Positions 1-64,000 of a DNA stretch of 64,000 nucleotides are shown here, one piece after another. Origin of the DNA: Patescibacteria group bacterium. Lineage in GTDB: Bacteria > Patescibacteriota > Patescibacteriia > UBA9934 > GWF2-40-263. The notes under the pieces were generated by a model. It made no database searches and was not told the origin of the DNA. It saw only the letters and a list, made by a program, of their open reading frames with translations. The first letter of the stretch is position 1. The number at the start of each line of letters is the position of its first letter. A program made the position numbers and the translations under genes. The stretch is from the NCBI GenBank assembly GCA_018814025.1, contig JAHJAM010000002.1, positions 2,798 to 66,797 of the forward strand. The letters are read 5' to 3'.

Positions 1-37
1 CCCCAGTTACTAGTTACTAGCCCCTAGTATTCAATAT

Positions 38-952
38 ATGTTTGTCTCCATTTTACGAATTACCAAGTTCGCAGGCCAGAATTTCTGGCGGAATTTTTGG
101 TTGTCCTTGATCACCATCTCCATGCTGGTTTTGACTTTGCTGACCATCAACGTGCTGCTGGTTTTGAATTTGGTGACGGACAAGGCGATTGAGTACGTGG
201 AACAGCGGATTGAAGTTTCGGTTTATTTCAACGCGGGCGTGGAGCAAGAAAAAGTGACCAATACGGCCGGCTATTTGCGGGATTTGCCTCAGGTGCGGGA
301 CGTGGAAACCATTACCGCGGCAGAAGCCTATGATCGTTTTCAAGTCCGCCATGCCGGCGATACCGCGATTTTAACTTCTTTGGAAGAGATTGGGGATAAT
401 CCGTTCGGCCCGACTTTGGTGGTGAAAGCTTTTTCGGCTAATGATTTTCCGTTTATTTTAAGCGCTTTGGACAATCCGCAATTCCGCGACGCGATTCGGG
501 ATAAAGATTTCAGCAGTTATGAGGAGGTGATTAGCCGGATCCGCTACACCACGGATCGGATTCGCTTGTTCGGCTTGGGCTTGTCCGTGATCTTTTTGTT
601 GATCGCCATGCTGATTGTCTTTAACACCGTGCGCATGGGGATTTTTACCCACCGGGAAGAAATTGGCATCATGAAGCTGGTGGGCGCGTCCAATTGGTTC
701 GTGCGCGCGCCGTTTTTGCTGGAGGTCATCGGCTACAGTCTTTTGTCCACCGTCATTATGGCGGCTTTGATGTATCCGACCATCGCTTTTATGGAAACTC
801 GGTTTGATTCGTATTTTGACGGGCAAGCCACGCATTTATTGCAGTATTTTGAAATGAACGGCTGGATGATTTTCGGCGCGCAGTTTTTGGCCGTGGCTTT
901 GATCAGCATGATTGCCACCGGGTTTGCTATGAGGAAGTATTTGAAAGTTTAA
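38..952 (+). CDS. ftsX: FtsX-like cell-division permease
   Basis: 304 aa with 4 predicted TM segments and the typical FtsX topology (N-terminal TM, large periplasmic loop, C-terminal TM triplet). The upstream partner ftsE would lie outside the window. Confidence 0.65.
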   Translation: MFVSILRITKFAGQNFWRNFWLSLITISMLVLTLLTINVLLVLNLVTDKAIEYVEQRIEVSVYFNAGVEQEKVTNTAGYLRDLPQVRDVETITAAEAYDRFQVRHAGDTAILTSLEEIGDNPFGPTLVVKAFSANDFPFILSALDNPQFRDAIRDKDFSSYEEVISRIRYTTDRIRLFGLGLSVIFLLIAMLIVFNTVRMGIFTHREEIGIMKLVGASNWFVRAPFLLEVIGYSLLSTVIMAALMYPTIAFMETRFDSYFDGQATHLLQYFEMNGWMIFGAQFLAVALISMIATGFAMRKYLKV

Positions 953-967
953 AAATATTGATAATTT

Positions 968-1498
968 ATGTTTAAGAAAATTGCCGTCATCGCGATTCTC
1001 GTCATTGCCGTCTTGTTGGCGATGCGATATTACACTGTGGTAAAAAAAGTTGATCCTTTAATGTATTCAATCGATTCGAAAATTGCCACGGTTGAGAAGC
1101 AAGCTTTCGGTGCCGGGTATTTTAATCTGACAACATTATCGGCTCTTGCCCGAGAGTGCGGCACAACAGTTGATAGTGAACATTTACGGTCAATAGAAAC
1201 CAAGCTCAATCCATTGATGGGCGTAAAGTATATTTTTACTTATCAAGGTGAAAGTCAGCAGGCTAATGTATATGTGGTAACGGTAATTCCCAATGCCCCG
1301 GGCTATGAAACTCTTGATCAATTTAAGAAAGATTTTGATTTTTGTGCGGTCGGCGGTGATTATTACCCCCATGCTTTAAGTGCTGGCTGGTTGATGTTTG
1401 TCAGTAGTTGCGGATCAGGATATCGCGACGAATCCGGTCGTCCGGTTGGTTGTGAGGAAGTGGAAAAAGCGCTCGGAGACAGTCTTAAATTAAAATAA
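968..1498 (+). CDS. hypothetical membrane-anchored protein
   Basis: 176-aa ORF with an N-terminal hydrophobic helix and no recognisable motifs. A bidirectional terminator follows it. Confidence 0.45.
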   Translation: MFKKIAVIAILVIAVLLAMRYYTVVKKVDPLMYSIDSKIATVEKQAFGAGYFNLTTLSALARECGTTVDSEHLRSIETKLNPLMGVKYIFTYQGESQQANVYVVTVIPNAPGYETLDQFKKDFDFCAVGGDYYPHALSAGWLMFVSSCGSGYRDESGRPVGCEEVEKALGDSLKLK

Positions 1499-1510
1499 GC
1501 TTGTAGGTTT

Positions 1511-1555
1511 AAAAAACACCCCGGGAAACCAGATTGGTTTCCCGGGGTTTTGTGG
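1511..1555. terminator. bidirectional rho-independent terminator between convergent genes
   Basis: Hairpin aaaaaacaccccgggaaacc...ggtttcccggggtttt with A-run and T-run flanks. Confidence 0.5.
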
Positions 1556-1556
1556 C

Positions 1557-1937
1557 TCACGCGGCCGTGATCAAGGCCACGACGGTGAGCAGATCGGCCG
1601 GAGGAGCCGGCTTCTTAATGAAGTACCAGCCATGGGCTTGAACATCTTGCTCGGTGATGATGCCGCCGGTCTGGCCGGATATGAAGAGGATCTTCTGTTC
1701 CGGCTTGAGGGAACAGATTTTCTCGGCCAACTGACGACCGTTCATGCCCGGCATCATGACGTCGGTGATGACCAAGTGGAACACGGTTCCGTTGCGCTGA
1801 ACCGCTTGCCAGGCCGCGAGCGGATCCGTGAAGCTGGTGATCTGATAACCTTCTCTGGTGAACACGCGAGTCAGGGCGCGAACCACGTTCTCATCGTCAT
1901 CGACCAGAAGAAGGTGTTTGGGAGCGGGATCGGCCAT
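1557..1937 (-). CDS. single-domain response regulator (CheY-like receiver)
   Basis: LLLVDDDENVVRAL...VITDVMMPGMNGRQL carries the receiver-domain acidic pocket and the phospho-acceptor Asp context. The gene is GC-rich relative to its neighbours. Confidence 0.75.
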   Translation of the reverse strand: MADPAPKHLLLVDDDENVVRALTRVFTREGYQITSFTDPLAAWQAVQRNGTVFHLVITDVMMPGMNGRQLAEKICSLKPEQKILFISGQTGGIITEQDVQAHGWYFIKKPAPPADLLTVVALITAA

Positions 1938-2042
1938 GCTGGTTCCTCCGGGGGGTGAAAGAAACGTCCGGATGGGACGGAAAGAACGAAACGATTAGGA
2001 AATAATAGGACCTTTTTTCGGTTTGGTAAAGGGTAGACAGAC

Positions 2043-2070
2043 AAAAGAACGACCCGCAGGTCGTTCTTTT
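2043..2070 (-). terminator. hairpin terminator downstream of tRNA-Gln
   Basis: Perfect 10-bp stem aagaacgacc/ggtcgttctt with loop CGCA and T-rich flanks. Confidence 0.4.
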
Positions 2071-2071
2071 A

Positions 2072-2145
2072 TGGTTCCGGGACGTGGATTCGAACCACGA
2101 TTGACGGCTTCAAAGGCCGCTGTCCTGCCATTAGACGATCCCGGA
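2072..2145 (-). tRNA. tRNA-Gln (anticodon UUG)
   Basis: Manually folded cloverleaf: acceptor TCCGGGA/TCCCGGA, anticodon stem GCGGC/GCCGT, loop CTTTGAA, T-loop TTCGAAT, encoded CCA. Confidence 0.85.
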
Positions 2146-2155
2146 ATGTGCGAAG

Positions 2156-2184
2156 AATATAACATGTTTTTTCTGGTAAATCAA
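2156..2184 (-). promoter_or_regulatory. sigma70-like promoter for tRNA-Gln(UUG)
   Basis: On the minus strand, TTGATT-17nt-TATATT followed by leader ...CGCACAT immediately 5' of the tRNA. The same leader heptamer precedes the second tRNA-Gln. Confidence 0.4.
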
Positions 2185-2209
2185 GAGACGCGTGCTATAA
2201 TCGCCTGAT

Positions 2210-3127
2210 ATGTCCTACGTATCCGTAATTAAAGGAAATGACCGGAGGGAAAACGTCAGGCAAGCGCTCGAGGCTTTGCCGGCCAGCGTTTGGGATAAAT
2301 TAAAGATCGCTCGCACGGTTTTGATTAAGCCGAATTTGGTGCATCATCAAAATCAGCTGGCTTCGACTCATGTTGATGCGGTGCGGGCGGTCATGGACGC
2401 GGTGCGCGCGCGATCGCAAGCCCGGATCGTGGTGGGTGATTCTTCATATCATGGCACCAAGCCGGCGTTTCGTAATTTCGGCTATGAGAATTTGCCGAAT
2501 GAATATGAGAATGTGCGTTTGTTTGATCTAAACGACGACGAGACAGTGCCCGGGTATTTCATGAAGCGCGAGGGTTCAAAAGGGGAAATGGGATTTTCGA
2601 AAACCGTGGCGGAAGCGGATTTTACCGTCTGCTTAACGCCGATGAAGACGCATCGAGACGTGGGTGTGTCTCTGACTACGAAGAATTGGACGATTGGTAC
2701 TTGGGTGCCGGAAGCGCGCATCGGCTTGCAGGGGCGATATTGGCCGCGCTGGATGTATTTGCACGCGGAAGGACCGGAAGCGCATAATTCCACGATCGCG
2801 GAGCTGCTGCATCAACACCGACCGGATTTGGCCGTGCTTGACGCGTTTTTGGCCATGGAAGGCGACGGGCCGACCAAGGGCGAACCCATCAAGCTAGACC
2901 TGGCTTTAGCCGGGGACGATTGCGTGAGCGTGGATCGCATGGCTTGCGAGTTGATGAGTATTGATCCTTATGACATCGGCTATCTTGTTATGGCTAATCA
3001 AAGAGGATACGGTATAATGGATAAAAGTCGGATTGAACTCTCGGGTGAAACCGATTTATCATCACTTAAAAAAGAATTTAAAAAGCCGGAGACGTGGTCG
3101 AAACACGTGTTGGCTTGGAAAAAATAA
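2210..3127 (+). CDS. DUF362 domain protein
   Basis: Motifs LIKPNLV and VGDSSY are typical of DUF362. An extended -10 TGcTATAAT lies at 2192-2200. Confidence 0.5.
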   Translation: MSYVSVIKGNDRRENVRQALEALPASVWDKLKIARTVLIKPNLVHHQNQLASTHVDAVRAVMDAVRARSQARIVVGDSSYHGTKPAFRNFGYENLPNEYENVRLFDLNDDETVPGYFMKREGSKGEMGFSKTVAEADFTVCLTPMKTHRDVGVSLTTKNWTIGTWVPEARIGLQGRYWPRWMYLHAEGPEAHNSTIAELLHQHRPDLAVLDAFLAMEGDGPTKGEPIKLDLALAGDDCVSVDRMACELMSIDPYDIGYLVMANQRGYGIMDKSRIELSGETDLSSLKKEFKKPETWSKHVLAWKK

Positions 3128-3128
3128 T

Positions 3129-3647
3129 ATGTCTGAAGAAAAAAAGAAATGTTTGTTCGTGGGCCGATTTCAGCCGTTTCATAACGGACACTTGATGGTG
3201 GTGTCGGGCATGGCCAAGGTGTGCAATCAAGTGATTATCGCCATCGGCAGCGCCAATGCGGAAAAGAGCTTAAAAAATCCTTTCACGGTCGAACAGCGGC
3301 GGGAAATGATCCAGCGCGCGCTGCAGTCGCAAGATTTGATTCCCAAATACGATATCAGCTTCATTGAGGTTGATGACAAAGAATCGGATTATGATTGGAC
3401 CAATCAGGTGTTGGAGCTGGCCGGGGATGACGTGGCGCAAGTTTGGACCGGGGACGAATGGACTAAGAAATGCTTTCAAGAAAAAGAAATCGAAGTCAAA
3501 GACATTAAAGAAGTGCCGGGCATCAGTGCCACGCAAGTGCGGCAGCTGATGATCGAGGACGGCGATTGGCACTTGAAGGTGCCGCCGGAAGTGGCGGATT
3601 ACCTGGATACGATTGGCGGCGTGGCGCGCGTAAAGTCATTAGCATGA
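3129..3647 (+). CDS. nicotinamide-nucleotide adenylyltransferase, archaeal NadM type
   Basis: GRFQPFHNGH matches the (H/T)xGH cytidylyltransferase motif, and the C-terminal ISATQVRQLM resembles the archaeal NMNAT ISGTxIR motif. The start was re-set to the ATG at 3129, which overlaps the upstream stop. Confidence 0.65.
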   Translation: MSEEKKKCLFVGRFQPFHNGHLMVVSGMAKVCNQVIIAIGSANAEKSLKNPFTVEQRREMIQRALQSQDLIPKYDISFIEVDDKESDYDWTNQVLELAGDDVAQVWTGDEWTKKCFQEKEIEVKDIKEVPGISATQVRQLMIEDGDWHLKVPPEVADYLDTIGGVARVKSLA

Positions 3648-4162
3648 GGCATCGAATCGGTAAGATTATCACGGCCGGTAAGCACGCGCTGCGAACGAAG
3701 CGCGATTGGTTTTGGTTTTTGGTGGCGAGCTTGGGATTTTTTTTATTGTTCGTGATGATTCCGGTTTGGACCACGCCGGGCGATGATTTTTTCTTTCATT
3801 TGTCCATCATGAAGTTTGAGGTTTATGGGTTGATGATCAGCTTGTCGTTTTTGAATGCTTATGTGATCAGCTTGCATCGGCATATTCGCCGGGTGCAGAA
3901 GGCGGCAGTGACCGCGACTCAAGTTGGATCCGGATTAAGCGCTTTGGCCAGCGGCTTGTTGGCCACGGTCGGTTGCGGAGCTTGTTATTCGAGTTTATTG
4001 GCCTTGTTCGGCTTGAGCGGTTCGGTGTTTATTGTTGAACATCGCTGGTGGTTTGCGGCCATGGCCGGGGGCTTGGCGATTTGGGCCATTGATTCAGCGG
4101 CCGAGAAGATAGTGGGCGGATGCACAAAGTGCCGGATTGAATCGGTTGACACCCCCTCATAA
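3644..4162 (+). CDS. hypothetical membrane protein with CxxC (GCGACYSS) motif
   Basis: Multi-TM ORF whose start overlaps the NadM stop (ATGA). Function unknown. Confidence 0.45.
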   Translation: MRHRIGKIITAGKHALRTKRDWFWFLVASLGFFLLFVMIPVWTTPGDDFFFHLSIMKFEVYGLMISLSFLNAYVISLHRHIRRVQKAAVTATQVGSGLSALASGLLATVGCGACYSSLLALFGLSGSVFIVEHRWWFAAMAGGLAIWAIDSAAEKIVGGCTKCRIESVDTPS

Positions 4163-4232
4163 TCTGTTAGTCTAAGAGGACAATCTGTTTGATCCCCCCT
4201 AGAGTCCAAGCTCTACGGGGATTTTGCGTTGT

Positions 4233-6233
4233 ATGGATAAATTTAAATTAAAAGCACCCTATCAGCCGGCTGGCGATCAGCCCAAAGCCATTGAACAATT
4301 AATGGCTGGTTTGGATTCGGGGAAAAAATTTCAAACTTTGCTGGGCGTGACCGGCTCGGGCAAAACCTACACCATGGCCAACGTGATTGCTAAATCCAAT
4401 CGCCCCACTTTGGTGATCGCCCATAACAAAACTTTGGCGGCCCAGCTTTGCAATGAGTTTCGAGAATTTTTTCCGGATCATGCCGTGGAATATTTCGTCA
4501 GTTATTACGATTACTATCAACCCGAGGCCTACATGCCGCGCTCGGATACTTATATTGAAAAAGAAGCGCAGATTAATGATGAGATTGATCGGCTGCGCCA
4601 CGCGGCCACCCAAGCCATTCTCACGCGGCGCGATGTGATTATCGTGGCCTCGGTTTCTTGCATTTATGCTTTGGGTTCGCCTGAGGAATATAAGGCCACG
4701 GTTTTGCATTTGCAGGTCGGGGAGGGGAATCGGGCGGATATTTTGCATACTTTGGTTAAATTGCAGTTTGAACGTACGAATGCGGACTTAACGCGCGGCC
4801 ATTACCGGGTGCGCGGCGATGTTCTGGAAATCATGCCCGTGGATCACGAAATAATATATCGCGTGACTTTTGCGGACGACGCGGTGGCGAAAATCGACCA
4901 AATGGATCCGATTACGCGCAAAAAGCTTGAGGAATATCAGGACGCTTGGCTGTTTCCGGCCACTCACTTTGTGGTTTCGCCAGCTAAACAACAACAGGCT
5001 TTGCGGGAAATTAAGCGCGAACTGGAGCAGCAATTAAAGAAAATGGATAAGGAAGGGAAAGTTTTGGAAGCCGAGCGTTTAAAGCGGCGCACTCGTTATG
5101 ATTTGGAAATGATTCAAAATATCGGCTATTGCAACGGCATTGAAAATTATTCGCGCTATTTTGACGGCCGAGCCCCGGGCCAGCCACCATATTCGCTGAT
5201 GGATTTTTTCCCCAAGGATTATTTGTTGATTATTGATGAATCGCACGTGACCGTGCCGCAAATCGGCGGCATGTACGAGGGGGATCGGGCGCGCAAGGAA
5301 ACTTTGGTGGAGCACGGGTTCCGCTTGCCTTCGGCCAAAGACAATCGGCCGCTGAAGTTTGAAGAATTTGAAGAGCGGGTCAATCAAGTAATTTTTACCA
5401 CGGCCACGCCGGGCAAATATGAATTGAAGAACAGCGAGCAAGTGGTGGAACAGATTATTCGGCCCACAGGGCTGATTGATCCGGAAGTAGTCGTGAGACC
5501 TGTATCTGGTGATGATAAGCAAAAAGGCCAGGTGGATGATTTGATCGAGGAAATTGTCACGCGAGCTAAGAAAAATGAGCGTTCGCTGGTCACGACTCTG
5601 ACCAAGCGCATGGCCGAGGATTTAACCGAGTTTTTGAAAGAACGCGACATTAAAGTGCAATATCTCCACTCTGATGTGCAAACTTTGGATCGGATTACGA
5701 TTTTGTCGGATTTTCGCCAGGGCAAATATGATTGCTTGGTGGGCGTGAATTTGCTGCGCGAAGGCTTGGATTTGCCGGAAGTGACGCTGGTGGCGATTTT
5801 GGATGCGGATAAGGAAGGTTTTTTGCGCAGTGCAACATCTTTGATTCAGACCATTGGCCGGGCCGCGCGCAATGTGGCTGGCAAAGTAATTTTGTACGCG
5901 GATAATATGACCGGTTCGCTGGGCCAGGCTTTGAAAGAAACCAATCGGCGCCGGAAAATTCAGCTGGCCCATAACCAAAAGCACCGCATCACGCCGAAAT
6001 CGATTAAGAAAGAAATTCATGATATTCGCGGCCTGCTGGGCGGGGAAGAAATTCCGGACATCAAAGATATTTTGAAACTGGAATTAACGGCCGAGCCGCA
6101 CGAAATCAAAGAAGTGATCGCGGAAAAAGAATATGACATGAAAGAAGCGGCCAAGAAATTGGATTTTGAGACAGCCGCGATTCTGCGGGATGAGATTAGA
6201 TTGTTGAATAATGAGTTGAAAGGAAGACAGTAG
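4233..6233 (+). CDS. uvrB: excinuclease ABC subunit B
   Basis: FKL..PY.PAGDQPKAI and the Walker A motif GVTGSGKT; 667 aa. The start was set at the ATG with GGGGA 11 nt upstream. Confidence 0.95.
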   Translation: MDKFKLKAPYQPAGDQPKAIEQLMAGLDSGKKFQTLLGVTGSGKTYTMANVIAKSNRPTLVIAHNKTLAAQLCNEFREFFPDHAVEYFVSYYDYYQPEAYMPRSDTYIEKEAQINDEIDRLRHAATQAILTRRDVIIVASVSCIYALGSPEEYKATVLHLQVGEGNRADILHTLVKLQFERTNADLTRGHYRVRGDVLEIMPVDHEIIYRVTFADDAVAKIDQMDPITRKKLEEYQDAWLFPATHFVVSPAKQQQALREIKRELEQQLKKMDKEGKVLEAERLKRRTRYDLEMIQNIGYCNGIENYSRYFDGRAPGQPPYSLMDFFPKDYLLIIDESHVTVPQIGGMYEGDRARKETLVEHGFRLPSAKDNRPLKFEEFEERVNQVIFTTATPGKYELKNSEQVVEQIIRPTGLIDPEVVVRPVSGDDKQKGQVDDLIEEIVTRAKKNERSLVTTLTKRMAEDLTEFLKERDIKVQYLHSDVQTLDRITILSDFRQGKYDCLVGVNLLREGLDLPEVTLVAILDADKEGFLRSATSLIQTIGRAARNVAGKVILYADNMTGSLGQALKETNRRRKIQLAHNQKHRITPKSIKKEIHDIRGLLGGEEIPDIKDILKLELTAEPHEIKEVIAEKEYDMKEAAKKLDFETAAILRDEIRLLNNELKGRQ

Positions 6234-6311
6234 AAGGTAGAGAGTAGAAAGGGAATTCACTTTCTACTTTCTACAGCGAGCCATGCGAGCGATATTACTT
6301 TTTACATAACT

Positions 6312-8834
6312 ATGAGCACAGATAAAATAACCATCAGAGGAGCGCGCGAACATAACCTGAAAAACATTAACCTGGAGATTCCGCGCAATAAACTGGTTTG
6401 CATTACCGGCGTTTCCGGCAGTGGCAAGTCCAGTTTGGCTTTTGATACGATTTTTGCCGAGGGCCAGCGCCGCTATGTTGAGTCTTTATCCGCTTACGCG
6501 CGGCAGTTTTTAGGGCAAATGGAAAAGCCGGATGTGGATGAAATCGAAGGCCTTTCGCCGGCCATTTCCATTGATCAAAAAGCGCACAGCTCCAATCCGC
6601 GCTCGACCGTGGCCACGATCACGGAGATTTACGATTATTTGCGCGTGCTGTTCGCACGCATCGGCCGGCCGCATTGCGTGAAGTGCGGACGGGAAATCCA
6701 GAAATTGACCATTGAAGAAATGGTGGACGTGGTTTTGAAGCGGCAAACCGCGGACAAAGGCGCGATTAAAATCTTGGCGCCGGTGGTGCGCGGGCGCAAG
6801 GGCGAGTATTATCAAATGCTTTACGATCTTTATAATTCGGGTTTTGCGCGCGTGCGCATTGACGGTCAAGAATACGATCTCAACAGCGAGATTAAGTTAG
6901 CGCGCTATCAACAGCATACGATTGAAGTGGTGGTGGATACGATTCCCGTGTCCTTGTTTGCCGCCGACGCGAAAGAAGCGCGCCAGCGCTTGGCGGATGC
7001 TTTGGAAATTGCCGTGGCGCGCGGGAATGACGTGGCCACGGTGATTTATCCGGACCAAAGCGAGCAAATGCTGTCCTCGAAATTCAGCTGTCCGGATGAC
7101 GGTTTTTCTTTTCCGGAAATCGAGCCGCGCTTATTTTCTTTTAATTCACCCTACGGTGCGTGCCAGGATTGCACGGGCTTGGGTACGGTGGAGCTGTTTA
7201 GCGAGGAAAAATGCCACACTTGCGAGGGCCAGCGTCTGCGCCCTGAGGCCTTGCATGTTTGGCTGCCGAAAAAAGGCGCCAAAGGCGTTTCGATCGTGGA
7301 TATCACCCGCATGAGCGTGGAGGAAGCCGGGGAATATTTTATAGATATTGTTTTGGACGAGCGGGAAAAGGAAATCGCGGGCACGGTTTTGAATGAAATT
7401 TTGAACCGTTTGCAGTTTATGCTGGACGTGGGGCTTCATTATTTAACTTTGGACCGCATGGCCGGCACTTTGTCCGGCGGCGAAGCGCAGCGCATTCGTT
7501 TGGCTTCGCAAGTCGGTTCGCGCTTAGTGGGCGCGCTTTATGTGCTGGACGAGCCGACTATCGGTTTGCATCAGCGCGATAATGATCGCTTGATCCAAAC
7601 TCTGACCGAATTGCGCGACTTGGGCAATTCGGTTTTGATCGTGGAGCATGATGAGGACACGATTCGGGCCAGCGACCATATGATTGAAATCGGGCCGGGC
7701 GCGGGCGTGCACGGCGGCGAAGTGGTGTGCAATGGCAGCGTGCCGGAGATTTTTAAGGATCAAAAGTCCTTGACCGCGGCTTATTTGCGCGGAGACGAAA
7801 AAATTGACGTGCCCCGGGAGCGGCGTGCCATCGGCCATGACCGGATTAAAATTGTGGGCGCGAGCGAACATAACTTAAAAAACATCAACGTGGAAATTCC
7901 GCTGCGCCGGTTTGTTTGCATTACCGGCGTGTCCGGATCCGGGAAATCAACTTTGGCTTATGAAACCATGTATAAGTCGATTGCTAAGCGTTTGTATGGC
8001 AGTAAGCATCGACCAGGCAAGCATAAATCGTTGTTGGGCATTGAATATATCGACAAAGCGATTTTGATCGATCAGGGCGCGATCGGCCGTTCTTCCCGAT
8101 CCAACCCGGCCACTTATACCGGAGTTTGGGCGCCGGTGCGTGAATTATTTTCGGCCACGGAGGAAGCGCGCTATCGCGGCTATAAGCCGGGCCGGTTCAG
8201 TTTCAATCGGCCGGGCGGGCGCTGCGAACATTGCGAAGGCCATGGATTATTGGCCATTGAAATGCACTTTTTGCCCACGGTGTATGTGACTTGCGACGTG
8301 TGCAAAGGCCGGCGTTTTGATCGGGAAACTTTGGAGATTGAATATAAAGAAAAAAATATCCATGACGTGCTGGAAATGACCGTGGAGGAAGGCTATGAAT
8401 TTTTTAAAGAGATTCCGCCGATTGCGGACAAGTTGAAAACTTTAAATGAAGTGGGTTTGGGCTATTTGAAGATGGGCCAGCCGGCGCCAACCTTATCCGG
8501 CGGGGAAGCGCAGCGCGTGAAGCTGGCTTCGGAATTATCCAAACGGCAAACCGGACGCACTTTGTATTTATTAGACGAGCCGACCACGGGTTTGCATTTT
8601 GCGGATGTAAAAAAACTTTTGGAAGTTTTGCATTCACTGGTGGATAAGGGCAACAGCGTGATTGTGATCGAACACAACTTGGATGTGATTAAAACCGCGG
8701 ATTGGCTGATTGACTTGGGACCGGAAGGTGGTGACAAGGGCGGGGAAGTGGTCAAATGCGGTACACCGGAAGAAATCGCCCGGCACGCGCCATCGTATAC
8801 TGGGGAATATTTGAAGCGGATGTTTAAGAAGTGA
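6312..8834 (+). CDS. uvrA: excinuclease ABC subunit A
   Basis: HNLKNI...[34 protein letters not shown], two ABC modules and zinc-finger cysteines. Confidence 0.95.
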
Positions 8835-8861
8835 TAATTGTGCTTAAATTAGTCAAATCTA

Positions 8862-8890
8862 TTGACATAATGGTTAAAATACTGTAGATT
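8862..8890 (+). promoter_or_regulatory. sigma70-like promoter upstream of the repeat-protein gene
   Basis: TTGACA-17nt-TAGATT. Confidence 0.35.
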
Positions 8891-9004
8891 TAAGTCCTTC
8901 CAGCATGCCGTTGGGAGAAACAGCCGTCTAGGGCAATGAAGGCGCGACGCGTTCGACTAGTGCGAACGTCCGCGCTGCTGCACCTAACGCGGCAGGAGAG
9001 GCAA

Positions 9005-10153
9005 ATGGAAAAAGCAGTGTCAGGAGTTTTCGCGGAATTGGTCGCCCAGCTGCACAGCGGCCGGCGCCTTACCTTCGAGCATCTCAAGGAATTCCTTGAC
9101 GACCCGCAGGCGGTCATTCCCAGGCAGAATGGAGAATTCGAGATCCTGCTCGCCCTTTTAAAACCGAACGAGGAAGTCATGGAGTTCGGTCTTGAGGACG
9201 ACCGGCAGGCCCTGGTGATCAAGCGCGACAAGGAATATTTTGCGGTGCTGGACGGCGTCGAGCATGGACCCTACGCCGAGATCAAGAGTTTCTTGCATGA
9301 TGACACCCACTTTTGTTTCGCGGCTAAGCGCGGCGAAAACTGGTTTGTGGTCAGGGATGGCGGGGAGTTCGGACCCTACGATCACATCAACGACCTGAAG
9401 TACAGCAACGACCATGTCTTTTTTGAGATCTCCACGGTCATCAATGGCGAAAAAACAGCCGTAGCCGTTCTGGATGGTAAGGTGTTGGGGTCGACGGGCG
9501 GACGCAGCCACGTTGGTTTGGTCGATGGCCACCATTTTTTTGTCCACCCGAGAGATGATGGAGAATGTTATGTGAGTTTGGACGACCAGAAATTTGGGCC
9601 GTTCGCTCCGGTTTCCGGCTTGGGGTATGCGGAAGGCCATTTTTTCTTCATCGAAGGGAACCGCATCCATCTGGACCGCGAAACCATCGATGTTGACGGG
9701 ACTCCTCATCTGGTGGGATATGCGGAAGGCCATCTTTTCTACATCCTCGAACGCACATGTAATCAGAAGAGCGAGTGCTATGCGGTTCTGGATGGAAAAG
9801 AATTTGGGCCGTACGAGTTTTGTGCCAGACCGAATCTTGGTTATTCGGAAGGCCATTTCTATTTTCTGATCGTCGCAGACCGTACGTATGGTGAGGTGAT
9901 CGGAGTCATGGTGGACGGAAAGCAAATCGCCCGCGTCGGCAATGCCTATGACTTGCAGTATTCAAATGGCCACTCATTGTTTCACATGTGGAATTCGGAA
10001 ACCCGAATTGTCCGGGTAATCATGGACGGGCGGTTAGGTGACACGAACATGGATTACGACACAATTTACCTCACGCAGGCCAAGGATAATCGCTTGTTCA
10101 TCTATGGCCGGCGCGGACGGCGGATTTACAAAACCGTCATTCCTCTCAAGTAG
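9005..10153 (+). CDS. tandem-repeat protein with ~38-aa DG.EFGPY...H.FF repeats, unknown family
   Basis: At least 7 degenerate repeats. A strong SD (GGAGAGG) precedes the ATG at 9005. GC content is about 58%, against roughly 48% in the flanks. Confidence 0.6.
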   Translation: MEKAVSGVFAELVAQLHSGRRLTFEHLKEFLDDPQAVIPRQNGEFEILLALLKPNEEVMEFGLEDDRQALVIKRDKEYFAVLDGVEHGPYAEIKSFLHDDTHFCFAAKRGENWFVVRDGGEFGPYDHINDLKYSNDHVFFEISTVINGEKTAVAVLDGKVLGSTGGRSHVGLVDGHHFFVHPRDDGECYVSLDDQKFGPFAPVSGLGYAEGHFFFIEGNRIHLDRETIDVDGTPHLVGYAEGHLFYILERTCNQKSECYAVLDGKEFGPYEFCARPNLGYSEGHFYFLIVADRTYGEVIGVMVDGKQIARVGNAYDLQYSNGHSLFHMWNSETRIVRVIMDGRLGDTNMDYDTIYLTQAKDNRLFIYGRRGRRIYKTVIPLK

Positions 10154-10177
10154 TTCGTTTCTCGCACTATCTCAGCG

Positions 10178-10238
10178 CGTTCCCCCTCGGGAGCGCGCTT
10201 TTTTAATTAATAAAACGGACCCAAGGGGGTCCGTTTGC
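10178..10238. terminator. pair of convergent hairpin terminators
   Basis: agcgcgttcccc..gggagcgcgc followed by TTTTTT on the plus strand, and aaacggaccc..gggtccgttt serving the minus-strand gene. Confidence 0.5.
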
Positions 10239-10239
10239 G

Positions 10240-10644
10240 CTAGAGGAGGCCGAGGAAGCCGAGCCAGCGGCCGTTTTTTGCCCATTGTTTCGGATAGGTG
10301 CGATCAGGGCGTGAGGGCAGGCGCGGATCTTCGCGAAAACGTCTCATGTATTCGGGTTGGGATGGGCATCTCAGCTTGAGTGCGGATTCATGCGCTTCTC
10401 GATAAGTGAGATATTTTTTGATTTTGGGGGCTTGGCCTAAAAATCCGGACATACCGCCAATGCGTTTCCAAGCTCGTTGACCGTAGAATTTATCCGGATT
10501 GGAAGGCAGACGCTTATCGAGATTGTAAAATTCGGCGTATTGAACTCCGGTCTCGAAACCGAGGTTTTGCGCTGCCTGACTGGCTTGTTGGATTTTTGAG
10601 TAAAATCGCGCTCGAGGATCGTATTTTTTTCGTCTTTGAACCAT
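10240..10644 (-). CDS. repeat protein with ~45-aa EDPRLP...Y..W..GGW..FLG repeats (short paralog)
   Basis: 2-3 copies of the same repeat seen in the adjacent upstream gene. Confidence 0.5.
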   Translation of the reverse strand: MVQRRKKYDPRARFYSKIQQASQAAQNLGFETGVQYAEFYNLDKRLPSNPDKFYGQRAWKRIGGMSGFLGQAPKIKKYLTYREAHESALKLRCPSQPEYMRRFREDPRLPSRPDRTYPKQWAKNGRWLGFLGLL

Positions 10645-10702
10645 TTGTTTCTCCTAACCTTAAGGAACTGGCTTTAATCTATGCTTTTTGGCGGGCGAAG
10701 TC

Positions 10703-10731
10703 AAAAAAAGGACCGCCAAGGGGCGGTCCGG
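10703..10731 (-). terminator. rho-independent terminator
   Basis: GGACCGCC-AAGG-GGCGGTCC hairpin followed by a T7 run on the minus strand, directly after the stop of gene 10737..11732. Confidence 0.55.
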
Positions 10732-10736
10732 AGAGA

Positions 10737-11732
10737 TTAGGCAGCGAGTCTGATTTGTGCGAACAAGCCGTTCCAACCGCCAATTTGTTGCCAGTTAATC
10801 GGTTTGGCGTTTCGGTAGGTTCGGTCTGGTCGAGCGCGTAACTTTGGATCTTCATGGAAACGTCGGAGATATTCAGCCTGGGTAATGATCCCGAGTTTGC
10901 GTATCGCTCCAATCACCTCGTTCAAGGTTTCGTAAGCGTCATGGCGCCTGGTTCGGCCAAGAAAAGCTGGCCAACCACCGTAGGCTTTCCAGACGCGATA
11001 GAATTTTTGATCTGGATGCGAGTAGAGACGCGGATCTTCGCGATAGCGCCGCTCATATTCCGGTTGGGATTGTATTCCTAAGCGGATTGCGGCTTCTGAA
11101 CAGATTTTCCAGTTCGCGTATTTTTTTGTTGGTTTTCTTCGGTTGAAAAATCCGTACCAACCGCCGTTTGATCGCCAATACTTTTTGTAACGATTCCACG
11201 GATCGGCCGGCAGGCGCGGATCTTCGTCATAACGCAACGCGTATTCCGTTTTTGTTTTGATACCAAGAGTGGCAACGGCAGCCGCGGCTTCATAGATGTT
11301 TGGATAGTAAGGGCCGCGTGCGGGTTTGGGTTTACGCTGAAGAAATGTATCCCAACCCGGCCAATCCGGATATTTGAATCGCGGTTGAGAATGAAGTCGC
11401 AGGTCCAGATACCGTTTGGCGTCGTATTCGCGCGCTGAACGGATATTGAGTTTTATGGCTGATTCGCTTGCCTGTTGCCAAGTTGGGTAATAATGATCCC
11501 TTAATTTTTTTATCAAGAAATCATCCCAACCTCGCCAGTCATTGGCATATTGTCTGGGCGGATTCGGTGGCAACTTGGGATCCAGCTCTTTTTTCTCCCA
11601 GTAGGTTAATTGGGAATAGATTCGGAGTCGGCGGACAGAAATTTTGGCTTCGATAAGGGAATTATAGTAGTCAGGCACTGAAATCTGTTCGCCGTCCAGA
11701 TCGAATAAGGCTGTGACATCTTTTTTTCGCAA
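10737..11732 (-). CDS. repeat protein with 5-6 copies of ~45-aa EDPRLP/GGW..FLG repeat
   Basis: Internal tandem repeats of the form Y.EA..A..LGI.S..EY...Y.EDPRLP..P...Y..W...GGW..FLG. Confidence 0.55.
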   Translation of the reverse strand: MRKKDVTALFDLDGEQISVPDYYNSLIEAKISVRRLRIYSQLTYWEKKELDPKLPPNPPRQYANDWRGWDDFLIKKLRDHYYPTWQQASESAIKLNIRSAREYDAKRYLDLRLHSQPRFKYPDWPGWDTFLQRKPKPARGPYYPNIYEAAAAVATLGIKTKTEYALRYDEDPRLPADPWNRYKKYWRSNGGWYGFFNRRKPTKKYANWKICSEAAIRLGIQSQPEYERRYREDPRLYSHPDQKFYRVWKAYGGWPAFLGRTRRHDAYETLNEVIGAIRKLGIITQAEYLRRFHEDPKLRARPDRTYRNAKPINWQQIGGWNGLFAQIRLAA

Positions 11733-11811
11733 GGCTGTCTCCTTGTGAAAGAGCGAATTATTGCGGGCGTGGGTAGGATAGCGAAATTTGGGAATATGTC
11801 AAAGGTTGGAT

Positions 11812-13149
11812 ATGATATCAGTGCTTATGCTTCCCGTTAAAATACAAGTTCAAAACAACCATCTGCCGGACAGTCCAGGCGTGTATTTTTATTACGACCG
11901 GGCCGGGGAGTTGCTGTATATAGGCAAAGCCACTTCATTAAAGAAACGCGTGGGGTCATATTTCGTTAAAGCTCACGACGACCGGATTGGGGAGATGGTC
12001 AGCCAGATTGCGAGGATTGACTATATTGAAACTCCGACCGTGATTGAGGCCTTGGTTTTGGAAGCTAATCAAATCAAGACTAAAAAGCCGAAATATAATA
12101 TTTTGGAACGGGATGACAAAAGCTTTTTGTATTTGGTGATTACTAATGAAGATTATCCGCGGCCGCTCCTGATGCGCGGACAAGAACTCGAGCGATTGGG
12201 AATTGATCCGTTCCGCGCGAAATTGACGGACAAGACCAAGAAAAAGTTTTTGGCCGTGTTCGGGCCGTATACGAGCGGGTCGTCACTTAAAAAAGCTTTG
12301 GATCTGATTCGCAAATTTATTCCTTGGTCGGATTGTTGGCCGCCGGAAGCGACCGGGCGCAAGCGAGCCTGTTTTAATGTGCATTTAAGAAAATGTCCGG
12401 GCGTGTGCACGGGCGCGATTAGCAAAAAGGACTATCGGCGCATCATCAAGCATTTGATCATGTTTTTTGAGGGCAAGAAGCTGCAATTGATCAGACAGAT
12501 GGAAAAAGAAATGAAACAGGCGTCCAAAGCGCAGGAATATGAACGGGCCGCGGATTTGCGCAACAAGATTGGCGCGCTCAAGCACATTCGGGATGTGGCT
12601 TTGATTGTTAAAGAAGATTTTGAACTGCCGGTAACACGGGTCAAAGAAGAAATGATTGATTTGGATGGCCGCATCGAGGCCTATGATATTAGCAATATTT
12701 CCGGCACTTCGTCCGTGGGTTCAATGGTCGTGTTTGAGGAAGGCGTGCCGGCCAGGGATAAATATCGCAAGTTCAAAATCAAAACCGTGCCGGGCGCTAA
12801 TGACGTGGCCATGCTGGAGGAAGTGATGCGGCGGCGGTTGAAGCGGTCAAAAGATTATCCGCAAACTTGGCCGTTGCCGGAAATAATGGTGATTGATGGG
12901 GGAGCGGGCCAGGTGAATCGGACGCAAGCGGTTTTGGATGAATTGCGCGTTAAAGTGCGGATTATCGGCATTGCCAAGGGTTTTGACCGCAAGCAAGATC
13001 GGTTGGTTTTTAATCGCGAGGATTTGGAACTGGCGCGCGTGGCCACGCGCGGCAAGGAAATTTTTCAAAAAGCGCGCGATGAAGCGCATCGGTTCGCGAT
13101 TAAGTATCATCGGCAGGTGCGAGGAAGGAAGTCTTTGGGTCAAAATTGA
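11812..13149 (+). CDS. uvrC: excinuclease ABC subunit C (short form)
   Basis: GIY-YIG motif (SPGVYFYY...YIGKATSLKKRVGSYF) and a UvrC central domain. The alternative in-frame starts are TTG 11788 and ATG 11827, so the exact start is ambiguous. Confidence 0.85.
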   Translation: MISVLMLPVKIQVQNNHLPDSPGVYFYYDRAGELLYIGKATSLKKRVGSYFVKAHDDRIGEMVSQIARIDYIETPTVIEALVLEANQIKTKKPKYNILERDDKSFLYLVITNEDYPRPLLMRGQELERLGIDPFRAKLTDKTKKKFLAVFGPYTSGSSLKKALDLIRKFIPWSDCWPPEATGRKRACFNVHLRKCPGVCTGAISKKDYRRIIKHLIMFFEGKKLQLIRQMEKEMKQASKAQEYERAADLRNKIGALKHIRDVALIVKEDFELPVTRVKEEMIDLDGRIEAYDISNISGTSSVGSMVVFEEGVPARDKYRKFKIKTVPGANDVAMLEEVMRRRLKRSKDYPQTWPLPEIMVIDGGAGQVNRTQAVLDELRVKVRIIGIAKGFDRKQDRLVFNREDLELARVATRGKEIFQKARDEAHRFAIKYHRQVRGRKSLGQN

Positions 13150-13207
13150 TTTTTCCACAGCCAAGACGGTTGACAAAGGCGATTTTTTTGGTTATGTTAA
13201 ATAGACT

Positions 13208-13552
13208 ATGGGGAAAATTTTACAACAAATTGAAAAGATTCAGGGAATCTTAGTGACCATGGACAAGCGTTTTGATTCCATGGATGGGCGGATTAATACT
13301 GTTGAAAGATCCATAAATCAGATAATGGATTTTTTGAAAGAACACATGTTAATGCGTCAGGAGGCGTATGAGATTTTTGTCACAAAAGATGAGGCAAAGG
13401 TTATGAAGGATGAGTTATTGACGGCAATTGATGGGAATACAAAGAAAGTAAACGATTTTGATGCTGAATTGGCGGCTGGAAGATCTCACAGACTAAGACT
13501 AGAGGGTAGAGTGGACAAAATTGAGAAGAAAATGGGAATTGCCTCAGCTTAA
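13208..13552 (+). CDS. hypothetical coiled-coil protein
   Basis: 114-aa ORF, heptad-rich. A bidirectional terminator follows at 13555-13595. Confidence 0.4.
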   Translation: MGKILQQIEKIQGILVTMDKRFDSMDGRINTVERSINQIMDFLKEHMLMRQEAYEIFVTKDEAKVMKDELLTAIDGNTKKVNDFDAELAAGRSHRLRLEGRVDKIEKKMGIASA

Positions 13553-13554
13553 AA

Positions 13555-13595
13555 ATAAAAAAAGCCGCCCTCGGAGTACCGGGGGCGGTTTTTTG
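13555..13595. terminator. bidirectional terminator
   Basis: ccgccctcgg-agta-ccgggggcgg with A-run and T-run flanks. Confidence 0.5.
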
Positions 13596-13603
13596 GTCGG
13601 CGG

Positions 13604-14227
13604 TTAAGCGAAATTGATGATTTCGCCGCCATCCGGCCAGGGTGATGGGCAATAGCCGCTGAGCGTAATGAACAGGACCGGCGGCGCTTCTTGGCGCCAG
13701 CCTTGAAGAACAGCCGCGATTTGGTGCGGATGATCCGGCCGCATTTCTTGCCGGCAAATGTTTTTGGCCATCGTGATGATGACCGCTGAGTTTAAAGATT
13801 CTCGCCCCGTGAATTTGGAGGCGCTTTGGGCGCCCGGTTTCAGGTTGAGCCGGAGAAGATTATCCGAACGCAGGATTTTATTTGGCCGGAAGGATTGGCC
13901 CGAATAGAGCTTTTTGGCTTTGGAACGCCACCAGCCTTGCGAGACGATCGAGAGATCGATTGGCGCACTGCTAATGACCAGCACCCAATCAGCCAGGACG
14001 ATTTGTGTGCCGTCCGCGGAAATCGCGACCGCCTGATCAAAATCTTTTTCCGCTTGCGCCACAATTTCGGAGACGAGAATCGATAGATCGGGTTCGGTTT
14101 CGTCTTGGCAAAAAGTGCGGAATGGTTGGCCGGGTTTAAGATTTTGTCGCTCTCGAAGTTTTGAAGCAACGCGGTGCAGGGAGAATTGGCGTCGCAATTC
14201 CTCGTTGGTTCTGGAAAAAAGAACCAT
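13604..14227 (-). CDS. hypothetical protein, paralog A of gene 16135..17106
   Basis: The N-terminus M.LF...EELR..F, the segment AVAISADGTQIVLADWVLVI and the C-terminal SGYCPSPWP..EII all align with paralog B. The SD GAGGAAAAA precedes the ATG. Confidence 0.55.
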   Translation of the reverse strand: MVLFSRTNEELRRQFSLHRVASKLRERQNLKPGQPFRTFCQDETEPDLSILVSEIVAQAEKDFDQAVAISADGTQIVLADWVLVISSAPIDLSIVSQGWWRSKAKKLYSGQSFRPNKILRSDNLLRLNLKPGAQSASKFTGRESLNSAVIITMAKNICRQEMRPDHPHQIAAVLQGWRQEAPPVLFITLSGYCPSPWPDGGEIINFA

Positions 14228-14334
14228 TTTTTCCTCGGGTCAGGCAAAAGCGTTATGCCGGTTTGGGTTTATATTTCGGATCAGTTTTTATACAATTTCA
14301 TTGAAGCAAATTGCGCTCCGTACGTCAAAATAAA

Positions 14335-14362
14335 AAACCGCTCTCGGATGAGAGCGGAAAGA
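14335..14362 (-). terminator. rho-independent terminator after the small membrane gene
   Basis: On the minus strand, ccgctctc-atccg-agagcgg followed by TTTTTTATTTT. Confidence 0.5.
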
Positions 14363-14365
14363 GAT

Positions 14366-14596
14366 TTACGGTCGCGGACTGCTGATCAATTCGCGAACTT
14401 GCTGATAGCCGCGAATGAACGCATAGCCAACCAGAGAAAGGTGCATGGCCACGATCAGACACAGCCACCAGAGGCCGTGGGCGCGCCAGAGGACTAGGAT
14501 GAATGCGCCGCCAAGGACCGTGAAAAAGAGCAAAAAACCGATGAGATAAGCATTGACGATATCCCGTTCGGAAGGCGGCCAATGCATTTGGCGCAT
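14366..14596 (-). CDS. small membrane protein (2 TM)
   Basis: 76 aa. Its ATG lies 1 nt after the upstream stop (TAA-A-ATG), which suggests translational coupling. The SD GGGGT lies inside the upstream gene. Confidence 0.45.
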   Translation of the reverse strand: MRQMHWPPSERDIVNAYLIGFLLFFTVLGGAFILVLWRAHGLWWLCLIVAMHLSLVGYAFIRGYQQVRELISSPRP

Positions 14597-14599
14597 GTT

Positions 14600-14986
14600 T
14601 TACCCCGCCCAAAAACCGGAATAAACGGTTCCGTTATGGTGGAGATGGATGAAGATTTCCGCGCGCCAGCCTTCGTCTAGGCGGTCTTTCATGGCATTGC
14701 CCAGAAAAGAGGCCAGGCGGGCCGCGGCTTTCAAAGGATCATTCGGACTTTCGTGCGGACTGATTTCCACGGTCGCCACCACGGTTTTGTCTGCACCTGG
14801 TTCGGTTTGCGACGGGCCGAAGACCACATGGACCATCTCTTTCCGGATGATGCCGGGCAGGCGCGCATCCAGGACATGACGGCGCATGTCTTCGCGCACT
14901 ACGAATTGCCAGGTGTCGTTTAGGTTGGGTCTGCGTTCCGGATCGTTGAGACTGGCCGGCCAGTTTGAGATCGTAATCAACGTCAT
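14600..14986 (-). CDS. tautomerase-superfamily-like protein, Thr instead of Pro at position 2
   Basis: The N-terminus MTLITISNWP parallels MPLITVWNWP of gene 15607..15984, and the C-terminus resembles MIF-like tautomerases. The start was re-set to the ATG with SD GAGGTG; the longer ORF call from 15214 was rejected. Confidence 0.4.
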   Translation of the reverse strand: MTLITISNWPASLNDPERRPNLNDTWQFVVREDMRRHVLDARLPGIIRKEMVHVVFGPSQTEPGADKTVVATVEISPHESPNDPLKAAARLASFLGNAMKDRLDEGWRAEIFIHLHHNGTVYSGFWAG

Positions 14987-14994
14987 GTTCCACC

Positions 14995-15150
14995 TCACCG
15001 ATTGTCTGTGGTGTAGGACGGCTTCTCGGTCGGCGCCTTGGGCACGGGTTCGGTATAAAGGTAAAATGTCCCGGCGATTAGGATTAGCGCTATAACAATG
15101 CTGAAAATGGTCAGGATGCGAGTGTCGCGCTCGCTGTTGGCCTTGCTCAC
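14995..15150 (-). CDS. small hydrophobic ORF (51 aa, GTG start)
   Basis: The SD GGAGG sits 6 nt upstream of GTG, and a TTGACA-17-TATCTT promoter lies just upstream. The ORF overlaps the RBS of the next gene. It is absent from the ORF track because it is shorter than 60 aa. Confidence 0.3.
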   Translation of the reverse strand: MSKANSERDTRILTIFSIVIALILIAGTFYLYTEPVPKAPTEKPSYTTDNR

Positions 15151-15185
15151 AACAAACCTCCGTAGTTGTCTCTCGCGGACAGCTT

Positions 15186-15214
15186 AAGATAGCCATTTTG
15201 GGGAAATTTGTCAA
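15186..15214 (-). promoter_or_regulatory. sigma70-like promoter (TTGACA-17-TATCTT)
   Basis: Read on the minus strand. It sits between the terminator of the 97-aa tautomerase gene and the small ORF. Confidence 0.45.
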
Positions 15215-15267
15215 GTGTTTCGGATAAAGATCGAAGGCGACCCATTGTTTAATTAAAAGAAAAAGCC

Positions 15268-15287
15268 CCGAGCTGGCTCGGGGCGTG
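15268..15287 (-). terminator. rho-independent terminator
   Basis: GCCCCGAGCCAGCTCGGGGC hairpin followed by TTTTTCTTTT on the minus strand. Confidence 0.55.
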
Positions 15288-15289
15288 GA

Positions 15290-15583
15290 TTAGGTAACGG
15301 GTTTGGGTCCGGGGATGTCGTCAATCGAATCCACAAATACCAAGAAGGATTCATTGGCCACGGGAACGTATTCGGCCGTGGTTGGGTGAAGGAACTGATT
15401 CGCGACGAGCAGCCGTTGGGTTTTGATGATTTCGGTAAAATGGGTGTGATGCTGGAGAATGCTTCCAAGATTAGCCCCTTGTTCAAAGCAATAACTGTAG
15501 ATTCTTTTTGAGGCTGAATTATGCTCCCAGTCTTCGCCGGGTTTGAATCGGCCCTCGACGTAGATAATGTTGAGGGAAGGCAT
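15290..15583 (-). CDS. 4-oxalocrotonate tautomerase-like protein (Pro1)
   Basis: MPSLNIIYVEGR is very similar to the canonical 4-OT N-terminus MPIAQIHILEGR. A strong SD AAGGAGACA precedes the ATG. Confidence 0.5.
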   Translation of the reverse strand: MPSLNIIYVEGRFKPGEDWEHNSASKRIYSYCFEQGANLGSILQHHTHFTEIIKTQRLLVANQFLHPTTAEYVPVANESFLVFVDSIDDIPGPKPVT

Positions 15584-15606
15584 GGGTGTCTCCTTTCGCT
15601 TCGGAG

Positions 15607-15984
15607 TCAGACGCAGAATCCGTCCTTGACCGGGTCAAAGCGCTTGACCGCGACCTCGACGTTCCATTCGTGAGTGGTCGTCTTGTTGATAAGTTTCAGA
15701 GCTTGCTGGTGCAAGGTTTCGGCCAGATGCTGACGGATTTCGGAGGTGCGCTCGGGGAGGTCATGTAACAGTTCGACGATGATGATCAGGGTGCGGTCGT
15801 CGGACAAAACCTGCGAGCCGGCGAAGCAGACGCTGACCAGTTCCGGGCCGTCGATGCCAGGCACTTCTGCGGACACGCAAGCCTCGCGCAGCAGATGGGC
15901 AAAACCATTCTGTCCTTGGATAGTGCCGTCGGAAAACGGTGTGGAAAATTCCACGGGCCAGTTCCAAACTGTGATCAGGGGCAT
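15607..15984 (-). CDS. tautomerase-superfamily protein (Pro1, ~126 aa long form)
   Basis: The N-terminal MPLITVWNWP has Pro directly after Met followed by a beta-strand-like hydrophobic pattern. The SD AAGGAGA precedes the ATG. The start was re-set from the ORF-track 16032. Confidence 0.5.
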   Translation of the reverse strand: MPLITVWNWPVEFSTPFSDGTIQGQNGFAHLLREACVSAEVPGIDGPELVSVCFAGSQVLSDDRTLIIIVELLHDLPERTSEIRQHLAETLHQQALKLINKTTTHEWNVEVAVKRFDPVKDGFCV

Positions 15985-16080
15985 GGGTTGTCTCCTTTTG
16001 AAAGAACGATTCACCTTTTGAAGCCGTGACAAACGCGTCGCGGGCTCAAGAAGTGCCCCGAGCGGACTTGGGGCAAGCTA

Positions 16081-16113
16081 CGAGGTTTTTTACGATCGTA
16101 AAAAACCTCGTAA
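16081..16113. repeat. 33-bp perfect palindrome TACGAGGTTTTTTACGATCGTAAAAAACCTCGTA
   Basis: Perfect dyad with a CGATCG centre. A second copy with a compensatory G-to-A / C-to-T change in the arms lies at 32641-32673. Confidence 0.8.
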
Positions 16114-16134
16114 GAAAGAATTTGCGGTAGTGAT

Positions 16135-17106
16135 CTAGCGGACTCGGCGCGGAATGATTTTTGTCGGTTCCGGCAGAGGATATTGGCAATTGGACGCGGT
16201 GGTGATGAAACGACGCGTGTTGTCAAAGTATTTTTCGTCGCGCAAGTAGATCTGGTTGAGGGCATTGAAGTCTTCGAGCGTGAGTTTGGTGTGTTCGAGC
16301 CAAGAAAGAAAGTTGATCTTACGGTCATTCTCTTCAAGATAACCAATATCGGTCAAGAAAAGCTGGTCGCTTTTCGCTATGGCGCAATAAAAGGCTTCGC
16401 GGTGTTGCCGGCCCGTATCGCTCAGCATAATTTTTTGTTGAAGAAACGGCGTTTCCGGATAGAGTAAAAAACGATCCTTTTCGACCACGATCACTTCAGT
16501 CGCGGTGATGATTCGAGTTCCATCTTCCGAACAAGCAACTGCGGAGTTGAAATCATCACTTGCTTGTTGTCGAATGGTTTTAATTGAGTGCTGGAGTTCA
16601 TTTACCAAGAAAGTTCTGGCTTTGTGTTTTGGATCCGTGCGGTTTTGCCAAGACCAGAGCAACGCGTCAACAATCATGATCGCATTCGGTGTCGCGGGTT
16701 CACCTTTTGAGTTCGGGAAGAAAATCGCTTTTTCGTGCGATGATGTGAAGATGAAGATCGGGACACTTCCAGTCAGGTAGATCTTTGCTTCGTGTTCAAT
16801 CAGGAAATTCCAGAGGGGGCTGAATTTGTTTTGGGTCAGGTTTTCGCGACACCAGAGTTGGTATTGCGAGTGGGCCGGATTGATTGGCACAGCAAATTTC
16901 TTTAGCACATCATAGTTATCTTCTTTGATGATCCAAGAGAGCTGGATGCGGCAATTGTTCCAAAAGGTCGCATTTGGTTGTTCGACGTTCGACTGTTGAA
17001 CGACTATTTGTTCGACGTTATAACAGCCGAAGTTGGTCTCTTCAGCGAAACGATTCCGGACAAAGGCCTCGCGCAACTCTTCGTAGCTTTTTGTGAAAAG
17101 AGCCAT
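16135..17106 (-). CDS. hypothetical protein, paralog B of gene 13604..14227 (with insertions)
   Basis: The N- and C-termini and the segment AVACSEDGTRIITATEVIVV align with paralog A. A strong SD AAGGAG is present. Confidence 0.55.
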   Translation of the reverse strand: MALFTKSYEELREAFVRNRFAEETNFGCYNVEQIVVQQSNVEQPNATFWNNCRIQLSWIIKEDNYDVLKKFAVPINPAHSQYQLWCRENLTQNKFSPLWNFLIEHEAKIYLTGSVPIFIFTSSHEKAIFFPNSKGEPATPNAIMIVDALLWSWQNRTDPKHKARTFLVNELQHSIKTIRQQASDDFNSAVACSEDGTRIITATEVIVVEKDRFLLYPETPFLQQKIMLSDTGRQHREAFYCAIAKSDQLFLTDIGYLEENDRKINFLSWLEHTKLTLEDFNALNQIYLRDEKYFDNTRRFITTASNCQYPLPEPTKIIPRRVR

Positions 17107-17234
17107 GATCTTACTCCTTCTACGGAGGGTGTTCGCTGGTTTCTAGGCCTTGAACACCGGTTAATCGAATGGGCAGAACATCTACCCAAAGGACACGTTA
17201 AGTTAGCCAGTTTTGTAGGATTTGTCAAGGAGAG

Positions 17235-17262
17235 GGTAGGTAGGGAAATAGTAGGTAGGGTA
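17235..17262. repeat. dispersed motif GGTAGGTAGGGAAATAGTAGGTAGGGTAA
   Basis: One copy of the GTAGGTAGGG repeat family; other copies are listed in the findings. Confidence 0.7.
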
Positions 17263-17329
17263 AAAGGGAGTTATCCACAGATAAAAATATTTTCTTGATT
17301 TTAAAGGGAAAAATTAGTGGCTTAAAGTG

Positions 17330-17358
17330 TTGACGCATGTATGATGGTGGGATATGAT
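17330..17358 (+). promoter_or_regulatory. mraZ promoter (TTGACG-17-TATGAT)
   Basis: Near-consensus -35 and -10 hexamers with 17-nt spacing, about 110 nt upstream of mraZ. Confidence 0.5.
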
Positions 17359-17382
17359 GGAGGCATGTGGAAATAAGTGGGG
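17343..17382 (+). promoter_or_regulatory. putative MraZ operator: four (G/A)TGG(G/A) direct repeats at 10-bp periodicity
   Basis: gatggtggg / gatatgatgga / ggcatgtgga / aataagtgggg, each unit ending at 17350, 17360, 17370 and 17380. E. coli MraZ binds GTGGG repeats with 10-bp spacing that overlap its own promoter. Confidence 0.4.
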
Positions 17383-17468
17383 ATTGGCCGGACTGGATCT
17401 GGCTGATGCTCACTTTTTATTTTTTAAGTGTTCCACTTCATTTTTCCTGAGTTGAATCACAGTTCAAT

Positions 17469-17900
17469 ATGTTTATTGGAGAATACAAACATAACATTGA
17501 CGAGAAAGGACGCTTAGCCATCCCGGTTAAGTTTCGTTCTGACTTGGCCAAAGGAGCTGTGGTGACGCGAGGTCTGGATACTTCGCTTTTCCTGTTCCCC
17601 ATGGAGGAGTGGGACAAGTTGGCTCAGAAATTAGCTAATTTGCCCCTGGGGCAGTCCAACAGCCGTGCCATCGCCCGACTCATGCTTGCGGGTGCTATGG
17701 ACGTAGAAATGGACAAACAGGGAAGGGTAGTAATCCCGGAGTACCTGCGAGAATACGCGGGTATGAAAAAAACAGTCGTTTTAGCCGGACTATATAACCG
17801 ACTAGAGATCTGGGAACAAAGTAAATGGGAAGAGTACAAAGCCGCAACCGAAAAGGACGCGGAAGAAATCGCGGAAACATTAGGAGAGCTAGGAATTTAA
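17469..17900 (+). CDS. mraZ: transcriptional regulator MraZ
   Basis: MFIGEYKHNIDEKGRLAIP and the duplicated DXXXR-type halves; 143 aa. Confidence 0.9.
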   Translation: MFIGEYKHNIDEKGRLAIPVKFRSDLAKGAVVTRGLDTSLFLFPMEEWDKLAQKLANLPLGQSNSRAIARLMLAGAMDVEMDKQGRVVIPEYLREYAGMKKTVVLAGLYNRLEIWEQSKWEEYKAATEKDAEEIAETLGELGI

Positions 17901-17923
17901 TTCGAACATAGGGTAACGCGATT

Positions 17924-18043
17924 ATCACACATCAGCTTGTCGATGTGTGATAGACGTGCAACCTTACGTGAGCCAAAGCGAGAGAAAAGAAAAGTTTACT
18001 TTTCTTTTCCGAGCGCGGCGAACGCAAAGGGCGTGAGCCCTTT
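17924..18043 (+). promoter_or_regulatory. three consecutive stem-loops in the mraZ-rsmH intergenic region
   Basis: First, TATCACACATC-N7-GATGTGTGATA, an 11-bp perfect stem. Second, AGAAAAGAAAAGT-TT-ACTTTTCTTTTC. Third, AAAGGGC-GTGA-GCCCTTT. Confidence 0.4.
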
Positions 18044-18055
18044 ATCCAATAAGGT

Positions 18056-18934
18056 ATGATTGCGCACAAACCGGTTTTGCTCGAGGAAGTGATTGCTCTT
18101 CTTGAGCCAAAATCGAACCAGAGTTTTATTGACGCCACAGTGGGGCAGGGTGGGCATGCTCACGAGATATTGAGCCATACCCATCCTGATGGGCGTCTGC
18201 TGGGCATCGACCGCGATGCTCCGAATCTCAACATCGCCAAAAAGCGCCTTAAGCCTTTTGGTGCGCGAGCGGTTCTGGTTCAGGACAGCTACGCCAACGT
18301 AAGCACCCACGCTTATGCTCATAAATTTTCTCAAGTTGATGCCATCCTGGTGGATCTGGGTTTCTCCTCGGCTCACATTGATGATCCGAAGCGAGGCTTC
18401 AGTTTTCAACAGGAAGGGCCTTTAGACATGAGGTATGACACGCGGCAGAAGTTAACGGCCGCGGAGATCGTCAACACTTGGGATGAAGATGAGCTCGCTC
18501 GGGTCTTTAGAAAATTAGGAGAGGAAACTTATGCTCGTCAGATTGCCAAAGCAATCGTGAAAGCCCGTGTGCTAGGGGACTTTCAGACCACGACCCAGCT
18601 CGCTGAGCTGATTGTCAAAAATAAACGTCGTGGCGGAAAGATCCATCCGGCAACGCAGGTTTTCCAGGCTTTGCGCATGACCGTGAATCGTGAGCTGGAG
18701 GAACTCGAGAAGGCTCTACCGGAGTTTGTCTCGCTTCTTCGGCCAGGAGGACGGCTGGCGGTCATATCCTTCCATTCCTTGGAGGACAGAATTATTAAAC
18801 AGTTCTTTGCGGATAAACAAAAAAACAAAGAAATAAAGATCCAAACTAAAAGACCAATCACTGCGACTTTGTCAGAAATAAAAAGCAATCCTCGGGCGCG
18901 CAGCGCCAAGCTACGAGTCGCGGAAACAGTATAA
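18056..18934 (+). CDS. rsmH: 16S rRNA (cytosine1402-N4)-methyltransferase
   Basis: HKPVLLEEVI...DATVGQGGHA, a SAM-binding motif typical of RsmH/MraW. Confidence 0.9.
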   Translation: MIAHKPVLLEEVIALLEPKSNQSFIDATVGQGGHAHEILSHTHPDGRLLGIDRDAPNLNIAKKRLKPFGARAVLVQDSYANVSTHAYAHKFSQVDAILVDLGFSSAHIDDPKRGFSFQQEGPLDMRYDTRQKLTAAEIVNTWDEDELARVFRKLGEETYARQIAKAIVKARVLGDFQTTTQLAELIVKNKRRGGKIHPATQVFQALRMTVNRELEELEKALPEFVSLLRPGGRLAVISFHSLEDRIIKQFFADKQKNKEIKIQTKRPITATLSEIKSNPRARSAKLRVAETV

Positions 18935-18978
18935 GGGTCAGGCCAAATATCCTTAAATGGATCTCTGCATCAGGAAGG

Positions 18979-19000
18979 GTAGAAAGTAGAAAGTAGAAAG
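18979..19000. repeat. TAGAAAG x3 tandem 7-mer array
   Basis: gtagaaagtagaaagtagaaag. A related array overlaps the uvrB stop at 6231-6275. Confidence 0.7.
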
Positions 19001-19149
19001 TTTACTAGCTTTATACTCCACCTATTGCAGAGGTCCCCACTACTCAAAAACAAAAATACTACGGCCTGATACGCAGGCCCGTGACGGCCAAAATAGCCGC
19101 ACGGGCCATGCCCTTATAACGGGGTGATTGGCAAAACAAAAACCAAATT

Positions 19150-19503
19150 ATGTCTCCTTTTGCTCAAACAATGTTTGCGCCGTTATCGAATCGGCGCAGC
19201 TTAAAAACCCTCCTGGACAACAACATCGTCATGATTAACGTTGTCAGTCTGGTCTTGGTGCTGGCCGTGATTCTGATGTATATCTTTCAGGTGAACGGGG
19301 CCGTGACCAAGGGTTATCAAATGCGCGATTTGGAGACGCGAATTGAATCATTAACGTTAGAGAATCAGAAACTGGAAGTGGTGGCGCGGGAAGCGCAATC
19401 ATTGGATAACGTGAAAAATTCCGTGAAGATGCTGGGATTCGTACCCGCGGAAGTGCCGACCTATACGAATGGTTCCGAACCAGCGTTGGCATTAGCGGAA
19501 TAG
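19150..19503 (+). CDS. FtsL-like cell division protein (single TM plus coiled coil)
   Basis: Its position after mraZ-rsmH, the bitopic topology and the leucine-rich heptads support the call. A terminator ctcgggg-atga-cccgag+T6 lies at 19530-19552. Confidence 0.5.
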   Translation: MSPFAQTMFAPLSNRRSLKTLLDNNIVMINVVSLVLVLAVILMYIFQVNGAVTKGYQMRDLETRIESLTLENQKLEVVAREAQSLDNVKNSVKMLGFVPAEVPTYTNGSEPALALAE

Positions 19504-19625
19504 GAGCGGGAGCTAGAGGAGCTAATTACTCGGGGATGACCCGAGTTTTTTAATTAGTTCCCTTAGCTCCTTTAACTCTTCCGGCTCTTCTAGCTCCCGT
19601 GCATTTCGTGATATAATTTTCTTAC

Positions 19626-20192
19626 ATGCTTCAAGCAACGATTGTGGACACGCAACAACTAATTGACGCCGTCCAATCCATCAACTGGATGCAGCCGTCA
19701 TGGGATGTTTTTATTATCATCTTTTTTATCATGGCGTCATTGGTATATGGAATTTCTTTGGGCCGCGACCGGATTTTTGTCACTTTGGTTTCACTCTACA
19801 TGGGTTTGGCCGTGGTCAAGTACGTGCCTTACATTACCGAGTTTAACGCTTCCATCACCATTCAAGACGGACTGGCTATGAACGTTTCGGTTTTTCTGGG
19901 CGTGTTTATCATTCTGTTTTTTCTTTTGTCCCAGTCGGCTTTGGTTAAAACTTTGGGATCGGGCTTAAATCAGGGCTCGATGATCACGGTTTTACTGTTT
20001 TCTTTTTTGCAGACCGGATTGTTGATTAGCGTTACTCTTTCGTTTTTTCCGCAAGACATTTCGCAGTGGATTTCGCCGCTCACGCAAACCATGTTTTTGA
20101 GCGATCCGGCTAAAGCCTTTTGGATTATCACGCCGATCGTGGCCATGATGATTATTGGGGGCGTGGATCGGGATCGGCGCGACCGCTATTGA
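19626..20192 (+). CDS. CvpA-like integral membrane protein (putative)
   Basis: 188 aa with 4-5 TM segments, resembling the colicin V production protein family in size and topology. The assignment is weak. Confidence 0.35.
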   Translation: MLQATIVDTQQLIDAVQSINWMQPSWDVFIIIFFIMASLVYGISLGRDRIFVTLVSLYMGLAVVKYVPYITEFNASITIQDGLAMNVSVFLGVFIILFFLLSQSALVKTLGSGLNQGSMITVLLFSFLQTGLLISVTLSFFPQDISQWISPLTQTMFLSDPAKAFWIITPIVAMMIIGGVDRDRRDRY

Positions 20193-20239
20193 TGTAACCT
20201 TTGGCTTGCTTTAGGGTAAGAGGATAAGCAGTCAAAGAT

Positions 20240-20716
20240 GTGAAGCAAAAAGAATTTGATAAATTTTACCGTCGGAACATTGACCGTATCTATCGATACG
20301 TGTTTTTTCGTATTGGGCAAAATCATGAAATTGCGGAAGATTTGGTGAGTGAGATTTTTTTAAAGGCTTTAAATAAGTTTGATGATTATGATGAAAAAAA
20401 GTCCAAATCAGCTTGGATATACACAATCGCGCATAATCATTTGGTAAACTATTATCGAGATAAGAAAGTTGAGATTGATTTTGACGATTTGATCATGGAT
20501 TCCCGTTTGCACGGGAATGACGGCAGGGGAGAGGTTTTTTTGGAGATTGAGGGGATTTTAGCAAAATTATCAAAAGAAGATCGTCGGCTTGTAACCATGA
20601 AGTACTTGGAAGGGTATAAGTATTCAGAGATGGCGGAGATTTTGGGGCGTCAGGCCAACGCGCTTAAAGTCGCTACCCATCGCTCACTTAAAACAATTAA
20701 AGACGGTTTGCGTTAA
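20240..20716 (+). CDS. ECF-type RNA polymerase sigma factor
   Basis: Sigma70 region 2 (IYRYVFFRIGQNHEIAEDLVSEIFLKA) and region 4 (EDRRLVTMKYLEGYKYSEMAEILG). Confidence 0.8.
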   Translation: MKQKEFDKFYRRNIDRIYRYVFFRIGQNHEIAEDLVSEIFLKALNKFDDYDEKKSKSAWIYTIAHNHLVNYYRDKKVEIDFDDLIMDSRLHGNDGRGEVFLEIEGILAKLSKEDRRLVTMKYLEGYKYSEMAEILGRQANALKVATHRSLKTIKDGLR

Positions 20717-20717
20717 T

Positions 20718-21623
20718 ATGTTTATCCCAAAACAATTTAAACAACTTCGGGACAACGCTTGCCCGTCGCCGGAGTTTAAAAATCAGCTCTTGGCTAAACT
20801 TAATCAAGAAACATCTATGACTAATCAATCTTGGGTGCGACGTTTCGTGCCCGCGTTCGCCGCCGCCTTGGTACTCTTTTTTGCCCTAGGTACCGGAGCC
20901 TACGCTTACGAAAGCCCAAGCGTAACCGAAGGCCATCCGTTGCATTTTTTAAAGAATAATTTTGAAAAGTTCGAAGAAAGGTTTGCGGACAGTCCGGAAA
21001 AGCAAGCTCAGTTTCATGCGAAAATGATGGAGCGTCGCATGGGCGAGGCTGAACATTTGGGCTGGGGCAGTGAGGAAGCGCAAACCCTTTTGGAAGCAGC
21101 GGCCGCGGAAATGGATTTATCCGTTGAAGAATTGGTTAATGATTTGAAAGATCCAGAAACTCGATCCCAGATTATGGATCAATTAGCCGAACAGGGTTTT
21201 GAATTCGCCGAAGCTTGGCAAGAGCATCGGGAGCAATACGGTCAAGGCAAGGCCAAAGGATTTGGCATCGGCCAACACATGATTGATTTCGATGATGATG
21301 CAACTGACGACATCCAAGCGCCGGTAATGGGCCGCGGTCTGGGTTGGGGGTTGGGCGATGATATCCAGGAATTGCGATTGGAAATATTTAACGATGAAGA
21401 CTTGTCTGTTGAAGAAAAGCGAGAGACTTTTCATGAAGCGGTTAGGGGCTTAATTGAAGAAAAAGTTGAAGTCAAGAAAGCAGAATTGGATGATGAGGAA
21501 GAGGATGAGGAGCTGATTGATGATGACGTTGAAAATCCGGATGAGGAGGCTGACGGTGGGAGCGAAGATAAGAAAGATGACAACGGCGATGACAAGAATG
21601 AGAGCGAAGAAGAAGATGACTAA
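20718..21623 (+). CDS. putative membrane-anchored anti-sigma factor with highly acidic C-terminal tail
   Basis: The gene lies immediately downstream of the ECF sigma factor (1-nt gap). It has a single TM (AFAAALVLFFALGTGA) and a C-terminal D/E-rich tail. A terminator lies at 21632-21660. Confidence 0.35.
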   Translation: MFIPKQFKQLRDNACPSPEFKNQLLAKLNQETSMTNQSWVRRFVPAFAAALVLFFALGTGAYAYESPSVTEGHPLHFLKNNFEKFEERFADSPEKQAQFHAKMMERRMGEAEHLGWGSEEAQTLLEAAAAEMDLSVEELVNDLKDPETRSQIMDQLAEQGFEFAEAWQEHREQYGQGKAKGFGIGQHMIDFDDDATDDIQAPVMGRGLGWGLGDDIQELRLEIFNDEDLSVEEKRETFHEAVRGLIEEKVEVKKAELDDEEEDEELIDDDVENPDEEADGGSEDKKDDNGDDKNESEEEDD

Positions 21624-21689
21624 GCATAAATACCACCCGGCATTGGCCGGGTGGTTTTTTGATGGGACGCGTGTTATATTAGTCTCAAT

Positions 21690-23063
21690 ATGATCAAACT
21701 CTACAACACATTATCTCGGGAAAAGGAGGAATTTAAGCCGACCAAAGATAAGGAAGTCGGGATCTACGCTTGCGGGCCCACGGTTTATTTCTTTGCGCAT
21801 ATCGGCAATTTTCGGACCTATGTTTTTGAAGATGTTTTGCGCCGGGTGCTTGAGTTTAACGGATACGCGGTCAAATTCGTGATGAATATCACGGACGTGG
21901 GGCATCTGACTGATGACGCGGACGCGGGCGAGGATAAAATGCTTTTGGCCATGCGGCGCGAGGGCAAAAGTGCGCAAGAGATCGCGGAATTTTATACGCA
22001 AGCCTTCATGGCGGATGTGAAAAAACTGAATATCAAGCCCGCGGATGAATATCCGCGCGCGACTGATCACATTCAAGAACAGATCGAGTTGATTAAGAAA
22101 TTGGAGGAAAAAGGCTTTACTTACCAAACCACGGATGGGGTTTATTTTGATACTTCTAAATTGCCGGATTACGGGCGCTTGTCCGGTCAAAAGTCGGAAG
22201 AAAAAGAAGCGGGCGCGCGCGTGGCCATGGGCGAGAAGAAAAATCCGACTGATTTTGCCTTGTGGAAGTTTTCATCTGAAAGCGAACAGCGATTAATGGA
22301 ATGGGAATCGCCTTGGGGCAAGGGTTTCCCGGGCTGGCATATTGAATGTTCGGCCATGAGCGCCAAGTATTTGGGCATCCCTTTTGATATTCATTTGGGC
22401 GGAATTGACCATGTGCCGGTTCACCATGAGAATGAGATTGCGCAAACTCAAGCGGCGGAAGGTAAGCTCTTGGCCAATTATTGGGTGCATAGCGACTTTT
22501 TGACCGTGGATGGCGGCAAGATGAGCAAGTCTTTGGGCAATATCTATACGATTTCGGATTTGGCGGCGAAGGGCATCGATCCGCTGGCTTTCCGGTATTT
22601 CTGTTTGGGCGCGCATTATCGCACCAAGTTAAACTTTACCACCGAGTCCATTAACGCGGCGCAAAACGCTCTGAATAATTTGCGCGATGCGGTTCGGGAT
22701 TGGGATTCGCCTTCGGGCGGTTGCGCGGCTTATGAGCAGGAGTTTGCGGCGGCGCTGGATGATGATTTGAATCTGCCCGAGGCTTTGGCCGTGGTTTGGC
22801 AGATGAAAGATTCGGCGAGTGCGAGTTCGGCTAAGGCCGCGAGTTTGCTCAAGTTCGATCAGGTTTTGGGCTTAGAGCTTGATCAATACGTGGCCCAGCC
22901 TTTGGCCGTGCCCGAGGACGTGAAATCTTTGGTTAAAGATCGCGAGCGGGCGCGCGAGGAAAAGGATTTCGAGCGCGCGGATCAGCTGCGCGAGCAAATT
23001 GAGAAAAAAGGATTTACGGTGGATGATCAAGCGGCCGGTTCAAAAATTAATCAAAAACATTAA
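21690..23063 (+). CDS. cysS: cysteine--tRNA ligase
   Basis: HIGNFRT (HIGH motif), KMSKSLGN, zinc-binding Cys. Confidence 0.95.
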   Translation: MIKLYNTLSREKEEFKPTKDKEVGIYACGPTVYFFAHIGNFRTYVFEDVLRRVLEFNGYAVKFVMNITDVGHLTDDADAGEDKMLLAMRREGKSAQEIAEFYTQAFMADVKKLNIKPADEYPRATDHIQEQIELIKKLEEKGFTYQTTDGVYFDTSKLPDYGRLSGQKSEEKEAGARVAMGEKKNPTDFALWKFSSESEQRLMEWESPWGKGFPGWHIECSAMSAKYLGIPFDIHLGGIDHVPVHHENEIAQTQAAEGKLLANYWVHSDFLTVDGGKMSKSLGNIYTISDLAAKGIDPLAFRYFCLGAHYRTKLNFTTESINAAQNALNNLRDAVRDWDSPSGGCAAYEQEFAAALDDDLNLPEALAVVWQMKDSASASSAKAASLLKFDQVLGLELDQYVAQPLAVPEDVKSLVKDRERAREEKDFERADQLREQIEKKGFTVDDQAAGSKINQKH

Positions 23064-23081
23064 TTATTTATCAACAACAAT

Positions 23082-23585
23082 ATGGACGATTACGGCCCGC
23101 CAGACATGGAATTGAATGCTGATTCCGGAGAACATTCTCCGGGTAAGGCTACAAAATCAGGTTCGATCAAAATCGCAGTCGGTTTGTTAATCGGCTTCAT
23201 TATTTTCGGCATCGGAGTTTTTGCCTTGGTCATGCAATTGACCAACGGTCCGCGCGAAGTGGCCGATGTCTTTATGGCGGATTTGAACGCCGGCCAAGTG
23301 GCATCCGCTTATGATTTAACTTCAAGCGCTTTTCAGGAAGCGGTGAGCGGAGAAAGTTGGGCTCAGTTTGTGGAAGCTTATCCAATTTTGGTCGGTTATC
23401 AGGACGTGTCCTTTAATTATTCGTCCATGGCCGGGGACAGTGCCGTGATCAGCGGCACCTTGAAAGGCACTGATGGCGAGGTCCGGCCAGTAACGATTGA
23501 TTTGGTGAAAGAAAATGAGGAGTGGCGAGTGCTGAATCTGAGTTTGGAACCCGAGGATGCACCGCAAATTGAAGCCGAGTTTTAA
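23082..23585 (+). CDS. hypothetical membrane-anchored protein
   Basis: N-terminal TM followed by a soluble domain; a terminator follows at 23590-23617. Confidence 0.45.
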   Translation: MDDYGPPDMELNADSGEHSPGKATKSGSIKIAVGLLIGFIIFGIGVFALVMQLTNGPREVADVFMADLNAGQVASAYDLTSSAFQEAVSGESWAQFVEAYPILVGYQDVSFNYSSMAGDSAVISGTLKGTDGEVRPVTIDLVKENEEWRVLNLSLEPEDAPQIEAEF

Positions 23586-23624
23586 AAAACAAACCGCCCT
23601 GAGAGGGGCGGTTTTGAGTTGGGG

Positions 23625-24221
23625 CTAGTGTTCGACTTTAAAGCCGTCGATTTCGGTGGTGATTTCGCTCTGGACTTCGGTATCTTCGAAGCCGGTGAGA
23701 TGGATATTCTGAATGAACTCCGAGGCCTTGTGCATAAGCATCTCCGGCGGGCCGGCCTGATCCATATTGGCTACGACCAAGGCTTCCAGATTGTTTAGGA
23801 AATCCAAGGCATAGCGAATTTGCTCGTCAGTCTCCTTGAGTTTTTGCTCCAGGATTTTTTTGTTTTCCAGGGCGAAGTGGATGTTCTTGATGGCGCCGTT
23901 GTTGGTGTCGCCAGTCTGCATTTCGGCCAGTTTGATTTTGACCCTCCCTTGGCTTTCCTTGAGCGCATGTTTGCGATCCATCAAGGTCGGCAGATAAAGA
24001 TTGAGCACAGTGTTGAGATCGTCGCGGATTTGGTCCCAAGTCGAGGATTTGGGGATCAGGGTATGAAATTCGAGCACGAAGGATGCGATCTGGCGGCGCA
24101 GGCGATCCTGATCATTGCGGAACCGGTCCAAGAACTTATCCACCAAGTTCCAGCTCATGATCATCAGATTGTTCAAGATGTGATAGACATCTCGAAATAT
24201 TGTGCTGATTTTTTTTAGCAT
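23625..24221 (-). CDS. hypothetical protein
   Basis: 198-aa ORF with no recognisable motifs, divergent from the downstream plus-strand cluster. Confidence 0.4.
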   Translation of the reverse strand: MLKKISTIFRDVYHILNNLMIMSWNLVDKFLDRFRNDQDRLRRQIASFVLEFHTLIPKSSTWDQIRDDLNTVLNLYLPTLMDRKHALKESQGRVKIKLAEMQTGDTNNGAIKNIHFALENKKILEQKLKETDEQIRYALDFLNNLEALVVANMDQAGPPEMLMHKASEFIQNIHLTGFEDTEVQSEITTEIDGFKVEH

Positions 24222-24324
24222 CCGTGACCTCCTCGTGAAAAGAGCAAGAGAACAGAATGCCAGATTTTGCTTCGGTTGTCAACCGTGGATAGCAAACCGA
24301 TATTTATGCTACAATAGGTGCAAT

Positions 24325-24831
24325 ATGGCGGAAGTGAAGGAAGCGCTCAAAAAAGTTCCGGAAATGCCCGCGGCCGAAGCGCCGCGGGAGGTTGAGGTTA
24401 GGCAGGAGAAAAGGGAAAAAGTAGGTAGGGAAGAAGGGGGTGGGGAGAAAATTCAAGATTCTGAAGTCACCCAAGCTGAACAAGCAGTGCAGATGGCAGC
24501 TGCGGCACCCCCGCCTTTGGTGAAGGATCCGATTGTGGCTCAGATTGAAAGCGTGATGGCTGAGGATTTAACGGACTTGTTTTTGGGCTTATCGCCGGAA
24601 CAACAAGCCGTGTTTCAGCAAAAAGGCGAAGAAACCGCTTCTTTGATCAAGGAAATGATTATGCAGGCCAAAGTCAACATGAAGAAAGTTTTCGAATTGC
24701 TGCGGGATTGGCTGCGGCTGCTGCCCGGGGTCAATAAGTTCTTTCTGGAGCAAGAAGCGAAAATTAAAGCTGATAAAATTTTAGGGCTGGCCAAAGAAGA
24801 ACAGCGACGGGCCAGCGAACAAATTGCATGA
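24325..24831 (+). CDS. hypothetical coiled-coil protein containing an in-frame GGTAGGTAGGGAA motif
   Basis: The start was re-set to the ATG at 24325 (MAEVKEALKK), with a TACAAT box 10 nt upstream. The segment KVGREEGGGEK is encoded by the dispersed motif. The stop overlaps the start of the downstream ATPase gene. Confidence 0.45.
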   Translation: MAEVKEALKKVPEMPAAEAPREVEVRQEKREKVGREEGGGEKIQDSEVTQAEQAVQMAAAAPPPLVKDPIVAQIESVMAEDLTDLFLGLSPEQQAVFQQKGEETASLIKEMIMQAKVNMKKVFELLRDWLRLLPGVNKFFLEQEAKIKADKILGLAKEEQRRASEQIA

Positions 24832-27383
24832 TGATTTTTCAGTTCGGATTGGAAACATTCGATCAAACGAATTTCACCGCGACCGGAACGGGCGCGGATT
24901 GGGGTTTTCTAATTCCAATTTTATGGTTAGTCGGAATTTTGGCCGCCGCGGCCATGGTGATTTATTTGGCGTTATATTTTATCCGCCACCGCGCGCAGGT
25001 TCGGTCCGCAACTTTTGACTTAGTCACGCTGTTAATCACGCTGCCGAAATTTCGCCGCGAAGAAGAGTCTGAGCGAGGCGGTTCAAAAGAAGACGTGCAA
25101 GAAACGATTGCGGCCGCGGAAACTTTCTTTTCGGCCGTGGCCGGCTTGAAAGCGGAAAAAGGTTTTATGAAGTGGCTGCTGGGCAAGAATGATCAGTTTT
25201 CATTCGAAATCGTGATGCATAAGAATCTGATTAAGTTTTACGCGGCCGTGCCCAGGCATTTACAGGATTTCTTTCAACAACAGCTGTCCGCGGCTTATCC
25301 GGACGCGTTCATCGAAGAGGTTGAGGATTACAATATTTTTTCTCCGACCGGGGTGATTTTGGGCAGCTATTTAACGCTCAAGCGGGAAAATGGCTTTCCC
25401 ATTAAAACTTATCGCCAGCTGGATAAAGATCCGCTGAATGCGCTGACCAATGTCTTATCAAAATTGCCCGCGGATGAAGGCGCGGTTTTTCAATACGTGG
25501 TGCGCTCGGCGCCGGGCGCTTGGCGCAAACGCGGCGTAAAAATCGCTCAAGACATGCAACAAGGCATGAGTTTGGAAGAAGCGATCAGCGGTAAAAAGAA
25601 ATCTTCGGTCAAAGAATTGACCGGTTTATCAGCCGAGGATAAAAAACCGGAAAAAGAACACCGCTTATCGCCGCAAGAAGAAGAAACCGTCAAAGGCCTG
25701 GAAGAGAAAGCCAGCAAGGGCGGCATGGAAGTTTGCGTGCGCTTGATGGTTTCGGGTGCGAACGCGGGCACGGCCCAGACCACGCTGGCTAATATGATCA
25801 ATGCTTTTTCCCAATACAATATCTATCAATACGGCAACTCTTTCGTGAAATCCGTGCCCAAATCAAAAAATAAAATCACGCAGCGTTTTATTTACCGGGC
25901 TTTCAACGAGCACATGGTTTGCGTTTTGAATACCGAGGAAATGGCCAGTTTGTGGCATTTGCCCACGCCTTGGACCGAAACGCCGAATATCAAGTGGCTG
26001 GGCGCTCGCCGCGGGGCCGTGCCATCGGGCGTGCCCAAGAGCCGGGCCGAGGAAGGCCAACTGGAATTGGGCTTTAATGTTTATCGGGGCATTAAGACGC
26101 CGGTTTGGATGAAAGGGCCGGATCGCTCGCGCCACATGTACATCATTGGCAAATCCGGATCCGGCAAATCAGAAACCATTGCCAAGTATGCGATTCAAGA
26201 CATTCAAAACGGACACGGCGTGGCCGTGGTGGAACCGCACGGCGATTTGGTGGAGCGGATTTTAGCCAATATCCCCAAAGAGCGGGTGGATGACGTGATT
26301 TATTTCTGTCCGTCTGATTTGGAGCGGCCCATGGGCTTGAATATGCTGGAGGCCAAGGATGAAAGCATGAAAGACATGGCCGTGCAGGAAATGATTTCAA
26401 TTTTTTACAAATTGTTCCCGCCGGAAATGATCGGACCGCAATTTGAGCACACGATGCGCAATATGATGCTGACCTTGATGGCTGATCAAGAAAATCCGGG
26501 GACTTTAGCGGAAATTCCGCGGATTATTACGGACGCGGATTTTCAACAGGAATGGGTGGCGAAAGTGAAAGACCCGGTGGTTCGGGCTTATTGGGAAAAA
26601 GAAGTCGCCAACACCAGCGACTTCCACAAGTCAGAGATGTTCGGATATTTGACCTCAAAAGTCGGCCGGTTCGTGGAAAACGAAATGATGCGCAACATCA
26701 TCGGCCAGTCGCATTCCAGTTTTGACTTCAGGGAAGTCATGGATAAGAAAAAGATTTTGCTGGTCAATCTTTCCAAAGGCAAGACCGGGGATGTAAATTC
26801 GGAACTGCTGGGCATGATCATTGTTTCCAAACTGCAAATGGCGGCGCTGGGCCGGGCGGACATGCCCGAGAGCGAGCGCAGCGACTTTTATCTTTACATC
26901 GATGAGTTCCAGAACTTCATTACGGATTCCATTGCCACAATTTTGTCCGAAGCGCGCAAGTACCGGTTGAATCTGATCATCGCCCACCAATATATCGGCC
27001 AATTGGTGAAGAACGGGGACACGAAAATTCGCGATGCGGTGTTTGGCAACGTGGGCACCAACTTTGTGGCCCGAATCGGGCCCGAAGACGTGGAAATGCT
27101 CGAGCCCATCTACTCACCGGAGTTTTCCGGATATGATTTGATGAATTCTGATAAGTTTACTTGGTATGTGAAGATGATTGTGGATAACTCTCAAGTTAAG
27201 CCTTTTACCATGAATTTGGCACCTTCGCCGTCGGGAAATCGGGAATTAGCCGAGGCCATTAAGGAACTTTCTCGGTTGAAATATGGACGGGATCGCGCTA
27301 TTGTCGAAGCAGAGATATTAGAGCGTTCGCAATTGGGCACGGCCGGGCGGGGACCCCAGAGGCCGGGCCCGGGAGAGATATAA
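24828..27383 (+). CDS. VirD4/TraG/TraD-family (FtsK/HerA-like, DUF87-type) membrane-anchored ATPase
   Basis: N-terminal TM, Walker A (IIGKSGSGKSETI) and Walker B (FYLYIDEFQNF) motifs; 851 aa. Confidence 0.55.
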   Translation: MMIFQFGLETFDQTNFTATGTGADWGFLIPILWLVGILAAAAMVIYLALYFIRHRAQVRSATFDLVTLLITLPKFRREEESERGGSKEDVQETIAAAETFFSAVAGLKAEKGFMKWLLGKNDQFSFEIVMHKNLIKFYAAVPRHLQDFFQQQLSAAYPDAFIEEVEDYNIFSPTGVILGSYLTLKRENGFPIKTYRQLDKDPLNALTNVLSKLPADEGAVFQYVVRSAPGAWRKRGVKIAQDMQQGMSLEEAISGKKKSSVKELTGLSAEDKKPEKEHRLSPQEEETVKGLEEKASKGGMEVCVRLMVSGANAGTAQTTLANMINAFSQYNIYQYGNSFVKSVPKSKNKITQRFIYRAFNEHMVCVLNTEEMASLWHLPTPWTETPNIKWLGARRGAVPSGVPKSRAEEGQLELGFNVYRGIKTPVWMKGPDRSRHMYIIGKSGSGKSETIAKYAIQDIQNGHGVAVVEPHGDLVERILANIPKERVDDVIYFCPSDLERPMGLNMLEAKDESMKDMAVQEMISIFYKLFPPEMIGPQFEHTMRNMMLTLMADQENPGTLAEIPRIITDADFQQEWVAKVKDPVVRAYWEKEVANTSDFHKSEMFGYLTSKVGRFVENEMMRNIIGQSHSSFDFREVMDKKKILLVNLSKGKTGDVNSELLGMIIVSKLQMAALGRADMPESERSDFYLYIDEFQNFITDSIATILSEARKYRLNLIIAHQYIGQLVKNGDTKIRDAVFGNVGTNFVARIGPEDVEMLEPIYSPEFSGYDLMNSDKFTWYVKMIVDNSQVKPFTMNLAPSPSGNRELAEAIKELSRLKYGRDRAIVEAEILERSQLGTAGRGPQRPGPGEI

Positions 27384-27425
27384 AAAAACAAAGCCTGCAA
27401 ACAAAGACTCAATAAAAAAATTTAT

Positions 27426-28064
27426 ATGGCGCGCCAAGATGATGCGAGGTATGAGGGGGAAATGGAGGAAATGATCTTTGAGCCCGAACCAGCCGTGGGC
27501 CAGAAAGCGCCGGCTGAAGACAAGCATGTTCGGGTTGACCTAATTATCAGAACCCTGAAGCAAGTCCATGAGAGCATCGGACACATTATCGATCTTTTTG
27601 AAAGCGATGGAGTAGTGGACGACGGCCAAATGATGGCCGAGTTGGTGACCGCCAAAAAACAATTAGCCCAGAAGCTGGAAGATTTTTCCGGCGCCCGGGT
27701 GGTCGAGGGCATGTTCGATGGGGCGCTGATGATCGGCCAGGACGGCAAATCATATTCCGTGCCGCCGAATTACGCTTCCAAGTCGCGTTTGGTTGAAGGT
27801 GACGTCATGAAACTCACTATTCGGCCGGACGGGTCTTTTGTTTTTAAACAGATTGGTCCGATTGAGCGCAAGCGAATCGTAGGTACCGTGGCTTTTGACG
27901 CCTCGACCAATTCTTACGTGGCCATCAGCGATGGCGCGACTTTTAAAGTTTTAACCGCCAGCGTGACATATTTTAAAGGACAGCCCGGCGATGAAGTGGT
28001 CTTGCTGGTTCCCAAATCAGGCAAGAGCGTGTGGGCGGCCGTGGAAAATGTGATTAAAAAATAG
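27426..28064 (+). CDS. hypothetical protein
   Basis: 212-aa ORF downstream of the ATPase, with an acidic N-terminus and a beta-rich C-terminus. Confidence 0.4.
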   Translation: MARQDDARYEGEMEEMIFEPEPAVGQKAPAEDKHVRVDLIIRTLKQVHESIGHIIDLFESDGVVDDGQMMAELVTAKKQLAQKLEDFSGARVVEGMFDGALMIGQDGKSYSVPPNYASKSRLVEGDVMKLTIRPDGSFVFKQIGPIERKRIVGTVAFDASTNSYVAISDGATFKVLTASVTYFKGQPGDEVVLLVPKSGKSVWAAVENVIKK

Positions 28065-28145
28065 TGAAAGCAGGCACTCGGCACTAGGCTTTAGGCCCTG
28101 GGAATGTTATCCTAGCGCCTAGCGCCTAAGGTCCAGCGCCTTTTT

Positions 28146-29741
28146 ATGTCTCAAGCGATTTATCGAAAATATCGGCCCGGAAAATTCTCGGACGTGACCG
28201 GACAGGATCACGTGATTCAGACGCTGCAGAATCAAATTAAAAATGATTCGGTGGCGCATGCTTATCTTTTTACCGGTCCGCGCGGCATCGGCAAGACCAC
28301 GGTGGCTCGGTTGTTGGCGAAGGCCGTGAATTGCGAAAAGAGCAAAGATTTTGAACCGTGCAATGCATGCCCGGCTTGCGAGGATATCGCGGGCGGAGCG
28401 TCTTTGGACGTGGTGGAAATTGACGCCGCTTCCCAGACCGACGTGGAGAACGTGCGCGAGAATATTGTGAAAAGCGTGCGTTTCACGCCCAATCGTCTCA
28501 AGTACAAAGTTTATATCATTGACGAGGTTCACATGCTTTCCGCCTCTTCTTTCAATGCTTTGCTGAAAACTTTGGAAGAACCGCCGGCGCATGGCATTTT
28601 TATTTTAGCCACCACGGAAATTCACAAAGTGCCGCAGACCATCATCAGCCGCTGCCAGCGGTTTGATTTTCGCCGGATTCCGGTCCCGATGCTAGTGGCT
28701 CGGCTCATGGGAATCATCGATCAGGAGGGTATTAAAGTTGACGAGGATGTGTTGCAGGAAGTGGCGCGCCACGCGGACGGCTGCGCACGCGATGCGGAAA
28801 GTTTGCTGGGCCAGATTTTAGCCATGGCCGGCCAAGATTCAATCAGCATGGAAGCGGCCAGCTTGGTTTTGCCGGCCACGACCACGGTGTTGGTGCTGGA
28901 TTTTGTTGATTCGCTGGCGAATGATCAAGCCAAAGCCGCGATTGAACAATTGGATAATTATGTGGAACAGGGGATTGATATGCCCCAGTTTATGGATGAT
29001 GTAATCGATTTTTTCCGGATTTTGCTTTTTGCTAAAATGGGCAATCGCGATTTATTGGAAATGTCTTTTAACTCGGACACGGTAGCCGGCGCGGATCAAA
29101 TTTTACCGAAGCTGACTTTGAGTAAAATTACCCAAGCGATTGCCGCTTTTTTGGAAGCCCGGCGGCATATGAAGCTGGACAAGATTCCGCAGTTGTCCGC
29201 GGAATTGGCGGTTTTGGATTTGTGCGGGAAAAAGGTAGGTAGGGAAGAAGAAGGTAGGGTAGAAGACTCCAGCAAACTGGATTTTAAGGAACAGGGGGCT
29301 GGTTCGGGTTCGGAGAGAGAGGTTGGAAATAATCAACAAGAGTTGGAAACTAACGAGATAGTTGGAGAGGTTGAAAAAGAACCAACTGTTCCGATTCAAG
29401 CCAAAGAAACGGTTTTTGATTCCGTGCCCGTGATCGATTTGGCAGAAGTCAAAAGAAAGTGGCCGGATGTTTTTCAGCAATTAAAACAATGCAATGCGTC
29501 TTTGCCCATCATGATTCAAGCCGGCCAGCCTTCGGCCGTCAACGGCGACCAAGTGGAAATATCATTTGAATACGCCCTCTATGCGGACACCATGAATCGT
29601 GATAAGAATAAAAAACTTTTGGAAGAAGTGATGAAAAAAGTGATCGGCAAGCCGCTGCGGATTCACGCCAAGCATGAGAATTTGAAGGCGGATCAGGCCG
29701 TGTCGGATTTAATTGATCAATTTGGAGGATCAGTAGTGTAA
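28146..29741 (+). CDS. dnaX: DNA polymerase III subunit gamma/tau
   Basis: AYLFTGPRGIGKTT, the zinc module CNACPAC and DEVHML. The linker contains an in-frame GGTAGGTAGGGAAGAAGAAGGTAGGGTAG motif (29234-29265), which encodes KVGREEEGRVE. Confidence 0.95.
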   Translation: MSQAIYRKYRPGKFSDVTGQDHVIQTLQNQIKNDSVAHAYLFTGPRGIGKTTVARLLAKAVNCEKSKDFEPCNACPACEDIAGGASLDVVEIDAASQTDVENVRENIVKSVRFTPNRLKYKVYIIDEVHMLSASSFNALLKTLEEPPAHGIFILATTEIHKVPQTIISRCQRFDFRRIPVPMLVARLMGIIDQEGIKVDEDVLQEVARHADGCARDAESLLGQILAMAGQDSISMEAASLVLPATTTVLVLDFVDSLANDQAKAAIEQLDNYVEQGIDMPQFMDDVIDFFRILLFAKMGNRDLLEMSFNSDTVAGADQILPKLTLSKITQAIAAFLEARRHMKLDKIPQLSAELAVLDLCGKKVGREEEGRVEDSSKLDFKEQGAGSGSEREVGNNQQELETNEIVGEVEKEPTVPIQAKETVFDSVPVIDLAEVKRKWPDVFQQLKQCNASLPIMIQAGQPSAVNGDQVEISFEYALYADTMNRDKNKKLLEEVMKKVIGKPLRIHAKHENLKADQAVSDLIDQFGGSVV

Positions 29742-29757
29742 ATAACCTATTTGTCTT

Positions 29758-30294
29758 ATGGAAAATCAATCATCCGGGGGAATTATTTGGGTCGTAGCCG
29801 CTTTGCTGGTCATCGGCGGGGGAATTTACTTGTGGCAGGATGAAGGAGCAACATATCAAGCACCCGAGTCTGAAGAGTTTCAGCCTGTGGAATTAACTCA
29901 GGATTGGCAAAGTTCGGATTTGGGTTTTGCTTTGAAATTGCCGGACGGTTTTCAGATCAGCGAACGGCCGGACGGGATTTTGGTGGTTAAGGAATCAACT
30001 GAAGCCGAGCCGGAACCGAGGCCGGAATTTCAGGTTCAAGTCACCCAAGGAAATTTAGCTGATTTCAAAGTCGGTCGCGGTATTACTTTGTTAAGCGATG
30101 AAGAAGTAATCATCAACGGTGCGAAAGCCCGGAAGTTCGTGATTACGGCCGATTCTTTGCCCGCAGGCACGGAATGTGATTTTTACAGTTTTGAAAATCG
30201 GGGCATGATTTACGAGTTTAGCGAATATCAGTGCGTTGACTCGCCGATTTTTGAAGCCGTGCTAAATACCTTCGCCATAGTTTGGGAAAAATAA
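29758..30294 (+). CDS. hypothetical membrane-anchored or secreted protein
   Basis: N-terminal TM followed by a soluble domain; a terminator follows. Confidence 0.45.
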   Translation: MENQSSGGIIWVVAALLVIGGGIYLWQDEGATYQAPESEEFQPVELTQDWQSSDLGFALKLPDGFQISERPDGILVVKESTEAEPEPRPEFQVQVTQGNLADFKVGRGITLLSDEEVIINGAKARKFVITADSLPAGTECDFYSFENRGMIYEFSEYQCVDSPIFEAVLNTFAIVWEK

Positions 30295-30302
30295 TCAAAT
30301 TA

Positions 30303-30332
30303 AAAACACCTCGCGAAAGCGGGGTGTTTTTG
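30303..30332. terminator. bidirectional hairpin terminator
   Basis: acacctcgc-GAAA-gcggggtgt with A-run and T-run flanks. Confidence 0.5.
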
Positions 30333-30404
30333 GTTCCGGGACAAGGATTCGAACCTTGATTCTCAGGTCCAGAACCTGATGTCCTGCCGTTAGACGATCC
30401 CGGA
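30331..30404 (-). tRNA. tRNA-Gln (anticodon CUG)
   Basis: Cloverleaf with the same acceptor as the first tRNA-Gln, anticodon stem CAGGT/ACCTG, loop TCTGGAC and T-loop TTCGAAT. On the minus strand it is preceded by TTGACA-16/17-TAGTTT and the leader CGCACAT. Confidence 0.85.
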
Positions 30405-30638
30405 ATGTGCGTCAAAACTATCATTAATTATTCAGTTTGTCAAAGGCGAGGTCTTGATTATTCTCGGACGATTTCTTATACTACTGCTGTTTTTAAACCA
30501 ATAAATATCAATATGATGTCATTTCTTGCGGGGAGGAGAATAGCTCTGTATCCAAAGCGATACGCCGTGGTGGCTGCCGTGATCGGCAGTTTTGCGATTT
30601 TTCATAATGTTTTCGCTTCAGGCGGGGAGGAAAGCACC

Positions 30639-31934
30639 ATGTTCGCGCAGACTTTTTTCTGGATCGCGGTGATTTTAATTGCGGCGAAATTATCCAGCTT
30701 AGTGGAGCGATTCGGCCAGCCTTCGGTGTTGGGCGAACTGGTCATCGGGGTGATTCTCGGCAACTTGGCGCTCTTGGGCATCCATTCATTTGAACCGCTG
30801 CGCCAAAATGAAATTATTGCTTTCTTGGCCGAGCTGGGCGTGGTGATTTTGCTGTTTCAGATCGGTTTGGAATCCAATATCAATCAAATGAAGAAAGTGG
30901 GTTTGAAGGCATTTTTGGTGGCGACCGTGGGCGTGATCGTGCCATTTGTGCTGGGAACTTACGTGGTCGGTCCTTGGCTTTTGCCGGGTTTAACTGCCAA
31001 CGCTTATCTTTTCTTGGGCGCAACCTTGACCGCCACTTCCGTGGGCATTACCGCGCGCGTGTTTAAGGATTTGGGCAAGCTGCAGACTCCGGAAGCGCAA
31101 ATCGTGCTGGGCGCGGCCGTGATTGACGACGTGATGGGCTTGATTATTTTGGCCGTGGTGTCCGCGATTGTCACGATCGGCGCGGTCAGTTTGGGAACCG
31201 TGAGCATAATCGTGGCCAAGGCCGTGTTGTTCCTTGTCGGGGCGATCGTGATCGGCCAATTGATTGCTCCGATTTTGGGCCGATCGTTCTCACAAATTCA
31301 TACGGGCGTGGGCATGAAGTTTACGCTGGCGATTTGTTTCGGCTTGCTCATGGCTTTCTTGGCTCATTTGATCGGACTGGCGCCGATCGTGGGCGCCTTT
31401 GCCGGCGGCTTGGTTTTGGATCCGGTTCACTTCCGTTACTTTAAGGACCCTTCAATCGTGCGCGACGTGAAAGTGGCCGTGCGCGAGGCGGACGTGCACA
31501 CGCGCGAGCAAGTGCTCAAGGCAATCGAGCCGCACGCGCATCGGCATATCGAAGATATCATCGAACCCGTGGCTTTTTTCCTGGTGCCGATTTTCTTTGT
31601 CATGACCGGTTTCGGTGTGAAATTGGAAACCATGTTTGACCTGCCGATTCTGTTGACGGCTTTGGGCATTACGGCCGTGGCGTTTGTGGGCAAGATCGTG
31701 GCCGGCTTGGTAGCCGGCCAGGTGGACAAGAAAATCGTGGGTTTTGGCATGGTGCCGCGCGGGGAAGTGGGCTTGATTTTTGCCATGATCGGCAAGGGCT
31801 TGGGCGTGGTCAATGACGAGATTTTTAGCATCATCGTGATCATGGTGATCTTGACAACGCTTTTGACTCCGCCAATTCTGACTTACTTGATCAAGAAAGA
31901 AAAGAAGGCTGAGACTCGCGAAGCAACAGCATAA
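30639..31934 (+). CDS. CPA2-family cation:proton antiporter (Kef/NhaP-like)
   Basis: The TM1 motif AKLSSLVERFGQPSVLGELVIGVILG is present with 10-12 TM segments. The start was chosen at the ATG with strong SD GGGGAGGAAAG. The ORF-track start at 30405 would overlap the tRNA promoter, and 30513 is an alternative. Confidence 0.75.
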   Translation: MFAQTFFWIAVILIAAKLSSLVERFGQPSVLGELVIGVILGNLALLGIHSFEPLRQNEIIAFLAELGVVILLFQIGLESNINQMKKVGLKAFLVATVGVIVPFVLGTYVVGPWLLPGLTANAYLFLGATLTATSVGITARVFKDLGKLQTPEAQIVLGAAVIDDVMGLIILAVVSAIVTIGAVSLGTVSIIVAKAVLFLVGAIVIGQLIAPILGRSFSQIHTGVGMKFTLAICFGLLMAFLAHLIGLAPIVGAFAGGLVLDPVHFRYFKDPSIVRDVKVAVREADVHTREQVLKAIEPHAHRHIEDIIEPVAFFLVPIFFVMTGFGVKLETMFDLPILLTALGITAVAFVGKIVAGLVAGQVDKKIVGFGMVPRGEVGLIFAMIGKGLGVVNDEIFSIIVIMVILTTLLTPPILTYLIKKEKKAETREATA

Positions 31935-31995
31935 TATCCACAGAAAATCGATTGACAAACAGCAAAAATCGTGATGTGATGTCAGTACGATAAAT

Positions 31996-32027
31996 AAACT
32001 CCACCCTAAAATCGGGTGGAGTTTTGT
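31996..32027 (+). terminator. rho-independent terminator
   Basis: aaactccaccc-taaaat-cgggtggagtttt. Confidence 0.5.
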
Positions 32028-32091
32028 GTTTAACTTGAGCTGAGAAGATTAACGATAATTGTTACGATCGGATAAAAGTCCGTAAGGAAAT

Positions 32092-32637
32092 ATGAAGAAA
32101 TTTTTAGCACAAATTACTTTGATTGGAACGGCTTCAAAACACGTTGCTGATGATTTGTTAGTTGAGTTCGATCGTTGTTTGTATGGAGTAAATAATATTC
32201 GATCCGTAACACTAGCTTGTAACCCGCAAGGTGTTGAAATTTTCAAAGAGATTAAGGGTGCGAAAGAGCGAAGAAGAATTAAAGAGGCCTTTCAATCTCT
32301 AAAACAAAAGAGGCTGATAAAAATTGAGAAGCAGGCAAAAAAAATATCAATCTCATTAACAAGAAAAGGGAAATTGCAATCTTTAAGACACCAAATTTTA
32401 ACCGAGAATAAACAGCTGTCAGAAGATGATGTTTGTGTGATTGTTTTTGATATTCCAGAGCATGTTAGAACAATACGGGATCAGTTGCGTCACTTTTTGA
32501 AAAAAGCCGGTTGTACTCAATTACAGCGGAGTGTCTGGACTACAACAATAGATATTATTCGACCTCTCAAAGCTCTATTAAAGTCTATGAAAGCAGAGAA
32601 ATGGATTCATGTTTTTCAAGGTCAGTCGGTATTTTGA
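32092..32637 (+). CDS. orphan protein with central winged-helix and C-terminal Cas2/VapD-like domain
   Basis: LIKIEKQAKKISISLTRKGK has a wing-like wHTH pattern. VCVIVFDIPEHVRTIRDQLRHFLKKAGCTQLQRSVW resembles the Cas2 core (YDI...R.RL...L...G.R.Q.SVF). The gene is AT-rich and no CRISPR array is nearby. Confidence 0.4.
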   Translation: MKKFLAQITLIGTASKHVADDLLVEFDRCLYGVNNIRSVTLACNPQGVEIFKEIKGAKERRRIKEAFQSLKQKRLIKIEKQAKKISISLTRKGKLQSLRHQILTENKQLSEDDVCVIVFDIPEHVRTIRDQLRHFLKKAGCTQLQRSVWTTTIDIIRPLKALLKSMKAEKWIHVFQGQSVF

Positions 32638-32640
32638 TCC

Positions 32641-32673
32641 TACGAAGTTTTTTACGATCGTAAAAAACTTCGT
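32641..32673. repeat. 33-bp perfect palindrome TACGAAGTTTTTTACGATCGTAAAAAACTTCGTA
   Basis: Second copy of the 16081 palindrome with compensatory arm changes. It begins 4 nt after the stop of gene 32092..32637. Confidence 0.8.
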
Positions 32674-32786
32674 ACGCCGTGCAGTCGGCGTTTGATTCTT
32701 CATGCATTCGAGGGTTCGGGATTTTAAGATCGAATGTTTTTCTGTTATGATGCTTTTGACAAGGCTGAGAGCCAAAGCTAGAAAAC

Positions 32787-32811
32787 CACCCGATTCGGGT
32801 GGTTTTGTGAT
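32787..32811 (-). terminator. terminator of rimK-like gene
   Basis: aaaaccacccg-attc-gggtggtttt. Confidence 0.5.
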
Positions 32812-33705
32812 TTATTTAATTTTGCTGGCCGCGAAGTCGATGAGCGCGCCGGCGATATCTATTTCCGTGACTTTTTGCAGTTCTTGGAAGCCGGGGTTGG
32901 CGTTGACCTCCAGCACTTGCGGGCCTTGGCTGGTGCGGACAAAATCCACACCCGCGATATCCAGTTTGAAAATTTCCGCCACTTTGATGGATAAATTAAT
33001 TTCATCTTCAGTCAATTCCGCTTTGGTGGCTTGGCCGCCCAAGGAAGCATTGGCCCGGATATCGCCGGGGCGAGCATGGCGCTCCATGGCCGCGATCACT
33101 TGGCCGCCGACCACGTACGCGCGATAGTCTTGGCGATTGGCTTCTTGTACAAATTCTTCAATGATGACCGGGGCATGGTCGCGGATATGAATATAATCCA
33201 CAATCGGCTGCAGAGTTTCGGAATTTTCCGCGTAAAATACGCCTTTGCCGTGCGTGCCAAAACTGGTTTTGATGATGATGGGCCAGCCAATTTGTTCGGC
33301 GAGTTTAATGGCGCCGTCGGCGGTGCGAGCAATGCCCCACTTGGGCGTGGGAATATCATGCTTATAAAAAGTGGCATGCTGATCCAGCTTGTTTTTGGTT
33401 CGAGACAGATTGGAAAGATTGTTGACGATTAGATAACCGGCTTCGGCCAGAAGTTCCGGCGTGTAAGTATTCAAGGTCGGCTCTTCAGTAATATTGGGAC
33501 GGGCGATGATGGCATCAATTTGCCCCAGTGGATGGCCGTCGTGCAAAACTTCGATGCTGTGGCCGTTTTTTCGAAAAGTTAAATATTCTTGATACAAGCG
33601 CACCATGTTAAAACCCTTTTTTTCTCCGGCTTCCACAATTTGATCGATGGAAGCGTAAGAGTCGAAAGCGGGTTTTCGAAAAGCGAGTATGCCGATGGTT
33701 TTCAT
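32812..33705 (-). CDS. RimK-family ATP-grasp ligase
   Basis: ATP-grasp motifs; 297 aa. Confidence 0.75.
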   Translation of the reverse strand: MKTIGILAFRKPAFDSYASIDQIVEAGEKKGFNMVRLYQEYLTFRKNGHSIEVLHDGHPLGQIDAIIARPNITEEPTLNTYTPELLAEAGYLIVNNLSNLSRTKNKLDQHATFYKHDIPTPKWGIARTADGAIKLAEQIGWPIIIKTSFGTHGKGVFYAENSETLQPIVDYIHIRDHAPVIIEEFVQEANRQDYRAYVVGGQVIAAMERHARPGDIRANASLGGQATKAELTEDEINLSIKVAEIFKLDIAGVDFVRTSQGPQVLEVNANPGFQELQKVTEIDIAGALIDFAASKIK

Positions 33706-34649
33706 AGTTGGTTGAGGATTTGATCAAGTTCTTCCAAGGTTTTGACCTGGACGAGTTGCTGGCGGAATATTTTTACGCCCGGAACTCCTTTAAAATAATT
33801 GACTAAATGTTTGCGGAAAGTGACCATGCTGTTCGGGCCGTAATGCTCGACATGCAGCCGGGCGTGCATTTTGGCCACGCGGATTCTTTCAGCCAGTGAA
33901 ACTTCTTTAATCGGTTGGCCGCTTAAGAAATCCGCGACCTGTTGGAAGATCCAGGGGTTGCCTAAAGCCCCGCGGGCGATAAGTATACCATCGGCTTTGG
34001 TTTGGTCAAGAGCTTTTTGCGCTAATTCCGGCGAAGTAATGTCCCCGTTGGCCAGTACCGGAAGCGAAACAAGTTCTTTGACCCGGCGAATGATGTCCCA
34101 GTCGGCCCGGCCCGCATAAGCCTGTTTTTTGGTACGGCCGTGAATGGTGATTAAGTCCGCGCCGGCTTGTTCTAAAACTTGAGCAAATTCCAGGATTTCT
34201 TTTTTATCACTCCAGCCGGTGCGGGTTTTGACCGAGACCGGAACATCAACCGCGGCTTTGACGGCTTTGACAATCGCAGCCGCTAATTCAGGATCCTTCA
34301 TTAAGGCACAGCCGTGGAAGTTGCCGGTAAGTTTTTTGGCCGGACAGCCCATGTTAAGATCGATGAACTCGGGATTTTGGCGTGCCATGACGATTTTCGC
34401 GGCTTGGGCCATTATTTCCGGATCGCGCCCGAAAATTTGTTGAACCAGGGGCCGTTCCTCATCATGAATATCCAACATTTTTAAAGTTTTCTCATTGCCG
34501 TGAACAAGCGCATCCGCGGAAACCATTTCCCGAAAAATAATTGGCGATGACAAAGATTTGACCACGCGGCAAAACGGGGAGTCGGTCATCTCGGCCATGG
34601 GCGAGAGCCCAATGATCGGGCGTCTGATTGTTTTCCAGTCAGGCTTCAT
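33702..34649 (-). CDS. tRNA-dihydrouridine synthase
   Basis: LSPMAEMTD...NMGCP TIM-barrel FMN motifs. The stop overlaps the rimK start. Confidence 0.85.
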   Translation of the reverse strand: MKPDWKTIRRPIIGLSPMAEMTDSPFCRVVKSLSSPIIFREMVSADALVHGNEKTLKMLDIHDEERPLVQQIFGRDPEIMAQAAKIVMARQNPEFIDLNMGCPAKKLTGNFHGCALMKDPELAAAIVKAVKAAVDVPVSVKTRTGWSDKKEILEFAQVLEQAGADLITIHGRTKKQAYAGRADWDIIRRVKELVSLPVLANGDITSPELAQKALDQTKADGILIARGALGNPWIFQQVADFLSGQPIKEVSLAERIRVAKMHARLHVEHYGPNSMVTFRKHLVNYFKGVPGVKIFRQQLVQVKTLEELDQILNQL

Positions 34650-34751
34650 AACGGGGGAATAATACTGGATTAAGCGCGGTTGTTCAAGGGTTGTGGAAAG
34701 GAGCCAGAGGAGCTAAACTAATGATACGGAGCTAATTGAGCTAAAAAAATT

Positions 34752-34973
34752 ATGACGCAATATTTAATGTTAGATCGGGAGCAGTTATTTCAGGAGATCG
34801 TGGAAAACGGCCGCGCCCAAGGCGTGGTGGATCAAGAGGCCTACCATTCGTTGGTGGACTCCATGGTCGAGGGGCACTTGGAAGTGGGTGAGTATGATAA
34901 GGACCAGGCCTTGCCAGAGCTGATTGAGGACTTGAAAGCCCGCTGGAGTGATTATCAAAAGACTTTGGAATAA
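34752..34973 (+). CDS. small acidic hypothetical protein
   Basis: 73-aa ORF preceded by a GGAGCTAA array; a terminator follows at 34985-35015. Confidence 0.35.
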   Translation: MTQYLMLDREQLFQEIVENGRAQGVVDQEAYHSLVDSMVEGHLEVGEYDKDQALPELIEDLKARWSDYQKTLE

Positions 34974-35032
34974 AGCAAAAAACAGCGCCAAGCATGGACA
35001 GAGCGCTGTTTTTTGTTTATGATTGGCCCATT

Positions 35033-36823
35033 ATGTCCGACCTGTCACACATTAGAAACTTCTGCATCATCGCCCATATCGACCACGGCAAGTCGACCTT
35101 ATCGGATCGGCTGCTTGAGGTCACAGGCACAGTGGAAAAGCGGAATATGAAAGAGCAGATGTTAGATTCCATGGATATCGAGCGCGAGCGCGGCATCACC
35201 ATTAAATTGGCGCCGGCGCGCATGGAATATCGCGGCCTGACTTTGAACTTGATTGATACGCCCGGACACGTGGATTTTAATTACGAAGTTTCTCGCTCTT
35301 TGGCGGCCGTGGAAGGCGCGATTTTGCTCGTGGATTCAACTCAGGGCGTGCAAGCGCAAACCATTGGCAATTTGTATTTGGCTTTGGATGAAGATTTAAC
35401 CATCATTCCGGTTTTGAACAAGATTGATTTGCCGGCCGCTGATATCCCCAAGCGCACGCAGGAAATTGTGAAGCTGCTGGGCTGCGATCCGGCGGAAATT
35501 CTGTCAGTCAGCGGCAAAACCGGCGAGGGTGTGCCGGAATTGCTGGAAGCGATCGTGAAACGCATCCCGCCGCCCAGCGGTGATGAAAAAGCGCCAGCCC
35601 GGGCTTTGGTTTTTGATTCCAATTACGATGATTATAAAGGCGTGGTCGCGTATGTGCGCGTGGTGGACGGGAGTTTTAAAATCGGCGATAAAATTGAATT
35701 CATGGCCAATAACGCCGAAGGCGAAATTTTGGAAACCGGTGCGCTGGGGGTGGGCGGCTACCACAAACAGCCGGTTTTGGCCACCGGGCAAATCGGCTAC
35801 ATCGTCACCGGCTTGAAAGACATTCAAGCTTGCCGGGTGGGCGATACCGTCACTCATTTGAAAAACCCGGCCACTGAATTGCTGCCCGGTTACAAGGTGG
35901 TCAACCCCATGGTTTTTGCCGGCGTGTTTCCCAAAGTGGGCGATGACTTTCCGCGCTTGCGCGAGGCCATGGAGCGTTTGAAATTAAATGATTCCGCTTT
36001 GACTTATGAACCGGAACATTCGCCGGCCTTGGGCTATGGTTTCCGTTGCGGATTGCTGGGCATGCTGCATTTGGAGATTTTGAAAGAGCGCTTGATGCGC
36101 GAGTTTGATATTGATTTGGTGGTGACCGTGCCGTCGGTGGCATATCGCTTAACAACCAGGGGCAATAACGTGGTGATTATCAAGAGCCCGATCGAGTTGC
36201 CTGACGGGTCTCATATCACGTCAATTGAAGAGCCTTGGGTCAAAGCGGATATCGTGACTCCCAATGACCACGTGGGCGCGGTCATGCAGTTAGTGCAGGA
36301 TCGGCGGGGAATCTATATGAATACCGAATATCTGTCCGAGAATCGGGCGATTTTGCATTACGAAATTCCTTTGGCCATGGTGATTGTGGATTTTTACGAT
36401 AAATTGAAAAGCGTGACTTCCGGTTATGCCTCTTTGAATTATGAGGTGGTTGATTATCGAATCGCCAACGTGGTGCGCATGGATATTTTGGTGGCCGAAG
36501 AAATGGTGGAAGCGTTTTCCATGCTGGTTTATCGAGATGAGGCGGAACGGGCCGGCCGCCGAATCGTCAACGCTCTAAAAGATTCTATTCCCAGACAAAA
36601 TTTCGTGATAAAATTACAGGCAGCCGTGGGCGGCAACATCGTGGCGGCGGAGAAAATTTCCGCCATGCGAAAAGACGTGACGGCGAAGTTGTACGGCGGA
36701 GACGTAACGCGGAAACGAAAGCTGTTGGAAAAACAAAAGAAAGGCAAAGCTAAAATGATGGAGCTGGGAAAAGGCAAAGTGAATATCCCGTCCGACGCTT
36801 GTTTGAAAGTATTAAAACGCTAA
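35033..36823 (+). CDS. lepA: elongation factor 4
   Basis: IRNFCIIAHIDHGKSTL and the DTPGHVDF G-domain, plus the LepA C-terminal domain. The start was re-set to MSDLSHIRNF. Confidence 0.95.
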   Translation: MSDLSHIRNFCIIAHIDHGKSTLSDRLLEVTGTVEKRNMKEQMLDSMDIERERGITIKLAPARMEYRGLTLNLIDTPGHVDFNYEVSRSLAAVEGAILLVDSTQGVQAQTIGNLYLALDEDLTIIPVLNKIDLPAADIPKRTQEIVKLLGCDPAEILSVSGKTGEGVPELLEAIVKRIPPPSGDEKAPARALVFDSNYDDYKGVVAYVRVVDGSFKIGDKIEFMANNAEGEILETGALGVGGYHKQPVLATGQIGYIVTGLKDIQACRVGDTVTHLKNPATELLPGYKVVNPMVFAGVFPKVGDDFPRLREAMERLKLNDSALTYEPEHSPALGYGFRCGLLGMLHLEILKERLMREFDIDLVVTVPSVAYRLTTRGNNVVIIKSPIELPDGSHITSIEEPWVKADIVTPNDHVGAVMQLVQDRRGIYMNTEYLSENRAILHYEIPLAMVIVDFYDKLKSVTSGYASLNYEVVDYRIANVVRMDILVAEEMVEAFSMLVYRDEAERAGRRIVNALKDSIPRQNFVIKLQAAVGGNIVAAEKISAMRKDVTAKLYGGDVTRKRKLLEKQKKGKAKMMELGKGKVNIPSDACLKVLKR

Positions 36824-36824
36824 T

Positions 36825-36920
36825 ATGAAACGCAAAAAATTATTCAAAATGGTTTGGGCCGCGGCTTGCATTATGGTGATTGTGAGCATGCTGGGATTCA
36901 CTTTTATCTTGGGGGCTTAG
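36825..36920 (+). CDS. candidate small hydrophobic peptide (31 aa)
   Basis: MKRKKLFKMVWAAACIMVIVSMLGFTFILGA. Its ATG overlaps the lepA stop (TAATATG). It is shorter than the ORF-track cutoff and is a low-confidence call. Confidence 0.25.
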   Translation: MKRKKLFKMVWAAACIMVIVSMLGFTFILGA

Positions 36921-36992
36921 TTGAGGGAACTAAAGGTGCTAGGGGAGCTAAAGGAGCTAGTCTGACTACTTTAATTTCTTCACGAGTTTCCC

Positions 36993-38732
36993 ATGCAAAA
37001 ACGCTGGTCTTTGGCCAAGCCGATTTCGCTGGAGGTAAAAAAACAAAACCCGGATCTTGATCCGGTGGTTTTGCAATTGCTGTGGAATCGGGGTTTGCGC
37101 CAGCCAGAAGAAATCGCCGCGTTTCTCACTCCAGATTGGCTGACCGGGGCGCATGACCCATGGTTGTTTTCCAATATGCGCGCGGCCGTGGATCGGGTTT
37201 ATCAAGCCTTGGACAAAGGCGAAGTGATTACCGTGCACGGCGATTATGACGCTGACGGCGTCTGCGGCACCGCGGTTTTGGTCAGTACTTTGCGAGAGAT
37301 TATCAGGAAAATAGGCGGCGATGAGAAAAAGATCACGGCCTTTATTCCGCATCGGGAAAGAGACGGCTACGGTATGTCGACGGCCACTATGGATAAGTTG
37401 GATGAAGAGTATCAAACCAAACTGGTGATTACGGTTGATTGCGGGATCAGCAATCAACCGGCGATTGATCTGGGTCGGACGAAAAATATCGATACGATTG
37501 TTTGCGACCACCATACGGTGCCGGCGGAATTGCCGGAGTCGGCAATTTTAATTCATCCGCAAGTCGCGGGCGAGGCCTATCCCTTCAAGGAACTTTGCGG
37601 TACGGCCGTGGGCTTTAAGCTGGCCAGCGCTTTGATTCACGAAGCGCAAAAACGCGGCCTGGCTTTTCCCGCCGGCCAGGAAAAATGGCTTTTGGATTTG
37701 GTGGCTATTGCGACCGTCACGGATGTGATGCCGCTGCTGGGCGAAAATCGGGTGTTGGAACATTTCGGACTGAAGGTTTTGAATAAGACTCGGCGGCCGG
37801 GCCTGCGGAAATTAGTGGAAGTGGCGGGCAGCCGGTTTGGGGCCTTGGATACGGTCTCGATCGGTTTTCAAATCGGGCCGCGGTTGAACGCGGCCGGGCG
37901 GCTGGCTGAGGCGAAATTGGCCGCTGATTTGCTTTTGGCTGAAGATCAGGCCGAGGCTTTGGGTTTGGCTCAGCAATTGCATCAGATTAATACGGAGCGG
38001 CAAAAAGCGTCCAAAGAAATTTTTGAGCAGGCCTTGGCTCAAGTGGGGGAGCTCGGGGATCGAAAATTAATCACGGTGGTGGGCGAGGACTGGCCGGCCG
38101 GCCTGGTGGGCTTGGTGGCGGGAAAATTAGCCTCAAAGTTTTATCGGCCCGCGTACGCGATTACCAAGAGCGAGACCGGATATGTGGGTTCCGGGCGGGG
38201 CATCGAAGGATTTAACGTGACCGAGGCTTTGCAGGCGGCCAGTGAATATTTGGATAAATTCGGCGGCCATCCCCAAGCTTGCGGCTTTTCGACTGCCGGC
38301 CCGGATCGTTTAGAAAAATTGATCGCTAAGCTGCACGAGACGGCCGAGCAGCGGTTGCAGGCCGATGATTTGCGGCCCAGGGTTGAAGTTGAGGCCGAAG
38401 TTGATTTGGGGGAGATTGATTGGGATTTTTATCAGCAAATTCAACAACTGGCGCCGTTTGGCACGGCCAATCCGGAACCGGTGTTCATGAGCAGCGGCTT
38501 ATCGGTTTTCGGTTATGATTTGGTGGGGGCGGAGGACAAGCATCTGCGGCTGACGGTCAGGACAAAGAATGGTAAAATAGTGAAGCTGATCGGTTTTGGT
38601 TTCGGCGACCGGGCTAAAGATTTGCAGCGGGACGATTTAGTGGATGCGGTGTATCAAATCGACGTGAACACGTGGAACGGCCGGCGCGAGCTGCAATATA
38701 AGCTGGTGGATTTAAGAAAACATCAAATATGA
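36993..38732 (+). CDS. recJ: single-stranded-DNA-specific exonuclease RecJ
   Basis: DHH motifs (VHGDYDADGVCGTAVL, DHH at ~37510) and a DHHA1 domain. Confidence 0.9.
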   Translation: MQKRWSLAKPISLEVKKQNPDLDPVVLQLLWNRGLRQPEEIAAFLTPDWLTGAHDPWLFSNMRAAVDRVYQALDKGEVITVHGDYDADGVCGTAVLVSTLREIIRKIGGDEKKITAFIPHRERDGYGMSTATMDKLDEEYQTKLVITVDCGISNQPAIDLGRTKNIDTIVCDHHTVPAELPESAILIHPQVAGEAYPFKELCGTAVGFKLASALIHEAQKRGLAFPAGQEKWLLDLVAIATVTDVMPLLGENRVLEHFGLKVLNKTRRPGLRKLVEVAGSRFGALDTVSIGFQIGPRLNAAGRLAEAKLAADLLLAEDQAEALGLAQQLHQINTERQKASKEIFEQALAQVGELGDRKLITVVGEDWPAGLVGLVAGKLASKFYRPAYAITKSETGYVGSGRGIEGFNVTEALQAASEYLDKFGGHPQACGFSTAGPDRLEKLIAKLHETAEQRLQADDLRPRVEVEAEVDLGEIDWDFYQQIQQLAPFGTANPEPVFMSSGLSVFGYDLVGAEDKHLRLTVRTKNGKIVKLIGFGFGDRAKDLQRDDLVDAVYQIDVNTWNGRRELQYKLVDLRKHQI

Positions 38733-39130
38733 AAATTCGAATCTATTCCGACGGAGGATCAAGAGGGAATCCGGGGCCGTCCGCGGCCGCGGCGGTTTTG
38801 ATGAATCCGGAAAATAAAAAAGTGCTGGCCACGGTGGCTGAATACGTGGGCGAGACCACGAATAATCAAGCCGAGTATTACGGCGTGATTATGGGCTTGA
38901 AAAAGGCCAAAGAACTGGGGGTGAAGGAGGTTGAGGTTTATATGGACTCGGAGTTGGCCATCAAGCAGTTGAAAGGCGAGTACCGGGTTAAGAATTCAGA
39001 GTTAGCCAAGCGGTTTTTGGAGGTGCACAATCTTATTCAGGAGTTTCATCAGGTGACTTATCAACATGTGACGCGGGACAAGAATCAACAAGCCGATGCT
39101 TTGGTGAATAAGATTTTGGATGAGCGTTAG
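38729..39130 (+). CDS. rnhA: ribonuclease HI
   Basis: IYSDGGSRGNPGPSAAAAVL and the catalytic DEDD pattern; the start overlaps the recJ stop. Confidence 0.85.
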   Translation: MKIRIYSDGGSRGNPGPSAAAAVLMNPENKKVLATVAEYVGETTNNQAEYYGVIMGLKKAKELGVKEVEVYMDSELAIKQLKGEYRVKNSELAKRFLEVHNLIQEFHQVTYQHVTRDKNQQADALVNKILDER

Positions 39131-39227
39131 GCTGGGGGCTGGTAAACAGGAACTGGGTGTTGGAGGGTTTTTTATTCCCAACTCCTAGTTACCAGTCGCG
39201 AGTTACTTATGATATAATATTTTCACT

Positions 39228-40349
39228 ATGGGATTATTTGGAGGCGCAAAAAAGGATAGCTACCTCGGCATTGATATTGGTGCCGGGGGTATTAAGTTAG
39301 TGGAGCTGGCCAATGAAAAGGGCCGGGCCACGGTTTTAACTTACGGCTATTCCGTGCGCCAGCCGGGCGAGGCCGTGACTTCGCCGTTTGACGATGTCAA
39401 AGGCACGGGCGAAACTTTAGCGAAACTTTGCGATCAGGCCGGAACTAAATCCAAGCGGGCCATGGCGGCTTTGCCGATTTCCAGCGTGTTCACCGCGATT
39501 ATCTCGATTCCCCGGCGCAAGGAGGAAAAAGAAATGAAACCGCTGATTGACGCGCAAGTTTCCAAGCTCACTCCCTTGCCGCTGTCGGATATGATCACTT
39601 ATTCGACTTTTATCGATAATTTGAAAGAAGATAAAACTCAGAAGGCTCAGGGGCTGACGCCGGGGCAAACGGCGGCGGCGGCGCGCAAAAAAGATTACGT
39701 GCGAGTGTTGGTGACGGGGGCGGCCAAGAGTTTGGTGCAAAAATACATTGAGATTTTTAAGATCGCCAAATTGGAATTGCAAGCGATTGATACGGAAGCG
39801 TTCGCCTTGATTCGGGCTTTGGTGGGCAAAGACAAAAGTTCTATCATGCTTCTGGATATCGGTTCCATGCGCACGAATATCACCATCGTGGAAAAAGGGA
39901 TTCCGTTTTTGACGCGGAGCATCAATGTGGGCGGCAGTGCGGTGACCAAACGGATTATGGAACAAACCGGCTTGCCTGAAGATCAAGCCGAGCAGATGAA
40001 AATGGATTTGGCTTCGGCCGAGGCAACCGGCCAAACCGCGGCCGGGGGCATGCCGGCCATTTTGGAAGCGGCCATGCAGCCGATTTTGAATGAAATCAAT
40101 TACAGCTTTCAATTGTATGAAAAGATGGAGCTGACGGAAATGAAACGCGTGGAAAAGGTGATTGTGACCGGCGGCTCCTCGCATTTGCCGCGCGTGCCCG
40201 AGTATTTTTCCGAAAAATTGAACTTGAATGTTTATCGGGGCGATCCCTGGGCCCGAGTGGCCGTGCCGCATGATTTGCGGCCGGTGCTGGATGAGATTGG
40301 TCCGCGCATGAGTATCGCGATCGGCTTGGCCATGAGGGAGATGGATTAG
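39228..40349 (+). CDS. pilM: type IV pilus assembly ATPase-like protein PilM
   Basis: Actin-like fold, YLGIDIGAGGIKLVEL. Confidence 0.85.
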   Translation: MGLFGGAKKDSYLGIDIGAGGIKLVELANEKGRATVLTYGYSVRQPGEAVTSPFDDVKGTGETLAKLCDQAGTKSKRAMAALPISSVFTAIISIPRRKEEKEMKPLIDAQVSKLTPLPLSDMITYSTFIDNLKEDKTQKAQGLTPGQTAAAARKKDYVRVLVTGAAKSLVQKYIEIFKIAKLELQAIDTEAFALIRALVGKDKSSIMLLDIGSMRTNITIVEKGIPFLTRSINVGGSAVTKRIMEQTGLPEDQAEQMKMDLASAEATGQTAAGGMPAILEAAMQPILNEINYSFQLYEKMELTEMKRVEKVIVTGGSSHLPRVPEYFSEKLNLNVYRGDPWARVAVPHDLRPVLDEIGPRMSIAIGLAMREMD

Positions 40350-40350
40350 T

Positions 40351-40737
40351 ATGAAAGAAAAAAGAACAGTGTTGATTCTGGATCGGGATGCGTACACGGC
40401 CGGCTTGTACGCTCGAAAGTTCGAGCAGGAAAAGTGGCAAGTTAAAATTGTGGATGATTTGGATCAAGCGTTGAGTTATTTGAAAAGCCATGAACCGGAA
40501 GCCTTTGTGTTCGATCATCAGAGTTTGTCAGATCTGAAAGTTGACGCGGCGGACTTCGCGCACCGGACCAGGCGGACCGACAGTTTGCTGGCCGTGCTGA
40601 TCGAAATGGACAAGGTGGTTTATCCGGATCAAACAGTTGAAGAGTACGAGGCTGACACTTATTTATTAAAAGGGCACTTCGTGCCTTCGGAAGCCGTGGC
40701 CAAGATTTCTCGTTTGGTTGATGAAGCCGAGGACTAA
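40351..40737 (+). CDS. receiver-domain-like protein (CheY-like) in pil cluster
   Basis: VLILDRD...VKIVDDL has a receiver-like beta-alpha pattern with acidic residues. The ATG lies 1 nt after the pilM stop. Confidence 0.4.
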   Translation: MKEKRTVLILDRDAYTAGLYARKFEQEKWQVKIVDDLDQALSYLKSHEPEAFVFDHQSLSDLKVDAADFAHRTRRTDSLLAVLIEMDKVVYPDQTVEEYEADTYLLKGHFVPSEAVAKISRLVDEAED

Positions 40738-40759
40738 TGGTAAAATTATTTATAATATG

Positions 40760-40906
40760 CCCAGTAGGACAACTTCGATGAAGTTGCATTTTTACCCACG
40801 CTGGGTCAAGACCCAAGGTCTGAACAGACAAGAAGTTTAATTAGTTTAATTAGAATGCAACTTCCTACGGAAATTCACGTAAAAATATCGAAGTTGTACT
40901 ACTGGG
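40760..40906. repeat. ~147-bp nested imperfect palindrome abutting the pilin start codon
   Basis: The outer 20-bp arms are cccagtaggacaacttcgat (40760-79) and atcgaagttgtactactggg (40887-906), with 1 mismatch. The inner 11-bp arms are gaagttgcatt (40780-90) and aatgcaacttc (40854-64). The central hairpin is GGGTCaaGACCC. The pilin ATG is at 40908. Confidence 0.7.
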
Positions 40907-40907
40907 T

Positions 40908-41417
40908 ATGAACGACCAAAAAGGTTTTACTCTAATCGAAGTTCTGATTGTGGCGGGCGTGATTCTGGTGATTGGAATTTTTTCGGCCTTGGCCGTGAAT
41001 TCAGCGCGTTCTAAATCGCGCGATGCCGTGCGCTTGTCGCAAGTGCGCATGCTGCAGTCGGCCCTGGAGGATTTTTACAATGAAAATAACGGTTATCCCA
41101 GGGATCAAGGCATTCCTTTGGGCGATGCCACGCAAAGCGCGTGTCTGGGAGCGGCCGGTTTTCAGGCTGATTGTTCGACTGATCGAGCGGTATTGCTGCG
41201 GGCGGTCATGGGGACGGTGGAATCAGGCTTGAAAGATCAAGTGATTTGCGGCACGCCGGCGCGCAATGCTTTTTGTTATTCCCAACTGCTTGACGCTTCC
41301 ACTTACCGCATTCAATTCGAGTTAGAAAACAACTGGAATCAAGTCGGCTTGATTCAGGGCATTAATTGTGCGTATCCGGATGGTATTGAGGCCGGCCGCT
41401 GTCGATTAGAGATTTAG
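40908..41417 (+). CDS. type IV pilin (prepilin-type N-terminal cleavage/methylation domain)
   Basis: The N-terminus KGFTLIEVLIVAGVILVI carries the class III signal (G|FTLIE). Confidence 0.8.
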   Translation: MNDQKGFTLIEVLIVAGVILVIGIFSALAVNSARSKSRDAVRLSQVRMLQSALEDFYNENNGYPRDQGIPLGDATQSACLGAAGFQADCSTDRAVLLRAVMGTVESGLKDQVICGTPARNAFCYSQLLDASTYRIQFELENNWNQVGLIQGINCAYPDGIEAGRCRLEI

Positions 41418-41422
41418 TTTTT

Positions 41423-42265
41423 ATGATGTGGTCAATAATTTTCGTTTTTTTAATCGGTCTGTCCGTGGGCAGTTTTTTAAATGTAGTGGTTTTTCGCGCG
41501 CGCAGCGAAGATACCATCGGCGGCCGGTCCAAATGCCAGCACTGCGGGGTTGAGCTGCGAGCTCAGGACATGATCCCGGTGGTCAGCTATTTTGTGCTGG
41601 GCGGACGCTGTCGCAACTGCAATAAACCGATTTCCATCCAGTATCCGCTGGTGGAATTTTGTACCGCGATTTTGTTTTGTTTGTTTTTCTTGCGATATTA
41701 TTACGGCTTTTCCTTGCCCATCGGCTTGGATGTGACCCAATCAATCGTCTATTTGCTGCGCGATTTGCTGTTCACCGTGTTTTTGATCGTCCTGTTCGTT
41801 TACGACCTTCGTTATTATTTGATCTTGGACCGTTTTTCCATCCCGGCCATGGTCATTGCCTTGGTGGTGAATTATTTTTTAGGCCTTCCCATTTTGTCCA
41901 TGTTAAGCGGTGCCGTGATTATCGGCGGCTTTTTCTTGTTTCAGTTTTTGATTTCTAAGGGTCGCTGGATCGGCGGCGGGGACGTGCGCATGGGCTTGCT
42001 GATGGGCATTATTTTGGGCTTGCGCGAAGGCTTGGTGGCTTTGGTGCTGGCTTACGCGGTGGGCGCTTTGGTGGGCATCTTTTTACTTTTGGGGCAAAAA
42101 GTTGAGATGCAGTCCAAGGTTCCGTTTGGCAGTTTTCTGGCTTTAACCACGATTATTATGCTTTTGGCCGGCGTGGCCTTGATTGATTGGTATATCAGCA
42201 TGGTGGGCATTCCGCCGGAGATAATTGATTTTCTTTCGCAGCCGCCCGTGCCCATGAAGTTCTAA
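41423..42265 (+). CDS. pilD: prepilin peptidase (A24 family)
   Basis: N-terminal zinc-ribbon Cys pairs (CQHCG...CRNC) and multi-TM peptidase A24 catalytic Asp residues. Confidence 0.85.
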   Translation: MMWSIIFVFLIGLSVGSFLNVVVFRARSEDTIGGRSKCQHCGVELRAQDMIPVVSYFVLGGRCRNCNKPISIQYPLVEFCTAILFCLFFLRYYYGFSLPIGLDVTQSIVYLLRDLLFTVFLIVLFVYDLRYYLILDRFSIPAMVIALVVNYFLGLPILSMLSGAVIIGGFFLFQFLISKGRWIGGGDVRMGLLMGIILGLREGLVALVLAYAVGALVGIFLLLGQKVEMQSKVPFGSFLALTTIIMLLAGVALIDWYISMVGIPPEIIDFLSQPPVPMKF

Positions 42266-42314
42266 GTTAAACCGCCCCCGCCGTTGGCGAGGGCGGTTTT
42301 TTAGTATAAAATAG

Positions 42315-44315
<2,001 letters not shown>

Positions 44316-44326
44316 GGTATAAGGGT

Positions 44327-44698
44327 ATGCAAATAAAAACTCGGACATTTGTTGATCTGGTTGTTTGGCAGCAGGCTCATAAGTTCGTACTTTCTTTGTA
44401 TCAGTTAACAAAAAGTTTTCCTGATACTGAAAGGTACGGACTGGTTACTCAATTGAGGAGAGCGGGTGTATCAGTAACATCTAACATTGCTGAGGGTTAT
44501 ACACGTTTTGGTCGAAAAAATAAGGCTCATTTTTACACGATGTCACAAGCATCATTAACTGAGATTCAAAATCAGTTGATATTATCAAGGGATTTAGGTT
44601 ATATTTCTAGCGAAAATTATGATAGACTTTGGGAACATACGTTAGATATTTATCGAATGTTAAATATATTAATTAGAAGTGTGAAAGTAAATCCCTGA
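44327..44698 (+). CDS. four-helix-bundle protein (23S rRNA intervening-sequence protein family)
   Basis: QLRRAGVSVTSNIAEGY...S..E..NQL is the hallmark of this family. The gene is AT-rich and is flanked by inverted copies of the GTAGGTAGGGT motif (44304-44326 and 44699-44726). Confidence 0.75.
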   Translation: MQIKTRTFVDLVVWQQAHKFVLSLYQLTKSFPDTERYGLVTQLRRAGVSVTSNIAEGYTRFGRKNKAHFYTMSQASLTEIQNQLILSRDLGYISSENYDRLWEHTLDIYRMLNILIRSVKVNP

Positions 44699-44730
44699 TA
44701 CCCTACCTACTTTTGCCCTACCTCCTATTT

Positions 44731-45036
44731 ATGAAATTATCCAAAGAAGAAGTGGAACACGTAGCGCAACTGGCGCGTCTGAAATTAACTCCGGAGGAAG
44801 CCGAGAAGTATCAAGGGCAATTGGGCTCGATTTTGGAGTATGTGGAAAAATTAAACGAGCTGGATGTGAAGTCCGTGCCGGAAATGCAGCACGCGGCCGG
44901 ATCAGCTAATGTGTTTCGCGATGACGAAGTGGAAGGAAGTGATCAAGACACTCGTGAGCGGATTGTTGAAGCATTTCCGCAAAAAGAAGGAGATTTGCTG
45001 GAGGTGCAGGCCGTTTTTGAAAATCAAGAAACTTAA
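44731..45036 (+). CDS. gatC: Asp/Glu-tRNA amidotransferase subunit C
   Basis: MKLSKEEVEHVAQLARLKLTPEE is the typical GatC N-terminus. Confidence 0.85.
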   Translation: MKLSKEEVEHVAQLARLKLTPEEAEKYQGQLGSILEYVEKLNELDVKSVPEMQHAAGSANVFRDDEVEGSDQDTRERIVEAFPQKEGDLLEVQAVFENQET

Positions 45037-45043
45037 ATATACA

Positions 45044-45130
45044 GACCCCCTCCCAGCCTCCCCCTTGGTAAGGGGGAGGAGTAACCGAGGGTTCCCCTTC
45101 CTTACCAAGGAGGGGGTTAGGGGGAGGTCT
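45044..45130. repeat. GC-rich double hairpin / imperfect inverted repeat between gatC and gatA
   Basis: The two elements are CCCCCTTggtAAGGGGGAGG and CCCCTTCCTTaccAAGGAGGGGG. The outer arms gaccccctcccagcctcc and ggagggggttagggggaggtc pair to give a cruciform-capable element. Confidence 0.6.
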
Positions 45131-45140
45131 TGAGAATATT

Positions 45141-46586
45141 ATGGACATATCAACAATGACAATCCGCAAAGCTTTGGACCAAATGCAAGCCGGAGAATTT
45201 ACGGCCAAGGATTTAGTTCAGGCTTGCTTGGATAGTATCGAATCGAAAAATGAAAATTTGAACGCGCTCTTGAGCGTGGCGGATTCGGCTTTGGCGCAAG
45301 CGGACGCAATCGACCGGAAGCGCGCGGCCGGTGAAGAACTGGGCGCTTTGGCCGGGATCCCAATCGTGATTAAAGATAATATTTTAGTGAAGGGTTGGAC
45401 CGCTTCCGCGGGCTCGCGGATTTTAGAAGATTATCAGGCCAGCTATGACGCGACCGTGATTAAGAGGTTGCGCCAAGCTGACGCAATCTTGATTGGCCGG
45501 GCCAACATGGATGAATTTGCCATGGGTTCATCGGGCGAAACTTCGCATTACGGCCCCACTAAAAATCCTTGGGACGAAACCAAGGTGCCGGGGGGGTCGA
45601 GCAGCGGATCATGCGCGGCCGTGGCTTCAGGCATGGCCCTGGGAGCCTTGGGAACGGACACAGGCGGTTCTATCCGCCAACCGGCGAGCTTGTGCGGTTT
45701 AACCGGTTTGAAGCCCACCTATGGCCGGGTTTCCCGATATGGGGCCGTGGCCATGTGCTCAAGCCATGATCAAATCGGGCCCATCGCCAAGACCGCGGAA
45801 GATGCGGCTTTGATTTTGGCTGTGATTGAGGGTTCGGATGCCAAGGACGCAACCAGCGTGGCGGGCACGGATGTGTTTATCCCGGAGTTGGTACAAAAAG
45901 ATTTGAAAGGCGTGAAAATCGGCATTCCGAAAGAGTATTTTCTGGCCGGTATGGATCCGGCCGTGGAAAAAGCCGTGCGCGAGGGCATTGAAGAATTGAA
46001 AAAAGGCGGGGCCGAGATCACGGAGGTTTCCCTGCCGCATACGGAGTACGGTTTGGCCGCTTATTATCTTTTAATGCCGGCCGAAGCCAGTTCGAATTTG
46101 GGACGCTATGACGGCGTGCGCTATGCCTATTCATCTAACGGCAACGATTTAATCGACAGCTACGCGCGCACGCGTGGCGAGGGTTTCGGCGCGGAGGTGA
46201 AGCGGCGGATTATGCTCGGCACTTATGCCTTGTCCGCGGGTTATTATGACGCGTATTATCGGAAGGCTTTGAAAGTGCGCACCTTAATCAAACAAGATTT
46301 TGATGACGTGTTTAAGCAGGTTGATTTAATTGCTTGTCCGACCTCGCCCTCGGTGGCCTGGGATTTGGGCGCCAAGTTTGATGATCCGCTGACCATGTAT
46401 CTTTCCGACGTTTATACCATTACGGCTAACCTGGCGACTTTGCCGGGCATGTCCGTCCCGTGCGGCTTTAAGGATGGTTTGCCCATCGGTTTGCAATTTT
46501 TGGCTAAGCCGTTTGACGAAGCCAGTATTTTCCGCGCCGGCATGTTCTATCAATCGGCCACGGATTGGCACAAGAAAACACCATAA
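45141..46586 (+). CDS. gatA: Glu-tRNA(Gln) amidotransferase subunit A
   Basis: Amidase signature GGSSSGS and the Ser-cisSer-Lys triad context. Confidence 0.95.
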   Translation: MDISTMTIRKALDQMQAGEFTAKDLVQACLDSIESKNENLNALLSVADSALAQADAIDRKRAAGEELGALAGIPIVIKDNILVKGWTASAGSRILEDYQASYDATVIKRLRQADAILIGRANMDEFAMGSSGETSHYGPTKNPWDETKVPGGSSSGSCAAVASGMALGALGTDTGGSIRQPASLCGLTGLKPTYGRVSRYGAVAMCSSHDQIGPIAKTAEDAALILAVIEGSDAKDATSVAGTDVFIPELVQKDLKGVKIGIPKEYFLAGMDPAVEKAVREGIEELKKGGAEITEVSLPHTEYGLAAYYLLMPAEASSNLGRYDGVRYAYSSNGNDLIDSYARTRGEGFGAEVKRRIMLGTYALSAGYYDAYYRKALKVRTLIKQDFDDVFKQVDLIACPTSPSVAWDLGAKFDDPLTMYLSDVYTITANLATLPGMSVPCGFKDGLPIGLQFLAKPFDEASIFRAGMFYQSATDWHKKTP

Positions 46587-47227
46587 GTATGCCGGCCACG
46601 CATTTTTTTAAAACTAATCAGCCGGCCACGCGATTAATCGCCCAAGGTTTATTTTGGGCGTTTATTGTTTTAGCGATTCTGATGCAATTGGGCTGGATTG
46701 ACGTGGTGGATCATAACCAGGAATGGTTTTTAGTGTATATGCTCTTGCTGTCGGCTTTGGGTATGATGGGGCCGTTTATTATCGTTAATTTGATCCGCCC
46801 ATTGCGTGCTCGGATCACTGAGCAAGCGTTAGGTTTGATGGAGATGCTGGCGGGCGCGGCCATGGTGGCATCTTGGATTGGGGCCTTCGGCTTGTATCGC
46901 GACGGATTTGGCTATGATACTTTCGTGCATTTTTTTGCCTCCTTATGCTTGGTTTTGATCTTCGGTATAGCGCTGACGGTCTTTCCATTTTTTGCCAAAC
47001 GCGTTTGGCTGCTGCTTCTGCTGGTGGTGGTTTTGACTTTGCTGGGCGGGTTGCTCAATGAGATGTTTGAATATGCGGGCGATTTGCTGTTTACGACCAT
47101 GATGTACGGGGAAGCGGGCCAGCCGGATGACACGCTGCGGGATTTAATCGGCAATAGCGTGGGTGCGGTCATCGGCGTGGTAGTTTTGTATTTCGTCCGC
47201 GAGCGGTTGAATAAATATCTAGGTTAA
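46565..47227 (+). CDS. hypothetical integral membrane protein (in place of gatB)
   Basis: 5-6 TM segments; the start overlaps the gatA end, and an alternative ATG lies at 46589. Confidence 0.45.
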   Translation: MAQENTISMPATHFFKTNQPATRLIAQGLFWAFIVLAILMQLGWIDVVDHNQEWFLVYMLLLSALGMMGPFIIVNLIRPLRARITEQALGLMEMLAGAAMVASWIGAFGLYRDGFGYDTFVHFFASLCLVLIFGIALTVFPFFAKRVWLLLLLVVVLTLLGGLLNEMFEYAGDLLFTTMMYGEAGQPDDTLRDLIGNSVGAVIGVVVLYFVRERLNKYLG

Positions 47228-47240
47228 TCATATTGAGAGT

Positions 47241-47363
47241 AATTCGTCATTGCGAGGAGGGAGTGATTTATCGACTGACGAAGCAATCGCACGTCATATC
47301 ACGCAAATGATTAAACTTGAGATTGCTTCGCTACGACTGGCGACTTCGCTCGCAATGACTAAT
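47241..47363. repeat. structured repeat element, copy 1 (~120 bp) directly upstream of lgt
   Basis: It shares aattcgtcattg(c/t)gagga(g/a)ggagt...atcgactgacgaagcaat...cttgagattgcttcgct...cgctcgc(a/c)atgac with copy 2 at 61047-61155. It has terminal inverted repeats GTCATTGCGAG/CTCGCAATGAC and an inner pair CGAAGCAATC/GATTGCTTCG. Confidence 0.7.
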
Positions 47364-47367
47364 CCAT

Positions 47368-48126
47368 ATGATTCCATACTTTACGGCCACAACTTTTCAT
47401 CTCGGTCCGATCCCGATTCAGGTTTGGGGAACTTTGGTGGCTCTGGGAATTTTAGCCGGCACTTTTGCTTCGGCTTGGCTGGCTAAGCAACGAAAGCAAG
47501 ACGCGGGCTTGATTTGGGATTTGGCCACTTGGGTGATTCTAGGTGCTTTTGTCATGGCGCGCGTGTTTCATGTGTGGCTTTATAATTTCGATTATTATGC
47601 GGCTGATCCGACCAAGATATTCGTGATTTGGGAAGGCGGCTGGTCGATCATCGGTGGTTTTTTGGGGGCGGTCTTAGCCGGCGCATGGTATTTAAAAAAA
47701 CGCCAAGTGAATTTTGGGGAGTATGCGGACACCACAATTTTTGGTTTGCCTTTAGGCTTGTTCATCGGACGGATCGGATGCTTTTTGATTCATGATCATC
47801 CGGGCAAGATCACGAATTTCTTTTTGGGCGTGCAGTATCCGGATGGAATCATTCGCCACGATCACGGATTATATTTGTCCTTAAGCGGTTTGGGTTTGTT
47901 TGCGGCGTATCTGATTATGTGGAAATTGAAAATTGAAAAAGGATTGTTGCTGCCGGTATTTTTGTTGTGGTATGGGGCAGTCAGATTCGTTTTGGATTTT
48001 TATCGAGCCACGGACGGGTTGATTGTGGATGCCAGATATTGGGGTTTGACTCCGGCTCAGTTCGCGTCTTTGTTTATGATAGTGCTGGGGATAACTTTAT
48101 TAATAAGAAAAAGGAAGCATATTTAA
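47368..48126 (+). CDS. lgt: prolipoprotein diacylglyceryl transferase
   Basis: Typical Lgt N-terminus with HLGPIPIQVWG, the Lgt signature G..I(G)R.G.F.N.E in GLFIGRIGCFLIHDHPG, and 7 TM segments. Confidence 0.9.
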   Translation: MIPYFTATTFHLGPIPIQVWGTLVALGILAGTFASAWLAKQRKQDAGLIWDLATWVILGAFVMARVFHVWLYNFDYYAADPTKIFVIWEGGWSIIGGFLGAVLAGAWYLKKRQVNFGEYADTTIFGLPLGLFIGRIGCFLIHDHPGKITNFFLGVQYPDGIIRHDHGLYLSLSGLGLFAAYLIMWKLKIEKGLLLPVFLLWYGAVRFVLDFYRATDGLIVDARYWGLTPAQFASLFMIVLGITLLIRKRKHI

Positions 48127-48235
48127 TCACTGTCAAGGAATCAAAAATTTTTTATAAAAGCCTCTTAATAAGGGCTTTTTTCATATGCTTGTGGATAACT
48201 TGATAAATAAAGATAAATACGCTATGGTGGAAATA

Positions 48236-48548
48236 GGCAAGGGATTAGGTTGCAGGCCCATATTCCACAGCCAAACCGGCTTAGGGTAGGTCAACCCTAA
48301 GTTGGGTAGAACTGCCGCTGTCCGTTACTAGGAATAAGCGGTGGTGCGATCCGCACAAGCTCCGTGTTCTGGCCACACTCAGTACTGGTTCCTCGGCCAG
48401 CTGCTACCTGAAGCAGTCATCGCCCGGGTTTCCGACCTCTGAAGGGGATTTGGAAACGCGGGAGATAAGAGTGAAGATGTACACGGAGCTGGCGGAGACC
48501 AAATCCAAACAAAAAACACCCGACTGAGGTCGGGCGTTTTTTATTGCA
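48236..48548 (+). ncRNA. candidate structured non-coding RNA of unknown class (~310 nt)
   Basis: This is the largest ORF-free stretch in the window on both strands, and it is GC-rich. A TTGATA-18-TATGGT promoter lies upstream (48200-48229), and the region ends in a strong hairpin plus T-run terminator (48518-48543). It contains multiple internal helices, for example CTTAGGGT-aggtcaa-CCCTAAG, GTGCG-atc-CGCAC and CTGGCC...GGCCAG. The strand assignment is tentative. Confidence 0.35.
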
Positions 48549-48555
48549 TATTTTG

Positions 48556-48957
48556 TCAGCCAAAAATAGTTCCCCAAAATCCTTTTTTGGTTCTGCCTGG
48601 CTTTTCCTCTTTTTTCAGGGGTTGGGATAGGGGATTAACATAAGTTGAGATGTATTGCCCGATTCTGGCCATTTCTTGCTCAACTAGCTGGCCGTCGTAA
48701 TCAGCCGAGTGGGCATGGGCGGATTGGCTGTAAGTGGCTTTTTTTTGGTCCAAGTGCAGATTGAGCTCAATTCCGTCGCCTTTAAGCGCGTAGTAAAGAT
48801 GGAATTGCGGAAATGCCGCATTGGTGAAACGTCGGGTATAGCTGATTTGGCCTTTGAAGCCGGGCTTTTCGCCGTAGCCGGCCCGGCGCAGTAAGTTGCG
48901 GGGATTGTCCGGTAACGGGCCGGGGAGATATTGTTTCATACCTTGCCATGATAGCAT
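48556..48957 (-). CDS. hypothetical protein (ORF-track call truncated at N-terminus)
   Basis: The ORF-track version (to 49083) runs antisense across tRNA-Ser, and its N-terminus 'EGFEPS' is simply the T-arm read backwards. The gene was shortened to the first ATG downstream of the tRNA. Even the shortened gene is a weak call. Confidence 0.3.
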   Translation of the reverse strand: MLSWQGMKQYLPGPLPDNPRNLLRRAGYGEKPGFKGQISYTRRFTNAAFPQFHLYYALKGDGIELNLHLDQKKATYSQSAHAHSADYDGQLVEQEMARIGQYISTYVNPLSQPLKKEEKPGRTKKGFWGTIFG

Positions 48958-48993
48958 ATTTTCGCTACAATTCCGCCAGACCTGTAATAACCA

Positions 48994-49082
48994 GGAGAGG
49001 TCGCATAGTTGGTCTAGTGCGCACGCTTGGAAAGCGTGTATACCGCAAGGTATCGAGGGTTCGAATCCCTCCCTCTCCGCCA
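48994..49082 (+). tRNA. tRNA-Ser (anticodon GGA) with long variable arm
   Basis: Acceptor GGAGAGG/CCTCTCC, D-arm GCAT..GTGC, anticodon stem CACGC/GCGTG with loop TTGGAAA, a 16-nt variable arm, T-arm GAGGG-TTCGAAT-CCCTC, discriminator G and encoded CCA. Confidence 0.85.
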
Positions 49083-49187
49083 AAAAATTCTCTGTTGAAA
49101 GCAGGGGATTTTTTATTTAGGTCAACGGCATTGTTTACGATCGTGAGTTTTACCGTCGATGAGGTATGTATGTTAGAATAAGAATAC

Positions 49188-49541
49188 ATGAAGCAATTAA
49201 CACCCGAGGAACAAGAAGTGATTCTGAATAAAGGCACGGAGCCGGCCGGATCCGGTCAATATGATCGGTTCTTTGAGTCCGGGACTTATAAGTGCAAACA
49301 ATGCGGTGCGGAATTGTATCGGTCGGATGATAAGTTTGACGCGCACTGCGGGTGGCCGAGTTTTGATCAGGAGATCGCGGGTGCAGTCAAGCGCCTGCCG
49401 GATGCGGACGGCCTGCGCACGGAAATTCAATGTACCAAGTGCGGCGCGCATTTGGGACATGTTTTTGAAGGCGAACATATGACTGATAAGAATGTCAGGT
49501 ATTGTGTGAATTCCGTGAGTCTTGATTTCGAGAAGAAATAA
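49188..49541 (+). CDS. msrB: peptide-methionine (R)-S-oxide reductase
   Basis: Two CxxC zinc motifs (CKQCGAEL, CTKCGAHL) and the active-site HLGHVF..E. Confidence 0.9.
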   Translation: MKQLTPEEQEVILNKGTEPAGSGQYDRFFESGTYKCKQCGAELYRSDDKFDAHCGWPSFDQEIAGAVKRLPDADGLRTEIQCTKCGAHLGHVFEGEHMTDKNVRYCVNSVSLDFEKK

Positions 49542-49542
49542 T

Positions 49543-50067
49543 ATGGTTCAAGTAATTGTTTTGGGCGGCGGATGCTTTTGGTGTACGGAAGCCGTATTTC
49601 AAAAGATAAAGGGGGTAACGAAAGTTGAATCTGGTTATGCGGGCGGGGAAGCGGCCAATCCCACTTATGAACAAGTTTCCACGGGCGAAACCGGGCACGC
49701 GGAATGCGTGCGCGTGGAATACGACGCCGATCAAGTCGGCTTGAATAAAATTTTGGATGTTTTTTTCGCCGTTCATGATCCCACGACCTTAAATCGACAA
49801 GGGAATGATGTGGGTACGCAGTATCGCTCAATTATTTTTTGGACTGAGCCGGAACAAGAAAAGGCAATTAAAGATTATTTGATTAAGGTTCAGGATGAGT
49901 TTAAAGATCCGGTGGTGACTGAAGTCGAAAAACTAGATATGTTTTATCCGGCCGAGGACTATCACGAGGATTATTACAACCAGAACAAAAGCAAGATGTA
50001 TTGCCGGCTGGTGATCTCGCCCAAGCTGAAGAAGGTTGAAGAGAAATTTGCCGATTGGCAAAAGTAA
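49543..50067 (+). CDS. msrA: peptide-methionine (S)-S-oxide reductase
   Basis: GGGCFWCTE active-site motif. The start was re-set to an ATG 2 nt after the msrB stop. Confidence 0.9.
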   Translation: MVQVIVLGGGCFWCTEAVFQKIKGVTKVESGYAGGEAANPTYEQVSTGETGHAECVRVEYDADQVGLNKILDVFFAVHDPTTLNRQGNDVGTQYRSIIFWTEPEQEKAIKDYLIKVQDEFKDPVVTEVEKLDMFYPAEDYHEDYYNQNKSKMYCRLVISPKLKKVEEKFADWQK

Positions 50068-50069
50068 AT

Positions 50070-51092
50070 ATGTCTTTGAGCAAAAACGAACAAGCGCTTT
50101 TGCGCCGGATTCATGTGGCTTCGGAAAATGATCCGCTCAAGCCGGAGTTCCCGCCCCATGACCCAAAATTTCCGGCCACCCCCACTTACCGAATTAAAGT
50201 GCCGGGTTTTTCCAATGTTTGGCTCAAAGATGAAAGCCACAATCCCACGGGCACGCACAAGGATCGAATGGCTTGGGAAATCGTGGTGACATATAAAGAT
50301 TTCTTGTTGGCGAAGAAAAGCGGCCAGATCAAGACGCCGCTGCCAGCCATGTCATTGATTTCTTCCGGGTCGGCGGCCGTGGCGATTCAAAGCCAGTTGC
50401 GCATGCATGGTTTGCCGGATTTAAGAGTACTGGTGGATCGGAAGCTTAATTCGGCAACTGTCAGAATTTTGGAAAAATTGGGCTGCCGGATTTATTTCAC
50501 GGATTTAAAACGCAAGCCTTTTCATTGGCGGGAGATATTGCGTTTGACCGATAATCCGAACGGCTTTGACATCACTTCCGCCGAAGCTTTGGATCCGACG
50601 ACGCGCTTTTACGACTGGTTGAGCTACGAGATCATCAATTCCTCGCCGGATTATTGTTTTATGCCCTTTGGCACAGGAAATTTGTTCGAGAATGTTTTGA
50701 ATATCAATAAAAGGGAAGTTTCCACCAAGCACCATGATCCGCGATTCAAAGGCAAAGTCCAAGTCTTGCGGCGCTGTAATTTTTTAGCGGCCACCACGAA
50801 TAATCCGCAATCTAAAGCCGATAAGCTTTTTTCCCAGCATCTGCCGTTCGTTCATTATGATGAACAATGGATTCGCCTTTATCGTTGCGCCGGTTTTTGC
50901 GGACCCGAGTCCAATGTTCATTTAATTAAAGAAAAATATTTGGAGCAAGCCATGAAGCTGGCAGCTGCCCAGGGCATTAATTGCGAGCCTTCCGGCGTGG
51001 CGGGTCTGGGCTTGTTGCTGCAGCTGCGACCGAAGATTCCCAAAACGAAAAAAATATTAATTGTCAGTACCGGAAAAACAACATTTTTATAA
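50070..51092 (+). CDS. PLP-dependent enzyme, fold type II (threonine synthase / cysteine synthase-like)
   Basis: NPTGTHKDR corresponds to the PTGSFKDR PLP-lysine motif of the PALP family. Confidence 0.55.
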   Translation: MSLSKNEQALLRRIHVASENDPLKPEFPPHDPKFPATPTYRIKVPGFSNVWLKDESHNPTGTHKDRMAWEIVVTYKDFLLAKKSGQIKTPLPAMSLISSGSAAVAIQSQLRMHGLPDLRVLVDRKLNSATVRILEKLGCRIYFTDLKRKPFHWREILRLTDNPNGFDITSAEALDPTTRFYDWLSYEIINSSPDYCFMPFGTGNLFENVLNINKREVSTKHHDPRFKGKVQVLRRCNFLAATTNNPQSKADKLFSQHLPFVHYDEQWIRLYRCAGFCGPESNVHLIKEKYLEQAMKLAAAQGINCEPSGVAGLGLLLQLRPKIPKTKKILIVSTGKTTFL

Positions 51093-51134
51093 ATTAAAAA
51101 TCCTCCGGCCTAAACCGGAGGATTATGGTTTTAA

Positions 51135-51887
51135 TTATTTTTTAACCGGAGCTTTGACTGCCTCGTAGTTTAAGAACATCACCACGAAAGCCACGGTGCT
51201 GAAGGCATAAATTACGTCCGCGGCCGTCATGGTGACAATATCGGTCACATAGTGGGCCGGAACAACGATATAAATAATATCCGGAAGCCAACTGGCAATG
51301 AAAGTGAATATGCCAATCACCAGCGTAAGGCCGAAAGTGCGCCACCAGCGGCCTTTGACCAGTTGGTAGCTGTAGTGCAGAGCGTCCAGGCCGGTTTTTT
51401 CTCTGAAGAGCAAGGCATGAATCACAAACAAGTAACTGACGGCCATGAAAATGCCGGGCAGGATCAGGAGGATAGTGGCCAAGCTGATGATTATTCCGGA
51501 CACGATTTGAATCCAAATAGCTTTGGGCCAAACCGGCAAAATGTTTTTTATGGCCTCGGTCCATTCGATTTCTTTTCCGGAGGAGCCGGATCCGGCTTTG
51601 CCGGATTTATCTATCCAGGCTTTAACCACTGAGGCGACGGCTAAGGTGGCGACCGTGCCCAGGATCAATTCCAAAAATGATTCCCAGCGGAATAAAGTGG
51701 TGAAATCGGATAAATCATCAAAATTCGGGGTCGGGGTAAAATATAGAATAATGTTCAGCGGAATGTAGACCGCTAAAGTAATGTAGAGAATTTTGGTGAA
51801 ATTTTCTCGGTAAGCTCCCCAAGATTTAGTGAGCAGAGTTTTTAAGGAATACATTCCCTTGGGCGCACTTGAGGTTTTGGCGGGCAT
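51135..51887 (-). CDS. hypothetical integral membrane protein
   Basis: 250 aa with about 6 TM segments and a Gly/Ser-rich loop. Confidence 0.45.
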   Translation of the reverse strand: MPAKTSSAPKGMYSLKTLLTKSWGAYRENFTKILYITLAVYIPLNIILYFTPTPNFDDLSDFTTLFRWESFLELILGTVATLAVASVVKAWIDKSGKAGSGSSGKEIEWTEAIKNILPVWPKAIWIQIVSGIIISLATILLILPGIFMAVSYLFVIHALLFREKTGLDALHYSYQLVKGRWWRTFGLTLVIGIFTFIASWLPDIIYIVVPAHYVTDIVTMTAADVIYAFSTVAFVVMFLNYEAVKAPVKK

Positions 51888-51889
51888 AG

Positions 51890-52684
51890 TTATTTTTTAC
51901 TTAAGAAATTCAAGATTTTTTTGGCTGAGAAAATAATTGATTTGGCCGGACTGTTTATTTTCGCCGCGGGTTTGGCGGCGCGATCAGCTTGCTTTTGTTC
52001 TTTTTTCAACCGTGTGTCTTCTTTGTTCACGGCTTTATCCGCCACGCCGCGTTTGACGTAGAGGCTCATGAGCAAGAAGATAATCATGCTGCCAAAAATG
52101 ATGGTGGCGATGTTGATCAGGAGCAAAATCAGAGCACTGCCGGCTAAGGCGCCGTCCAGCCGAGCCAGGCCAATGCCCACGGCGGAAATCGGCGGAATTA
52201 AAGCCACGGAAATGGCCACGCCCGGCAAGTGGGCCGAGAGTTGAGGTTTGATGAGGGCGAAAGACGCGGCAATGCCGGCCAGGAGGCCGATGGCCGCGGC
52301 CACGATTGAAGTGTCGGTGCGCAAGATAATTTCCTCGGTCATGGGGCCGGAAATGCCGTCGGAAAATAGCCAGGTGGCCAAAATGGCGGCCGGGATCATC
52401 AACAATAAACCTTTGAGGATGGTGAAGAAGGATCGAGCCATTAAGTGCGCATCAAACATGATGATACCCAATGACAAACTCAGGATCGGCGAAAGCAAAG
52501 GGGCGATGAGCATGGAGCCGATAACCACGGCCGCGTTGTTCATGAGCATGCCGAAGGTGGCCATGAGCACGGCCAAGATCCCCATAAAAAAGAAATCATC
52601 GCGCGGCGTTGAGTCCGCGATGAGCGATTCAATGGCTGTGTTTTTATCCTCCTCGGAAAGGGAGCGGAAAAGCGTAACCGCCAT
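51890..52684 (-). CDS. DUF389-family membrane protein
   Basis: GSMLIAPLLSPILSLSLGI is a DUF389 signature. The start was re-set to the ATG at 52684. The upstream extension in the ORF track is simply the dispersed repeat motif translated. Confidence 0.55.
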   Translation of the reverse strand: MAVTLFRSLSEEDKNTAIESLIADSTPRDDFFFMGILAVLMATFGMLMNNAAVVIGSMLIAPLLSPILSLSLGIIMFDAHLMARSFFTILKGLLLMIPAAILATWLFSDGISGPMTEEIILRTDTSIVAAAIGLLAGIAASFALIKPQLSAHLPGVAISVALIPPISAVGIGLARLDGALAGSALILLLINIATIIFGSMIIFLLMSLYVKRGVADKAVNKEDTRLKKEQKQADRAAKPAAKINSPAKSIIFSAKKILNFLSKK

Positions 52685-52763
52685 AATATAAATATTATAA
52701 CATAGGAAGTAGGGGAGAAGTAGGTGGGGTGAAAATAAAATATCTGATATACTTATTATCAAT

Positions 52764-53720
52764 ATGCTGACAAATATACTTGTATTGATTGCCGGATTTA
52801 TTCTTTTAATTCGCGGCGCGGATTATTTGGTGAAGGGCGCGGCTTCCATGGCGCGGCGCCTGGGCGTGCGCGCGTTTGTGGTGGGTTTGACGGTGGTGGC
52901 TTTCGGCACTTCGGCGCCCGAGCTGGTAGTTAACGTTTTGTCCGCCACTTCCGGATCAACCGGTTTGGCTTTGGGCAATGTTTTGGGTTCCAATTTGGCA
53001 AATATCCTTTTGATTCTTGGAATTGCCGCGATCATTTCGCCCGTGATTTTGCATCGGGGAACGGTTTGGAAAGAATTACCGCTGTTGCTTTTGGCTTCAG
53101 TGCTGGTCGTGGTCTTGGGCAGCGATATTTTTTTTGACGGCTCTTTTAGCAACATTATTTCTCGGATTGACGGAATCGTTCTGCTTTCTTTTTTTGTCAT
53201 CTTTTTATATTACACGCACGGTGCCAGCAAAGGGCAATCTGATGAACATGAACAAATTGATGTGTATGATAAGAAGAGAACCGCTATTTATTTGATCGGC
53301 GGCTTGGCGGGTTTAGCTTTGGGCGGCAAATTCATTGTGGATTCGGCTGTGTTTATCGCTCAGGCTTTCAGCGTATCCGAACATGTGATCGGGGCCACGA
53401 TTGTGGCCGTGGGCACTTCGCTGCCGGAATTGGCCACCACTATCGTGGCGGCCATAAAAAAACACACGGACATTGCCGTGGGCAATGTGGTGGGCTCCAA
53501 TTTGTTCAACGTTTTTTTCGTGCTGGGCACGACCGTGGTTATTCGGCCTTTAGCTTTTGACCACGCGGCCTGGCAGGATGCAATGATCGTTTTGGGCATT
53601 ACTTTGATTCTCTTTATGTCTTTGTTCGTGGGCAAGCGGCATCATTTTGAAAAATGGCAAGGCGTCACATTTGTGGGGATGTATCTGGCGTATATCGTGT
53701 TTTCAGTTTTTAGGGGGTAG
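52764..53720 (+). CDS. Ca2+/cation antiporter (CaCA family, YrbG-like)
   Basis: Two alpha-repeat motifs, GTSAPELVVNV and GTSLPELATTIVAA. The stop TAG is embedded in GGTAGGTAGGGAA. Confidence 0.85.
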   Translation: MLTNILVLIAGFILLIRGADYLVKGAASMARRLGVRAFVVGLTVVAFGTSAPELVVNVLSATSGSTGLALGNVLGSNLANILLILGIAAIISPVILHRGTVWKELPLLLLASVLVVVLGSDIFFDGSFSNIISRIDGIVLLSFFVIFLYYTHGASKGQSDEHEQIDVYDKKRTAIYLIGGLAGLALGGKFIVDSAVFIAQAFSVSEHVIGATIVAVGTSLPELATTIVAAIKKHTDIAVGNVVGSNLFNVFFVLGTTVVIRPLAFDHAAWQDAMIVLGITLILFMSLFVGKRHHFEKWQGVTFVGMYLAYIVFSVFRG

Positions 53721-53810
53721 GTAGGGAAATCGTCGGTAGGGCAAAGGGGCCTCGCGGCCTCTTTTTGTGTCTTGAATATTCAGGCTAAACAAGGCAAGCT
53801 AGTGATACCT

Positions 53811-55598
53811 ATGGATCAAAAAGATGAGATCAAACAAAAAGTGGATGTGGTGGAGCTGATTTCCGAATATGTTCAGCTCAAACCCGCGGGCAGTAATTCG
53901 TTTAAGGCCTGTTGCCCGTTTCATACGGAAAAGACGCCGTCTTTTCAGGTTTCCGGAGAAAAGCAAATTTGGAAATGCTTCGGCTGCGGCGAGGGTGGGG
54001 ACTGTTTTGAGTTTTTGATGAAAATGGAAGGCTTGGATTTTCCCGAAGCCTTGCGGCACTTAGGCAATCGGGTGGGGATTGAGGTTAAACGTTTCACCTC
54101 GGAAACCAGCAATGTCAGCCAGCGCTTGTCAGCCATGAATGATCTGGCCAGCAAGTTTTATCAAAAAGTGTTATTGGATTCTCCGGCCGCGCAAGCAGCC
54201 CGGGATTATCTGACCAAACGCGGTATCGGCCAGGAATTGCGAGATAAGTTCGGCATCGGGTTTGCCCCGGATGCCTGGGAAACCTTGTCGACATTTTTGT
54301 TGAAGAGGGGATTTTCCGCCAGCGAGGGCGTGCAAGCCGGTTTGATGATGAATCGGCGCCAGGGCAGCGGCGTGATTGATCGGTTTCGCAATCGCATAAT
54401 GATCTCTTTGCGCGACGCGCACGGCAACACCGTGGGTTTTACCGGCCGGCAAATGCCGGGCGATGAACACGGGCCCAAATACATGAATTCGCCTGAGACC
54501 CCAATTTATCATAAAGGAAAATTGTTGTTCGGTTTGGATTTGGCCAAGCGAGCGATTAAAGAGCGGGGAAGCGTAATTATTGTGGAAGGAAATTTAGACG
54601 TGGTGGCTTCGCATAAAGCCGGGGTGGAGAACGTGGTGGCTTCATCCGGCACGGCTTTGACCCAAGATCAACTGACATTTTTGAAACGCTACACCAAGAC
54701 CATTGTTTTTTCTTTTGATGCGGACGCGGCCGGTTTTAACGCGGCTTACAAGGGCATTAATCTGGCCCGGGAATTGGATTTAGACGTCCGAGTAGTGGTT
54801 TTACCCAAGGAGGCGGGCAAGGATCCGGATGAGGCGGTTCAAAAAGATCCGGGCATTTGGCAGCGGGCCGCGGCCAGTACCAAGCCGATCATGCAATATT
54901 TTATCGATCAAGCCGTGGCCGGCAAGAATTTAGATAATGTGGATGATAAAAAAGCCATGGCCGCGTTTTTATTGCCGGAGCTGGCTAAAATTAGCGATTT
55001 GGTGGAACGGGAACATTGGCTGCAACTAATTAGTGATTTATTGCGGACGGATATGGGAGTTTTGCGCCTAGCCGTGGGGCGCACGCCGCAAAAATCGGTG
55101 GAAAAACCGGTTGAGAAAACCCAGGCGCCGCCGGCTAAGTTATCAAAAACTCAACAGGCCGAGGAATATATTATCGGCTGTTTTATTCAGGATCAGGCTT
55201 ATCGCAGTCAAATCATTAAGGAATTGGAGGCCGAACATCTTTCCTCTGATTTGTTGAAGAAACTTTACAAAGAATTGGTTTCGCTATATAATCAGCCCGA
55301 ATCAGAAACCTCTTTACAAAAATCATTTTATTGGCGTGTACGCGATCAACTCGAAAAATCTGCGGATAATCAAACCTTGATTCCGCTTCTTGACACAATT
55401 AGTCTTCGAGGCGAACAAATGGTCGCAAATTTATCACCCAACGAGGTTTCCCGACAATTGAAGCAACTTTTGCAAATAATAATTTCCGCGGACGTGAAGG
55501 AACGGCGCGGAGATTTAGCTGCCCGGATTCGCCAGGCCGAGAGCCGGGGCGATCAACAAGCCGTGCAGCGCTTAATCGCTGAATACAATGAGCTCTAA
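53811..55598 (+). CDS. dnaG: DNA primase
   Basis: Zinc ribbon CCPFHTEKTPSF, and a TOPRIM domain with EGNLDVV. Confidence 0.9.
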   Translation: MDQKDEIKQKVDVVELISEYVQLKPAGSNSFKACCPFHTEKTPSFQVSGEKQIWKCFGCGEGGDCFEFLMKMEGLDFPEALRHLGNRVGIEVKRFTSETSNVSQRLSAMNDLASKFYQKVLLDSPAAQAARDYLTKRGIGQELRDKFGIGFAPDAWETLSTFLLKRGFSASEGVQAGLMMNRRQGSGVIDRFRNRIMISLRDAHGNTVGFTGRQMPGDEHGPKYMNSPETPIYHKGKLLFGLDLAKRAIKERGSVIIVEGNLDVVASHKAGVENVVASSGTALTQDQLTFLKRYTKTIVFSFDADAAGFNAAYKGINLARELDLDVRVVVLPKEAGKDPDEAVQKDPGIWQRAAASTKPIMQYFIDQAVAGKNLDNVDDKKAMAAFLLPELAKISDLVEREHWLQLISDLLRTDMGVLRLAVGRTPQKSVEKPVEKTQAPPAKLSKTQQAEEYIIGCFIQDQAYRSQIIKELEAEHLSSDLLKKLYKELVSLYNQPESETSLQKSFYWRVRDQLEKSADNQTLIPLLDTISLRGEQMVANLSPNEVSRQLKQLLQIIISADVKERRGDLAARIRQAESRGDQQAVQRLIAEYNEL

Positions 55599-55644
55599 CC
55601 AATTCCTATAGTTAAAAGAGGTCTTGCTCGTTGTTTTTGTTTTT

Positions 55645-56907
55645 ATGTCAAAAGATATTAAGAAGTCCGGCAAAGCCGGAGCCGGCTCCGCTGGAAAATC
55701 AGCAAAAAAGTGGAAACCTTCAGTTAAGCATGGTTCGGCCAAGCGGCCGAGGCATCAGGGGGGGAAGTCCGGGAAAGTCGGAAAAAAAGTGGTTAAAAAA
55801 GAACGCTATGCGCGCGCTTTGCCGCCAGCTCAGTCAGTGATTGACCGGCTGTTGACCAAAGGGGCGTCTCGCGGCTTCGTGACCGAGAACGAGGTGCTGT
55901 TTGCTTTTCCCGATGTCGAAGATTACATGAAAGTTTTTGATGATTTTTTGGATGAATTGGAACGGATTGGCGTACACTTTGTGGAAATGAAAGAAGGTAT
56001 CTTGGGCCGTGAGCAAGATCGAGATGACGTATACGATAAAATCCGCGTCAGCCGAGACAAGAAACGATCTGATATTCCGGAAATCAGTCAAGATTCGATT
56101 CAAATGTATTTGCGGGAAATCGGCAAAATTCCATTGTTAACCGGCGAAGAAGAAGTGGCTTTGGCTAAACGCAAAGAACGCAATGAAAAAGAAGCTGAGC
56201 GCCGTTTAATCGAAGCGAACTTGCGTTTGGTGGTTTCCATTGCCAAAAAGTTTGTGGGTAAGCAAATGTCTTTGTTGGATTTAATTCAAGAAGGCAACAT
56301 CGGCTTGTTCCGAGCGGTTAAAAAGTTCGAATATCGCAAAGGCTATAAGTTTTCCACTTATGCGACCTGGTGGATTCGCCAGGCCATTACCCGGGCTTTG
56401 GCTGACCAGTCGCGAACTATTCGCATTCCCGTGCATATGGTGGAAACCATTAACCGCTTCATGCAGATCGAACGCCAATTGATTCAAGACTTGGGCCGCG
56501 AGCCTCTGCCCGAGGAAATTGCCGCGGAAATGAGTGAAACCATTGAAAAGGTTTTGCATATCCGCAAGATTTCCCAAGATACAGTGTCGCTGGAAACTTC
56601 AGTGGGTGATGATGACGAAGATTCCAAGCTGGAAGACTTTATCGAGGATACTAAGTCGATTTCACCGGATCGAGCAGCCGCGCGCGAATTATTGAAGGAC
56701 TATGTGCACGAAGGCATGAAGGATTTGAGTCCGCGCGAGCAAAAGATTCTGGAAATGCGATTTGGTCTGACTGACGGCGTAAGCCATACCTTGGAAGAAG
56801 TGGGTAAGGAGTTTGATGTGACGCGCGAGCGCATTCGGCAAATTGAAGCAAAAGCCTTAGAAAAGATTCAAGCGCACCAGATTATTGGGAAGTTAAGGGA
56901 TTATTGA
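55645..56907 (+). CDS. rpoD: RNA polymerase sigma factor RpoD
   Basis: Regions 1.2 through 4 ([11 protein letters not shown], the [10 protein letters not shown] region 2, and [12 protein letters not shown] region 3). The start is ambiguous: the alternatives are TTG 55624 and ATG 55645. Confidence 0.9.
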
Positions 56908-56936
56908 AAAACAGGCCTTCGGGCCTGTTTTTTGGT
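56908..56936 (+). terminator. rho-independent terminator
   Basis: aaaaacaggccttcgggcctgtttttt. Confidence 0.6.
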
Positions 56937-57060
56937 ATGCAACCATTTTGTTTTAAATGCGATATACTATATGCACAGCGAAAGAATTAATGCAGACAAA
57001 GCACATGAAGCATGAGGTGTGAAAGGTGGGGTATCATCATGATGCGTCACGTTTCACGCT

Positions 57061-57708
57061 ATGTGCTCAAACAAACATATGGAAAATGAGGAGGTAATTG
57101 TCCTTGAAGCCAAAACCAATCCCGAGGCTTTCGGGCGGCTATACGACATGTATTATCAGCCAATTTTTGCTTTTGTGTTGAGCCGGATCGGAAATGTTGA
57201 GGTTTCAAAAGACATTTGCAGCGAAACTTTTTTTCAGGCTCTAAAGAACATTTCTAAATACAAGCCCAAAGGCCGCCCCTTTAAATCATGGCTGTTTGCC
57301 ATTGCCGTGGCTCAGGTGGGGAATTACTATCGCAAACGCTCTAAAATGTTGGCTATCACGATCGATGAATGTCCGGAATTGGTGGCCGCCGATATTTATC
57401 AACCTGATTTCAGTGCCATCGAAGATGAAACGGAATTGGAAATCAAGGAACAAGTTGTGCAATTGCGCCGATTGATGGGGCAGTTGAATCAAAAACAGCA
57501 AACAATTTTGACTTTGCGTTATTTTTCTCACATGACGATTCCGGAAATATCGCAAGTTATCAAAATGAAGGAAGGAACGATTAAATCACATTTGCATCGG
57601 GCACTGAAGAAATTGCACGTATTAATGACCGAAGAAGATCTAAAAAACGAATATGACTCAGCGGGAGCCACTCAATCTCGAACAGCTTTTGGAGTGTCTG
57701 GGGTCTAA
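57061..57708 (+). CDS. ECF-type sigma factor (second copy)
   Basis: Sigma70 region 2 (FGRLYDMYYQPIFAFVLSRIG...FF) and region 4 (LTLRYFSHMTIPEISQVIKMKEGTIKSHLHRAL). Confidence 0.75.
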   Translation: MCSNKHMENEEVIVLEAKTNPEAFGRLYDMYYQPIFAFVLSRIGNVEVSKDICSETFFQALKNISKYKPKGRPFKSWLFAIAVAQVGNYYRKRSKMLAITIDECPELVAADIYQPDFSAIEDETELEIKEQVVQLRRLMGQLNQKQQTILTLRYFSHMTIPEISQVIKMKEGTIKSHLHRALKKLHVLMTEEDLKNEYDSAGATQSRTAFGVSGV

Positions 57709-58066
57709 CGAGACTCCGGGCGATTCTCATCATCGATACGCGCTTCGGCGGGCCCTGTTGAAATCTCGCTGCTTCGAGGTCAATCAAATTACGGCTAAGT
57801 GGCTGAGATTGTTTACTTTAACTACTTCGGCCGTGGCCGGCGGAGCCGTGGCCGTGGCTTTTGTGCTGGTGGTGCAAACAACTTTAACCATGGATATCGA
57901 AGATCGTTCGCATACAGCCAGAAATTCATTAGCCAGTGAGAATCGGAATCTGCGCCCCATGGAATTAATCAATCAAATGAAAGTGGCGGAAATCAATGAG
58001 ATGGTTCCTTATGATGATTTGCGAAAGGTTTTTATCAAAGATATTGATTTGGCTTTTACTCGATAA
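57653..58066 (+). CDS. putative anti-sigma factor or membrane protein downstream of ECF sigma
   Basis: It overlaps the sigma gene by 56 nt in another frame. It has one TM (LTTSAVAGGAVAVAFVLVV), and the start is uncertain. Confidence 0.3.
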   Translation: MTQREPLNLEQLLECLGSNETPGDSHHRYALRRALLKSRCFEVNQITAKWLRLFTLTTSAVAGGAVAVAFVLVVQTTLTMDIEDRSHTARNSLASENRNLRPMELINQMKVAEINEMVPYDDLRKVFIKDIDLAFTR

Positions 58067-58112
58067 ATCCAGGTTAACGACGTCCATCCGCCTTACTTAA
58101 GGCGGATTTTGG

Positions 58113-58832
58113 ATGCTTGACAAATCCGCGTTTGCGTGCCTCAATAGGCAGGTTCCGAACCCGGAGGATGCAATGGTTGCAGCAACAAGGGATTCAGGAC
58201 TCGCGGCTTTGGATCAACGGATGGAAGAATGTTCTCTGGCTATTCGTCGTTTTGACCGTAAGATTAGCCAAGCTAAGCTCGCGACTCTGGTCGGACGGCT
58301 GCGCCCGGTCATGAAATCATTGGTGCAAGAAAGTTTTTTTCGGCGCGACGCCAGCCGGCCTGATTTAGCGGAACTGGGCTTGGCTTTGGCCTCAATCTTA
58401 GAAAAGCCGGTGCGTAAGATTATCCCGGTGTCAGCCAGGCACGGTCTCGTCTCATCCGAAGGCGAAAATTTTGGTGGACCGTGCGAGGACGCGGCCATCT
58501 GGAAAACCAAGCTCTATCAGATTTACGCCAAGCACGAGATGTGGCTTTGGCCGCTGATCAGCAACCATGACAGCCTGCACTGCGGCTATGAAGGGCTGCG
58601 GCGTCTGTTCCTTAATGAAATCAGTAGACAAGCGCCAAATCGTCTGGAAGCCATGCTGCATGAGACCGCGGATGCCATGGTTTGGTCCATTGATTTTTAT
58701 CTGGCCTTCGCCTTGGCCAACAATCAGCGCTGTCTGGATTATTTCGGACGATTGATCCAGCAGTTCCCGGCCGCGGTGCCAGTGCGCGAGCGGCGTAACC
58801 GTTCCGGCGAGTGGTATGTGATCGTCCGATAA
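58113..58832 (+). CDS. hypothetical protein (GC-rich)
   Basis: 239-aa ORF flanked by hairpin terminators at 58091-58118 and 58837-58870. It is more GC-rich than its surroundings. Confidence 0.4.
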   Translation: MLDKSAFACLNRQVPNPEDAMVAATRDSGLAALDQRMEECSLAIRRFDRKISQAKLATLVGRLRPVMKSLVQESFFRRDASRPDLAELGLALASILEKPVRKIIPVSARHGLVSSEGENFGGPCEDAAIWKTKLYQIYAKHEMWLWPLISNHDSLHCGYEGLRRLFLNEISRQAPNRLEAMLHETADAMVWSIDFYLAFALANNQRCLDYFGRLIQQFPAAVPVRERRNRSGEWYVIVR

Positions 58833-58870
58833 CTCAGGCCCTGGGAAATCCCGGGGCTTTTTTGTTTGTT

Positions 58871-59120
58871 CCGCGAATATGTTATAGTTGAAGCAGCTCC
58901 TCATGACGCTGAATTTGGGCTAAATACTTGCCTAGAGCTTGGAGCCGCGTCGACCGTGGTTGGCGCGTGAGAGCTCAGCAGAGAAGCAGATTTCTATCGA
59001 TACTTCGTAAGAACTATCGAGCGAATGAAGTGCCCTTCGGGGTGTTCTCAATTATCATCTAGCCAAGTATCAGCGCGTGTGGAGTTTAAAAAACACCCTC
59101 GGTGACGAGGGTGTTTTTCA
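58871..59120 (+). ncRNA. candidate small RNA (~220-250 nt) between two terminators
   Basis: The region has no ORF on either strand. An upstream TTTGTT-16-TATAGT candidate promoter is present. There is an internal GCCC-TTCG-GGG(T) hairpin, and a terminator aaaaaacaccctcg-gtga-cgagggtgttttt lies at 59088-59120. Confidence 0.25.
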
Positions 59121-59152
59121 TTCACATATGATGCGATCGCATCATATGTGAA
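59121..59152. repeat. 32-bp perfect palindrome TTCACATATGATGCGATCGCATCATATGTGAA
   Basis: Perfect dyad with a GCGATCGC core (HIP1-like octamer), immediately after a terminator. Confidence 0.8.
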
Positions 59153-59156
59153 TGTT

Positions 59157-59519
59157 TTATTCGTAACAATGTTTGGATTTGAGATAATCAGTCAGCGACG
59201 GAGCCGCGCCGGCTTTAATTTCATCCACTCGATTTTGTCCTAAGGCTTCGACTGAACAAGCTTCTTGTGTCGGAGTGACCTGGGTGGGGATGTCTTGCGG
59301 ATCGATCCCGACTGATTCCAGCATTATTTCCTGTTCGGTATTTAAAAGCGGATGATCGTAAGCACTTTCCGTGGGCGGGCTGATCAGCGCTTTGGGAATT
59401 TGGGTCACATTGATGCCAAAAGGTTTGACAATTGCCAGAACCACGATGGCGACGATGAATAAGACAATCAGCCCGGCCGCGATTATTCCCAGAATCATCA
59501 GGATTTTTTTCATATTCAT
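59157..59519 (-). CDS. hypothetical membrane-anchored protein
   Basis: N-terminal TM (ILMILGIIAAGLIVLFIVAIVVLAIV) followed by a soluble tail. Confidence 0.45.
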   Translation of the reverse strand: MNMKKILMILGIIAAGLIVLFIVAIVVLAIVKPFGINVTQIPKALISPPTESAYDHPLLNTEQEIMLESVGIDPQDIPTQVTPTQEACSVEALGQNRVDEIKAGAAPSLTDYLKSKHCYE

Positions 59520-59524
59520 AAATC

Positions 59525-59902
59525 TTAATTATTAACGACACTCAGGACATCGATATAAAAAGTTGAACCTTGCGGACTTTTTACTTCAAGGGCGTCGGCA
59601 AGATTAATGGTTCCTTGACCGCGGCTATTTTCGAATAGTTGTTTGCCATTTCGAACATATAGGACATTGGCTTGAGCAAAGAGCGGGATTTTTTTAATAT
59701 CCTGATTGGCCAGCGTCACGAAAAGGTTTCCGGCCTGATCGGTTGACCATTCGGCTTGAATGGTTTCACGGCCAATGAATAAAATTTCGTTTTCGCTTTG
59801 AAAGATGCCGTTATCGTAGTGCGGGGCGGTAAACTCGGCTTGCTGATCGGTACAGCCGGCGCCGAGAGTCACCAGGAGAGCAAAAATGAGAAAGTAGCGC
59901 AT
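59525..59902 (-). CDS. putative lipoprotein
   Basis: The re-set start MRYFLIFALLVTLGAGC gives a lipobox (L-G-A-G-C), and a TATAAT box lies upstream on the minus strand. Confidence 0.45.
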   Translation of the reverse strand: MRYFLIFALLVTLGAGCTDQQAEFTAPHYDNGIFQSENEILFIGRETIQAEWSTDQAGNLFVTLANQDIKKIPLFAQANVLYVRNGKQLFENSRGQGTINLADALEVKSPQGSTFYIDVLSVVNN

Positions 59903-59967
59903 AAAAAAAAGATAAATGATTGATTGGAATATTATAGCATCTTCCGGCGTTTTTTCTGAGACAAGGT

Positions 59968-59996
59968 TTGACAATTAGGGAATCATGACTCATAAT
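59968..59996 (+). promoter_or_regulatory. rlmN promoter TTGACA-17-CATAAT (near-leaderless)
   Basis: Consensus -35 and good -10 with 17-nt spacing. The -10 ends 8 nt before the rlmN ATG (60005), which implies a leaderless or very short-leader mRNA. Confidence 0.45.
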
Positions 59997-60004
59997 CAGG
60001 CGTT

Positions 60005-61033
60005 ATGTTGAATCGTTTGGAAACAATCAAAGAGCTGTTCCCCAAGGCCCAGAATTTCCGTCTCAAGCAAATTGAGTGCGCGGTTTTTGATGCCGCAATT
60101 TCCGGCTGGGAAGAAGTGACCACTTTACCGCAAGCGGATCGCCAGCTATTGATCGAAAAAGTGCCGTGGGTTTCATATCGGGCCGCGGAGACTTTTGGGG
60201 ATATCGAAGACGATGTCATCAAAGCGCTTTTGACTTTGTCGGATGATGCCAAGATTGAAACCGTGCTGATGCGCAATCGGCGCGGGCACTGGAGCGTTTG
60301 CGTTTCCACACAAGTGGGCTGCGCCATGCGCTGCGTTTTTTGCGCCACGGGCAAGATGGGGTTGAAACGTAATTTAACTTCGGATGAGATTGTGGATCAG
60401 CTGCGGTTTTGGCAAAAGTATTTGCTGACAAATTTGGGTGATGAGGAACGGATTACTAACGTGGTGTACATGGGGATGGGCGAGCCAATGAATAATTATG
60501 AAGCCGTCAAAGATTCTTTAAACCGAATTTTGCTGAACACGGAAATCGGGGAAACGCGGATTACGGTTTCCACGGTTGGCGTGCTGCCGCGCCTGGATCA
60601 AATTTTGGATGATGAAGATTGGCCGCCGGTGCGTTTGGCTATTTCCTTGCACAGCGCGCAAAATGAGGTGCGGAAACAATTAATGCCGTCTTCTTATGAT
60701 GATTTTTTGCCTAAACTGGCAGATTGGGCTCGGCGCTATAATCAGAAATTCGGCAATCGCCGCCATCATTTAACTTTTGAATATATTATGTTGGCGGGCG
60801 TGAATGACAGTTCGCAAGCGGCCGAGGCTCTAGCGGATTATGTGCTTAAAATTGATAATGTGCGCGTTAACTTGATTCCATATAACGCCAGCGGCGCGGA
60901 TTATGAAGGCAGTTCCGAAGAAACTTTAGAGCGGTTCATGTCGGTCTTGGAACAGAGGGATGTAACCGTGACCGTGCGCCGGTCGCAAGGCCAGGAGATC
61001 GCCGCGGCCTGCGGACAATTAGCCGGAAAATAA
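60005..61033 (+). CDS. rlmN: 23S rRNA/tRNA (adenine-C2)-methyltransferase, radical SAM
   Basis: CVSTQVGCAMRCVFCATG matches the Cx3Cx2C motif, together with the C-terminal Cys. Confidence 0.9.
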   Translation: MLNRLETIKELFPKAQNFRLKQIECAVFDAAISGWEEVTTLPQADRQLLIEKVPWVSYRAAETFGDIEDDVIKALLTLSDDAKIETVLMRNRRGHWSVCVSTQVGCAMRCVFCATGKMGLKRNLTSDEIVDQLRFWQKYLLTNLGDEERITNVVYMGMGEPMNNYEAVKDSLNRILLNTEIGETRITVSTVGVLPRLDQILDDEDWPPVRLAISLHSAQNEVRKQLMPSSYDDFLPKLADWARRYNQKFGNRRHHLTFEYIMLAGVNDSSQAAEALADYVLKIDNVRVNLIPYNASGADYEGSSEETLERFMSVLEQRDVTVTVRRSQGQEIAAACGQLAGK

Positions 61034-61046
61034 AAATCAGCCTTAT

Positions 61047-61155
61047 AATTCGTCATTGTGAGGAAGGAGTTTCAATCGACTGACGAAGCAATTTTGAATG
61101 ACTTGAGATTGCTTCGCTCGATAAATTACTCGCTCGCCATGACGAAGAATTTCTG
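61047..61155. repeat. structured repeat element, copy 2
   Basis: See copy 1. Its 3' portion supplies the last ~10 codons and the stop of the minus-strand gene 61126..61602. Confidence 0.7.
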
Positions 61156-61602
61156 GGGCTGATTGTATATTTGAGTAAAATCACTGACGATTTGCGGTTT
61201 CATACCCAGGATTTCTTCCCGATAATCCAGATCCGGGATCTCGAACATCAGATAAATCGGCTTTTGCAAATGGCAGGCCAGGCCCATTTCCATGAGTGTG
61301 TTGGCGCCGATGTAGCCTTTGATGCCTCTTTTTTCGTAATTGGTCACGACGATTATGTCTGACCAAATCACTTTGTCGAAATGAGCGCGCATGGAGCGTT
61401 CTTTTTGGTCCCAAACCCAAGCGGCATCATCGCCGGATTCTTTTCGAAGTTTATAATAATCCGCCACGGCCATGGGCCGGCCGTCCGGTCCAGGGATTTC
61501 GTGCGGTGGCAGGCGAACTTCGTGGCCCAGCTCTTCGAGTTGTTTTTGCGCGGCCAGCATTTCATTGTAAAAAGCAATGCTGCCGCAAAGCGTGATTTTC
61601 AT
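61126..61602 (-). CDS. nucleoside 2-deoxyribosyltransferase-like protein (putative)
   Basis: MKITLCGS...DIIVVT...GANTLMEMGLA...KPIYL parallels the NDT fold and the catalytic Glu region of Lactobacillus NDT (GLGMELGYA). Confidence 0.35.
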   Translation of the reverse strand: MKITLCGSIAFYNEMLAAQKQLEELGHEVRLPPHEIPGPDGRPMAVADYYKLRKESGDDAAWVWDQKERSMRAHFDKVIWSDIIVVTNYEKRGIKGYIGANTLMEMGLACHLQKPIYLMFEIPDLDYREEILGMKPQIVSDFTQIYNQPQKFFVMASE

Positions 61603-61645
61603 AGGAAAGTAGGTAGGGAAGAAGTAGGTAGGGTTAGAGGGGGTT
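61603..61645. repeat. dispersed motif AGGAAAGTAGGTAGGGAAGAAGTAGGTAGGGTTAGAGGGGG
   Basis: GTAGGTAGGG family, two tandem units. Confidence 0.7.
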
Positions 61646-62227
61646 TGAGATTAAATTATAGTGTTCCGGATTATTTCGATATAAGTATTCCATGACTTTG
61701 CCTCGGACAGGGTCGTTGTTAATACCAACTGATTCTGCATATTTGACGATTTGTTCGGAGGCAGCTTCGACTTCTTTTTGAGTTTCAACCATTAACTCGA
61801 TTTCAACTACATGATAACCGTAGTCGATTGTGTCGATACTGATGACATAATCATCTTTTTGATACATTTTTCTCTCTGTTTTTAGAGTAACAAACGGTTC
61901 GTAGCCAGCCATGGCAATATCATCAGCTATGTTTCCGGTGTTACCAAGATGCAGCTCCTCACGAATTTCGTCATCAGTTTCCAATTCTTTAAACTCGGTA
62001 GTGTTCCAATCTGGACGGCCAAGCTCGTTGAGCTTTTTGCTGACATTCACCTTGAGTTCGAAGCGGTCATTGCGCTGGCGCAGCCAAAGTCCGTTGGCGG
62101 TTAAGTCGTATTGCTCATTATCAAAATACGTATCAGTGTTGGTGACTTCTTTGACGAACTGCGCGCCCGCGATAAGCTTCGCTTCTTCTTCCGGGCTGAG
62201 TTGAAATTTTTTTTCAACCTCAATCAT
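61634..62227 (-). CDS. CYTH-domain protein (class IV adenylyl cyclase / triphosphatase-like)
   Basis: The N-terminal EVEKKF motif is characteristic of CYTH, and acidic residues recur on alternating positions of the beta strands. Confidence 0.55.
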   Translation of the reverse strand: MIEVEKKFQLSPEEEAKLIAGAQFVKEVTNTDTYFDNEQYDLTANGLWLRQRNDRFELKVNVSKKLNELGRPDWNTTEFKELETDDEIREELHLGNTGNIADDIAMAGYEPFVTLKTERKMYQKDDYVISIDTIDYGYHVVEIELMVETQKEVEAASEQIVKYAESVGINNDPVRGKVMEYLYRNNPEHYNLISNPL

Positions 62228-62229
62228 AG

Positions 62230-62619
62230 TTATGAAAAATTGACGATGATGGTGCGTTCTTTCGGGCCGTAGAACTCAACCAGAATGATGCGCTGATATG
62301 GCCCAAGAAGCATTTCATTGTTTTCGCAAGGAATTGCGATTGAGGTGCCAAGCAGCGAGCTCATGATGTGGTCGCCTACATGGCTGGGATCATGAGGGTG
62401 GCGATACTTAAGTTTCGGCACCATGGCTTCGTAAGCATCGAGCAGGTCTTGATCAGTGCCCGGGTCCAGATCGGCCGTGGTTAAAGCGGCCGAGGTGTGG
62501 GGGAGAAATACATGGACGAGATTGAAGCCGTTGGCGTGCTGTTTAACTAAATCTTCGATTTGCGGGGTGAGATCTACGACTTCGTTCTCTGTTTTGGTGC
62601 TGATGACCAATTTATTCAT
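62230..62619 (-). CDS. YjbQ/UPF0047 family protein (secondary thiamine-phosphate synthase-like)
   Basis: VFLPHTSAALT and the overall ~130-aa length. Confidence 0.65.
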   Translation of the reverse strand: MNKLVISTKTENEVVDLTPQIEDLVKQHANGFNLVHVFLPHTSAALTTADLDPGTDQDLLDAYEAMVPKLKYRHPHDPSHVGDHIMSSLLGTSIAIPCENNEMLLGPYQRIILVEFYGPKERTIIVNFS

Positions 62620-62661
62620 ATAAGTTTATTTTAATTTCATCCCCAGCATATCTTTTTGCGG

Positions 62662-62691
62662 GCGGACAAGCAAGAGGAGAAGTGCTATAAT
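62662..62691 (+). promoter_or_regulatory. pilT promoter with extended -10 (TGcTATAAT)
   Basis: cGGACA-17-TGcTATAAT, about 28 nt upstream of the pilT ATG. Confidence 0.45.
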
Positions 62692-62718
62692 ATTGGTAAT
62701 TATTTTATTGAAGGCAAT

Positions 62719-63756
62719 ATGTTAATCGACACAGTTTTAGAAACAGCCGTGAAGCACCGAGCTTCAGACATCCACTTTGCGGTCGGCTTGAAACCGTTCA
62801 TCCGCGTGGACGGCCAGCTTTTTGAATTAAAAAAGGAATCGCCGGTGACTAATAAAATCATCAGTGATTTCATCAACTCAGTTTTAACCAAGGAGCAACT
62901 GGCGATCATGGAAGAGCGCAAGGGCATGGATTTTGTTTATGCGGCCGCGGATAGTGTGCGCATCCGCGTCAACGTGCATTTTGAAAAAGGCAATTTGGGT
63001 TTGGTGGGGCGGATTATTCCGGCCACGATTCCAACCATGGAAGATATCGATTGTCCGGATATTCTTTACGAATTTATTAAACAAGAGTCAGGTTTGATTT
63101 TAGTGACCGGGCCGGCCGGTTCAGGCAAATCCACCACTTTGGCGGCCATGATCAGGAAGATTAATGAAGAGCGCTCCGCCAACATTATCACCTTGGAAGA
63201 CCCGATCGAGTATTTGCATACGCCCAAGAATTCGATTATCAAACAGCGCGAGCTGGGCGTGGATATGATTTCGTTCGAAGAGGCTTTGCGCCAAGCTTTG
63301 CGCGAGGATCCGAACGTGGTGATGGTGGGAGAAATGCGGGATTTGGAAACTATTTCCACGACCGTGACCGTGGCCGAAACCGGACACTTGGTGCTGGCCA
63401 CCTTGCATACGCACAACGCGCCGCAGGCCATTGACCGCATCATCGATATGTTTCCACCTTCCCAACAAGGACAGATTAAAATGCAGTTGTCTTTGTCTTT
63501 GAAGTGCGTGGTCTCGCAGAAGCTGGTGCCGCGCGAGGGCGGGGGACGCGTGGCCATTCGAGAGGTGATGGTGAATTCGCCGGCCGTGGCCAACTTGATC
63601 CGTTTGGGCAAAGTCGAGCAGATCGCCAGCGTGATTGAAACCGGTTCCCAGCAAGGCATGATGAGCTATAAGTTCGCGTTCCGCGAGGCCGAGAAAAAAG
63701 GCTGGGTTTCCAAAGCCACCGCGAAGTTTTATACCGAGAATCCGTTTTCCGCGTAA
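62719..63756 (+). CDS. pilT: type IV pilus retraction ATPase PilT
   Basis: Walker A (LVTGPAGSGKSTTLAAMI), Asp box and His box. The start was re-set to MLIDTVLETAVKHRASDIHF. Confidence 0.9.
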   Translation: MLIDTVLETAVKHRASDIHFAVGLKPFIRVDGQLFELKKESPVTNKIISDFINSVLTKEQLAIMEERKGMDFVYAAADSVRIRVNVHFEKGNLGLVGRIIPATIPTMEDIDCPDILYEFIKQESGLILVTGPAGSGKSTTLAAMIRKINEERSANIITLEDPIEYLHTPKNSIIKQRELGVDMISFEEALRQALREDPNVVMVGEMRDLETISTTVTVAETGHLVLATLHTHNAPQAIDRIIDMFPPSQQGQIKMQLSLSLKCVVSQKLVPREGGGRVAIREVMVNSPAVANLIRLGKVEQIASVIETGSQQGMMSYKFAFREAEKKGWVSKATAKFYTENPFSA

Positions 63757-63795
63757 GCAAACAGCCCCGCTCGCGGGGCTGTTTTTGTGATTGGA
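63757..63795 (+). terminator. rho-independent terminator
   Basis: aaacagccccgc-tcgc-ggggctgtttttgtg. Confidence 0.6.
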
Positions 63796-63806
63796 TGATT
63801 AGACTT

Positions 63807-63998
63807 TTAAAAGCGGAAGAGAAAAGTTCCCAGGTAGTCCGTGATCAGATTTTCCAGAGGCACTAAAAGCCGCTGGCTCCGCAATTCTTGGCCTTTTTGA
63901 CTCCACTCGTCAAGCCCGCGGTATTCCATTTCCAGAATATAGTCATCCAGCACCTGGGTTTGCGCGCTTAGGTCCGGCAATGAACCGGCATAACGGGC
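63807..63998 (-). CDS. partial CDS (C-terminal 63 aa), product unknown; the gene continues past the window edge
   Basis: An open frame runs from the window edge to a TAA at 63807-63809 (revcomp); the translation ends ...LITDYLGTFLFRF. It is not in the ORF track because it lacks a start. Confidence 0.3.
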   Translation of the reverse strand, partial: ARYAGSLPDLSAQTQVLDDYILEMEYRGLDEWSQKGQELRSQRLLVPLENLITDYLGTFLFRF

Positions 63999-64000
63999 GG

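Follow-up and report, generated by a model that had tools for sequence, protein, structure and literature searches.

A dispersed G-rich tandem repeat in a Patescibacteria genome and its relation to the arms of an IVS-type four-helix-bundle cassette

A short, G-rich sequence containing TAG recurs along a 64-kb stretch of DNA from a Patescibacteria group bacterium, which is the portion of the source genome covered by our analysis and is referred to here as the window. Copies occur in spacers, over stop codons and in-frame within dnaX, and the question that they raise is what kind of element could occupy such different positions. A preliminary description, made from the sequence alone, regarded them as a genome-specific REP-like or minisatellite element that might define transcript 3' ends, provide a termination context, form G-quadruplexes or be recognized by a protein or RNA. 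That description overlooked the link to a cassette of the intervening sequence (IVS) type, which carries an S23p/four-helix-bundle gene and whose arms have the motif as their sequence.

Anatomy and placement of the repeat family

At no more than one mismatch, GTAGGTAGGG has 13 matches in the window versus 0.98 ± 0.98 expected from 100 dinucleotide shuffles (maximum 4), which confirms the repeat as real and non-random within the window. These matches fall into 8 loci of the 64-kb window (Table 1). The array unit is GTAGGTAGGGnAnAA, repeated head-to-tail with a 15-nt period, and its usual form is two units followed by GGG, written (GTAGGTAGGGAAGAA)2GGG. The first (…AAGAA) and second (…TAAAA) units of a dimer are distinguishable, GTAG occurs twice in each 15-nt unit, and the units are devoid of C. 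A position weight matrix scan of the window gave no further convincing 15-mer copies, which indicates that the initial list of copies was complete, and each of the ten coordinate ranges in that list does contain the sequence ascribed to it. The related TAGAAAG-family 15-mer has 5 matches in the window against 0.01 expected. A second assembly (L001) differs from the window by 4 SNPs with none located in repeats, and thus shows no copy-number polymorphism.

Table 1. Repeat arrays, heptamer elements and cassette components in the window
Feature	Coordinates	Strand	Sequence or match	Context
ORF-less heptamer hairpin	6230..6274	.	GTAGAAG + stem GTAGAGAGTAGAAAG, loop GGAATTCA, stem CTTTCTACTTTCTAC	
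Solo dimer	17236..17268	+	GTAGGTAGGGAAATA GTAGGTAGGGTAAAA GGG	spacer between divergent minus-strand hypothetical gene and mraZ
Second heptamer element, opposite orientation	18979..19018	.	(GTAGAAA)x3 + decayed inverted partner	between rsmH and ftsL
Array, 2.6 units, in-frame	24411..24450	+	…EKREKVGREEGGGEK…	variable N-terminal region of conserved ORF 24325-24831
Array, 2.2-2.6 units, in-frame in dnaX	29226..29266	+	KKVGREEEGRVED	immediately 3' of conserved domain III
Left (5') cassette arm	44304..44325	+	one second-type unit GTAGGTAGGGTATAA plus GGG	
PF05635/TIGR02436 four-helix-bundle (S23p-type) gene	44327..44698	+	Pfam 1.4e-35, TIGR02436 9.3e-34	
Right (3') cassette arm	44693..44725	-	full inverted dimer, GGAGGTAGGGCAAAA GTAGGTAGGGTATCA GGG (minus strand)	
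Degenerate solo dimer	52705..52734	+	GGAAGTAGGGGAGAA GTAGGTGGGGTGAAA	divergent spacer, DUF389 (minus strand) / CaCA antiporter gene
Solo dimer	53717..53749	+		provides TAG stop of CaCA gene
Solo dimer	61609..61641	+		nearly all of the 31-nt spacer between two minus-strand genes

Six of the eight 15-mer loci lie in non-coding DNA, which makes up roughly 9% of the window (P≈1e-5), and two are in-frame copies within variable regions (DnaX and the conserved ORF 24325). The proposed association with gene boundaries consequently stands, but a specific association with 3' gene ends does not as the copies at 17236 and 52705 occupy divergent promoter regions and the copy at 61609, set between the ATG of one gene (61600-61602) and the CYTH stop codon (61634-61636), is antisense to transcription and yet has its G-rich strand on the + strand. 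With only three of the eight copies located downstream of a gene in the sense orientation, a general part in transcript 3'-end definition fails. The stop codons attributed to the repeat are nevertheless correct; 15-mer copies donate the TAG stops of ligA (44313-44315) and the CaCA gene (53718-53720), and a heptamer hairpin donates a third to uvrB (6231-6233). The reported in-frame translation KVGREE in both DnaX and ORF 24325 is also accurate. An ortholog of ORF 24325-24831 (L067) has a gap where the array sits, so that the array segment is an insertion, and comparison with 11 homologs confirms the suggestion that the dnaX segment is an insertion as well. The GGG tail at the 3' end of the 53717 dimer enters an intrinsic-terminator hairpin (53743-53764) upstream of dnaG.

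The family is also lineage-specific. Four relatives with a similar GC skew contain 0 copies of the motif in 52 kb, and relatives with the same gene order are without motif sites altogether, which supports its description as a genome-specific dispersed family. When GTDB species genomes and JGI metagenomes were scanned for the pattern, the matches, which included neither the source genome nor a relative, were chance singletons and unrelated satellites only, with no multi-copy genome among them. One candidate family member (L033) was rejected, being a longer repeat between genes that is unrelated to the motif.

Seven of the eight loci have their G-rich strand on the + strand, which has a GC skew of +0.15, at a density of one locus per 8 kb. 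Together with AGGTAGGG being one mismatch away from the E. coli KOPS sequence GGGNAGGG, and with the presence of type IV pilus genes nearby, this orientation could point to a replication-oriented polar signal (KOPS or SRS for FtsK or SpoIIIE, or Chi) or to a DNA uptake sequence. We consider such a function very improbable and already largely refuted. By our arithmetic, base composition alone favors the G-rich orientation about 8-fold, as (G/C)^7, and the copies are 30-nt arrays that are confined to spacers and linkers and do not occur in relatives with the same skew. KOPS, SRS and Chi are 8-12-mers that related species have in common and that recur every 1-5 kb or so throughout coding DNA. An uptake sequence would be expected about once per kb in both orientations, versus the sparse and largely one-sided occurrence observed.

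Folding of the repeats argues against a second proposal as well. ViennaRNA, run with G-quadruplexes enabled, does predict such structures at 24421 (-1.3 kcal/mol) and 53717 (-7.0 kcal/mol), in keeping with the GG and GGG runs of the motif, but it predicts none at five of the seven loci, and the two predicted structures draw on flanking Gs that are not conserved. Within the conserved core itself, the G-runs are two Gs long apart from one GGG. The conserved G-quadruplex suggested earlier is thus not borne out, and an effect of such a structure on transcription or translation is the least probable of the readings weighed here. At the six solo 15-mer loci the motif is unpaired in the predicted folds (z-scores -2.5 to +1.0), and these copies have neither an inverted partner by position weight matrix scan nor a flanking duplication. 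A MITE, with its terminal inverted repeats and target-site duplication, was accordingly rejected for these direct tandem arrays.

An IVS-type cassette with the repeat as its arms

Two of the arrays flank the four-helix-bundle gene in inverted orientation, as the preliminary description had observed, and together with this gene they form a cassette. Its site is a protein-coding operon (ligA-gatCAB) and not 23S rRNA, and Rfam models detect three tRNAs only and no rRNA in the window. The left arm codes for the final LigA codons (LGR) and the TAG stop and terminates 1 nt upstream of the cassette ATG, and the right arm overlaps the TGA stop of the cassette gene. Left and right arms pair over 18 nt with 94% complementarity, and the minimum-free-energy fold closes a terminal stem around the ORF (z = -4.3). 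The encoded 123-aa protein matches a homolog of known structure (PDB 2GSC, E=8e-19), and its gene is AT-rich (30-40% GC versus 49% for the window) and under purifying selection, with a dN/dS of 0.15 relative to the orthologous cassette gene described below. There is no strong Shine-Dalgarno sequence evident ahead of the ORF, and no paralogs of the gene were found.

The gene family provides a precedent for this architecture. IVS elements with an S23p ORF were first described in 23S rRNA. Those that carry S23p (Leptospira, Coxiella burnetii, and the Xanthomonas-type four-helix-bundle protein; PMC4990558) share the protein family PF05635/TIGR02436 with the cassette and also have terminal inverted repeats that form a long stem with the ORF in its loop, a 5' arm made up of a variable number of short tandem repeats, a start codon directly after the arm with no strong Shine-Dalgarno sequence evident, and a sporadic distribution among relatives. 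For example, in the Coxiella IVS, an element that RNase III excises, two to three tandem copies of the heptamer GACAGAT precede the S23p ORF (PMC4990558), and the 5' arm of the cassette contains one unit in the window versus two in the orthologous cassette. There are also clear differences. The 23S elements reside in helix 25 or 45 of 23S rRNA and are built from heptamers, whereas the cassette resides in the ligA-gatCAB operon and is built from a 15-mer. The IVS ORF is decaying, in contrast to the selectively maintained ORF of the cassette, and dispersed single arms, some of them in-frame in genes, are seen here and are undescribed for IVS elements in the literature that we searched. Our literature search on PF05635, S23p or REP in Patescibacteria found only the Coxiella IVS paper and a review of diversity-generating retroelements (DGRs). 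The DGR accessory protein Avd has a homologous four-helix-bundle pentamer fold (PF22296), but the cassette protein scores below the NCBIfam cut-off for Avd (29 versus 80 bits). Additionally, no reverse transcriptase was found among the proteins scanned, about half of the window ORFs, or among the gene calls of 34090-54315, and the window lacks a template/variable repeat pair.

Inverted arms are a general property of these cassettes. An orthologous cassette on a 1.1-kb, low-coverage and AT-shifted contig (L064) has the same architecture and the same arm core and retains the inverted orientation of both arms. Its arms pair over 24 nt at 92%, those of L065 pair over 33 nt at 88%, and in both cases the folds close the terminal stem; L069, L070, L072 and L073 have inverted arms too. 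All six further four-helix-bundle genes that we examined, from Patescibacteria, Peribacteria and Bacteroidales, are operon-internal and have inverted arms of tandem units, with an arm sequence that is lineage-specific. The presence of arms at every four-helix-bundle gene examined indicates that they are intrinsic to the cassette. In the other cassette-bearing genomes (15-20 kb each) there are no dispersed solo arms, the units being located at the cassette only.

In two relatives (L062 and L068) ligA directly adjoins gatC and the cassette is absent. The gatC gene of the window has a DNA identity of 84% with that of L062 and 77% with that of L064 over 180 nt, from which a patchy cassette distribution could be read, but this comparison covers only those 180 nt and involves an AT-shifted contig. 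As judged from these sequences, a patchy distribution and a single insertion in the common ancestor of the window and L064 are equally possible.

The two heptamer elements (Table 1) are ORF-less hairpins with the arm architecture typical of IVS-type elements. The element at 6230-6274 has a 15-bp stem (z = -4.4) with GTAG unpaired on its 5' side, and it contains TAG in all three frames, the first TAG being the uvrB stop. The element at 18979 is 82% complementary to 6242-6274 across 33 nt. Most of the heptamer arms tested have stops in all three sense-strand frames (L065 in two), and the complements of most of them are without such stops.

Constraint on the arm core

Comparison of the window with the orthologous cassette of L064 identifies the part of the arm that is maintained. 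Only 1 of 30 positions of the arm core differs between the two, versus 7 of 15 spacer positions (P=9e-4). Over the same interval the enclosed ORF has diverged by 26% (P=1.4e-3 versus the core) and synonymous sites are near saturation (pS 0.58, dS≈1.1; P=2e-10 versus the core). The 10-nt core is therefore held by sequence-specific constraint, and a recognition sequence for a protein is its most likely basis. The earlier suggestion of a protein or RNA recognition site is plausible to this extent, given that the core is far better conserved than the spacer or the neighboring coding DNA. Gene conversion among copies could alternatively give rise to core conservation, and the conservation of the core within the window is in part an ascertainment effect.

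A constrained core next to a free spacer would also be expected if the arrays were bound by a DNA- or RNA-binding protein of the host, with a regulon or nucleoid organization as their function, and the arms of the cassette took advantage of that site or imitated it. Multimeric binders typically have sites arranged as direct repeats, and two copies are located in divergent promoter regions, but the copies in coding linkers, over stop codons and antisense in an operon spacer are ill-suited to a regulon, and close relatives that share the gene order have none of the sites. Moreover, the mraZ promoter region has a GTGGG series of its own at 17340-17385, about 100 bp downstream of the 17236 dimer. 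MraZ operators consist of G-rich direct repeats that recur about every 10 bp in the promoter of mraZ; this separate series has the 10-bp period, the motif has a period of 15 bp, and the motif was thus rejected as an MraZ operator. Overall we rate host-protein sites as unlikely.

Origin of the solo copies and what they mean

The reading that we favor, with slightly better than even confidence, is that the 15-mer and heptamer arrays belong to an IVS-type cassette system as its arms, solo or paired, and that their core is a constrained recognition sequence. The class would comprise elements in which an S23p/four-helix-bundle ORF, or nothing, lies between inverted arrays of short tandem units, with this Patescibacteria lineage having one intact representative, between ligA and gatC, in which the motif makes up both arms. 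In the operon transcript the arms would be able to form a stem of 18-27 bp that encloses the ORF and that, by analogy with the Coxiella IVS, is a candidate RNase III substrate. As a sense-strand arm contains TAG in two frames (three in the heptamer families), the upstream gene would run only a few codons into it before reaching a stop, with the cassette ATG placed immediately downstream of that stop, an arrangement that may couple translation of the two genes. Additional single arms may have piled up where a 91%-coding genome permits, namely in spacers, where they sometimes donate a stop codon, and in one open frame of the disordered linkers of DnaX and ORF 24325. Candidate core-binding proteins are the encoded protein itself, as a putative pentamer, and an enzyme that would move the arms. 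Most solo copies probably affect the host only incidentally.

A different account is that the 15-mer is an independent, lineage-specific and non-palindromic interspersed repeat, a REP- or minisatellite-like filler, for which the cassette-side copies are simply two more spacer insertions. Six of the eight loci are without a cassette, and similarity between the two arms is explained by both being of the second-unit type. By our estimate about 0.46 occupied adjacent spacer pairs are expected by chance, so that two occupied neighboring spacers are not very improbable, and the CaCA gene is likewise bracketed by two copies (52705 and 53717), in direct orientation. GTAG-tagged REPs, which are mobilized by RAYT Y1 transposases (Di Nocera et al. 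2013, PMC3733652), resemble the family in being about 33 nt long, multi-copy, mostly extragenic, species-specific and often dimeric, in containing GTAG, in giving TAG stops to flanking ORFs, and in entering repair and replication genes in-frame. The 15-mer family, however, lacks the palindromic stem-loop (6-13 bp) of REPs, and the unpaired GTAG tag consequently has no defined meaning there; its dimers are head-to-tail, an arrangement rare in REPs. The solo copies are not REPs for want of a palindrome, and the term REP-like does not apply to them in the strict sense; only the heptamer hairpin at 6230-6274, in which an unpaired GTAG precedes the 15-bp stem, outwardly resembles one. A Y1 gene (PF01797, RAYT) is absent from the 64-kb window by tblastn, and the Y1 genes of L062 and L068 have flanking inverted repeats unrelated to the motif; within the sequence covered, a RAYT/Y1 link was therefore rejected. 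Rickettsia palindromic elements also enter permissive regions of essential genes in-frame without destroying the gene, but they are palindromic and 100-150 bp long, unlike the non-palindromic tandem arrays of 30-40 nt seen here. It also argues against an independent repeat that L064 keeps both arms inverted across a dS of about 1.1 and that inverted tandem-unit arms occur at every other four-helix-bundle gene examined. We therefore regard it as the likeliest of the alternatives and still an unlikely one.

Several observations bear on the arm reading from the other side. The solo copies are single arms, and we know of no mechanism that spreads half of an inverted-repeat element. The other genomes sampled have units at the cassette only. 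No transposase is located within the window, and no credible four-helix-bundle pseudogene remnants lie beside the solo copies there. A possible decayed-cassette scar inside lgt (47959-48138) was a weak match, the best of 120 queries at E=0.005, and was dismissed as not significant.

In a broader and still doubtful extension of the arm reading, S23p genes with inverted tandem-repeat arms would be widespread and unrecognized operon-invading cassettes of which the 23S IVS is a special case, with arms that act as frame-independent stops and as binding or processing sites for the pentamer, and with the GTAGGTAGGG arm having escaped as genome-wide solo recognition sites. To our knowledge, S23p/PF05635 proteins are abundant across bacteria and no function is known for them, and where rRNA intervening sequences come from and how they move has been an unanswered question since the 1990s. 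In the window, a dispersed repeat family coincides with the arms of a cassette that is intact and maintained by selection, and the 10-nt core is under strong constraint; the motif core is thereby a concrete and testable candidate ligand for an S23p/PF05635 protein. It suggests that IVS-type elements may be general invaders of operon spacers with stop-codon-rich arms and not curiosities of rRNA. For the annotation of CPR genomes, such elements would account for odd stop-codon contexts and for the low-complexity segments inserted into DnaX and other essential proteins.

Anatomy, placement and lineage specificity of the repeats

The source of the window is a Patescibacteria (CPR) bacterium near Candidatus Uhrbacteria. 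Its LigA and DnaX cluster with proteins named "Patescibacteria group bacterium", with Uhrbacteria as the next-nearest named matches, and contig JAHJJE010000007.1 (MAG GCA_018822945.1) is 99.98% identical to window positions 34090-54315. The window has a GC content of 48.9% and a GC skew of +0.10 to +0.21 over its entire length, is ~91% coding with 48 of 69 modelled genes on the plus strand, and yields three tRNAs as its only Rfam matches.

The repeat families reported in the preliminary description are real, with all coordinate ranges containing the sequences ascribed to them. The motif GTAGGTAGGG, allowing one mismatch, has 13 matches versus 0.98 ± 0.98 in dinucleotide shuffles (maximum 4), and the TAGAAAG 15-mer has five versus 0.01 expected; for the source genome these counts cover 64 kb. 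Scanning with a position weight matrix derived from the units gave no further convincing 15-mer copies in the window, so the eight loci first listed are the full set. Each 15-nt unit comprises GTAGGTAGGG as a near-invariant 10-nt core and a variable 5-nt spacer, with mismatches at 9/150 core and 19/75 spacer positions (P=7e-5, a within-window contrast that is partly an ascertainment effect). The typical locus is a head-to-tail dimer followed by GGG, in which AAGAA is the usual ending of the first unit and TAAAA that of the second, while both intragenic copies extend to ~2.6 units.

Six of the eight loci fall in the ~9% of the window that is non-coding (binomial P≈1e-5), counting the copy at 52705 as intergenic when the DUF389 gene is taken with its NCBI start. 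As originally noted, the stop codons of ligA and the CaCA antiporter gene lie within 15-mer units and that of uvrB within the first heptamer of the TAGAAAG family. The broader claim that the repeats mark 3' gene ends does not hold generally, as divergent genes surround the copies at 17236 and 52705, and the copy at 61609 occupies the 31-nt spacer of two minus-strand genes with its G-rich strand still on the plus strand. Because the unit has a single open sense frame, with the other two closed by stops, both intragenic copies share one frame. In DnaX the motif-encoded KKVGREEEGRVED is located directly after conserved domain III, in a length-variable region and at a position gapped in most homologs of a 12-sequence alignment. 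ORF 24325-24831 is a genuine gene, and its ortholog in L067 (DNA from a relative) is gapped at the motif segment in the variable N-terminal region. This small conserved ORF precedes a TraG/TrwB-like type IV coupling-protein gene whose place just upstream of dnaX is conserved between this lineage and a relative (window 24828-27383, L067 6815-9358).

The 15-mer family appears confined to this lineage. A search of 185,579 GTDB species genomes with the dimer pattern (18 fixed bases) returned just 10 singletons from unrelated phyla, where by our own arithmetic chance would give ~17 over both strands of 596 Gb, and the singletons and satellites recovered from JGI metagenomes are unrelated to the window. 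Four relatives, L062 (LigA 87% identical), L063 (LigA 84%), L068 (LigA 66%) and L067 (DnaX 60%), have no copies in 52 kb of syntenic DNA, versus eight loci in the 64-kb window. An unrelated metagenome contig, L033, has two copies (7479-7600 and 9454-9590) of a ~110-nt intergenic repeat with a GTAGGTAGGG dimer at its head and then a conserved sequence that contains a hairpin, GGACGCTCCTAAAGGGGACAGGC….

Candidate identities of the solo copies

Several known element types were considered for the solo 15-mer copies, those outside the ligA-gatC cassette described below. They resemble REPs (Di Nocera et al., PMC3733652) in containing GTAG, in donating TAG stops and in having in-frame copies in replication/repair genes, but lack the defining palindrome; they are non-palindromic, the motif does not pair at any of the six solo loci when these are folded as DNA, and the REP reading is rejected. 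The 64-kb window has no Y1/RAYT gene. Among relatives, PF01797 Y1 transposase genes occur in L062 (7499-9869) and L068 (20389-21252); the former is flanked by the 18-nt inverted repeat GGGGTCAGGTCTTGAATC and, with two hypothetical genes, forms a 2.5-kb insertion between a prepilin peptidase gene and ligA that is missing from the window. A MITE is also rejected, as the solo copies have neither an inverted partner nor a target-site duplication. The proposed G-quadruplexes are predicted at just 2 of 7 loci, using non-conserved flanking Gs. Strand bias of the loci is 7:1, where composition predicts (G/C)^7 ≈ 8 for a 10-mer that has seven Gs and lacks C (our own arithmetic); this composition-explained bias and the absence from relatives disfavour KOPS, Chi and uptake sequences. 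An MraZ operator is rejected since the mraZ promoter region has a separate GTGGG-type series (GGTGGG, GATGGA, TGTGGA, AGTGGGG) at 17340-17385, ~90 bp upstream of mraZ with a 10-bp period, which looks like the MraZ operator.

Two other palindromes were observed. The gatC-gatA spacer (45043-45130) is taken up by an 88-nt palindrome rich in G/C (AGACCCCCTC…CCCCCTTGGTAAGGGGGAGG…), the core of which is seen again in L062, behind gatC (about 12390-12430), and in L063, immediately past the stop of ligA (5272-5301); this is either another small element, a truly palindromic one, or a conserved RNA structure. The 35-nt perfect palindrome TACGAGGTTTTTTACGATCGTAAAAAACCTCGTA is near-identical at two gene ends (16078-16112 and 32640-32674), with a weaker copy at 32050-32084. 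Absent from the relatives sampled, it looks like a bidirectional terminator.

Inverted arms around four-helix-bundle genes

Between ligA and gatC the 15-mer motif brackets, in inverted orientation, an AT-rich gene (30-40% GC) for a four-helix-bundle protein. Its homolog of known structure, PDB 2GSC from Xanthomonas, is the S23p homopentamer to which PMC4990558 refers. The left arm is one unit plus GGG that encodes the last three LigA residues and the TAG stop, and the right arm is a full dimer. Along 18 nt the two arms have 94% complementarity, and this terminal stem is closed when the 445-nt transcript is folded to minimum free energy (z = -4.3). As ligA abuts gatC directly in L062 and L068, the cassette is an insertion.

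Features of the window and of four-helix-bundle cassettes in other contigs
Feature	Position	Arms or structure	Remark
Four-helix-bundle gene, window	44327-44698		PF05635/TIGR02436 "four helix bundle"/"23S rRNA-intervening sequence" protein
ORF-less heptamer element, window	6230-6274	GTAGAAG, then 15-bp stem, 8-nt loop	z = -4.4
Second heptamer element copy, window	18979-19018		opposite orientation, partly decayed
Cassette, L065/L066	L065 9968-10403	TAGTATN x5	33-nt inverted repeat
Cassette, L069	7196-7655	GTAGNNN x4	lexA-X-dinB
Cassette, L073/L074 (Peribacteria)	L073 about 5960-6440	AGTATNN x4	lexA-X-dinB
Cassette, L070	9959-10409	TAGAATN x3-4	pgm-X-fpg
Cassette, L072 (Bacteroidales)	about 5935-6480	AGTTAAG-type tandem units	
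Cassette, L071	4154-4561	CATGATT x3, upstream partner weak	grpE-X-dnaK

The orthologous cassette also precedes gatC in an independent 1.1-kb contig, L064, where each arm is a full dimer (arms 92% complementary over 24 nt). Between the two cassettes the ORF has 75% protein identity, a dN/dS of 0.15 and a synonymous pS of 0.58, and by this substitution pattern is under purifying selection. Arm differences number 1/30 in cores versus 7/15 in spacers (Fisher P=9e-4; cores versus the synonymous rate, P=2e-10); as synteny was used to locate the arms, ascertainment bias does not enter here. Since stem upkeep alone permits compensatory change, the core itself must be constrained, or else continually homogenised. 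Any order of branching among the window, L062 and L064 would be tentative, resting on 180 nt of gatC. Upstream of its cassette (2-490), L064 has a 15-codon ligA 3' tail after an in-frame TAA plus an unrelated ORF, which may reflect a lineage rearrangement or, in a short contig with a coverage of 1.7, chimeric assembly.

Six more TIGR02436 homologs (45-57% identical) were examined in context, and all six are co-directional within housekeeping operons of Patescibacteria, Peribacteria and Bacteroidales. All but one are clearly flanked by short units, mostly heptamers, that are repeated in tandem and form inverted arrays; the array sequences are wholly different across lineages, yet complementary within each, and in every cassette the ATG follows within a few nucleotides of the arm. 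The 23S intervening sequence (IVS) of Coxiella likewise has tandem short units upstream of its S23p ORF, namely two or three heptamers (GACAGAT) whose copy number varies among strains, and is excised by RNase III (PMC4990558). Heptamer arms of Coxiella, L069, L070 and the window heptamer family have sense-strand stops in all three frames, while their complement strand has no stop codon in most cases. The TAGAAAG family fits the cassette-arm pattern. In the other sampled genomes arm units occur at the cassette only, so proliferation of solo arms is peculiar to the window lineage. No four-helix-bundle remnants were found adjoining solo copies; repeated weak tblastn matches between the C-terminal portion of the lgt frame (47959-48138) and the N-terminal halves of several four-helix-bundle proteins (120 queries, best E=0.005) are probably chance.

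Probable arm repeats of IVS-type cassettes

Both families are most likely arm repeats of IVS-type cassettes. They would comprise one intact cassette residing in the ligA-gatCAB operon with its ORF under purifying selection, one ORF-less hairpin family of two copies, and six single 15-mer arms that would have built up in spacers and, by way of the sole open frame, in disordered linkers. By analogy and anatomy, paired arms would form a double-stranded RNA stem for RNase III cleavage, the stop-rich 5' arm would end the upstream gene in any insertion frame and couple translation of the cassette ORF, and the constrained core may be a protein recognition sequence. The main rival, an independent non-palindromic repeat family with copies flanking the cassette by happenstance, is less likely given that L064 keeps both inverted arms and that arms are universal around the four-helix-bundle genes examined. 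The preliminary interpretation is partly supported; the repeats stand, while the REP-type palindrome, the G-quadruplex and a general link to 3' gene ends do not.

IVS-type S23p cassettes and short interspersed repeats are both already known, and the present elements are a new variant of them. The motif is a testable ligand candidate for a very common protein family without known function, and the findings point to a possible lifestyle for that four-helix-bundle family.

Follow-up and report, generated by a model that had tools for sequence, protein, structure and literature searches.

A sequence-divergent tautomerase-superfamily subgroup predicted in a two-operon gene block between uvrC and mraZ of a Patescibacteria genome

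A block of seven minus-strand ORFs in the DNA analysed here (the window, 64,000 nt of a Patescibacteria MAG) encodes a 125-aa protein with an N-terminal proline that falls in an unannotated, sequence-divergent subgroup of the tautomerase superfamily (TSF), together with a true paralog of the same fold, the member of a sister subfamily in which the proline is replaced by threonine. Taken as a whole, the explanation we favor, with slightly better than even confidence, is that the block comprises two operons with near-identical promoters, B-Pro1-97aa and 51aa-Thr1-76aa, with gene A being transcribed separately. Vertical inheritance with high gene turnover fits the block better than a recently integrated element.

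Gene order and transcription signals

All seven ORFs are annotated by NCBI as hypothetical proteins (KJ611_00140 to KJ611_00170). An earlier sequence-only reading had placed the ORFs, their SD sites, two terminators and an internal promoter where they are observed here (Table 1), and the flanks which it named are likewise confirmed, with UvrC domains on one side (11788-13149) and MraZ and RsmH on the other (17469-18934). The Pro1 protein, however, is 125 and not 126 aa in length, and the strong SD sequences ascribed to the block hold as GGAG-type sites for six of the seven starts, whereas the 76-aa ORF has just a weak G-run. At the 51-aa ORF, GGAGG is located 7 nt 5' of the GTG start. Hydropathy indicates a single TM segment for the 51-aa ORF and a pair for the 76-aa ORF, in agreement with the original description; Pfam matches to the 76-aa ORF are all sub-threshold and neither ORF has a relative in any of the related loci compared. 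An extra ORF of 114 aa, coiled-coil-looking in sequence, is present between uvrC and A (13208-13552, plus strand), and the two-way terminator-like hairpin lies after both this ORF and the convergent gene A. One arm of this hairpin is similar to the terminator at 14332-14347 (repeat I3).

Table 1. Positions of genes and regulatory features in the block (window coordinates)
Feature	Position	Strand	Description
Two-way terminator-like hairpin	13555..13594	.	CCGCCC...GGGCGG with A/T runs either side; read from sequence
Gene A	13604-14227	-	207 aa; own SD site; no copy of common promoter core
Intrinsic-terminator-like hairpin	14338..14357	-	End of 51aa-Thr1-76aa operon; 8-pair stem, 6 GC pairs, T-run
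76-aa ORF	14366-14596	-	Two predicted TM segments; start just past Thr1 stop
Thr1 tautomerase-fold paralog	14600-14986	-	128 aa, Met-Thr start, sister subfamily
51-aa ORF	14995-15150	-	GTG start, one predicted TM segment
Second-operon promoter	15177..15214	-	TTGACA, 17 nt, TATCTT (promoter-like site 15214-15186), then 3-mismatch copy of 19-nt core
Intrinsic-terminator-like hairpin	15265..15284	-	End of B-Pro1-97aa operon; 8-pair stem, 7 GC pairs, T-run
97-aa orphan ORF	15290-15583	-	Begins MPSLNIIYVEGR
Pro1 tautomerase-superfamily protein	15607-15984	-	125 aa, predicted fused type, two beta-alpha-beta units
B-Pro1 intergenic region	15985..16134	-	Strongly structured, z = -3.98 vs shuffles
Gene B	16135-17106	-	323 aa, full-length A/B family member
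B-operon promoter	17191..17228	-	TTGACA, 17 nt, TAACTT, with conserved core

The 19-nt core TGGCTAACTTAACGTGTCC is an upstream element common to B genes and tautomerase-like clusters. It is identical in four related contigs, where it precedes B (the window), the B ortholog (L009), the Pro1 ortholog (L002) and the tautomerase-like cluster (L029), and it occurs nowhere else in the ~300 kb of sequence compared, apart from the 3-mismatch copy at the second operon. The two promoter copies constitute the single direct repeat in the block (D1). A perfect 17+17-nt palindrome (16079-16112, repeat I1) lies in the B-Pro1 intergenic region; L009 retains the 3' hairpins of this region after its B ortholog but lacks the palindrome.

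The Pro1 protein and its Thr1 paralog

The Pro1 protein is modelled as a fused-type TSF protein with two predicted beta-alpha-beta units, an assignment derived from one model built on a 6-sequence alignment, and the structures nearest to this model are enzymes. Its family comprises ~217 clusters (50% identity; 217 representatives at E <= 1e-3), and a Met-Pro start is observed in 122 of the 153 matches listed (~80%). Several of the listed members which do not begin Met-Pro contain MP internally, their start having been mis-called, and ~6-7% of those listed are without Pro1. Conserved across the subgroup are Pro1, Asn8, the motif VE-LFDKPERT (R79, T80), R84, E110, R115-F116, P118 and D121. A sequence-level link to known TSF families was not detected by Pfam, NCBIfam or PDB profile search: Pfam and NCBIfam gave no match with the window proteins, Pfam misses the Pro1 family, just 2 of 146 family members give a match, weak in each case, to Tautomerase_2 or Tautomerase_3, and the 4-OT matches in the PDB profile search reach just E = 1.2-1.8.

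Comparison with known systems places the Pro1 protein close in architecture to the fused 4-OTs of the 4-OT subgroup (PDB 6BLM, 6VVR, 6VVW), which share its length of ~125 aa, two beta-alpha-beta units, Met-Pro start and an arginine right after strand 3, at the helix 2 start, corresponding to the Arg11 position of short 4-OT. In contrast, identity to these proteins is 11-20% and neither sequence nor profile searches give a significant match, the conserved set is another one (N8, T80, R84, E110, R115, P118, D121) and aromatic meta-cleavage pathway genes are not found close to the locus. The cis-CaaD group (9NF9; N1 7M58; Tautomerase_3) is likewise fused with a trimer-type architecture, and one Pro1 family member matches Tautomerase_3 at E = 5.6e-4. 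Pro1, two arginines close to the helix 2 start and a C-terminal acidic residue may correspond to the Pro1/Arg70/Arg73/Glu114 set; however, the protein has 125 aa compared with ~149, and equivalents of His28 and Tyr103 could not be assigned.

The Thr1 protein is 31% identical to the Pro1 protein (BLASTP, E = 9e-9) and matches the family HMM at E = 1e-26, which upholds the earlier claim of a genuine paralog with the catalytic proline replaced; in the 128-aa protein a single-base substitution (CCN to ACG) suffices for this replacement. The nearest relative of the Thr1 protein, P0037 (42% identity, E = 1.7e-30), has a Met-Pro start. Family residues R79, T80, R84, R115, F116 and D121 are missing from the Thr1 protein, and the whole Thr1 subfamily appears from its sequences to lack the arginine set. 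Because the proline is replaced and the subfamily is without these arginines, the protein is probably non-catalytic or altered in its chemistry, perhaps acting as a partner subunit. It could still be active, since P1 mutants of TSF enzymes keep some activity. Members of the superfamily without Pro1 have been described (346 sequences), the commonest replacements being Ser, Ile and Ala (Davidson et al. 2018, PMC5818174). Like these, the Thr1 paralog aligns full-length with a Pro1-bearing family, but its replacement is Thr, its other conserved active-site residues are gone as well and its nearest relative is still a Pro1 protein. Hetero-oligomeric TSF enzymes (CaaD alpha/beta; heterohexameric 4-OT) are also encoded by adjacent or clustered paralogs, one with a full catalytic set and one degenerate, although the known cases have short single-unit subunits while the paralogs here are fused two-unit proteins; purely by analogy, the clustered paralogs might form hetero-oligomers.

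The 97-aa ORF, genes A and B, and linkage in relatives

Three tautomerase paralogs had been proposed for the block. The proposal stands at fold level for the Pro1 and Thr1 proteins but not for the 97-aa ORF, which gives no BLASTP alignment with either and an hhalign probability of 0.5%; the count of three therefore fails. This ORF had been described as 4-OT-like, and 6 of 12 N-terminal residues are identical to 4-OT. The resemblance is confined to these first 12 residues, with 17% of shuffles scoring as high in local alignment to a 4-OT sequence (an approximate value). No Pfam match, no match to the Pro1 family HMM or profile and no homolog among 5.8 billion clusters were detected, and the ORF is not demonstrably a tautomerase. 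Weak similarity to small proteins of L002 and L029 (z = 6.2 and 3.6 vs shuffles; hhalign P = 0.0019) suggests a possible positional homology, with divergence, to the 70-76-aa protein encoded after the Pro1 gene in relatives.

Genes A and B, as judged by sequence comparison, are real paralogs of one family at profile level, as had been proposed: BLASTP aligns their central block (E = 2e-7) and N-terminus (E = 0.002), and gene A matches the A/B family profile at E = 2e-60. A is a short member, without B residues ~25-160, a span that includes the poorly modelled stretch of B. Both proteins are cytoplasmic. The statement that they match no recognizable family also holds, the AF2 model of B (pLDDT 59) giving no fold match. 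To date, members of the A/B family are known from CPR genomes alone.

Tautomerase-like genes form clusters in three related lineages. The order in L029/L032 is P0037, P0004, a 76-aa ORF and a third tautomerase-like gene of 140 aa, and in L002 a Pro1 ortholog (76% identity), a 70-aa ORF and another gene beginning MPLVRIENYP, a cluster situated to the same side of mraZ as in the window. Elsewhere, such genes are usually solitary and surrounded by housekeeping genes, and no conserved neighbour across tautomerase-like loci points to a pathway. The suggested co-occurrence with A/B genes is not general: a tautomerase-like gene was found in none of eight further A/B loci, nor at the P0009 locus L006 (up to 10 kb each side), and 11 further tautomerase-like loci, covered over up to 6 kb to either side, contained no A/B gene. 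The only ties of B to the tautomerase cluster, its place in the operon here and the promoter core in relatives, are indirect. In two collinear relatives, one slot is occupied by an A/B gene in the first genome and by a tautomerase-like gene in the second. A/B locus L006 also holds a DUF2283/DUF4258 pair.

Alternative explanations and proposed function

A horizontally acquired isomerisation or detoxification island, in which A/B work as a single module with three TSF paralogs, one of them a canonical short 4-OT, is unlikely. The 97-aa ORF does begin Met-Pro, carries Arg11 once Met is removed, like 4-OT, lies directly after a confirmed tautomerase-fold gene and has a strong SD site of its own; the region differs between close relatives, and one slot alternates between A/B and tautomerase-like genes. 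Against this are the absence of homologs, Pfam, HMM and profile matches for the 97-aa ORF, its chance-level overall similarity to 4-OT, the absence of a Met-Pro start in its sole weak relatives and the lack of A/B-tautomerase linkage in ~20 other loci. The higher GC claimed for the block is confined to the Pro1 (0.574) and Thr1 (0.568) genes, which reach the upper end of gene GC values in the window (mean 0.493, sd 0.039), in accord with an island, while B (0.467) and the 97-aa ORF (0.486) are average. No integrase, tRNA gene close by, repeats at the flanks or viral copies were detected; the sole tRNA gene in the first 30 kb (2072-2145) is far from the block, and the Pro1 and A/B families are absent from IMG/VR, PADLOC and PHROGs. 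An integrated module is thus not indicated, and since the L002 cluster has kept this position relative to mraZ, vertical inheritance with local turnover is the better description. A toxin-immunity or anti-phage defence set, with the small membrane ORFs as effectors or immunity partners, is very improbable: the TM ORFs adjoin the Thr1 gene, the region varies between relatives and the DUF2283/DUF4258 pair could be cited in its favor, but none of the seven block proteins matches a PADLOC model at E <= 0.1, PHROGs matches are at chance level (E >= 0.02), the TM ORFs lack relatives, neither family occurs on viral contigs and the solitary housekeeping context of most tautomerase-like genes does not suit it. 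The toxin/immunity suggestion made previously is left with no support.

The 97-aa ORF, perhaps along with the 51-aa ORF, might be no real gene but an open frame arising by chance in an operon spacer, its Met-Pro start being coincidental; this is unlikely, if a little less so than an island. Their lack of relatives and of Pfam matches above threshold agrees with this, as does the GC of the 97-aa ORF compared with 0.57 in its neighbours. However, both have good SD sites with right spacing, the 97-aa ORF spans the distance from the Pro1 stop to the terminator, relatives have a weakly similar small ORF in the same position and the 51-aa ORF, which directly follows the promoter, encodes a clean TM helix. 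Only marginally more credible, and still improbable, is that the tautomerase-fold proteins are not enzymes but serve binding, scaffold or regulatory roles, with paralogs diversifying binding specificity. Some MIF-like proteins have been argued to keep the fold without an enzyme role, and CPR genomes are metabolically reduced. Consistent with such roles, metabolic gene context is absent at every locus and clustered paralogs include degenerate motifs (Thr1; the 140-aa copy in L032). Nevertheless, the retention of Pro1 in ~80% of the members listed, along with several charged residues that do not vary, suggests a catalytic-site pattern rather than a binding surface, and the nearest structures are enzymes.

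Under the favored explanation, the Pro1 protein would form a trimer, by analogy with fused 4-OT, cis-CaaD, CHMI, MSAD and MIF. After Met removal, Pro1 at the start of strand 1 would act as catalytic acid or base and the conserved arginines of the helix 2 start and strand 4 would hold a carboxylate, which would suit a cofactor-free keto-enol tautomerase, hydratase or decarboxylase whose substrate may be a small keto or unsaturated acid; the 128-aa Thr1 protein would perhaps be its partner subunit. To our knowledge, CPR bacteria do not have the aromatic-degradation pathways in which classical TSF members work. The two tautomerase-fold proteins add a new branch to an enzyme superfamily already known rather than constituting a novel type of system, and the subgroup present in this CPR genome is one that sequence databases miss.

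Layout and descent of the block between uvrC and mraZ

All seven minus-strand ORFs that the sequence-only reading had placed between uvrC and mraZ were found where claimed, although the Pro1 protein is 125 aa long and not 126 aa as first given. Each is annotated as a hypothetical protein (KJ611_00140 to KJ611_00170) in the Patescibacteria-group MAG, and the block is flanked by UvrC (GIY-YIG, UVR and RNase H-like domains) on one side and by MraZ/RsmH on the other. The proposed terminators and internal promoter were recovered as terminator-like hairpins and a sigma-70-like site, a hairpin with T-run being present also 3' of gene A, and hydropathy agrees with the description of a hydrophobic 51-aa ORF and a membrane-spanning 76-aa protein. 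Strong Shine-Dalgarno sequences had been ascribed to the block as a whole; GGAG-type sites precede six of the seven starts, while the 76-aa ORF is preceded by a weak G-run only. A 114-aa ORF that the earlier reading had passed over is located between uvrC and gene A, with a GC content of 0.38; it is convergent with gene A, sharing a two-way terminator with it, and its Pfam matches are weak, sub-threshold and mostly to coiled-coil families.

The suggestion that the block is an integrated accessory island found no support. Neither integrase nor recombinase is encoded at the block, no tRNA gene lies nearby, the promoter pair is the only direct repeat and no repeats flank the block. Viral contigs hold no copy of the A/B or tautomerase-like family, and scans of all block proteins with PADLOC and PHROGs, in addition to Pfam and NCBIfam, returned nothing meaningful and no defence signature. 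The higher GC content claimed for the block is real for the Pro1 (0.574) and Thr1 (0.568) genes, which stand at the top of the range for window genes (mean 0.493, sd 0.039, maximum 0.574), but not for gene B (0.467) or the 97-aa ORF (0.486), which are average, so that the shift is modest. Close relatives differ at the block, a second B-like paralog following B in L009, the locus of the closest relative, and ECF sigma, A2M and Memo genes lying between mraZ and the Pro1 gene in the related locus L002; the tautomerase cluster has nevertheless not changed sides relative to the mraZ region. In our reading the block has been inherited vertically and has a high turnover of genes. Beyond uvrC, two adjacent ORFs with INT_rpt (integrase repeat unit) matches, together with a 405-aa ORF, break the otherwise contiguous uvrB-uvrA ... 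uvrC order.

Coordinates of features in the window and in related loci
Feature	Locus	Position	Strand	Remark
405-aa ORF	window	8936-10153		no Pfam match
INT_rpt ORF	window	10240-10644	-	Pfam, E = 4.5e-22
INT_rpt ORF	window	10737-11732	-	Pfam, E = 1.6e-32
114-aa ORF	window	13208-13552	+	
Gene A	window	13604-14227	-	207 aa
Terminator-like hairpin	window	14357-14338	-	
76-aa ORF	window	14366-14596	-	two TM helices by hydropathy; starts just past the Thr1 stop
Thr1 protein gene	window	14600-14986	-	128 aa
51-aa ORF	window	14995-15150	-	GTG start; one TM helix by hydropathy
Promoter-core copy	window	15177-15214	-	sequence repeat
Sigma-70-like promoter site	window	15214-15186	-	
Terminator-like hairpin	window	15284-15265	-	
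97-aa ORF	window	15290-15583	-	between Pro1 gene and hairpin 15284-15265
Pro1 protein gene	window	15607-15984	-	125 aa
B-Pro1 intergenic RNA	window	15985-16134	-	
Palindrome, 17+17 nt	window	16079-16112		
Gene B	window	16135-17106	-	323 aa
Promoter-core copy	window	17191-17228	-	sequence repeat
ECF sigma gene	window	20240-20716		
Promoter-core copy	L009	2180-2198		
Promoter-core copy	L002	8778-8796		
Promoter-core copy	L029	349-367		
Second B-family paralog	L009	3412-4293	+	
70-76-aa protein gene	L002	9309-9521		
70-76-aa protein gene	L029	1381-1611		
Tautomerase-like genes	L021	5605-7085		
Repeated element, ~100 nt	L006	~11030-11140 and ~12290-12400		

The Pro1, Thr1 and 97-aa proteins

The structural model of the Pro1 protein predicts a beta-alpha-beta fold with two units, as in fused members of the tautomerase superfamily (TSF). 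The N-terminus is MPLITVWNWP, with proline directly after the initiator Met and strand 1 of the model beginning at residue 3, so that the protein would carry an N-terminal proline, removal of Met being assumed. No Pfam or NCBIfam match was obtained for it at E ≤ 1, nor a significant match to the curated TSF models (Pfam Tautomerase, Tautomerase_2, Tautomerase_3, MIF and CHMI); neither it nor the Thr1 protein was recognised in Pfam, NCBIfam or PDB sequences, and PDB searches by single sequence and by profile gave no significant match. A PDB search with the Pro1-family profile reached 4-oxalocrotonate tautomerase (4-OT) chains marginally, at E = 1.2-1.8, and when 146 family members were compared with Pfam, one matched Tautomerase_3 (5.6e-4) and one Tautomerase_2 (2e-3). 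Because the curated models do not recognise the protein, its membership is argued from the fold and Pro1, and it is therefore filed as a divergent, unannotated TSF subgroup. That the 125-aa and 128-aa proteins are both TSF members by fold we consider highly probable.

The Pro1 family is a new, sequence-divergent branch of this well-known superfamily. A word-indexed protein search with the Pro1 protein returned five related clusters only, and when a profile of six sequences was searched exhaustively with HMMER, 217 representatives passed E ≤ 1e-3 and 83 of them E ≤ 1e-10. These are almost all of 110-140 aa, and those whose origin could be placed are from Patescibacteria. A Met-Pro start is present in 122 of the 153 listed sequences, and among the remainder several have a wrongly called start and an MP further in. 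Conserved positions in a 30-member alignment comprise M1-P2, N8, V70-E71, LFDKPERT (containing R79 and T80), R84 and L87-A88 and, toward the C-terminus, E110-V111, R115-F116, P118 and D121. At L021, another related locus, a tautomerase-like gene is apparently split over two frames (5605-6105 and 6109-6366), possibly by a frameshift, and a second, weaker copy of the family is found at 6732-7085.

The Thr1 protein was borne out as a paralog of the Pro1 protein with Thr in place of Pro. The two are 31% identical (BLASTP E = 9e-9), and the family HMM matches the Thr1 protein over its full length (E = 1e-26), so that, judged by its sequence, it appears to belong to the TSF through homology to a member of the fold. 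Its gene starts ATG ACG, encoding Met-Thr, with GAGGTGG located 5 nt upstream; the N-terminal proline is thus absent. An assembly error at this start is unlikely since two NCBI accessions carry the identical protein sequence, as does a Logan assembly made independently. Its closest relative is P0037, a 127-aa protein of a related cluster which starts Met-Pro (42% identity, E = 1.7e-30), and its identity to the Pro1 protein is only ~31%; the Thr1 gene did not arise by recent duplication of the Pro1 gene. R79, T80, R84, R115 and F116 are missing from both the Thr1 protein and P0037, replaced in both by a VEI(S/R)P...FIHxH pattern. Codon 2 is ACG in the window and CCC in the P0037 gene at L029; a single transversion from a CCG codon would therefore suffice for the Pro to Thr change. 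TSF members without Pro1 number 346 of >11,000, a few percent, and mostly carry Ser, Ile or Ala (Davidson et al. 2018, PMC5818174). For the Thr1 protein, either inactivity or an altered chemistry is probable, and it may associate with the Pro1 protein.

The 97-aa ORF had been described as a third, 4-OT-like tautomerase, and this assignment finds no support beyond the N-terminus. The protein begins MPSLNIIYVEGR, with Pro1 and Arg11 present and 6 of 12 residues identical to MPIAQIHILEGR, which we take to be the N-terminus of the 4-OT reference. Local alignment with this presumed reference sequence covers residues 1-12 only, at a score reached by 17% of shuffles. No relative was found among 5.8 billion clusters, no match in Pfam or among PDB sequences at E ≤ 10, and no similarity to neighbouring proteins or the tautomerase-like family by BLASTP, family HMM or hhalign. 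In relatives (L002 and L029-L034), a conserved 70-76-aa protein without a Met-Pro start is encoded directly downstream of the Pro1 ortholog. BLASTP and phmmer comparison of the 97-aa ORF with the small proteins of L002 and L029 gave nothing, Smith-Waterman alignment gave z = 6.2, matched by 1 of 2000 shuffles, and z = 3.6, and hhalign a weak match (P = 0.0019 over 25 columns). In a three-way alignment, 12 columns show the same residue throughout. Because of this weak similarity to small proteins that lack Met-Pro, the 97-aa ORF is possibly a diverged positional homolog of the 70-76-aa protein, or else a lineage-specific ORF. The 70-76-aa protein itself lies between two tautomerase-like genes at L029, L002 and L030-L034, and follows the pattern LLLEFR...RIYF.RGR.L.WILEANPEI.KLLAG...YRPKNCD.IYY.

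The A/B family

The paralogy of genes A and B is upheld by direct comparison (BLASTP E = 2e-7) and by the match of the family HMM to A (E = 2e-60). Similarity had been claimed for both ends and the centre. The N-terminal motif LF-x5-ELREAFV-x2-RF and the central motif R-x2-A-x2-DF-x2-AVA-x-S-x-DG-x2-I-x2-A-x2-V-x-V are indeed present in both proteins, whereas the C-terminal motif C-P-x-P-L-P-[DE]-G-G, found in most of 14 aligned members, is C-P-S-P-W-P-D-G-G in A and a looser C-Q-Y-P-L-P-E-P in B. The alignment has nine invariant columns, located in R-x2-A-x2-DF-x2-AVA-x-S-x-DG-x2-I. Residues ~25-160 of B are absent from A; this part is the least conserved across the family and includes the low-confidence stretch of the B model (53-144). 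A is nearer to the family consensus than to B, and we therefore regard the two as old paralogs and not as a recent flanking duplication.

The family was assembled from four clusters obtained by protein search and, out of GTDB species genomes, eight more loci, which belong to Parcubacteria, Saccharibacteria, Uhrbacteria or unclassified Patescibacteria. All named genomes with the family are Patescibacteria (CPR), and Pfam matched none of the 14 members. At L009, the B ortholog is 82% identical to window B and is followed directly by the second, full-length B-family paralog (~35% identical), in the position occupied by the Pro1 gene in the window; the family thus expands in tandem beside mraZ. 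The high-GC CPR contig of L006, the locus of protein P0009, carries a repeated element after two different genes, which showed as matching antisense ORF fragments in all-against-all BLAST.

Promoter core, gene linkage and proposed function

A 39-nt direct repeat in the block corresponds to the two operon promoters. Within it lies a core of 19 nt, TGGCTAACTTAACGTGTCC, which overlaps with the -10 hexamer (TAACTT) and runs on downstream; the -35 hexamer TTGACA is 17 nt upstream of the -10 (as a pattern, TTGACA-N14-GGCTAACTTAACGTGTCC). The core is identical upstream of window B, the B ortholog of L009, the Pro1 ortholog of L002 and the P0037 gene of L029, a copy with 3 mismatches precedes the second window operon, and no other copy occurs in the window or in ~300 kb of related loci. 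Across four related contigs the core is thus 100% identical while the downstream proteins are 55-82% identical, from which it follows that constraint acts more strongly on the element than on the genes. The core is followed by TNTGG(G/C)T, so that two TGG(C/G)T motifs stand 22 nt from each other, and in the window and L009 the copy upstream of B lies in the intergenic region common to B and the divergent mraZ. The element probably includes an operator. An ECF-sigma promoter was considered, since an ECF sigma gene adjoins the L002 cluster, and was rejected on account of the short spacing, ~5 nt, between the AAC and CGT elements. The RNA between B and the Pro1 gene is structured to an unusual degree (-50.9 kcal/mol, z = -3.98), and its perfect palindrome is absent from L009, in which two hairpins located 3' are kept; no Rfam family matched this RNA, and an Rfam scan of the block gave chance-level terminator-like matches only.

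The co-occurrence of A/B and tautomerase genes that the sequence-only reading had put up for testing was not found at additional loci. No tautomerase-like gene lies within up to 10 kb on each side of eight extra A/B loci and L006, and no A/B gene within up to 6 kb on each side of eleven extra tautomerase-like loci, at which the tautomerase-like genes are solitary amid assorted, mostly housekeeping-looking genes. All-against-all BLAST within 5-6 kb of 10 tautomerase-like and 11 A/B loci detected no partner common across loci, returning overlapping frames, a few genes common to single pairs of loci and the known cluster. Tautomerase-like paralog clusters do recur in the three closest lineages, ordered Pro1 ... 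Thr1 in the window, Pro1 ortholog, 70-aa ORF and another MPLVRIENYP gene in L002, and P0037, P0004 (a protein of a related cluster), 76-aa ORF and a 140-aa third paralog in L029/L032. In addition, L017 (1-7208) and L020 (5900-12380) run collinear, with 68-78% of nucleotides identical, from a common UDP-glucose-dehydrogenase-like gene onward, and the slot just upstream of the collinear part holds an A/B gene in L017 and, adjoining the dehydrogenase-like gene, a tautomerase-like gene in L020. Combined, the recurring clusters, the shared core and this slot suggest a shared regulon or a common pool of flexible genes in the clade, not an obligatory complex.

By analogy with established TSF enzymology, the Pro1 protein would form a trimer in which Pro1, following Met excision, would act as catalytic base or acid, R79, R84 and R115 would bind a substrate carboxylate, and E110 or D121 might assist, as Glu114 does in cis-CaaD. 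A classical role in aromatic meta-cleavage is unlikely because the genome is of the CPR and no genes of the pathway lie nearby. We consider it improbable that a CPR-specific regulon, controlled via TGGCTAACTTAACGTGTCC, unites the B family with two or three paralogs of the tautomerase fold, among them a pseudo-enzyme, and a small 70-97-aa partner, and that its product is a new hetero-oligomeric, Pro1-dependent catalyst acting on an episymbiosis-relevant metabolite, for instance a keto or unsaturated acid derived from the host. The fuller account that we favour, of two operons, a Pro1 enzyme subgroup with a Thr1 sister, a CPR-only A/B family and vertical inheritance, seems somewhat probable as a whole; its established parts are the fold, the conservation of Pro1, the paralogy, the arrangement of the operons and the common promoter core.

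The sequence-only reading was right in most of what it observed and in part of its interpretation: two of the three tautomerases and the A/B paralogy are confirmed, the third tautomerase is not, and no island can be demonstrated. What emerges is a new TSF branch, a family known only from the CPR and a promoter element of striking conservation. These findings open no long-standing question. The ~217 clusters at 50% identity constitute a TSF subgroup missed by curated sequence models, which extends the sequence space known for a superfamily that serves in biocatalyst engineering and, with its own conserved residue set, offers enzymologists a defined new target. The Pro1/Thr1 pair, taken with the near relative of the Thr1 form that has Pro1, provides a direct test of the necessity of the N-terminal proline, and for gene regulation and uncharacterised genes in the CPR an entry point lies in the A/B family together with the promoter core of 19 nt.

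Follow-up and report, generated by a model that had tools for sequence, protein, structure and literature searches.

The mini-PaaX proteins, as judged from genome comparison, are a family of predicted regulators that is widespread in ultrasmall Patescibacteria; as a rule, each gene has copies of its own palindrome on both sides. The window analysed in this study, a 64-kb stretch of DNA from a Patescibacteria (CPR) MAG, carries a mini-PaaX gene and three perfect palindromes with CGATCG at the centre, two of them 34 bp and one 36 bp long. An earlier note on this DNA had suggested that the palindromes are bound by the adjacent wHTH/Cas2-like protein. Comparative genomics speaks for this suggestion, with gene and dyad co-occurring at every locus examined and the upstream copies overlapping promoters, and the palindromes are strongly supported as predicted binding sites of the adjacent mini-PaaX protein.

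The three palindromes are located at 16079-16112 (palindrome 1, 34 bp, TACGAGGTTTTTTACGATCGTAAAAAACCTCGTA), 32641-32674 (palindrome 2, 34 bp, TACGAAGTTTTTTACGATCGTAAAAAACTTCGTA) and 59119-59154 (palindrome 3, 36 bp, CATTCACATATGATGCGATCGCATCATATGTGAATG), and they are the only perfect palindromes of at least 20 bp in the window. By chance, ~64000 x 4^-17 = ~4e-6 perfect palindromes of at least 34 bp would be expected in 64 kb, and dyads with at least 15 of 20 pairs matching were found four times, versus 0.1 in shuffles. The hexamer CGATCG itself is hardly enriched (23 versus ~16 expected in the window), and GCGATCGC occurs twice versus ~1 expected. Palindromes 1 and 2 are identical at 32 of 34 positions, the sole difference being a G/A change at arm position 6 and its mirrored C/T change. 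The existence of all three palindromes and this single mirrored difference had been described in the earlier note and were both confirmed, with small coordinate corrections: copy 1 had been given as 33 bp, copy 2 as 33 bp at 32641-32673 (the start was right, the length was not) and the third as 32 bp at 59121-59152. The note had also considered assembly or contig-join artefacts. For palindrome 2 an assembly artefact was rejected, as it was seen in NCBI assembly GCA_018822945.1 and also in an independent Logan assembly of SRR2540949, in which the contig breaks inside the palindrome.

The whole window was searched on both strands with the pattern ACG-N9-ACGATCG-N10-CGT. The motif ACG-N9-ACGATCGT-N9-CGT has four sites versus 0.05 expected, namely in the promoter of the mini-PaaX gene, at the 3' end of that gene, at 16079-16112 and upstream of msrB-msrA. 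The outer ACG/CGT and the centre are kept in all six sites of the window and the orthologous locus L105. The promoter site is a degenerate upstream copy of the 34-bp element (32051-32084, AACGATAATTGTTACGATCGGATAAAAGTCCGTA, 0 mismatches to the search pattern), which aligns with the other window copies and with both copies of L105, where the orthologue (76% identity) has the full TTACGATCGTAA as dyad centre. It is overlapped by a promoter-like TTAACT-18-GATAAT at 32030-32059, its dyad centre lies 24 nt before the ATG, and we propose it as the autoregulatory operator of the mini-PaaX gene. A "half-site" had previously been noticed upstream of the wHTH gene at 32068-32080; such an element exists, but at 32062-32072, and it is the centre of the degenerate full copy rather than a half-site. 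Palindrome 2 is the downstream bracket copy, 3 nt past the mini-PaaX stop codon; the orthologous position in L105 holds an imperfect 40-bp version (17/20 pairs). On its 3' side are a small terminator-like hairpin (32674-32691) and a bidirectional terminator (32782-32806).

Palindrome 1 is an orphan copy between a 323-aa gene (16135-17106) and a tautomerase-like 141-aa gene, both on the minus strand, and follows the stop codon of the former at a distance of 22 nt. The earlier placement of copies 1 and 2 just downstream of accessory genes thus applies to copy 2 but not to copy 1 with respect to "paralog B" (15607-16032, minus strand), of which palindrome 1 was found upstream. In a relative with 82% identity (L113), the orthologous intergenic region is ~32 nt shorter, is without CGATCG and does not contain the palindrome. 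No target-site duplication was found at the 16079 insertion. The orphan looks like a whole 34-bp unit that was recently inserted, rather than a site that evolved gradually. The fourth motif site (49125-49156, ACGGCATTGTTTACGATCGTGAGTTTTACCGT, 0 mismatches to the same pattern, both strands) is symmetric only at its centre and outer triplets, with a non-palindromic middle; msrB (49188-49541, SelR/MsrB) and msrA (49522-50067, PMSR/MsrA) are downstream, and TTAGAAT, a -10-like box, lies ~18 nt to its right. Palindrome 3, with a GCGATCGC centre, is of the same structural class as palindromes 1 and 2 and was not matched in the motif search. It is situated between the stop (59157) of a minus-strand 120-aa gene and a canonical bidirectional terminator (59089-59118), and its binding protein is probably a paralogue whose gene lies beyond the window.

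The mini-PaaX gene (32092-32637, plus strand) has a Na+/H+ exchanger and RimK as neighbours and encodes a protein of 181 aa with a predicted N-terminal winged helix and a Cas2-like PaaX_M domain. The protein matched Pfam PF20803 PaaX_M (1.9e-13, 50.7 bits versus a cutoff of 24), and all nine aligned homologues matched PaaX_M (best 3e-23) and TIGR01573 cas2, while TIGR02277 PaaX was matched by 7/9. PaaX_C was matched by none of the nine members, and the window protein ends after the Cas2-like domain. The Pfam search gave no wHTH match to mini-PaaX or its homologues; in the AF2 model (pLDDT 73), residues 50-89 form helices and a beta-hairpin wing, predicted with moderate pLDDT. The best full-length PDB match in Foldseek was E. 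coli PaaX (8a39, prob 0.98, E only 9e-3); Cas2 proteins came next, matching the C-terminal domain. Profile matches and predicted fold indicate the PaaX architecture minus the effector domain ("mini-PaaX"). NCBI names it "CRISPR-associated endonuclease Cas2", a label that, on domain content, is a misannotation. No cas1 was found near the gene in the window or at the nine homologous loci, and no CRISPR array in the window (TRF) or at any of these loci. Pfam and NCBIfam gave PaaX_M, Cas2 and PaaX matches only, with no HUH or other known transposase domain. The Cas2-fold Asp (FDIPE) is invariant in the family, so mini-PaaX may have a catalytic role.

The association of gene and dyad was examined from both sides. 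On the DNA side, among loci chosen solely by the pattern T5ACGATCGTA5, tblastn with the 181-aa protein placed mini-PaaX homologues directly beside palindromes in seven loci. On the protein side, nine family genes (loci L106-L112) were chosen by protein identity alone, and 9/9 had one long dyad repeated upstream and just downstream of the gene. These dyads are lineage-specific and 34-40 bp long, the upstream copy overlaps the core promoter, and dyad centres across mini-PaaX families are ACGATCGT, ACGGCCGT or AGCT. The longest exact word common to both 150-nt flanks measured 29, 16, 24, 25, 9, 14, 18, 11 and 11 nt for the nine genes, versus a median of 9 nt for 126 control genes, only three of which reach 14 nt. 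Every CGATCG site in the 20 kb of L106 and of L108 belongs to a flanking or orphan copy. In 8/16 family genes the ATG is preceded by the dyad centre at a distance of 24-32 nt, and a -10 box falls within the right arm, for example TGTTATAAT (L108) and TGGTATAAT (L112). A downstream copy accompanies nearly every family gene examined; it was not seen at L016, and the contig of L103 ends too soon to judge. Orphan copies were found in the window, L106, L111 and L112, and the 143 kb of protein-side loci contain 4 orphan versus 18 gene-linked copies. Several mini-PaaX paralogues occur per genome, each with its own dyad. The genes stand in conserved synteny (pilin/prepilin peptidase, ligase/FtsW, DegT/FemAB-FtsQ) and look vertically inherited.

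Mirrored arm changes recur in other mini-PaaX families, with 28 counted. In L111-2 and L112 the dyad middle varies between copies and yet remains exactly symmetric, and between L012 and L018 a CC-to-AT dinucleotide change extends the dyad. The proposal that dyad symmetry is under selection is therefore upheld as far as active maintenance is concerned, but selection is not the sole possible cause, because template-switch symmetrisation gives the same pattern. The imperfect sites of L107-2 and L110 share an identical asymmetry in both copies and across genomes, which argues for sequence readout and not mere hairpin potential. Mismatches compatible with G:U pairing on the sense strand show no bias (16 versus 17), which argues against an RNA-only constraint.

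On these comparisons, palindromes 1 and 2 and the sites at 32051-32084 and 49125-49156 are probably dsDNA operators for a dimeric mini-PaaX. The dimer would place its two winged helices on the outer ACG...CGT arm motifs, ~26 bp apart, and the centre ACGATCGT would be contacted by something, possibly the Cas2-like dimer core. The protein may autorepress by blocking the access of RNA polymerase to its promoter, in the manner of E. coli PaaX at Px, and the downstream copy may serve the promoter of the next gene or a repression loop of ~600 bp. The copies at 16079 and 49125 would bring the tautomerase-like gene and msrBA under mini-PaaX control. Selection for a site with two-fold symmetry, correction of one arm by the other on a hairpin template (template switch), or both together could have produced the perfect symmetry and the mirrored arm changes. 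A site just past its own stop codon is not something a transcription factor needs, which stands against operators. In the window and in L072 the gene downstream of mini-PaaX is convergent, so the downstream copy there cannot be the neighbour's promoter. About 1/3 of the orphan copies are between convergent genes, and one such position (GT4 / Wzy_C) has an orphan conserved in two lineages without a coding-gene promoter there. A dyad middle that is variable yet symmetric also calls for more than protein contacts at the centre and the outer arms.

Perfect mirrored copies, the absence in L113 and the copies between convergent genes are not readily accounted for by operators, and for this reason a role similar to that of REP/RAYT systems has to be weighed, though it is unlikely and a minority alternative. 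The wHTH-Cas2-like protein would then be a domesticated or selfish nuclease or recombinase that copies or maintains the palindrome, which it recognises in hairpin or cruciform form. Its gene would thus become bracketed by its own repeat, and solo copies would spread to intergenic sites elsewhere. The cognate palindrome on both sides of the gene at every protein-side locus, as with REPs around RAYT genes, would fit, as would the 16079 orphan, so close to the gene-linked copy and missing at the orthologous site, the orphans in convergent 3' regions and the invariant Cas2-type Asp. The many perfect palindromes, the 28 mirrored changes and the variable symmetric middle are expected if one arm templates the other, and the dyad-extending CC-to-AT change agrees with this. 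However, only 4 orphans stand beside 18 gene-linked copies, the upstream copies are clearly placed as promoter-operators would be, imperfect sites with conserved sequence persist in several families, no known transposase domain or target-site duplication at 16079 was found, Cas2 nuclease activity is itself doubtful, and the family genes are syntenic and vertical-looking, as RAYTs likewise are. That Cas2-fold/winged-helix proteins also act, enzymatically or structurally, on their own hairpin or cruciform palindromes, regenerating perfect dyads and seeding copies, we consider quite improbable. If true, mini-PaaX proteins would parallel RAYT-REP without being HUH enzymes, and would offer a free-living case of a Cas2-like protein that is paired with a palindromic repeat but not with CRISPR.

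Equally improbable, in our judgement, are RNA-level elements, that is, long perfect 3' UTR hairpins acting as stabilisers, RNase III sites or factor-dependent terminators and possibly bound, as RNA, by the Cas2-like/wHTH protein. Each of the three window palindromes has a stop codon on one side and a terminator on the other and is therefore transcribed, the palindromes are predicted to fold into highly stable hairpins (-22.7 to -25.8 kcal/mol, z -6.6 to -8), stem middles are variable but complementary below a conserved apex, and some copies are between convergent genes or within the rplJ-rplL spacer. Yet G:U-compatible mismatches are not in excess on the sense strand, the upstream copies, because they overlap the -10 box, would be absent from the gene's own transcript, the msrBA-promoter site is not a hairpin, and the AT-rich stems have no U tail and stand alongside canonical terminators. 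Intrinsic terminators were rejected, with no T run after the AT-rich stems and canonical terminators adjoining; the terminator scan called the hairpins at 31996-32024, 32674-32691 and 32782-32806 and called none of the palindromes. Of the earlier idea of REP-like elements or terminators, the latter part accordingly falls, and the REP analogy stays a minority alternative, with flanking and dispersed copies for it and the lack of an HUH transposase and of a GTAG motif against it. That the palindromes are by-products of a HIP1-like methyltransferase, restriction or repair system specific for CGATCG, or of neutral template-switch growth of quasi-palindromes in replication, with no dedicated binding protein, is very improbable and largely refuted already by the gene association. 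The central CGATCG is the PvuI/HIP1 core, the whole HIP1 octamer is present in palindrome 3, and mirrored and dinucleotide changes fit template-switch mutation, but the near-expected frequencies of CGATCG and GCGATCGC, the ACGGCCGT or AGCT centres of other families, the bracketing of one gene family and the conserved outer ACG/CGT speak against it. Nothing was found in support of a restriction-modification or homing relic, as once suggested, and the same two counts tell against it.

Several known systems resemble the predicted mini-PaaX operators in part. HIP1 (GCGATCGC) is an 8-mer of cyanobacteria that occurs about once per kb; the CGATCG/GCGATCGC core is in common, whereas the octamer is present only twice in the 64 kb and what is seen here is a long dyad that goes with one protein family. 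Repressors that loop between distant operators include LacI (O1-O2) and DeoR, with operators ~600 bp apart; two predicted operators at this spacing, one at the promoter, are also seen here, but the second site of mini-PaaX comes after the stop codon of the regulator gene itself and looping is putative. With CRISPR Cas2, mini-PaaX shares the ferredoxin-like fold of its C-terminal domain and the conserved Asp of the N-terminal strand, but it is fused to a winged helix and is not accompanied by cas1 or a CRISPR array in the window or nine loci. REP/REPIN-RAYT (TnpA-REP) systems are similar in that a single gene is flanked by its own palindromic repeat (9/9 protein-side genes here), with extra intergenic copies often at 3' ends or between convergent genes, lineage-specific repeats, compensatory stem changes and vertically inherited genes. 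They differ in that mini-PaaX is not an HUH/Y1 transposase, that the window elements, many of them perfect palindromes, have neither a GTAG/CTAC foot nor a bulged imperfect hairpin, that 4-5 copies are found in 64 kb versus hundreds per genome for REP, and that upstream mini-PaaX copies would double as promoter-operators. The operator of E. coli PaaX is the dyad TGATTC-N27-GAATCA, and the protein represses Px, its own promoter, by getting in the way of RNA polymerase (PMC9493321). In PaaX of E. coli/Pseudomonas, as predicted for mini-PaaX, a winged helix at the N-terminus precedes a Cas2-like dimerisation domain (PaaX_M, TIGR02277, fold match 8a39), and the outer ACG/CGT, ~26 bp apart, resemble the N27 spacing in dimensions, with an upstream copy that overlaps the protein's own promoter. 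In contrast, mini-PaaX has ~180 aa versus 316 aa, without the PaaX_C effector (phenylacetyl-CoA) domain or paa genes; its site has a conserved centre (ACGATCGT, ACGGCCGT or AGCT) and is often perfectly palindromic over the whole 34-40 bp; a second dyad copy follows just past its stop codon; and many paralogues occur per genome in a family centred on Patescibacteria.

All three of the long CGATCG-centred palindromes claimed by the earlier note were located in the window sequence, at 16079-16112 (palindrome 1, 34 bp), 32641-32674 (palindrome 2, 34 bp) and 59119-59154 (palindrome 3, 36 bp), and each is perfect. They are the only perfect palindromes of at least 20 bp in the window, where the chance expectation for palindromes of this length (34 bp or more) in 64 kb is about 4e-6, and 4 dyads with 15 or more of 20 positions paired occur there vs 0.1 in shuffles. 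Palindromes 1 and 2 differ solely by the mirrored change that had been reported, G/A in one arm and C/T in the other. An assembly artefact had also been considered possible; palindrome 2 was found in two assemblies made independently from the same population, GCA_018822945.1 (1 SNP in 12 kb relative to the window) and a Logan contig (L010) that stops within the palindrome at window 32672, and an assembly join was therefore rejected. K-mer assemblies are broken by long perfect palindromes, and such elements are probably under-represented or found at contig ends in short-read MAGs.

Several known classes of element were considered and rejected. Ordinary terminators in the window (49% G+C) are bidirectional, with an A-run, a GC stem and a T-run; the palindromes are AT-rich, have no U tail and were not called in a terminator scan of the window, though adjacent hairpins were, and they were thus not accepted as intrinsic terminators. 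A HIP1/cyanobacterial origin was rejected because GCGATCGC occurs only twice in the window and the taxon is Patescibacteria. Likeness to the integron attC motif RYYYAAC/GTTRRRY was seen by eye in two arms; it was not general and was accompanied by no integrase. The parS, dif and protelomerase sites were dropped for sequence misfit and for the many dispersed copies, and an Rfam search of the window returned tRNAs only. Other features were recorded in the window. An imperfect 38-bp palindrome at 6237-6274 (GTAGAGAGTAGAAAGGGAA/TTCACTTTCTACTTTCTAC, 17/20 pairs, GAATTC centre), 3 nt past the uvrB stop and 37 nt ahead of the uvrA start, may be the site of another regulator. An inverted repeat at 45043-45130, between two ORFs, has C/G-rich 38-nt arms (AGACCCCCTCCCAGCCTCCCCC...) that are 76% complementary. 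Two paralogous small proteins are encoded at 14600-15214 and 15607-16032 (both minus strand), with no Pfam match and with an internal MPLITV/MTLITI motif that resembles the Pro-1 N-terminus seen in the tautomerase superfamily; translation of the 15607-16032 gene probably begins at an internal ATG near 15984.

T6ACGATCGTA6 was searched as an exact match in 185,579 species genomes and yielded 8 hits, including 5 in CPR MAGs, in which the 20-mer lies within perfect palindromes of 26-46 bp with differing outer arms. About 100 loci were obtained from a metagenome scan with T5ACGATCGTA5, and their palindrome lengths are bimodal: 58 cases at 18 bp, 19 at 20 bp and 4 at 22 bp form the chance tail, and 22 cases lie at 24-46 bp. 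Among the other long perfect palindromes on the same contigs, 5/13 have the centre ACGATCGT vs 1 in 256 expected. One metagenome locus (L078 1070-1099) has a perfect 30-bp T6ACGATCGTA6 palindrome in the 47-nt spacer between rplJ (L10) and rplL (L7/L12), and L055, L091 and L093 have near-copies of it that carry a single A:A mismatch. In a Leptospirales MAG (L003, 62% G+C), T5-7ACGATCGTA5-7 palindromes at 1612-1633 and 1666-1685, 54 bp apart, lie just upstream of an acyl-CoA dehydrogenase gene, and given this pair the motif may serve as an operator outside CPR too.

No conserved neighbour gene was found initially around the first CPR hits. When the 181-aa protein encoded at 32092-32637 (plus strand) was used for tblastn against all loci found by DNA pattern, genes of its family were found to adjoin palindromes in seven of them (L016, L017, L045, L047, L072, L079 and L103), mostly with one copy upstream and one 0-24 nt past the stop. 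The orthologue with 76% identity (L105) has a 40-bp imperfect form of the palindrome at the same place, directly after its stop codon, and a full TTACGATCGTAA lies about 25 nt ahead of its ATG. The half-site that had been noticed upstream of the window gene forms the middle of a degenerate but full-length copy of the 34-bp element. A profile search gave 632 homologues, the named ones being from Patescibacteria, Parcubacteria, Nealson-, Pace- and Wildermuthbacteria, and an exhaustive search gave 4,261 homologue clusters at E<=1e-10 (the family comprises about 4,300 clusters at 50% identity).

For an unbiased test, seven loci holding nine family genes were chosen by protein identity only. The same lineage-specific dyad was present upstream and downstream of 9/9 of these genes, and this ties the palindromes to the family of the adjacent wHTH/Cas2-like protein. 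In L106 the flanking dyad is GACCGCGATTTCTACGATCGTAGAAATCGCGGTC, and its three copies are the only CGATCG sites in 20 kb; the two dyads of L111 gene 1 (CTTCCTCGTGATTTTAACGA/TCGTTAAAATCACGAGGAAG and TTTCCTCGTCTTTTTAACGA/TCGTTAAAAAGACGAGGAAA) are both 40-bp perfect palindromes with three mirrored differences; the dyad centre is ACGGCCGT in L107 gene 2, L109, L110 and L111 gene 2, and AGCT in L112. The longest exact word common to both 150-nt flanks had a median of 16 nt for family genes vs 9 nt for 126 controls, and a shared word of at least 14 nt was found for 6/9 family genes vs 3/126 controls, one of the three being a next-door gene that shares the same element. We regard the protein-palindrome pairing as secure, with very little doubt. 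In the searchable literature nothing relevant was found on the motif, and no paper there connects PaaX-like proteins with CPR or with these palindromes. Palindrome 3 is of the same structural class, but it does not fit the motif of the window protein.

All family members examined matched Pfam PaaX_M ("PaaX central Cas2-like domain") and TIGR01573 cas2, and the PaaX regulator model was matched by 7/9 and PaaX_C by 0/9. In the AF2 model of the window protein (pLDDT 73), the N-terminal part is helical and carries a beta-hairpin wing, and a ferredoxin-like domain comes after it. The best PDB match of the model was E. coli PaaX (8a39), ahead of many Cas2 structures that matched the C-terminal half; invariant residues include the Asp of FDIPE and several Arg in the next helix. 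The product of 32092-32637 is named 'CRISPR-associated endonuclease Cas2' by NCBI, and members of the family are publicly labelled with this name, as 'PaaX' or as hypothetical. The neighbours of the window gene are a Na+/H+ exchanger and RimK/Dus, and neither a CRISPR array nor a cas1 gene is present in the window or near family genes in the 10 loci examined. A CRISPR link was thus rejected, and the Cas2 label is a domain-level misannotation. Family genes hold conserved positions beside pilins and prepilin peptidase (L106, L111), DNA ligase and FtsW (L109, L111), and DegT and FemAB-FtsQ (L107, L112). Several paralogues occur per genome, and close ones (about 65% identity) have different dyad centres. 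Other observations were made at these loci. In L111, short tandem repeats of the CTTCAA(T/C)CTTCAA type (about 16120-16225) lie directly upstream of the dyad that belongs to gene 2. The type IV pilus cluster has insertions of small genes for PDDEXK_3 and GIY-YIG proteins (L111 5796-6167 and 7486-7698; L108 3581-3967), which are likely mobile nuclease genes, and both flanks of the PDDEXK_3 gene have the 15-mer GTATATTAGTATCGC in common. In L112, a perfect 40-bp palindrome of the P0101 family (1783-1822) follows a PBP gene, at the place of a family paralogue in the syntenic locus L107; the G+C-rich sequence of about 480 nt after it (1840-2320) has no convincing ORF, and neither tblastn for family genes nor Rfam gave a match in it; it could be an ncRNA of a new kind or a decayed gene.

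The upstream dyad copies overlap the core promoter of family genes. The dyad centre lies 24-32 nt ahead of the ATG in 8/16 genes, and a -10 box often closes the right arm only a few nt before the start codon (TGTTATAAT in L108, TGGTATAAT in L112), so that leaders would be very short; in L072, TATAAT lies 8 nt past the dyad. In the window, the promoter-like TTAACT-18-GATAAT (32030-32059) overlaps the upstream copy. Six sites from the window and L105 share ACGATCG(T) at the centre, with ACG and CGT as outer triplets, and ACG-N9-ACGATCG-N10-CGT occurs at four places in the window (16080, 32052, 32642 and 49125-49156) vs 0.05 expected; symmetry of the 49125-49156 site, in the msrB-msrA promoter region, is limited to the centre and outer triplets. 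Synteny, paralogues and site geometry fit a family of local, autoregulated repressors. The most likely mechanism, which we favour with some reserve, would be binding of a PaaX-type dimeric repressor to the long dyad as operator, at its own promoter and a few other sites, and the second bracket copy would serve a downstream promoter or a repression loop.

Binding at operators leaves some features unexplained. A copy just past the gene's own stop codon was present at nearly every gene examined (none was seen at L016, and the contig of L103 ends too early), the gene downstream of the bracket copy is convergent in the window and in L072, and about one third of the orphan copies, which lie away from any family gene, are between convergent genes. 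The copy in the rplJ-rplL spacer is a further orphan. A ACGATCGT palindrome occurs at the convergent junction of GT4 glycosyltransferase and Wzy_C/TPR genes in two diverged lineages (L019 1435-1474 and 3740-3785; L063 2992-3019 / L104 2187-2220), with a conserved 22-bp core and outer arms that are different but symmetric, and a 698-aa gene of L019 is bracketed by two different palindromes of this type. Arm symmetry is retained even where the sequence changes. Copies within one family differ by 28 mirrored vs 43 single-sided changes. The centre and the outer ATAC/GTAT do not vary in L111-2 and L112, where the middle 10 bp or so are almost wholly different yet complementary; only single-sided decay and conserved asymmetries were seen in L106, L108, L110 and L107-2. 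Two versions of one locus (L012 and L018) differ by a CC/AT dinucleotide, with the dyad longer by 2 bp on each side, a change typical of template-switch mutation. Either selection or hairpin-templated correction, or the two together, would maintain the symmetry of the arms.

Palindrome 1 is an orphan copy. It is identical to the gene-linked copy at 32/34 positions, the gene-linked copy and that of the L105 orthologue having diverged at about 8, and the orthologous spacer of a relative with 82% identity (L113) lacks it; that spacer is shorter by about 32 nt and contains neither CGATCG nor a dyad. Placement of the gap was ambiguous in MAFFT and affine-gap alignments, and the length difference and the absence of the dyad were relied on. 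This orphan copy was thus gained or lost in one piece. An activity of REP/RAYT type in the Cas2-fold protein is an unlikely explanation of the palindromes. A role as RNA hairpins is improbable. Each of the three window palindromes is part of a transcribed 3' UTR and has a very stable predicted fold, yet mismatches show no excess of sense-strand G:U (16 vs 17; the centres of two L105 sites were off by 1-3 nt, a source of noise that did not create the balance), so RNA-only constraint is not favoured. Neither alternative is mutually exclusive with operator function.

Gene regulation in Patescibacteria is almost unknown, and few transcription factors have been recognised in these reduced genomes. 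The mini-PaaX family is large and multi-paralogue, lies beside pilus, cell-division and cell-wall genes, and is routinely labelled "Cas2" or "hypothetical". Pairing of a paralogue with a readable site of 34-40 bp allows regulon prediction directly from sequence, corrects false Cas2 calls and gives defined DNA-protein pairs, and perfect palindromes with mirrored changes and insertion polymorphism are a tractable case of how long bacterial dyads arise and stay symmetric. The operator bound by E. coli PaaX is TGATTC-N27-GAATCA, and steric hindrance is the means by which this protein represses its own promoter, Px (PMC9493321); the N27 spacing of its operator is on the same scale as the 26-bp separation of the outer triplets found here.
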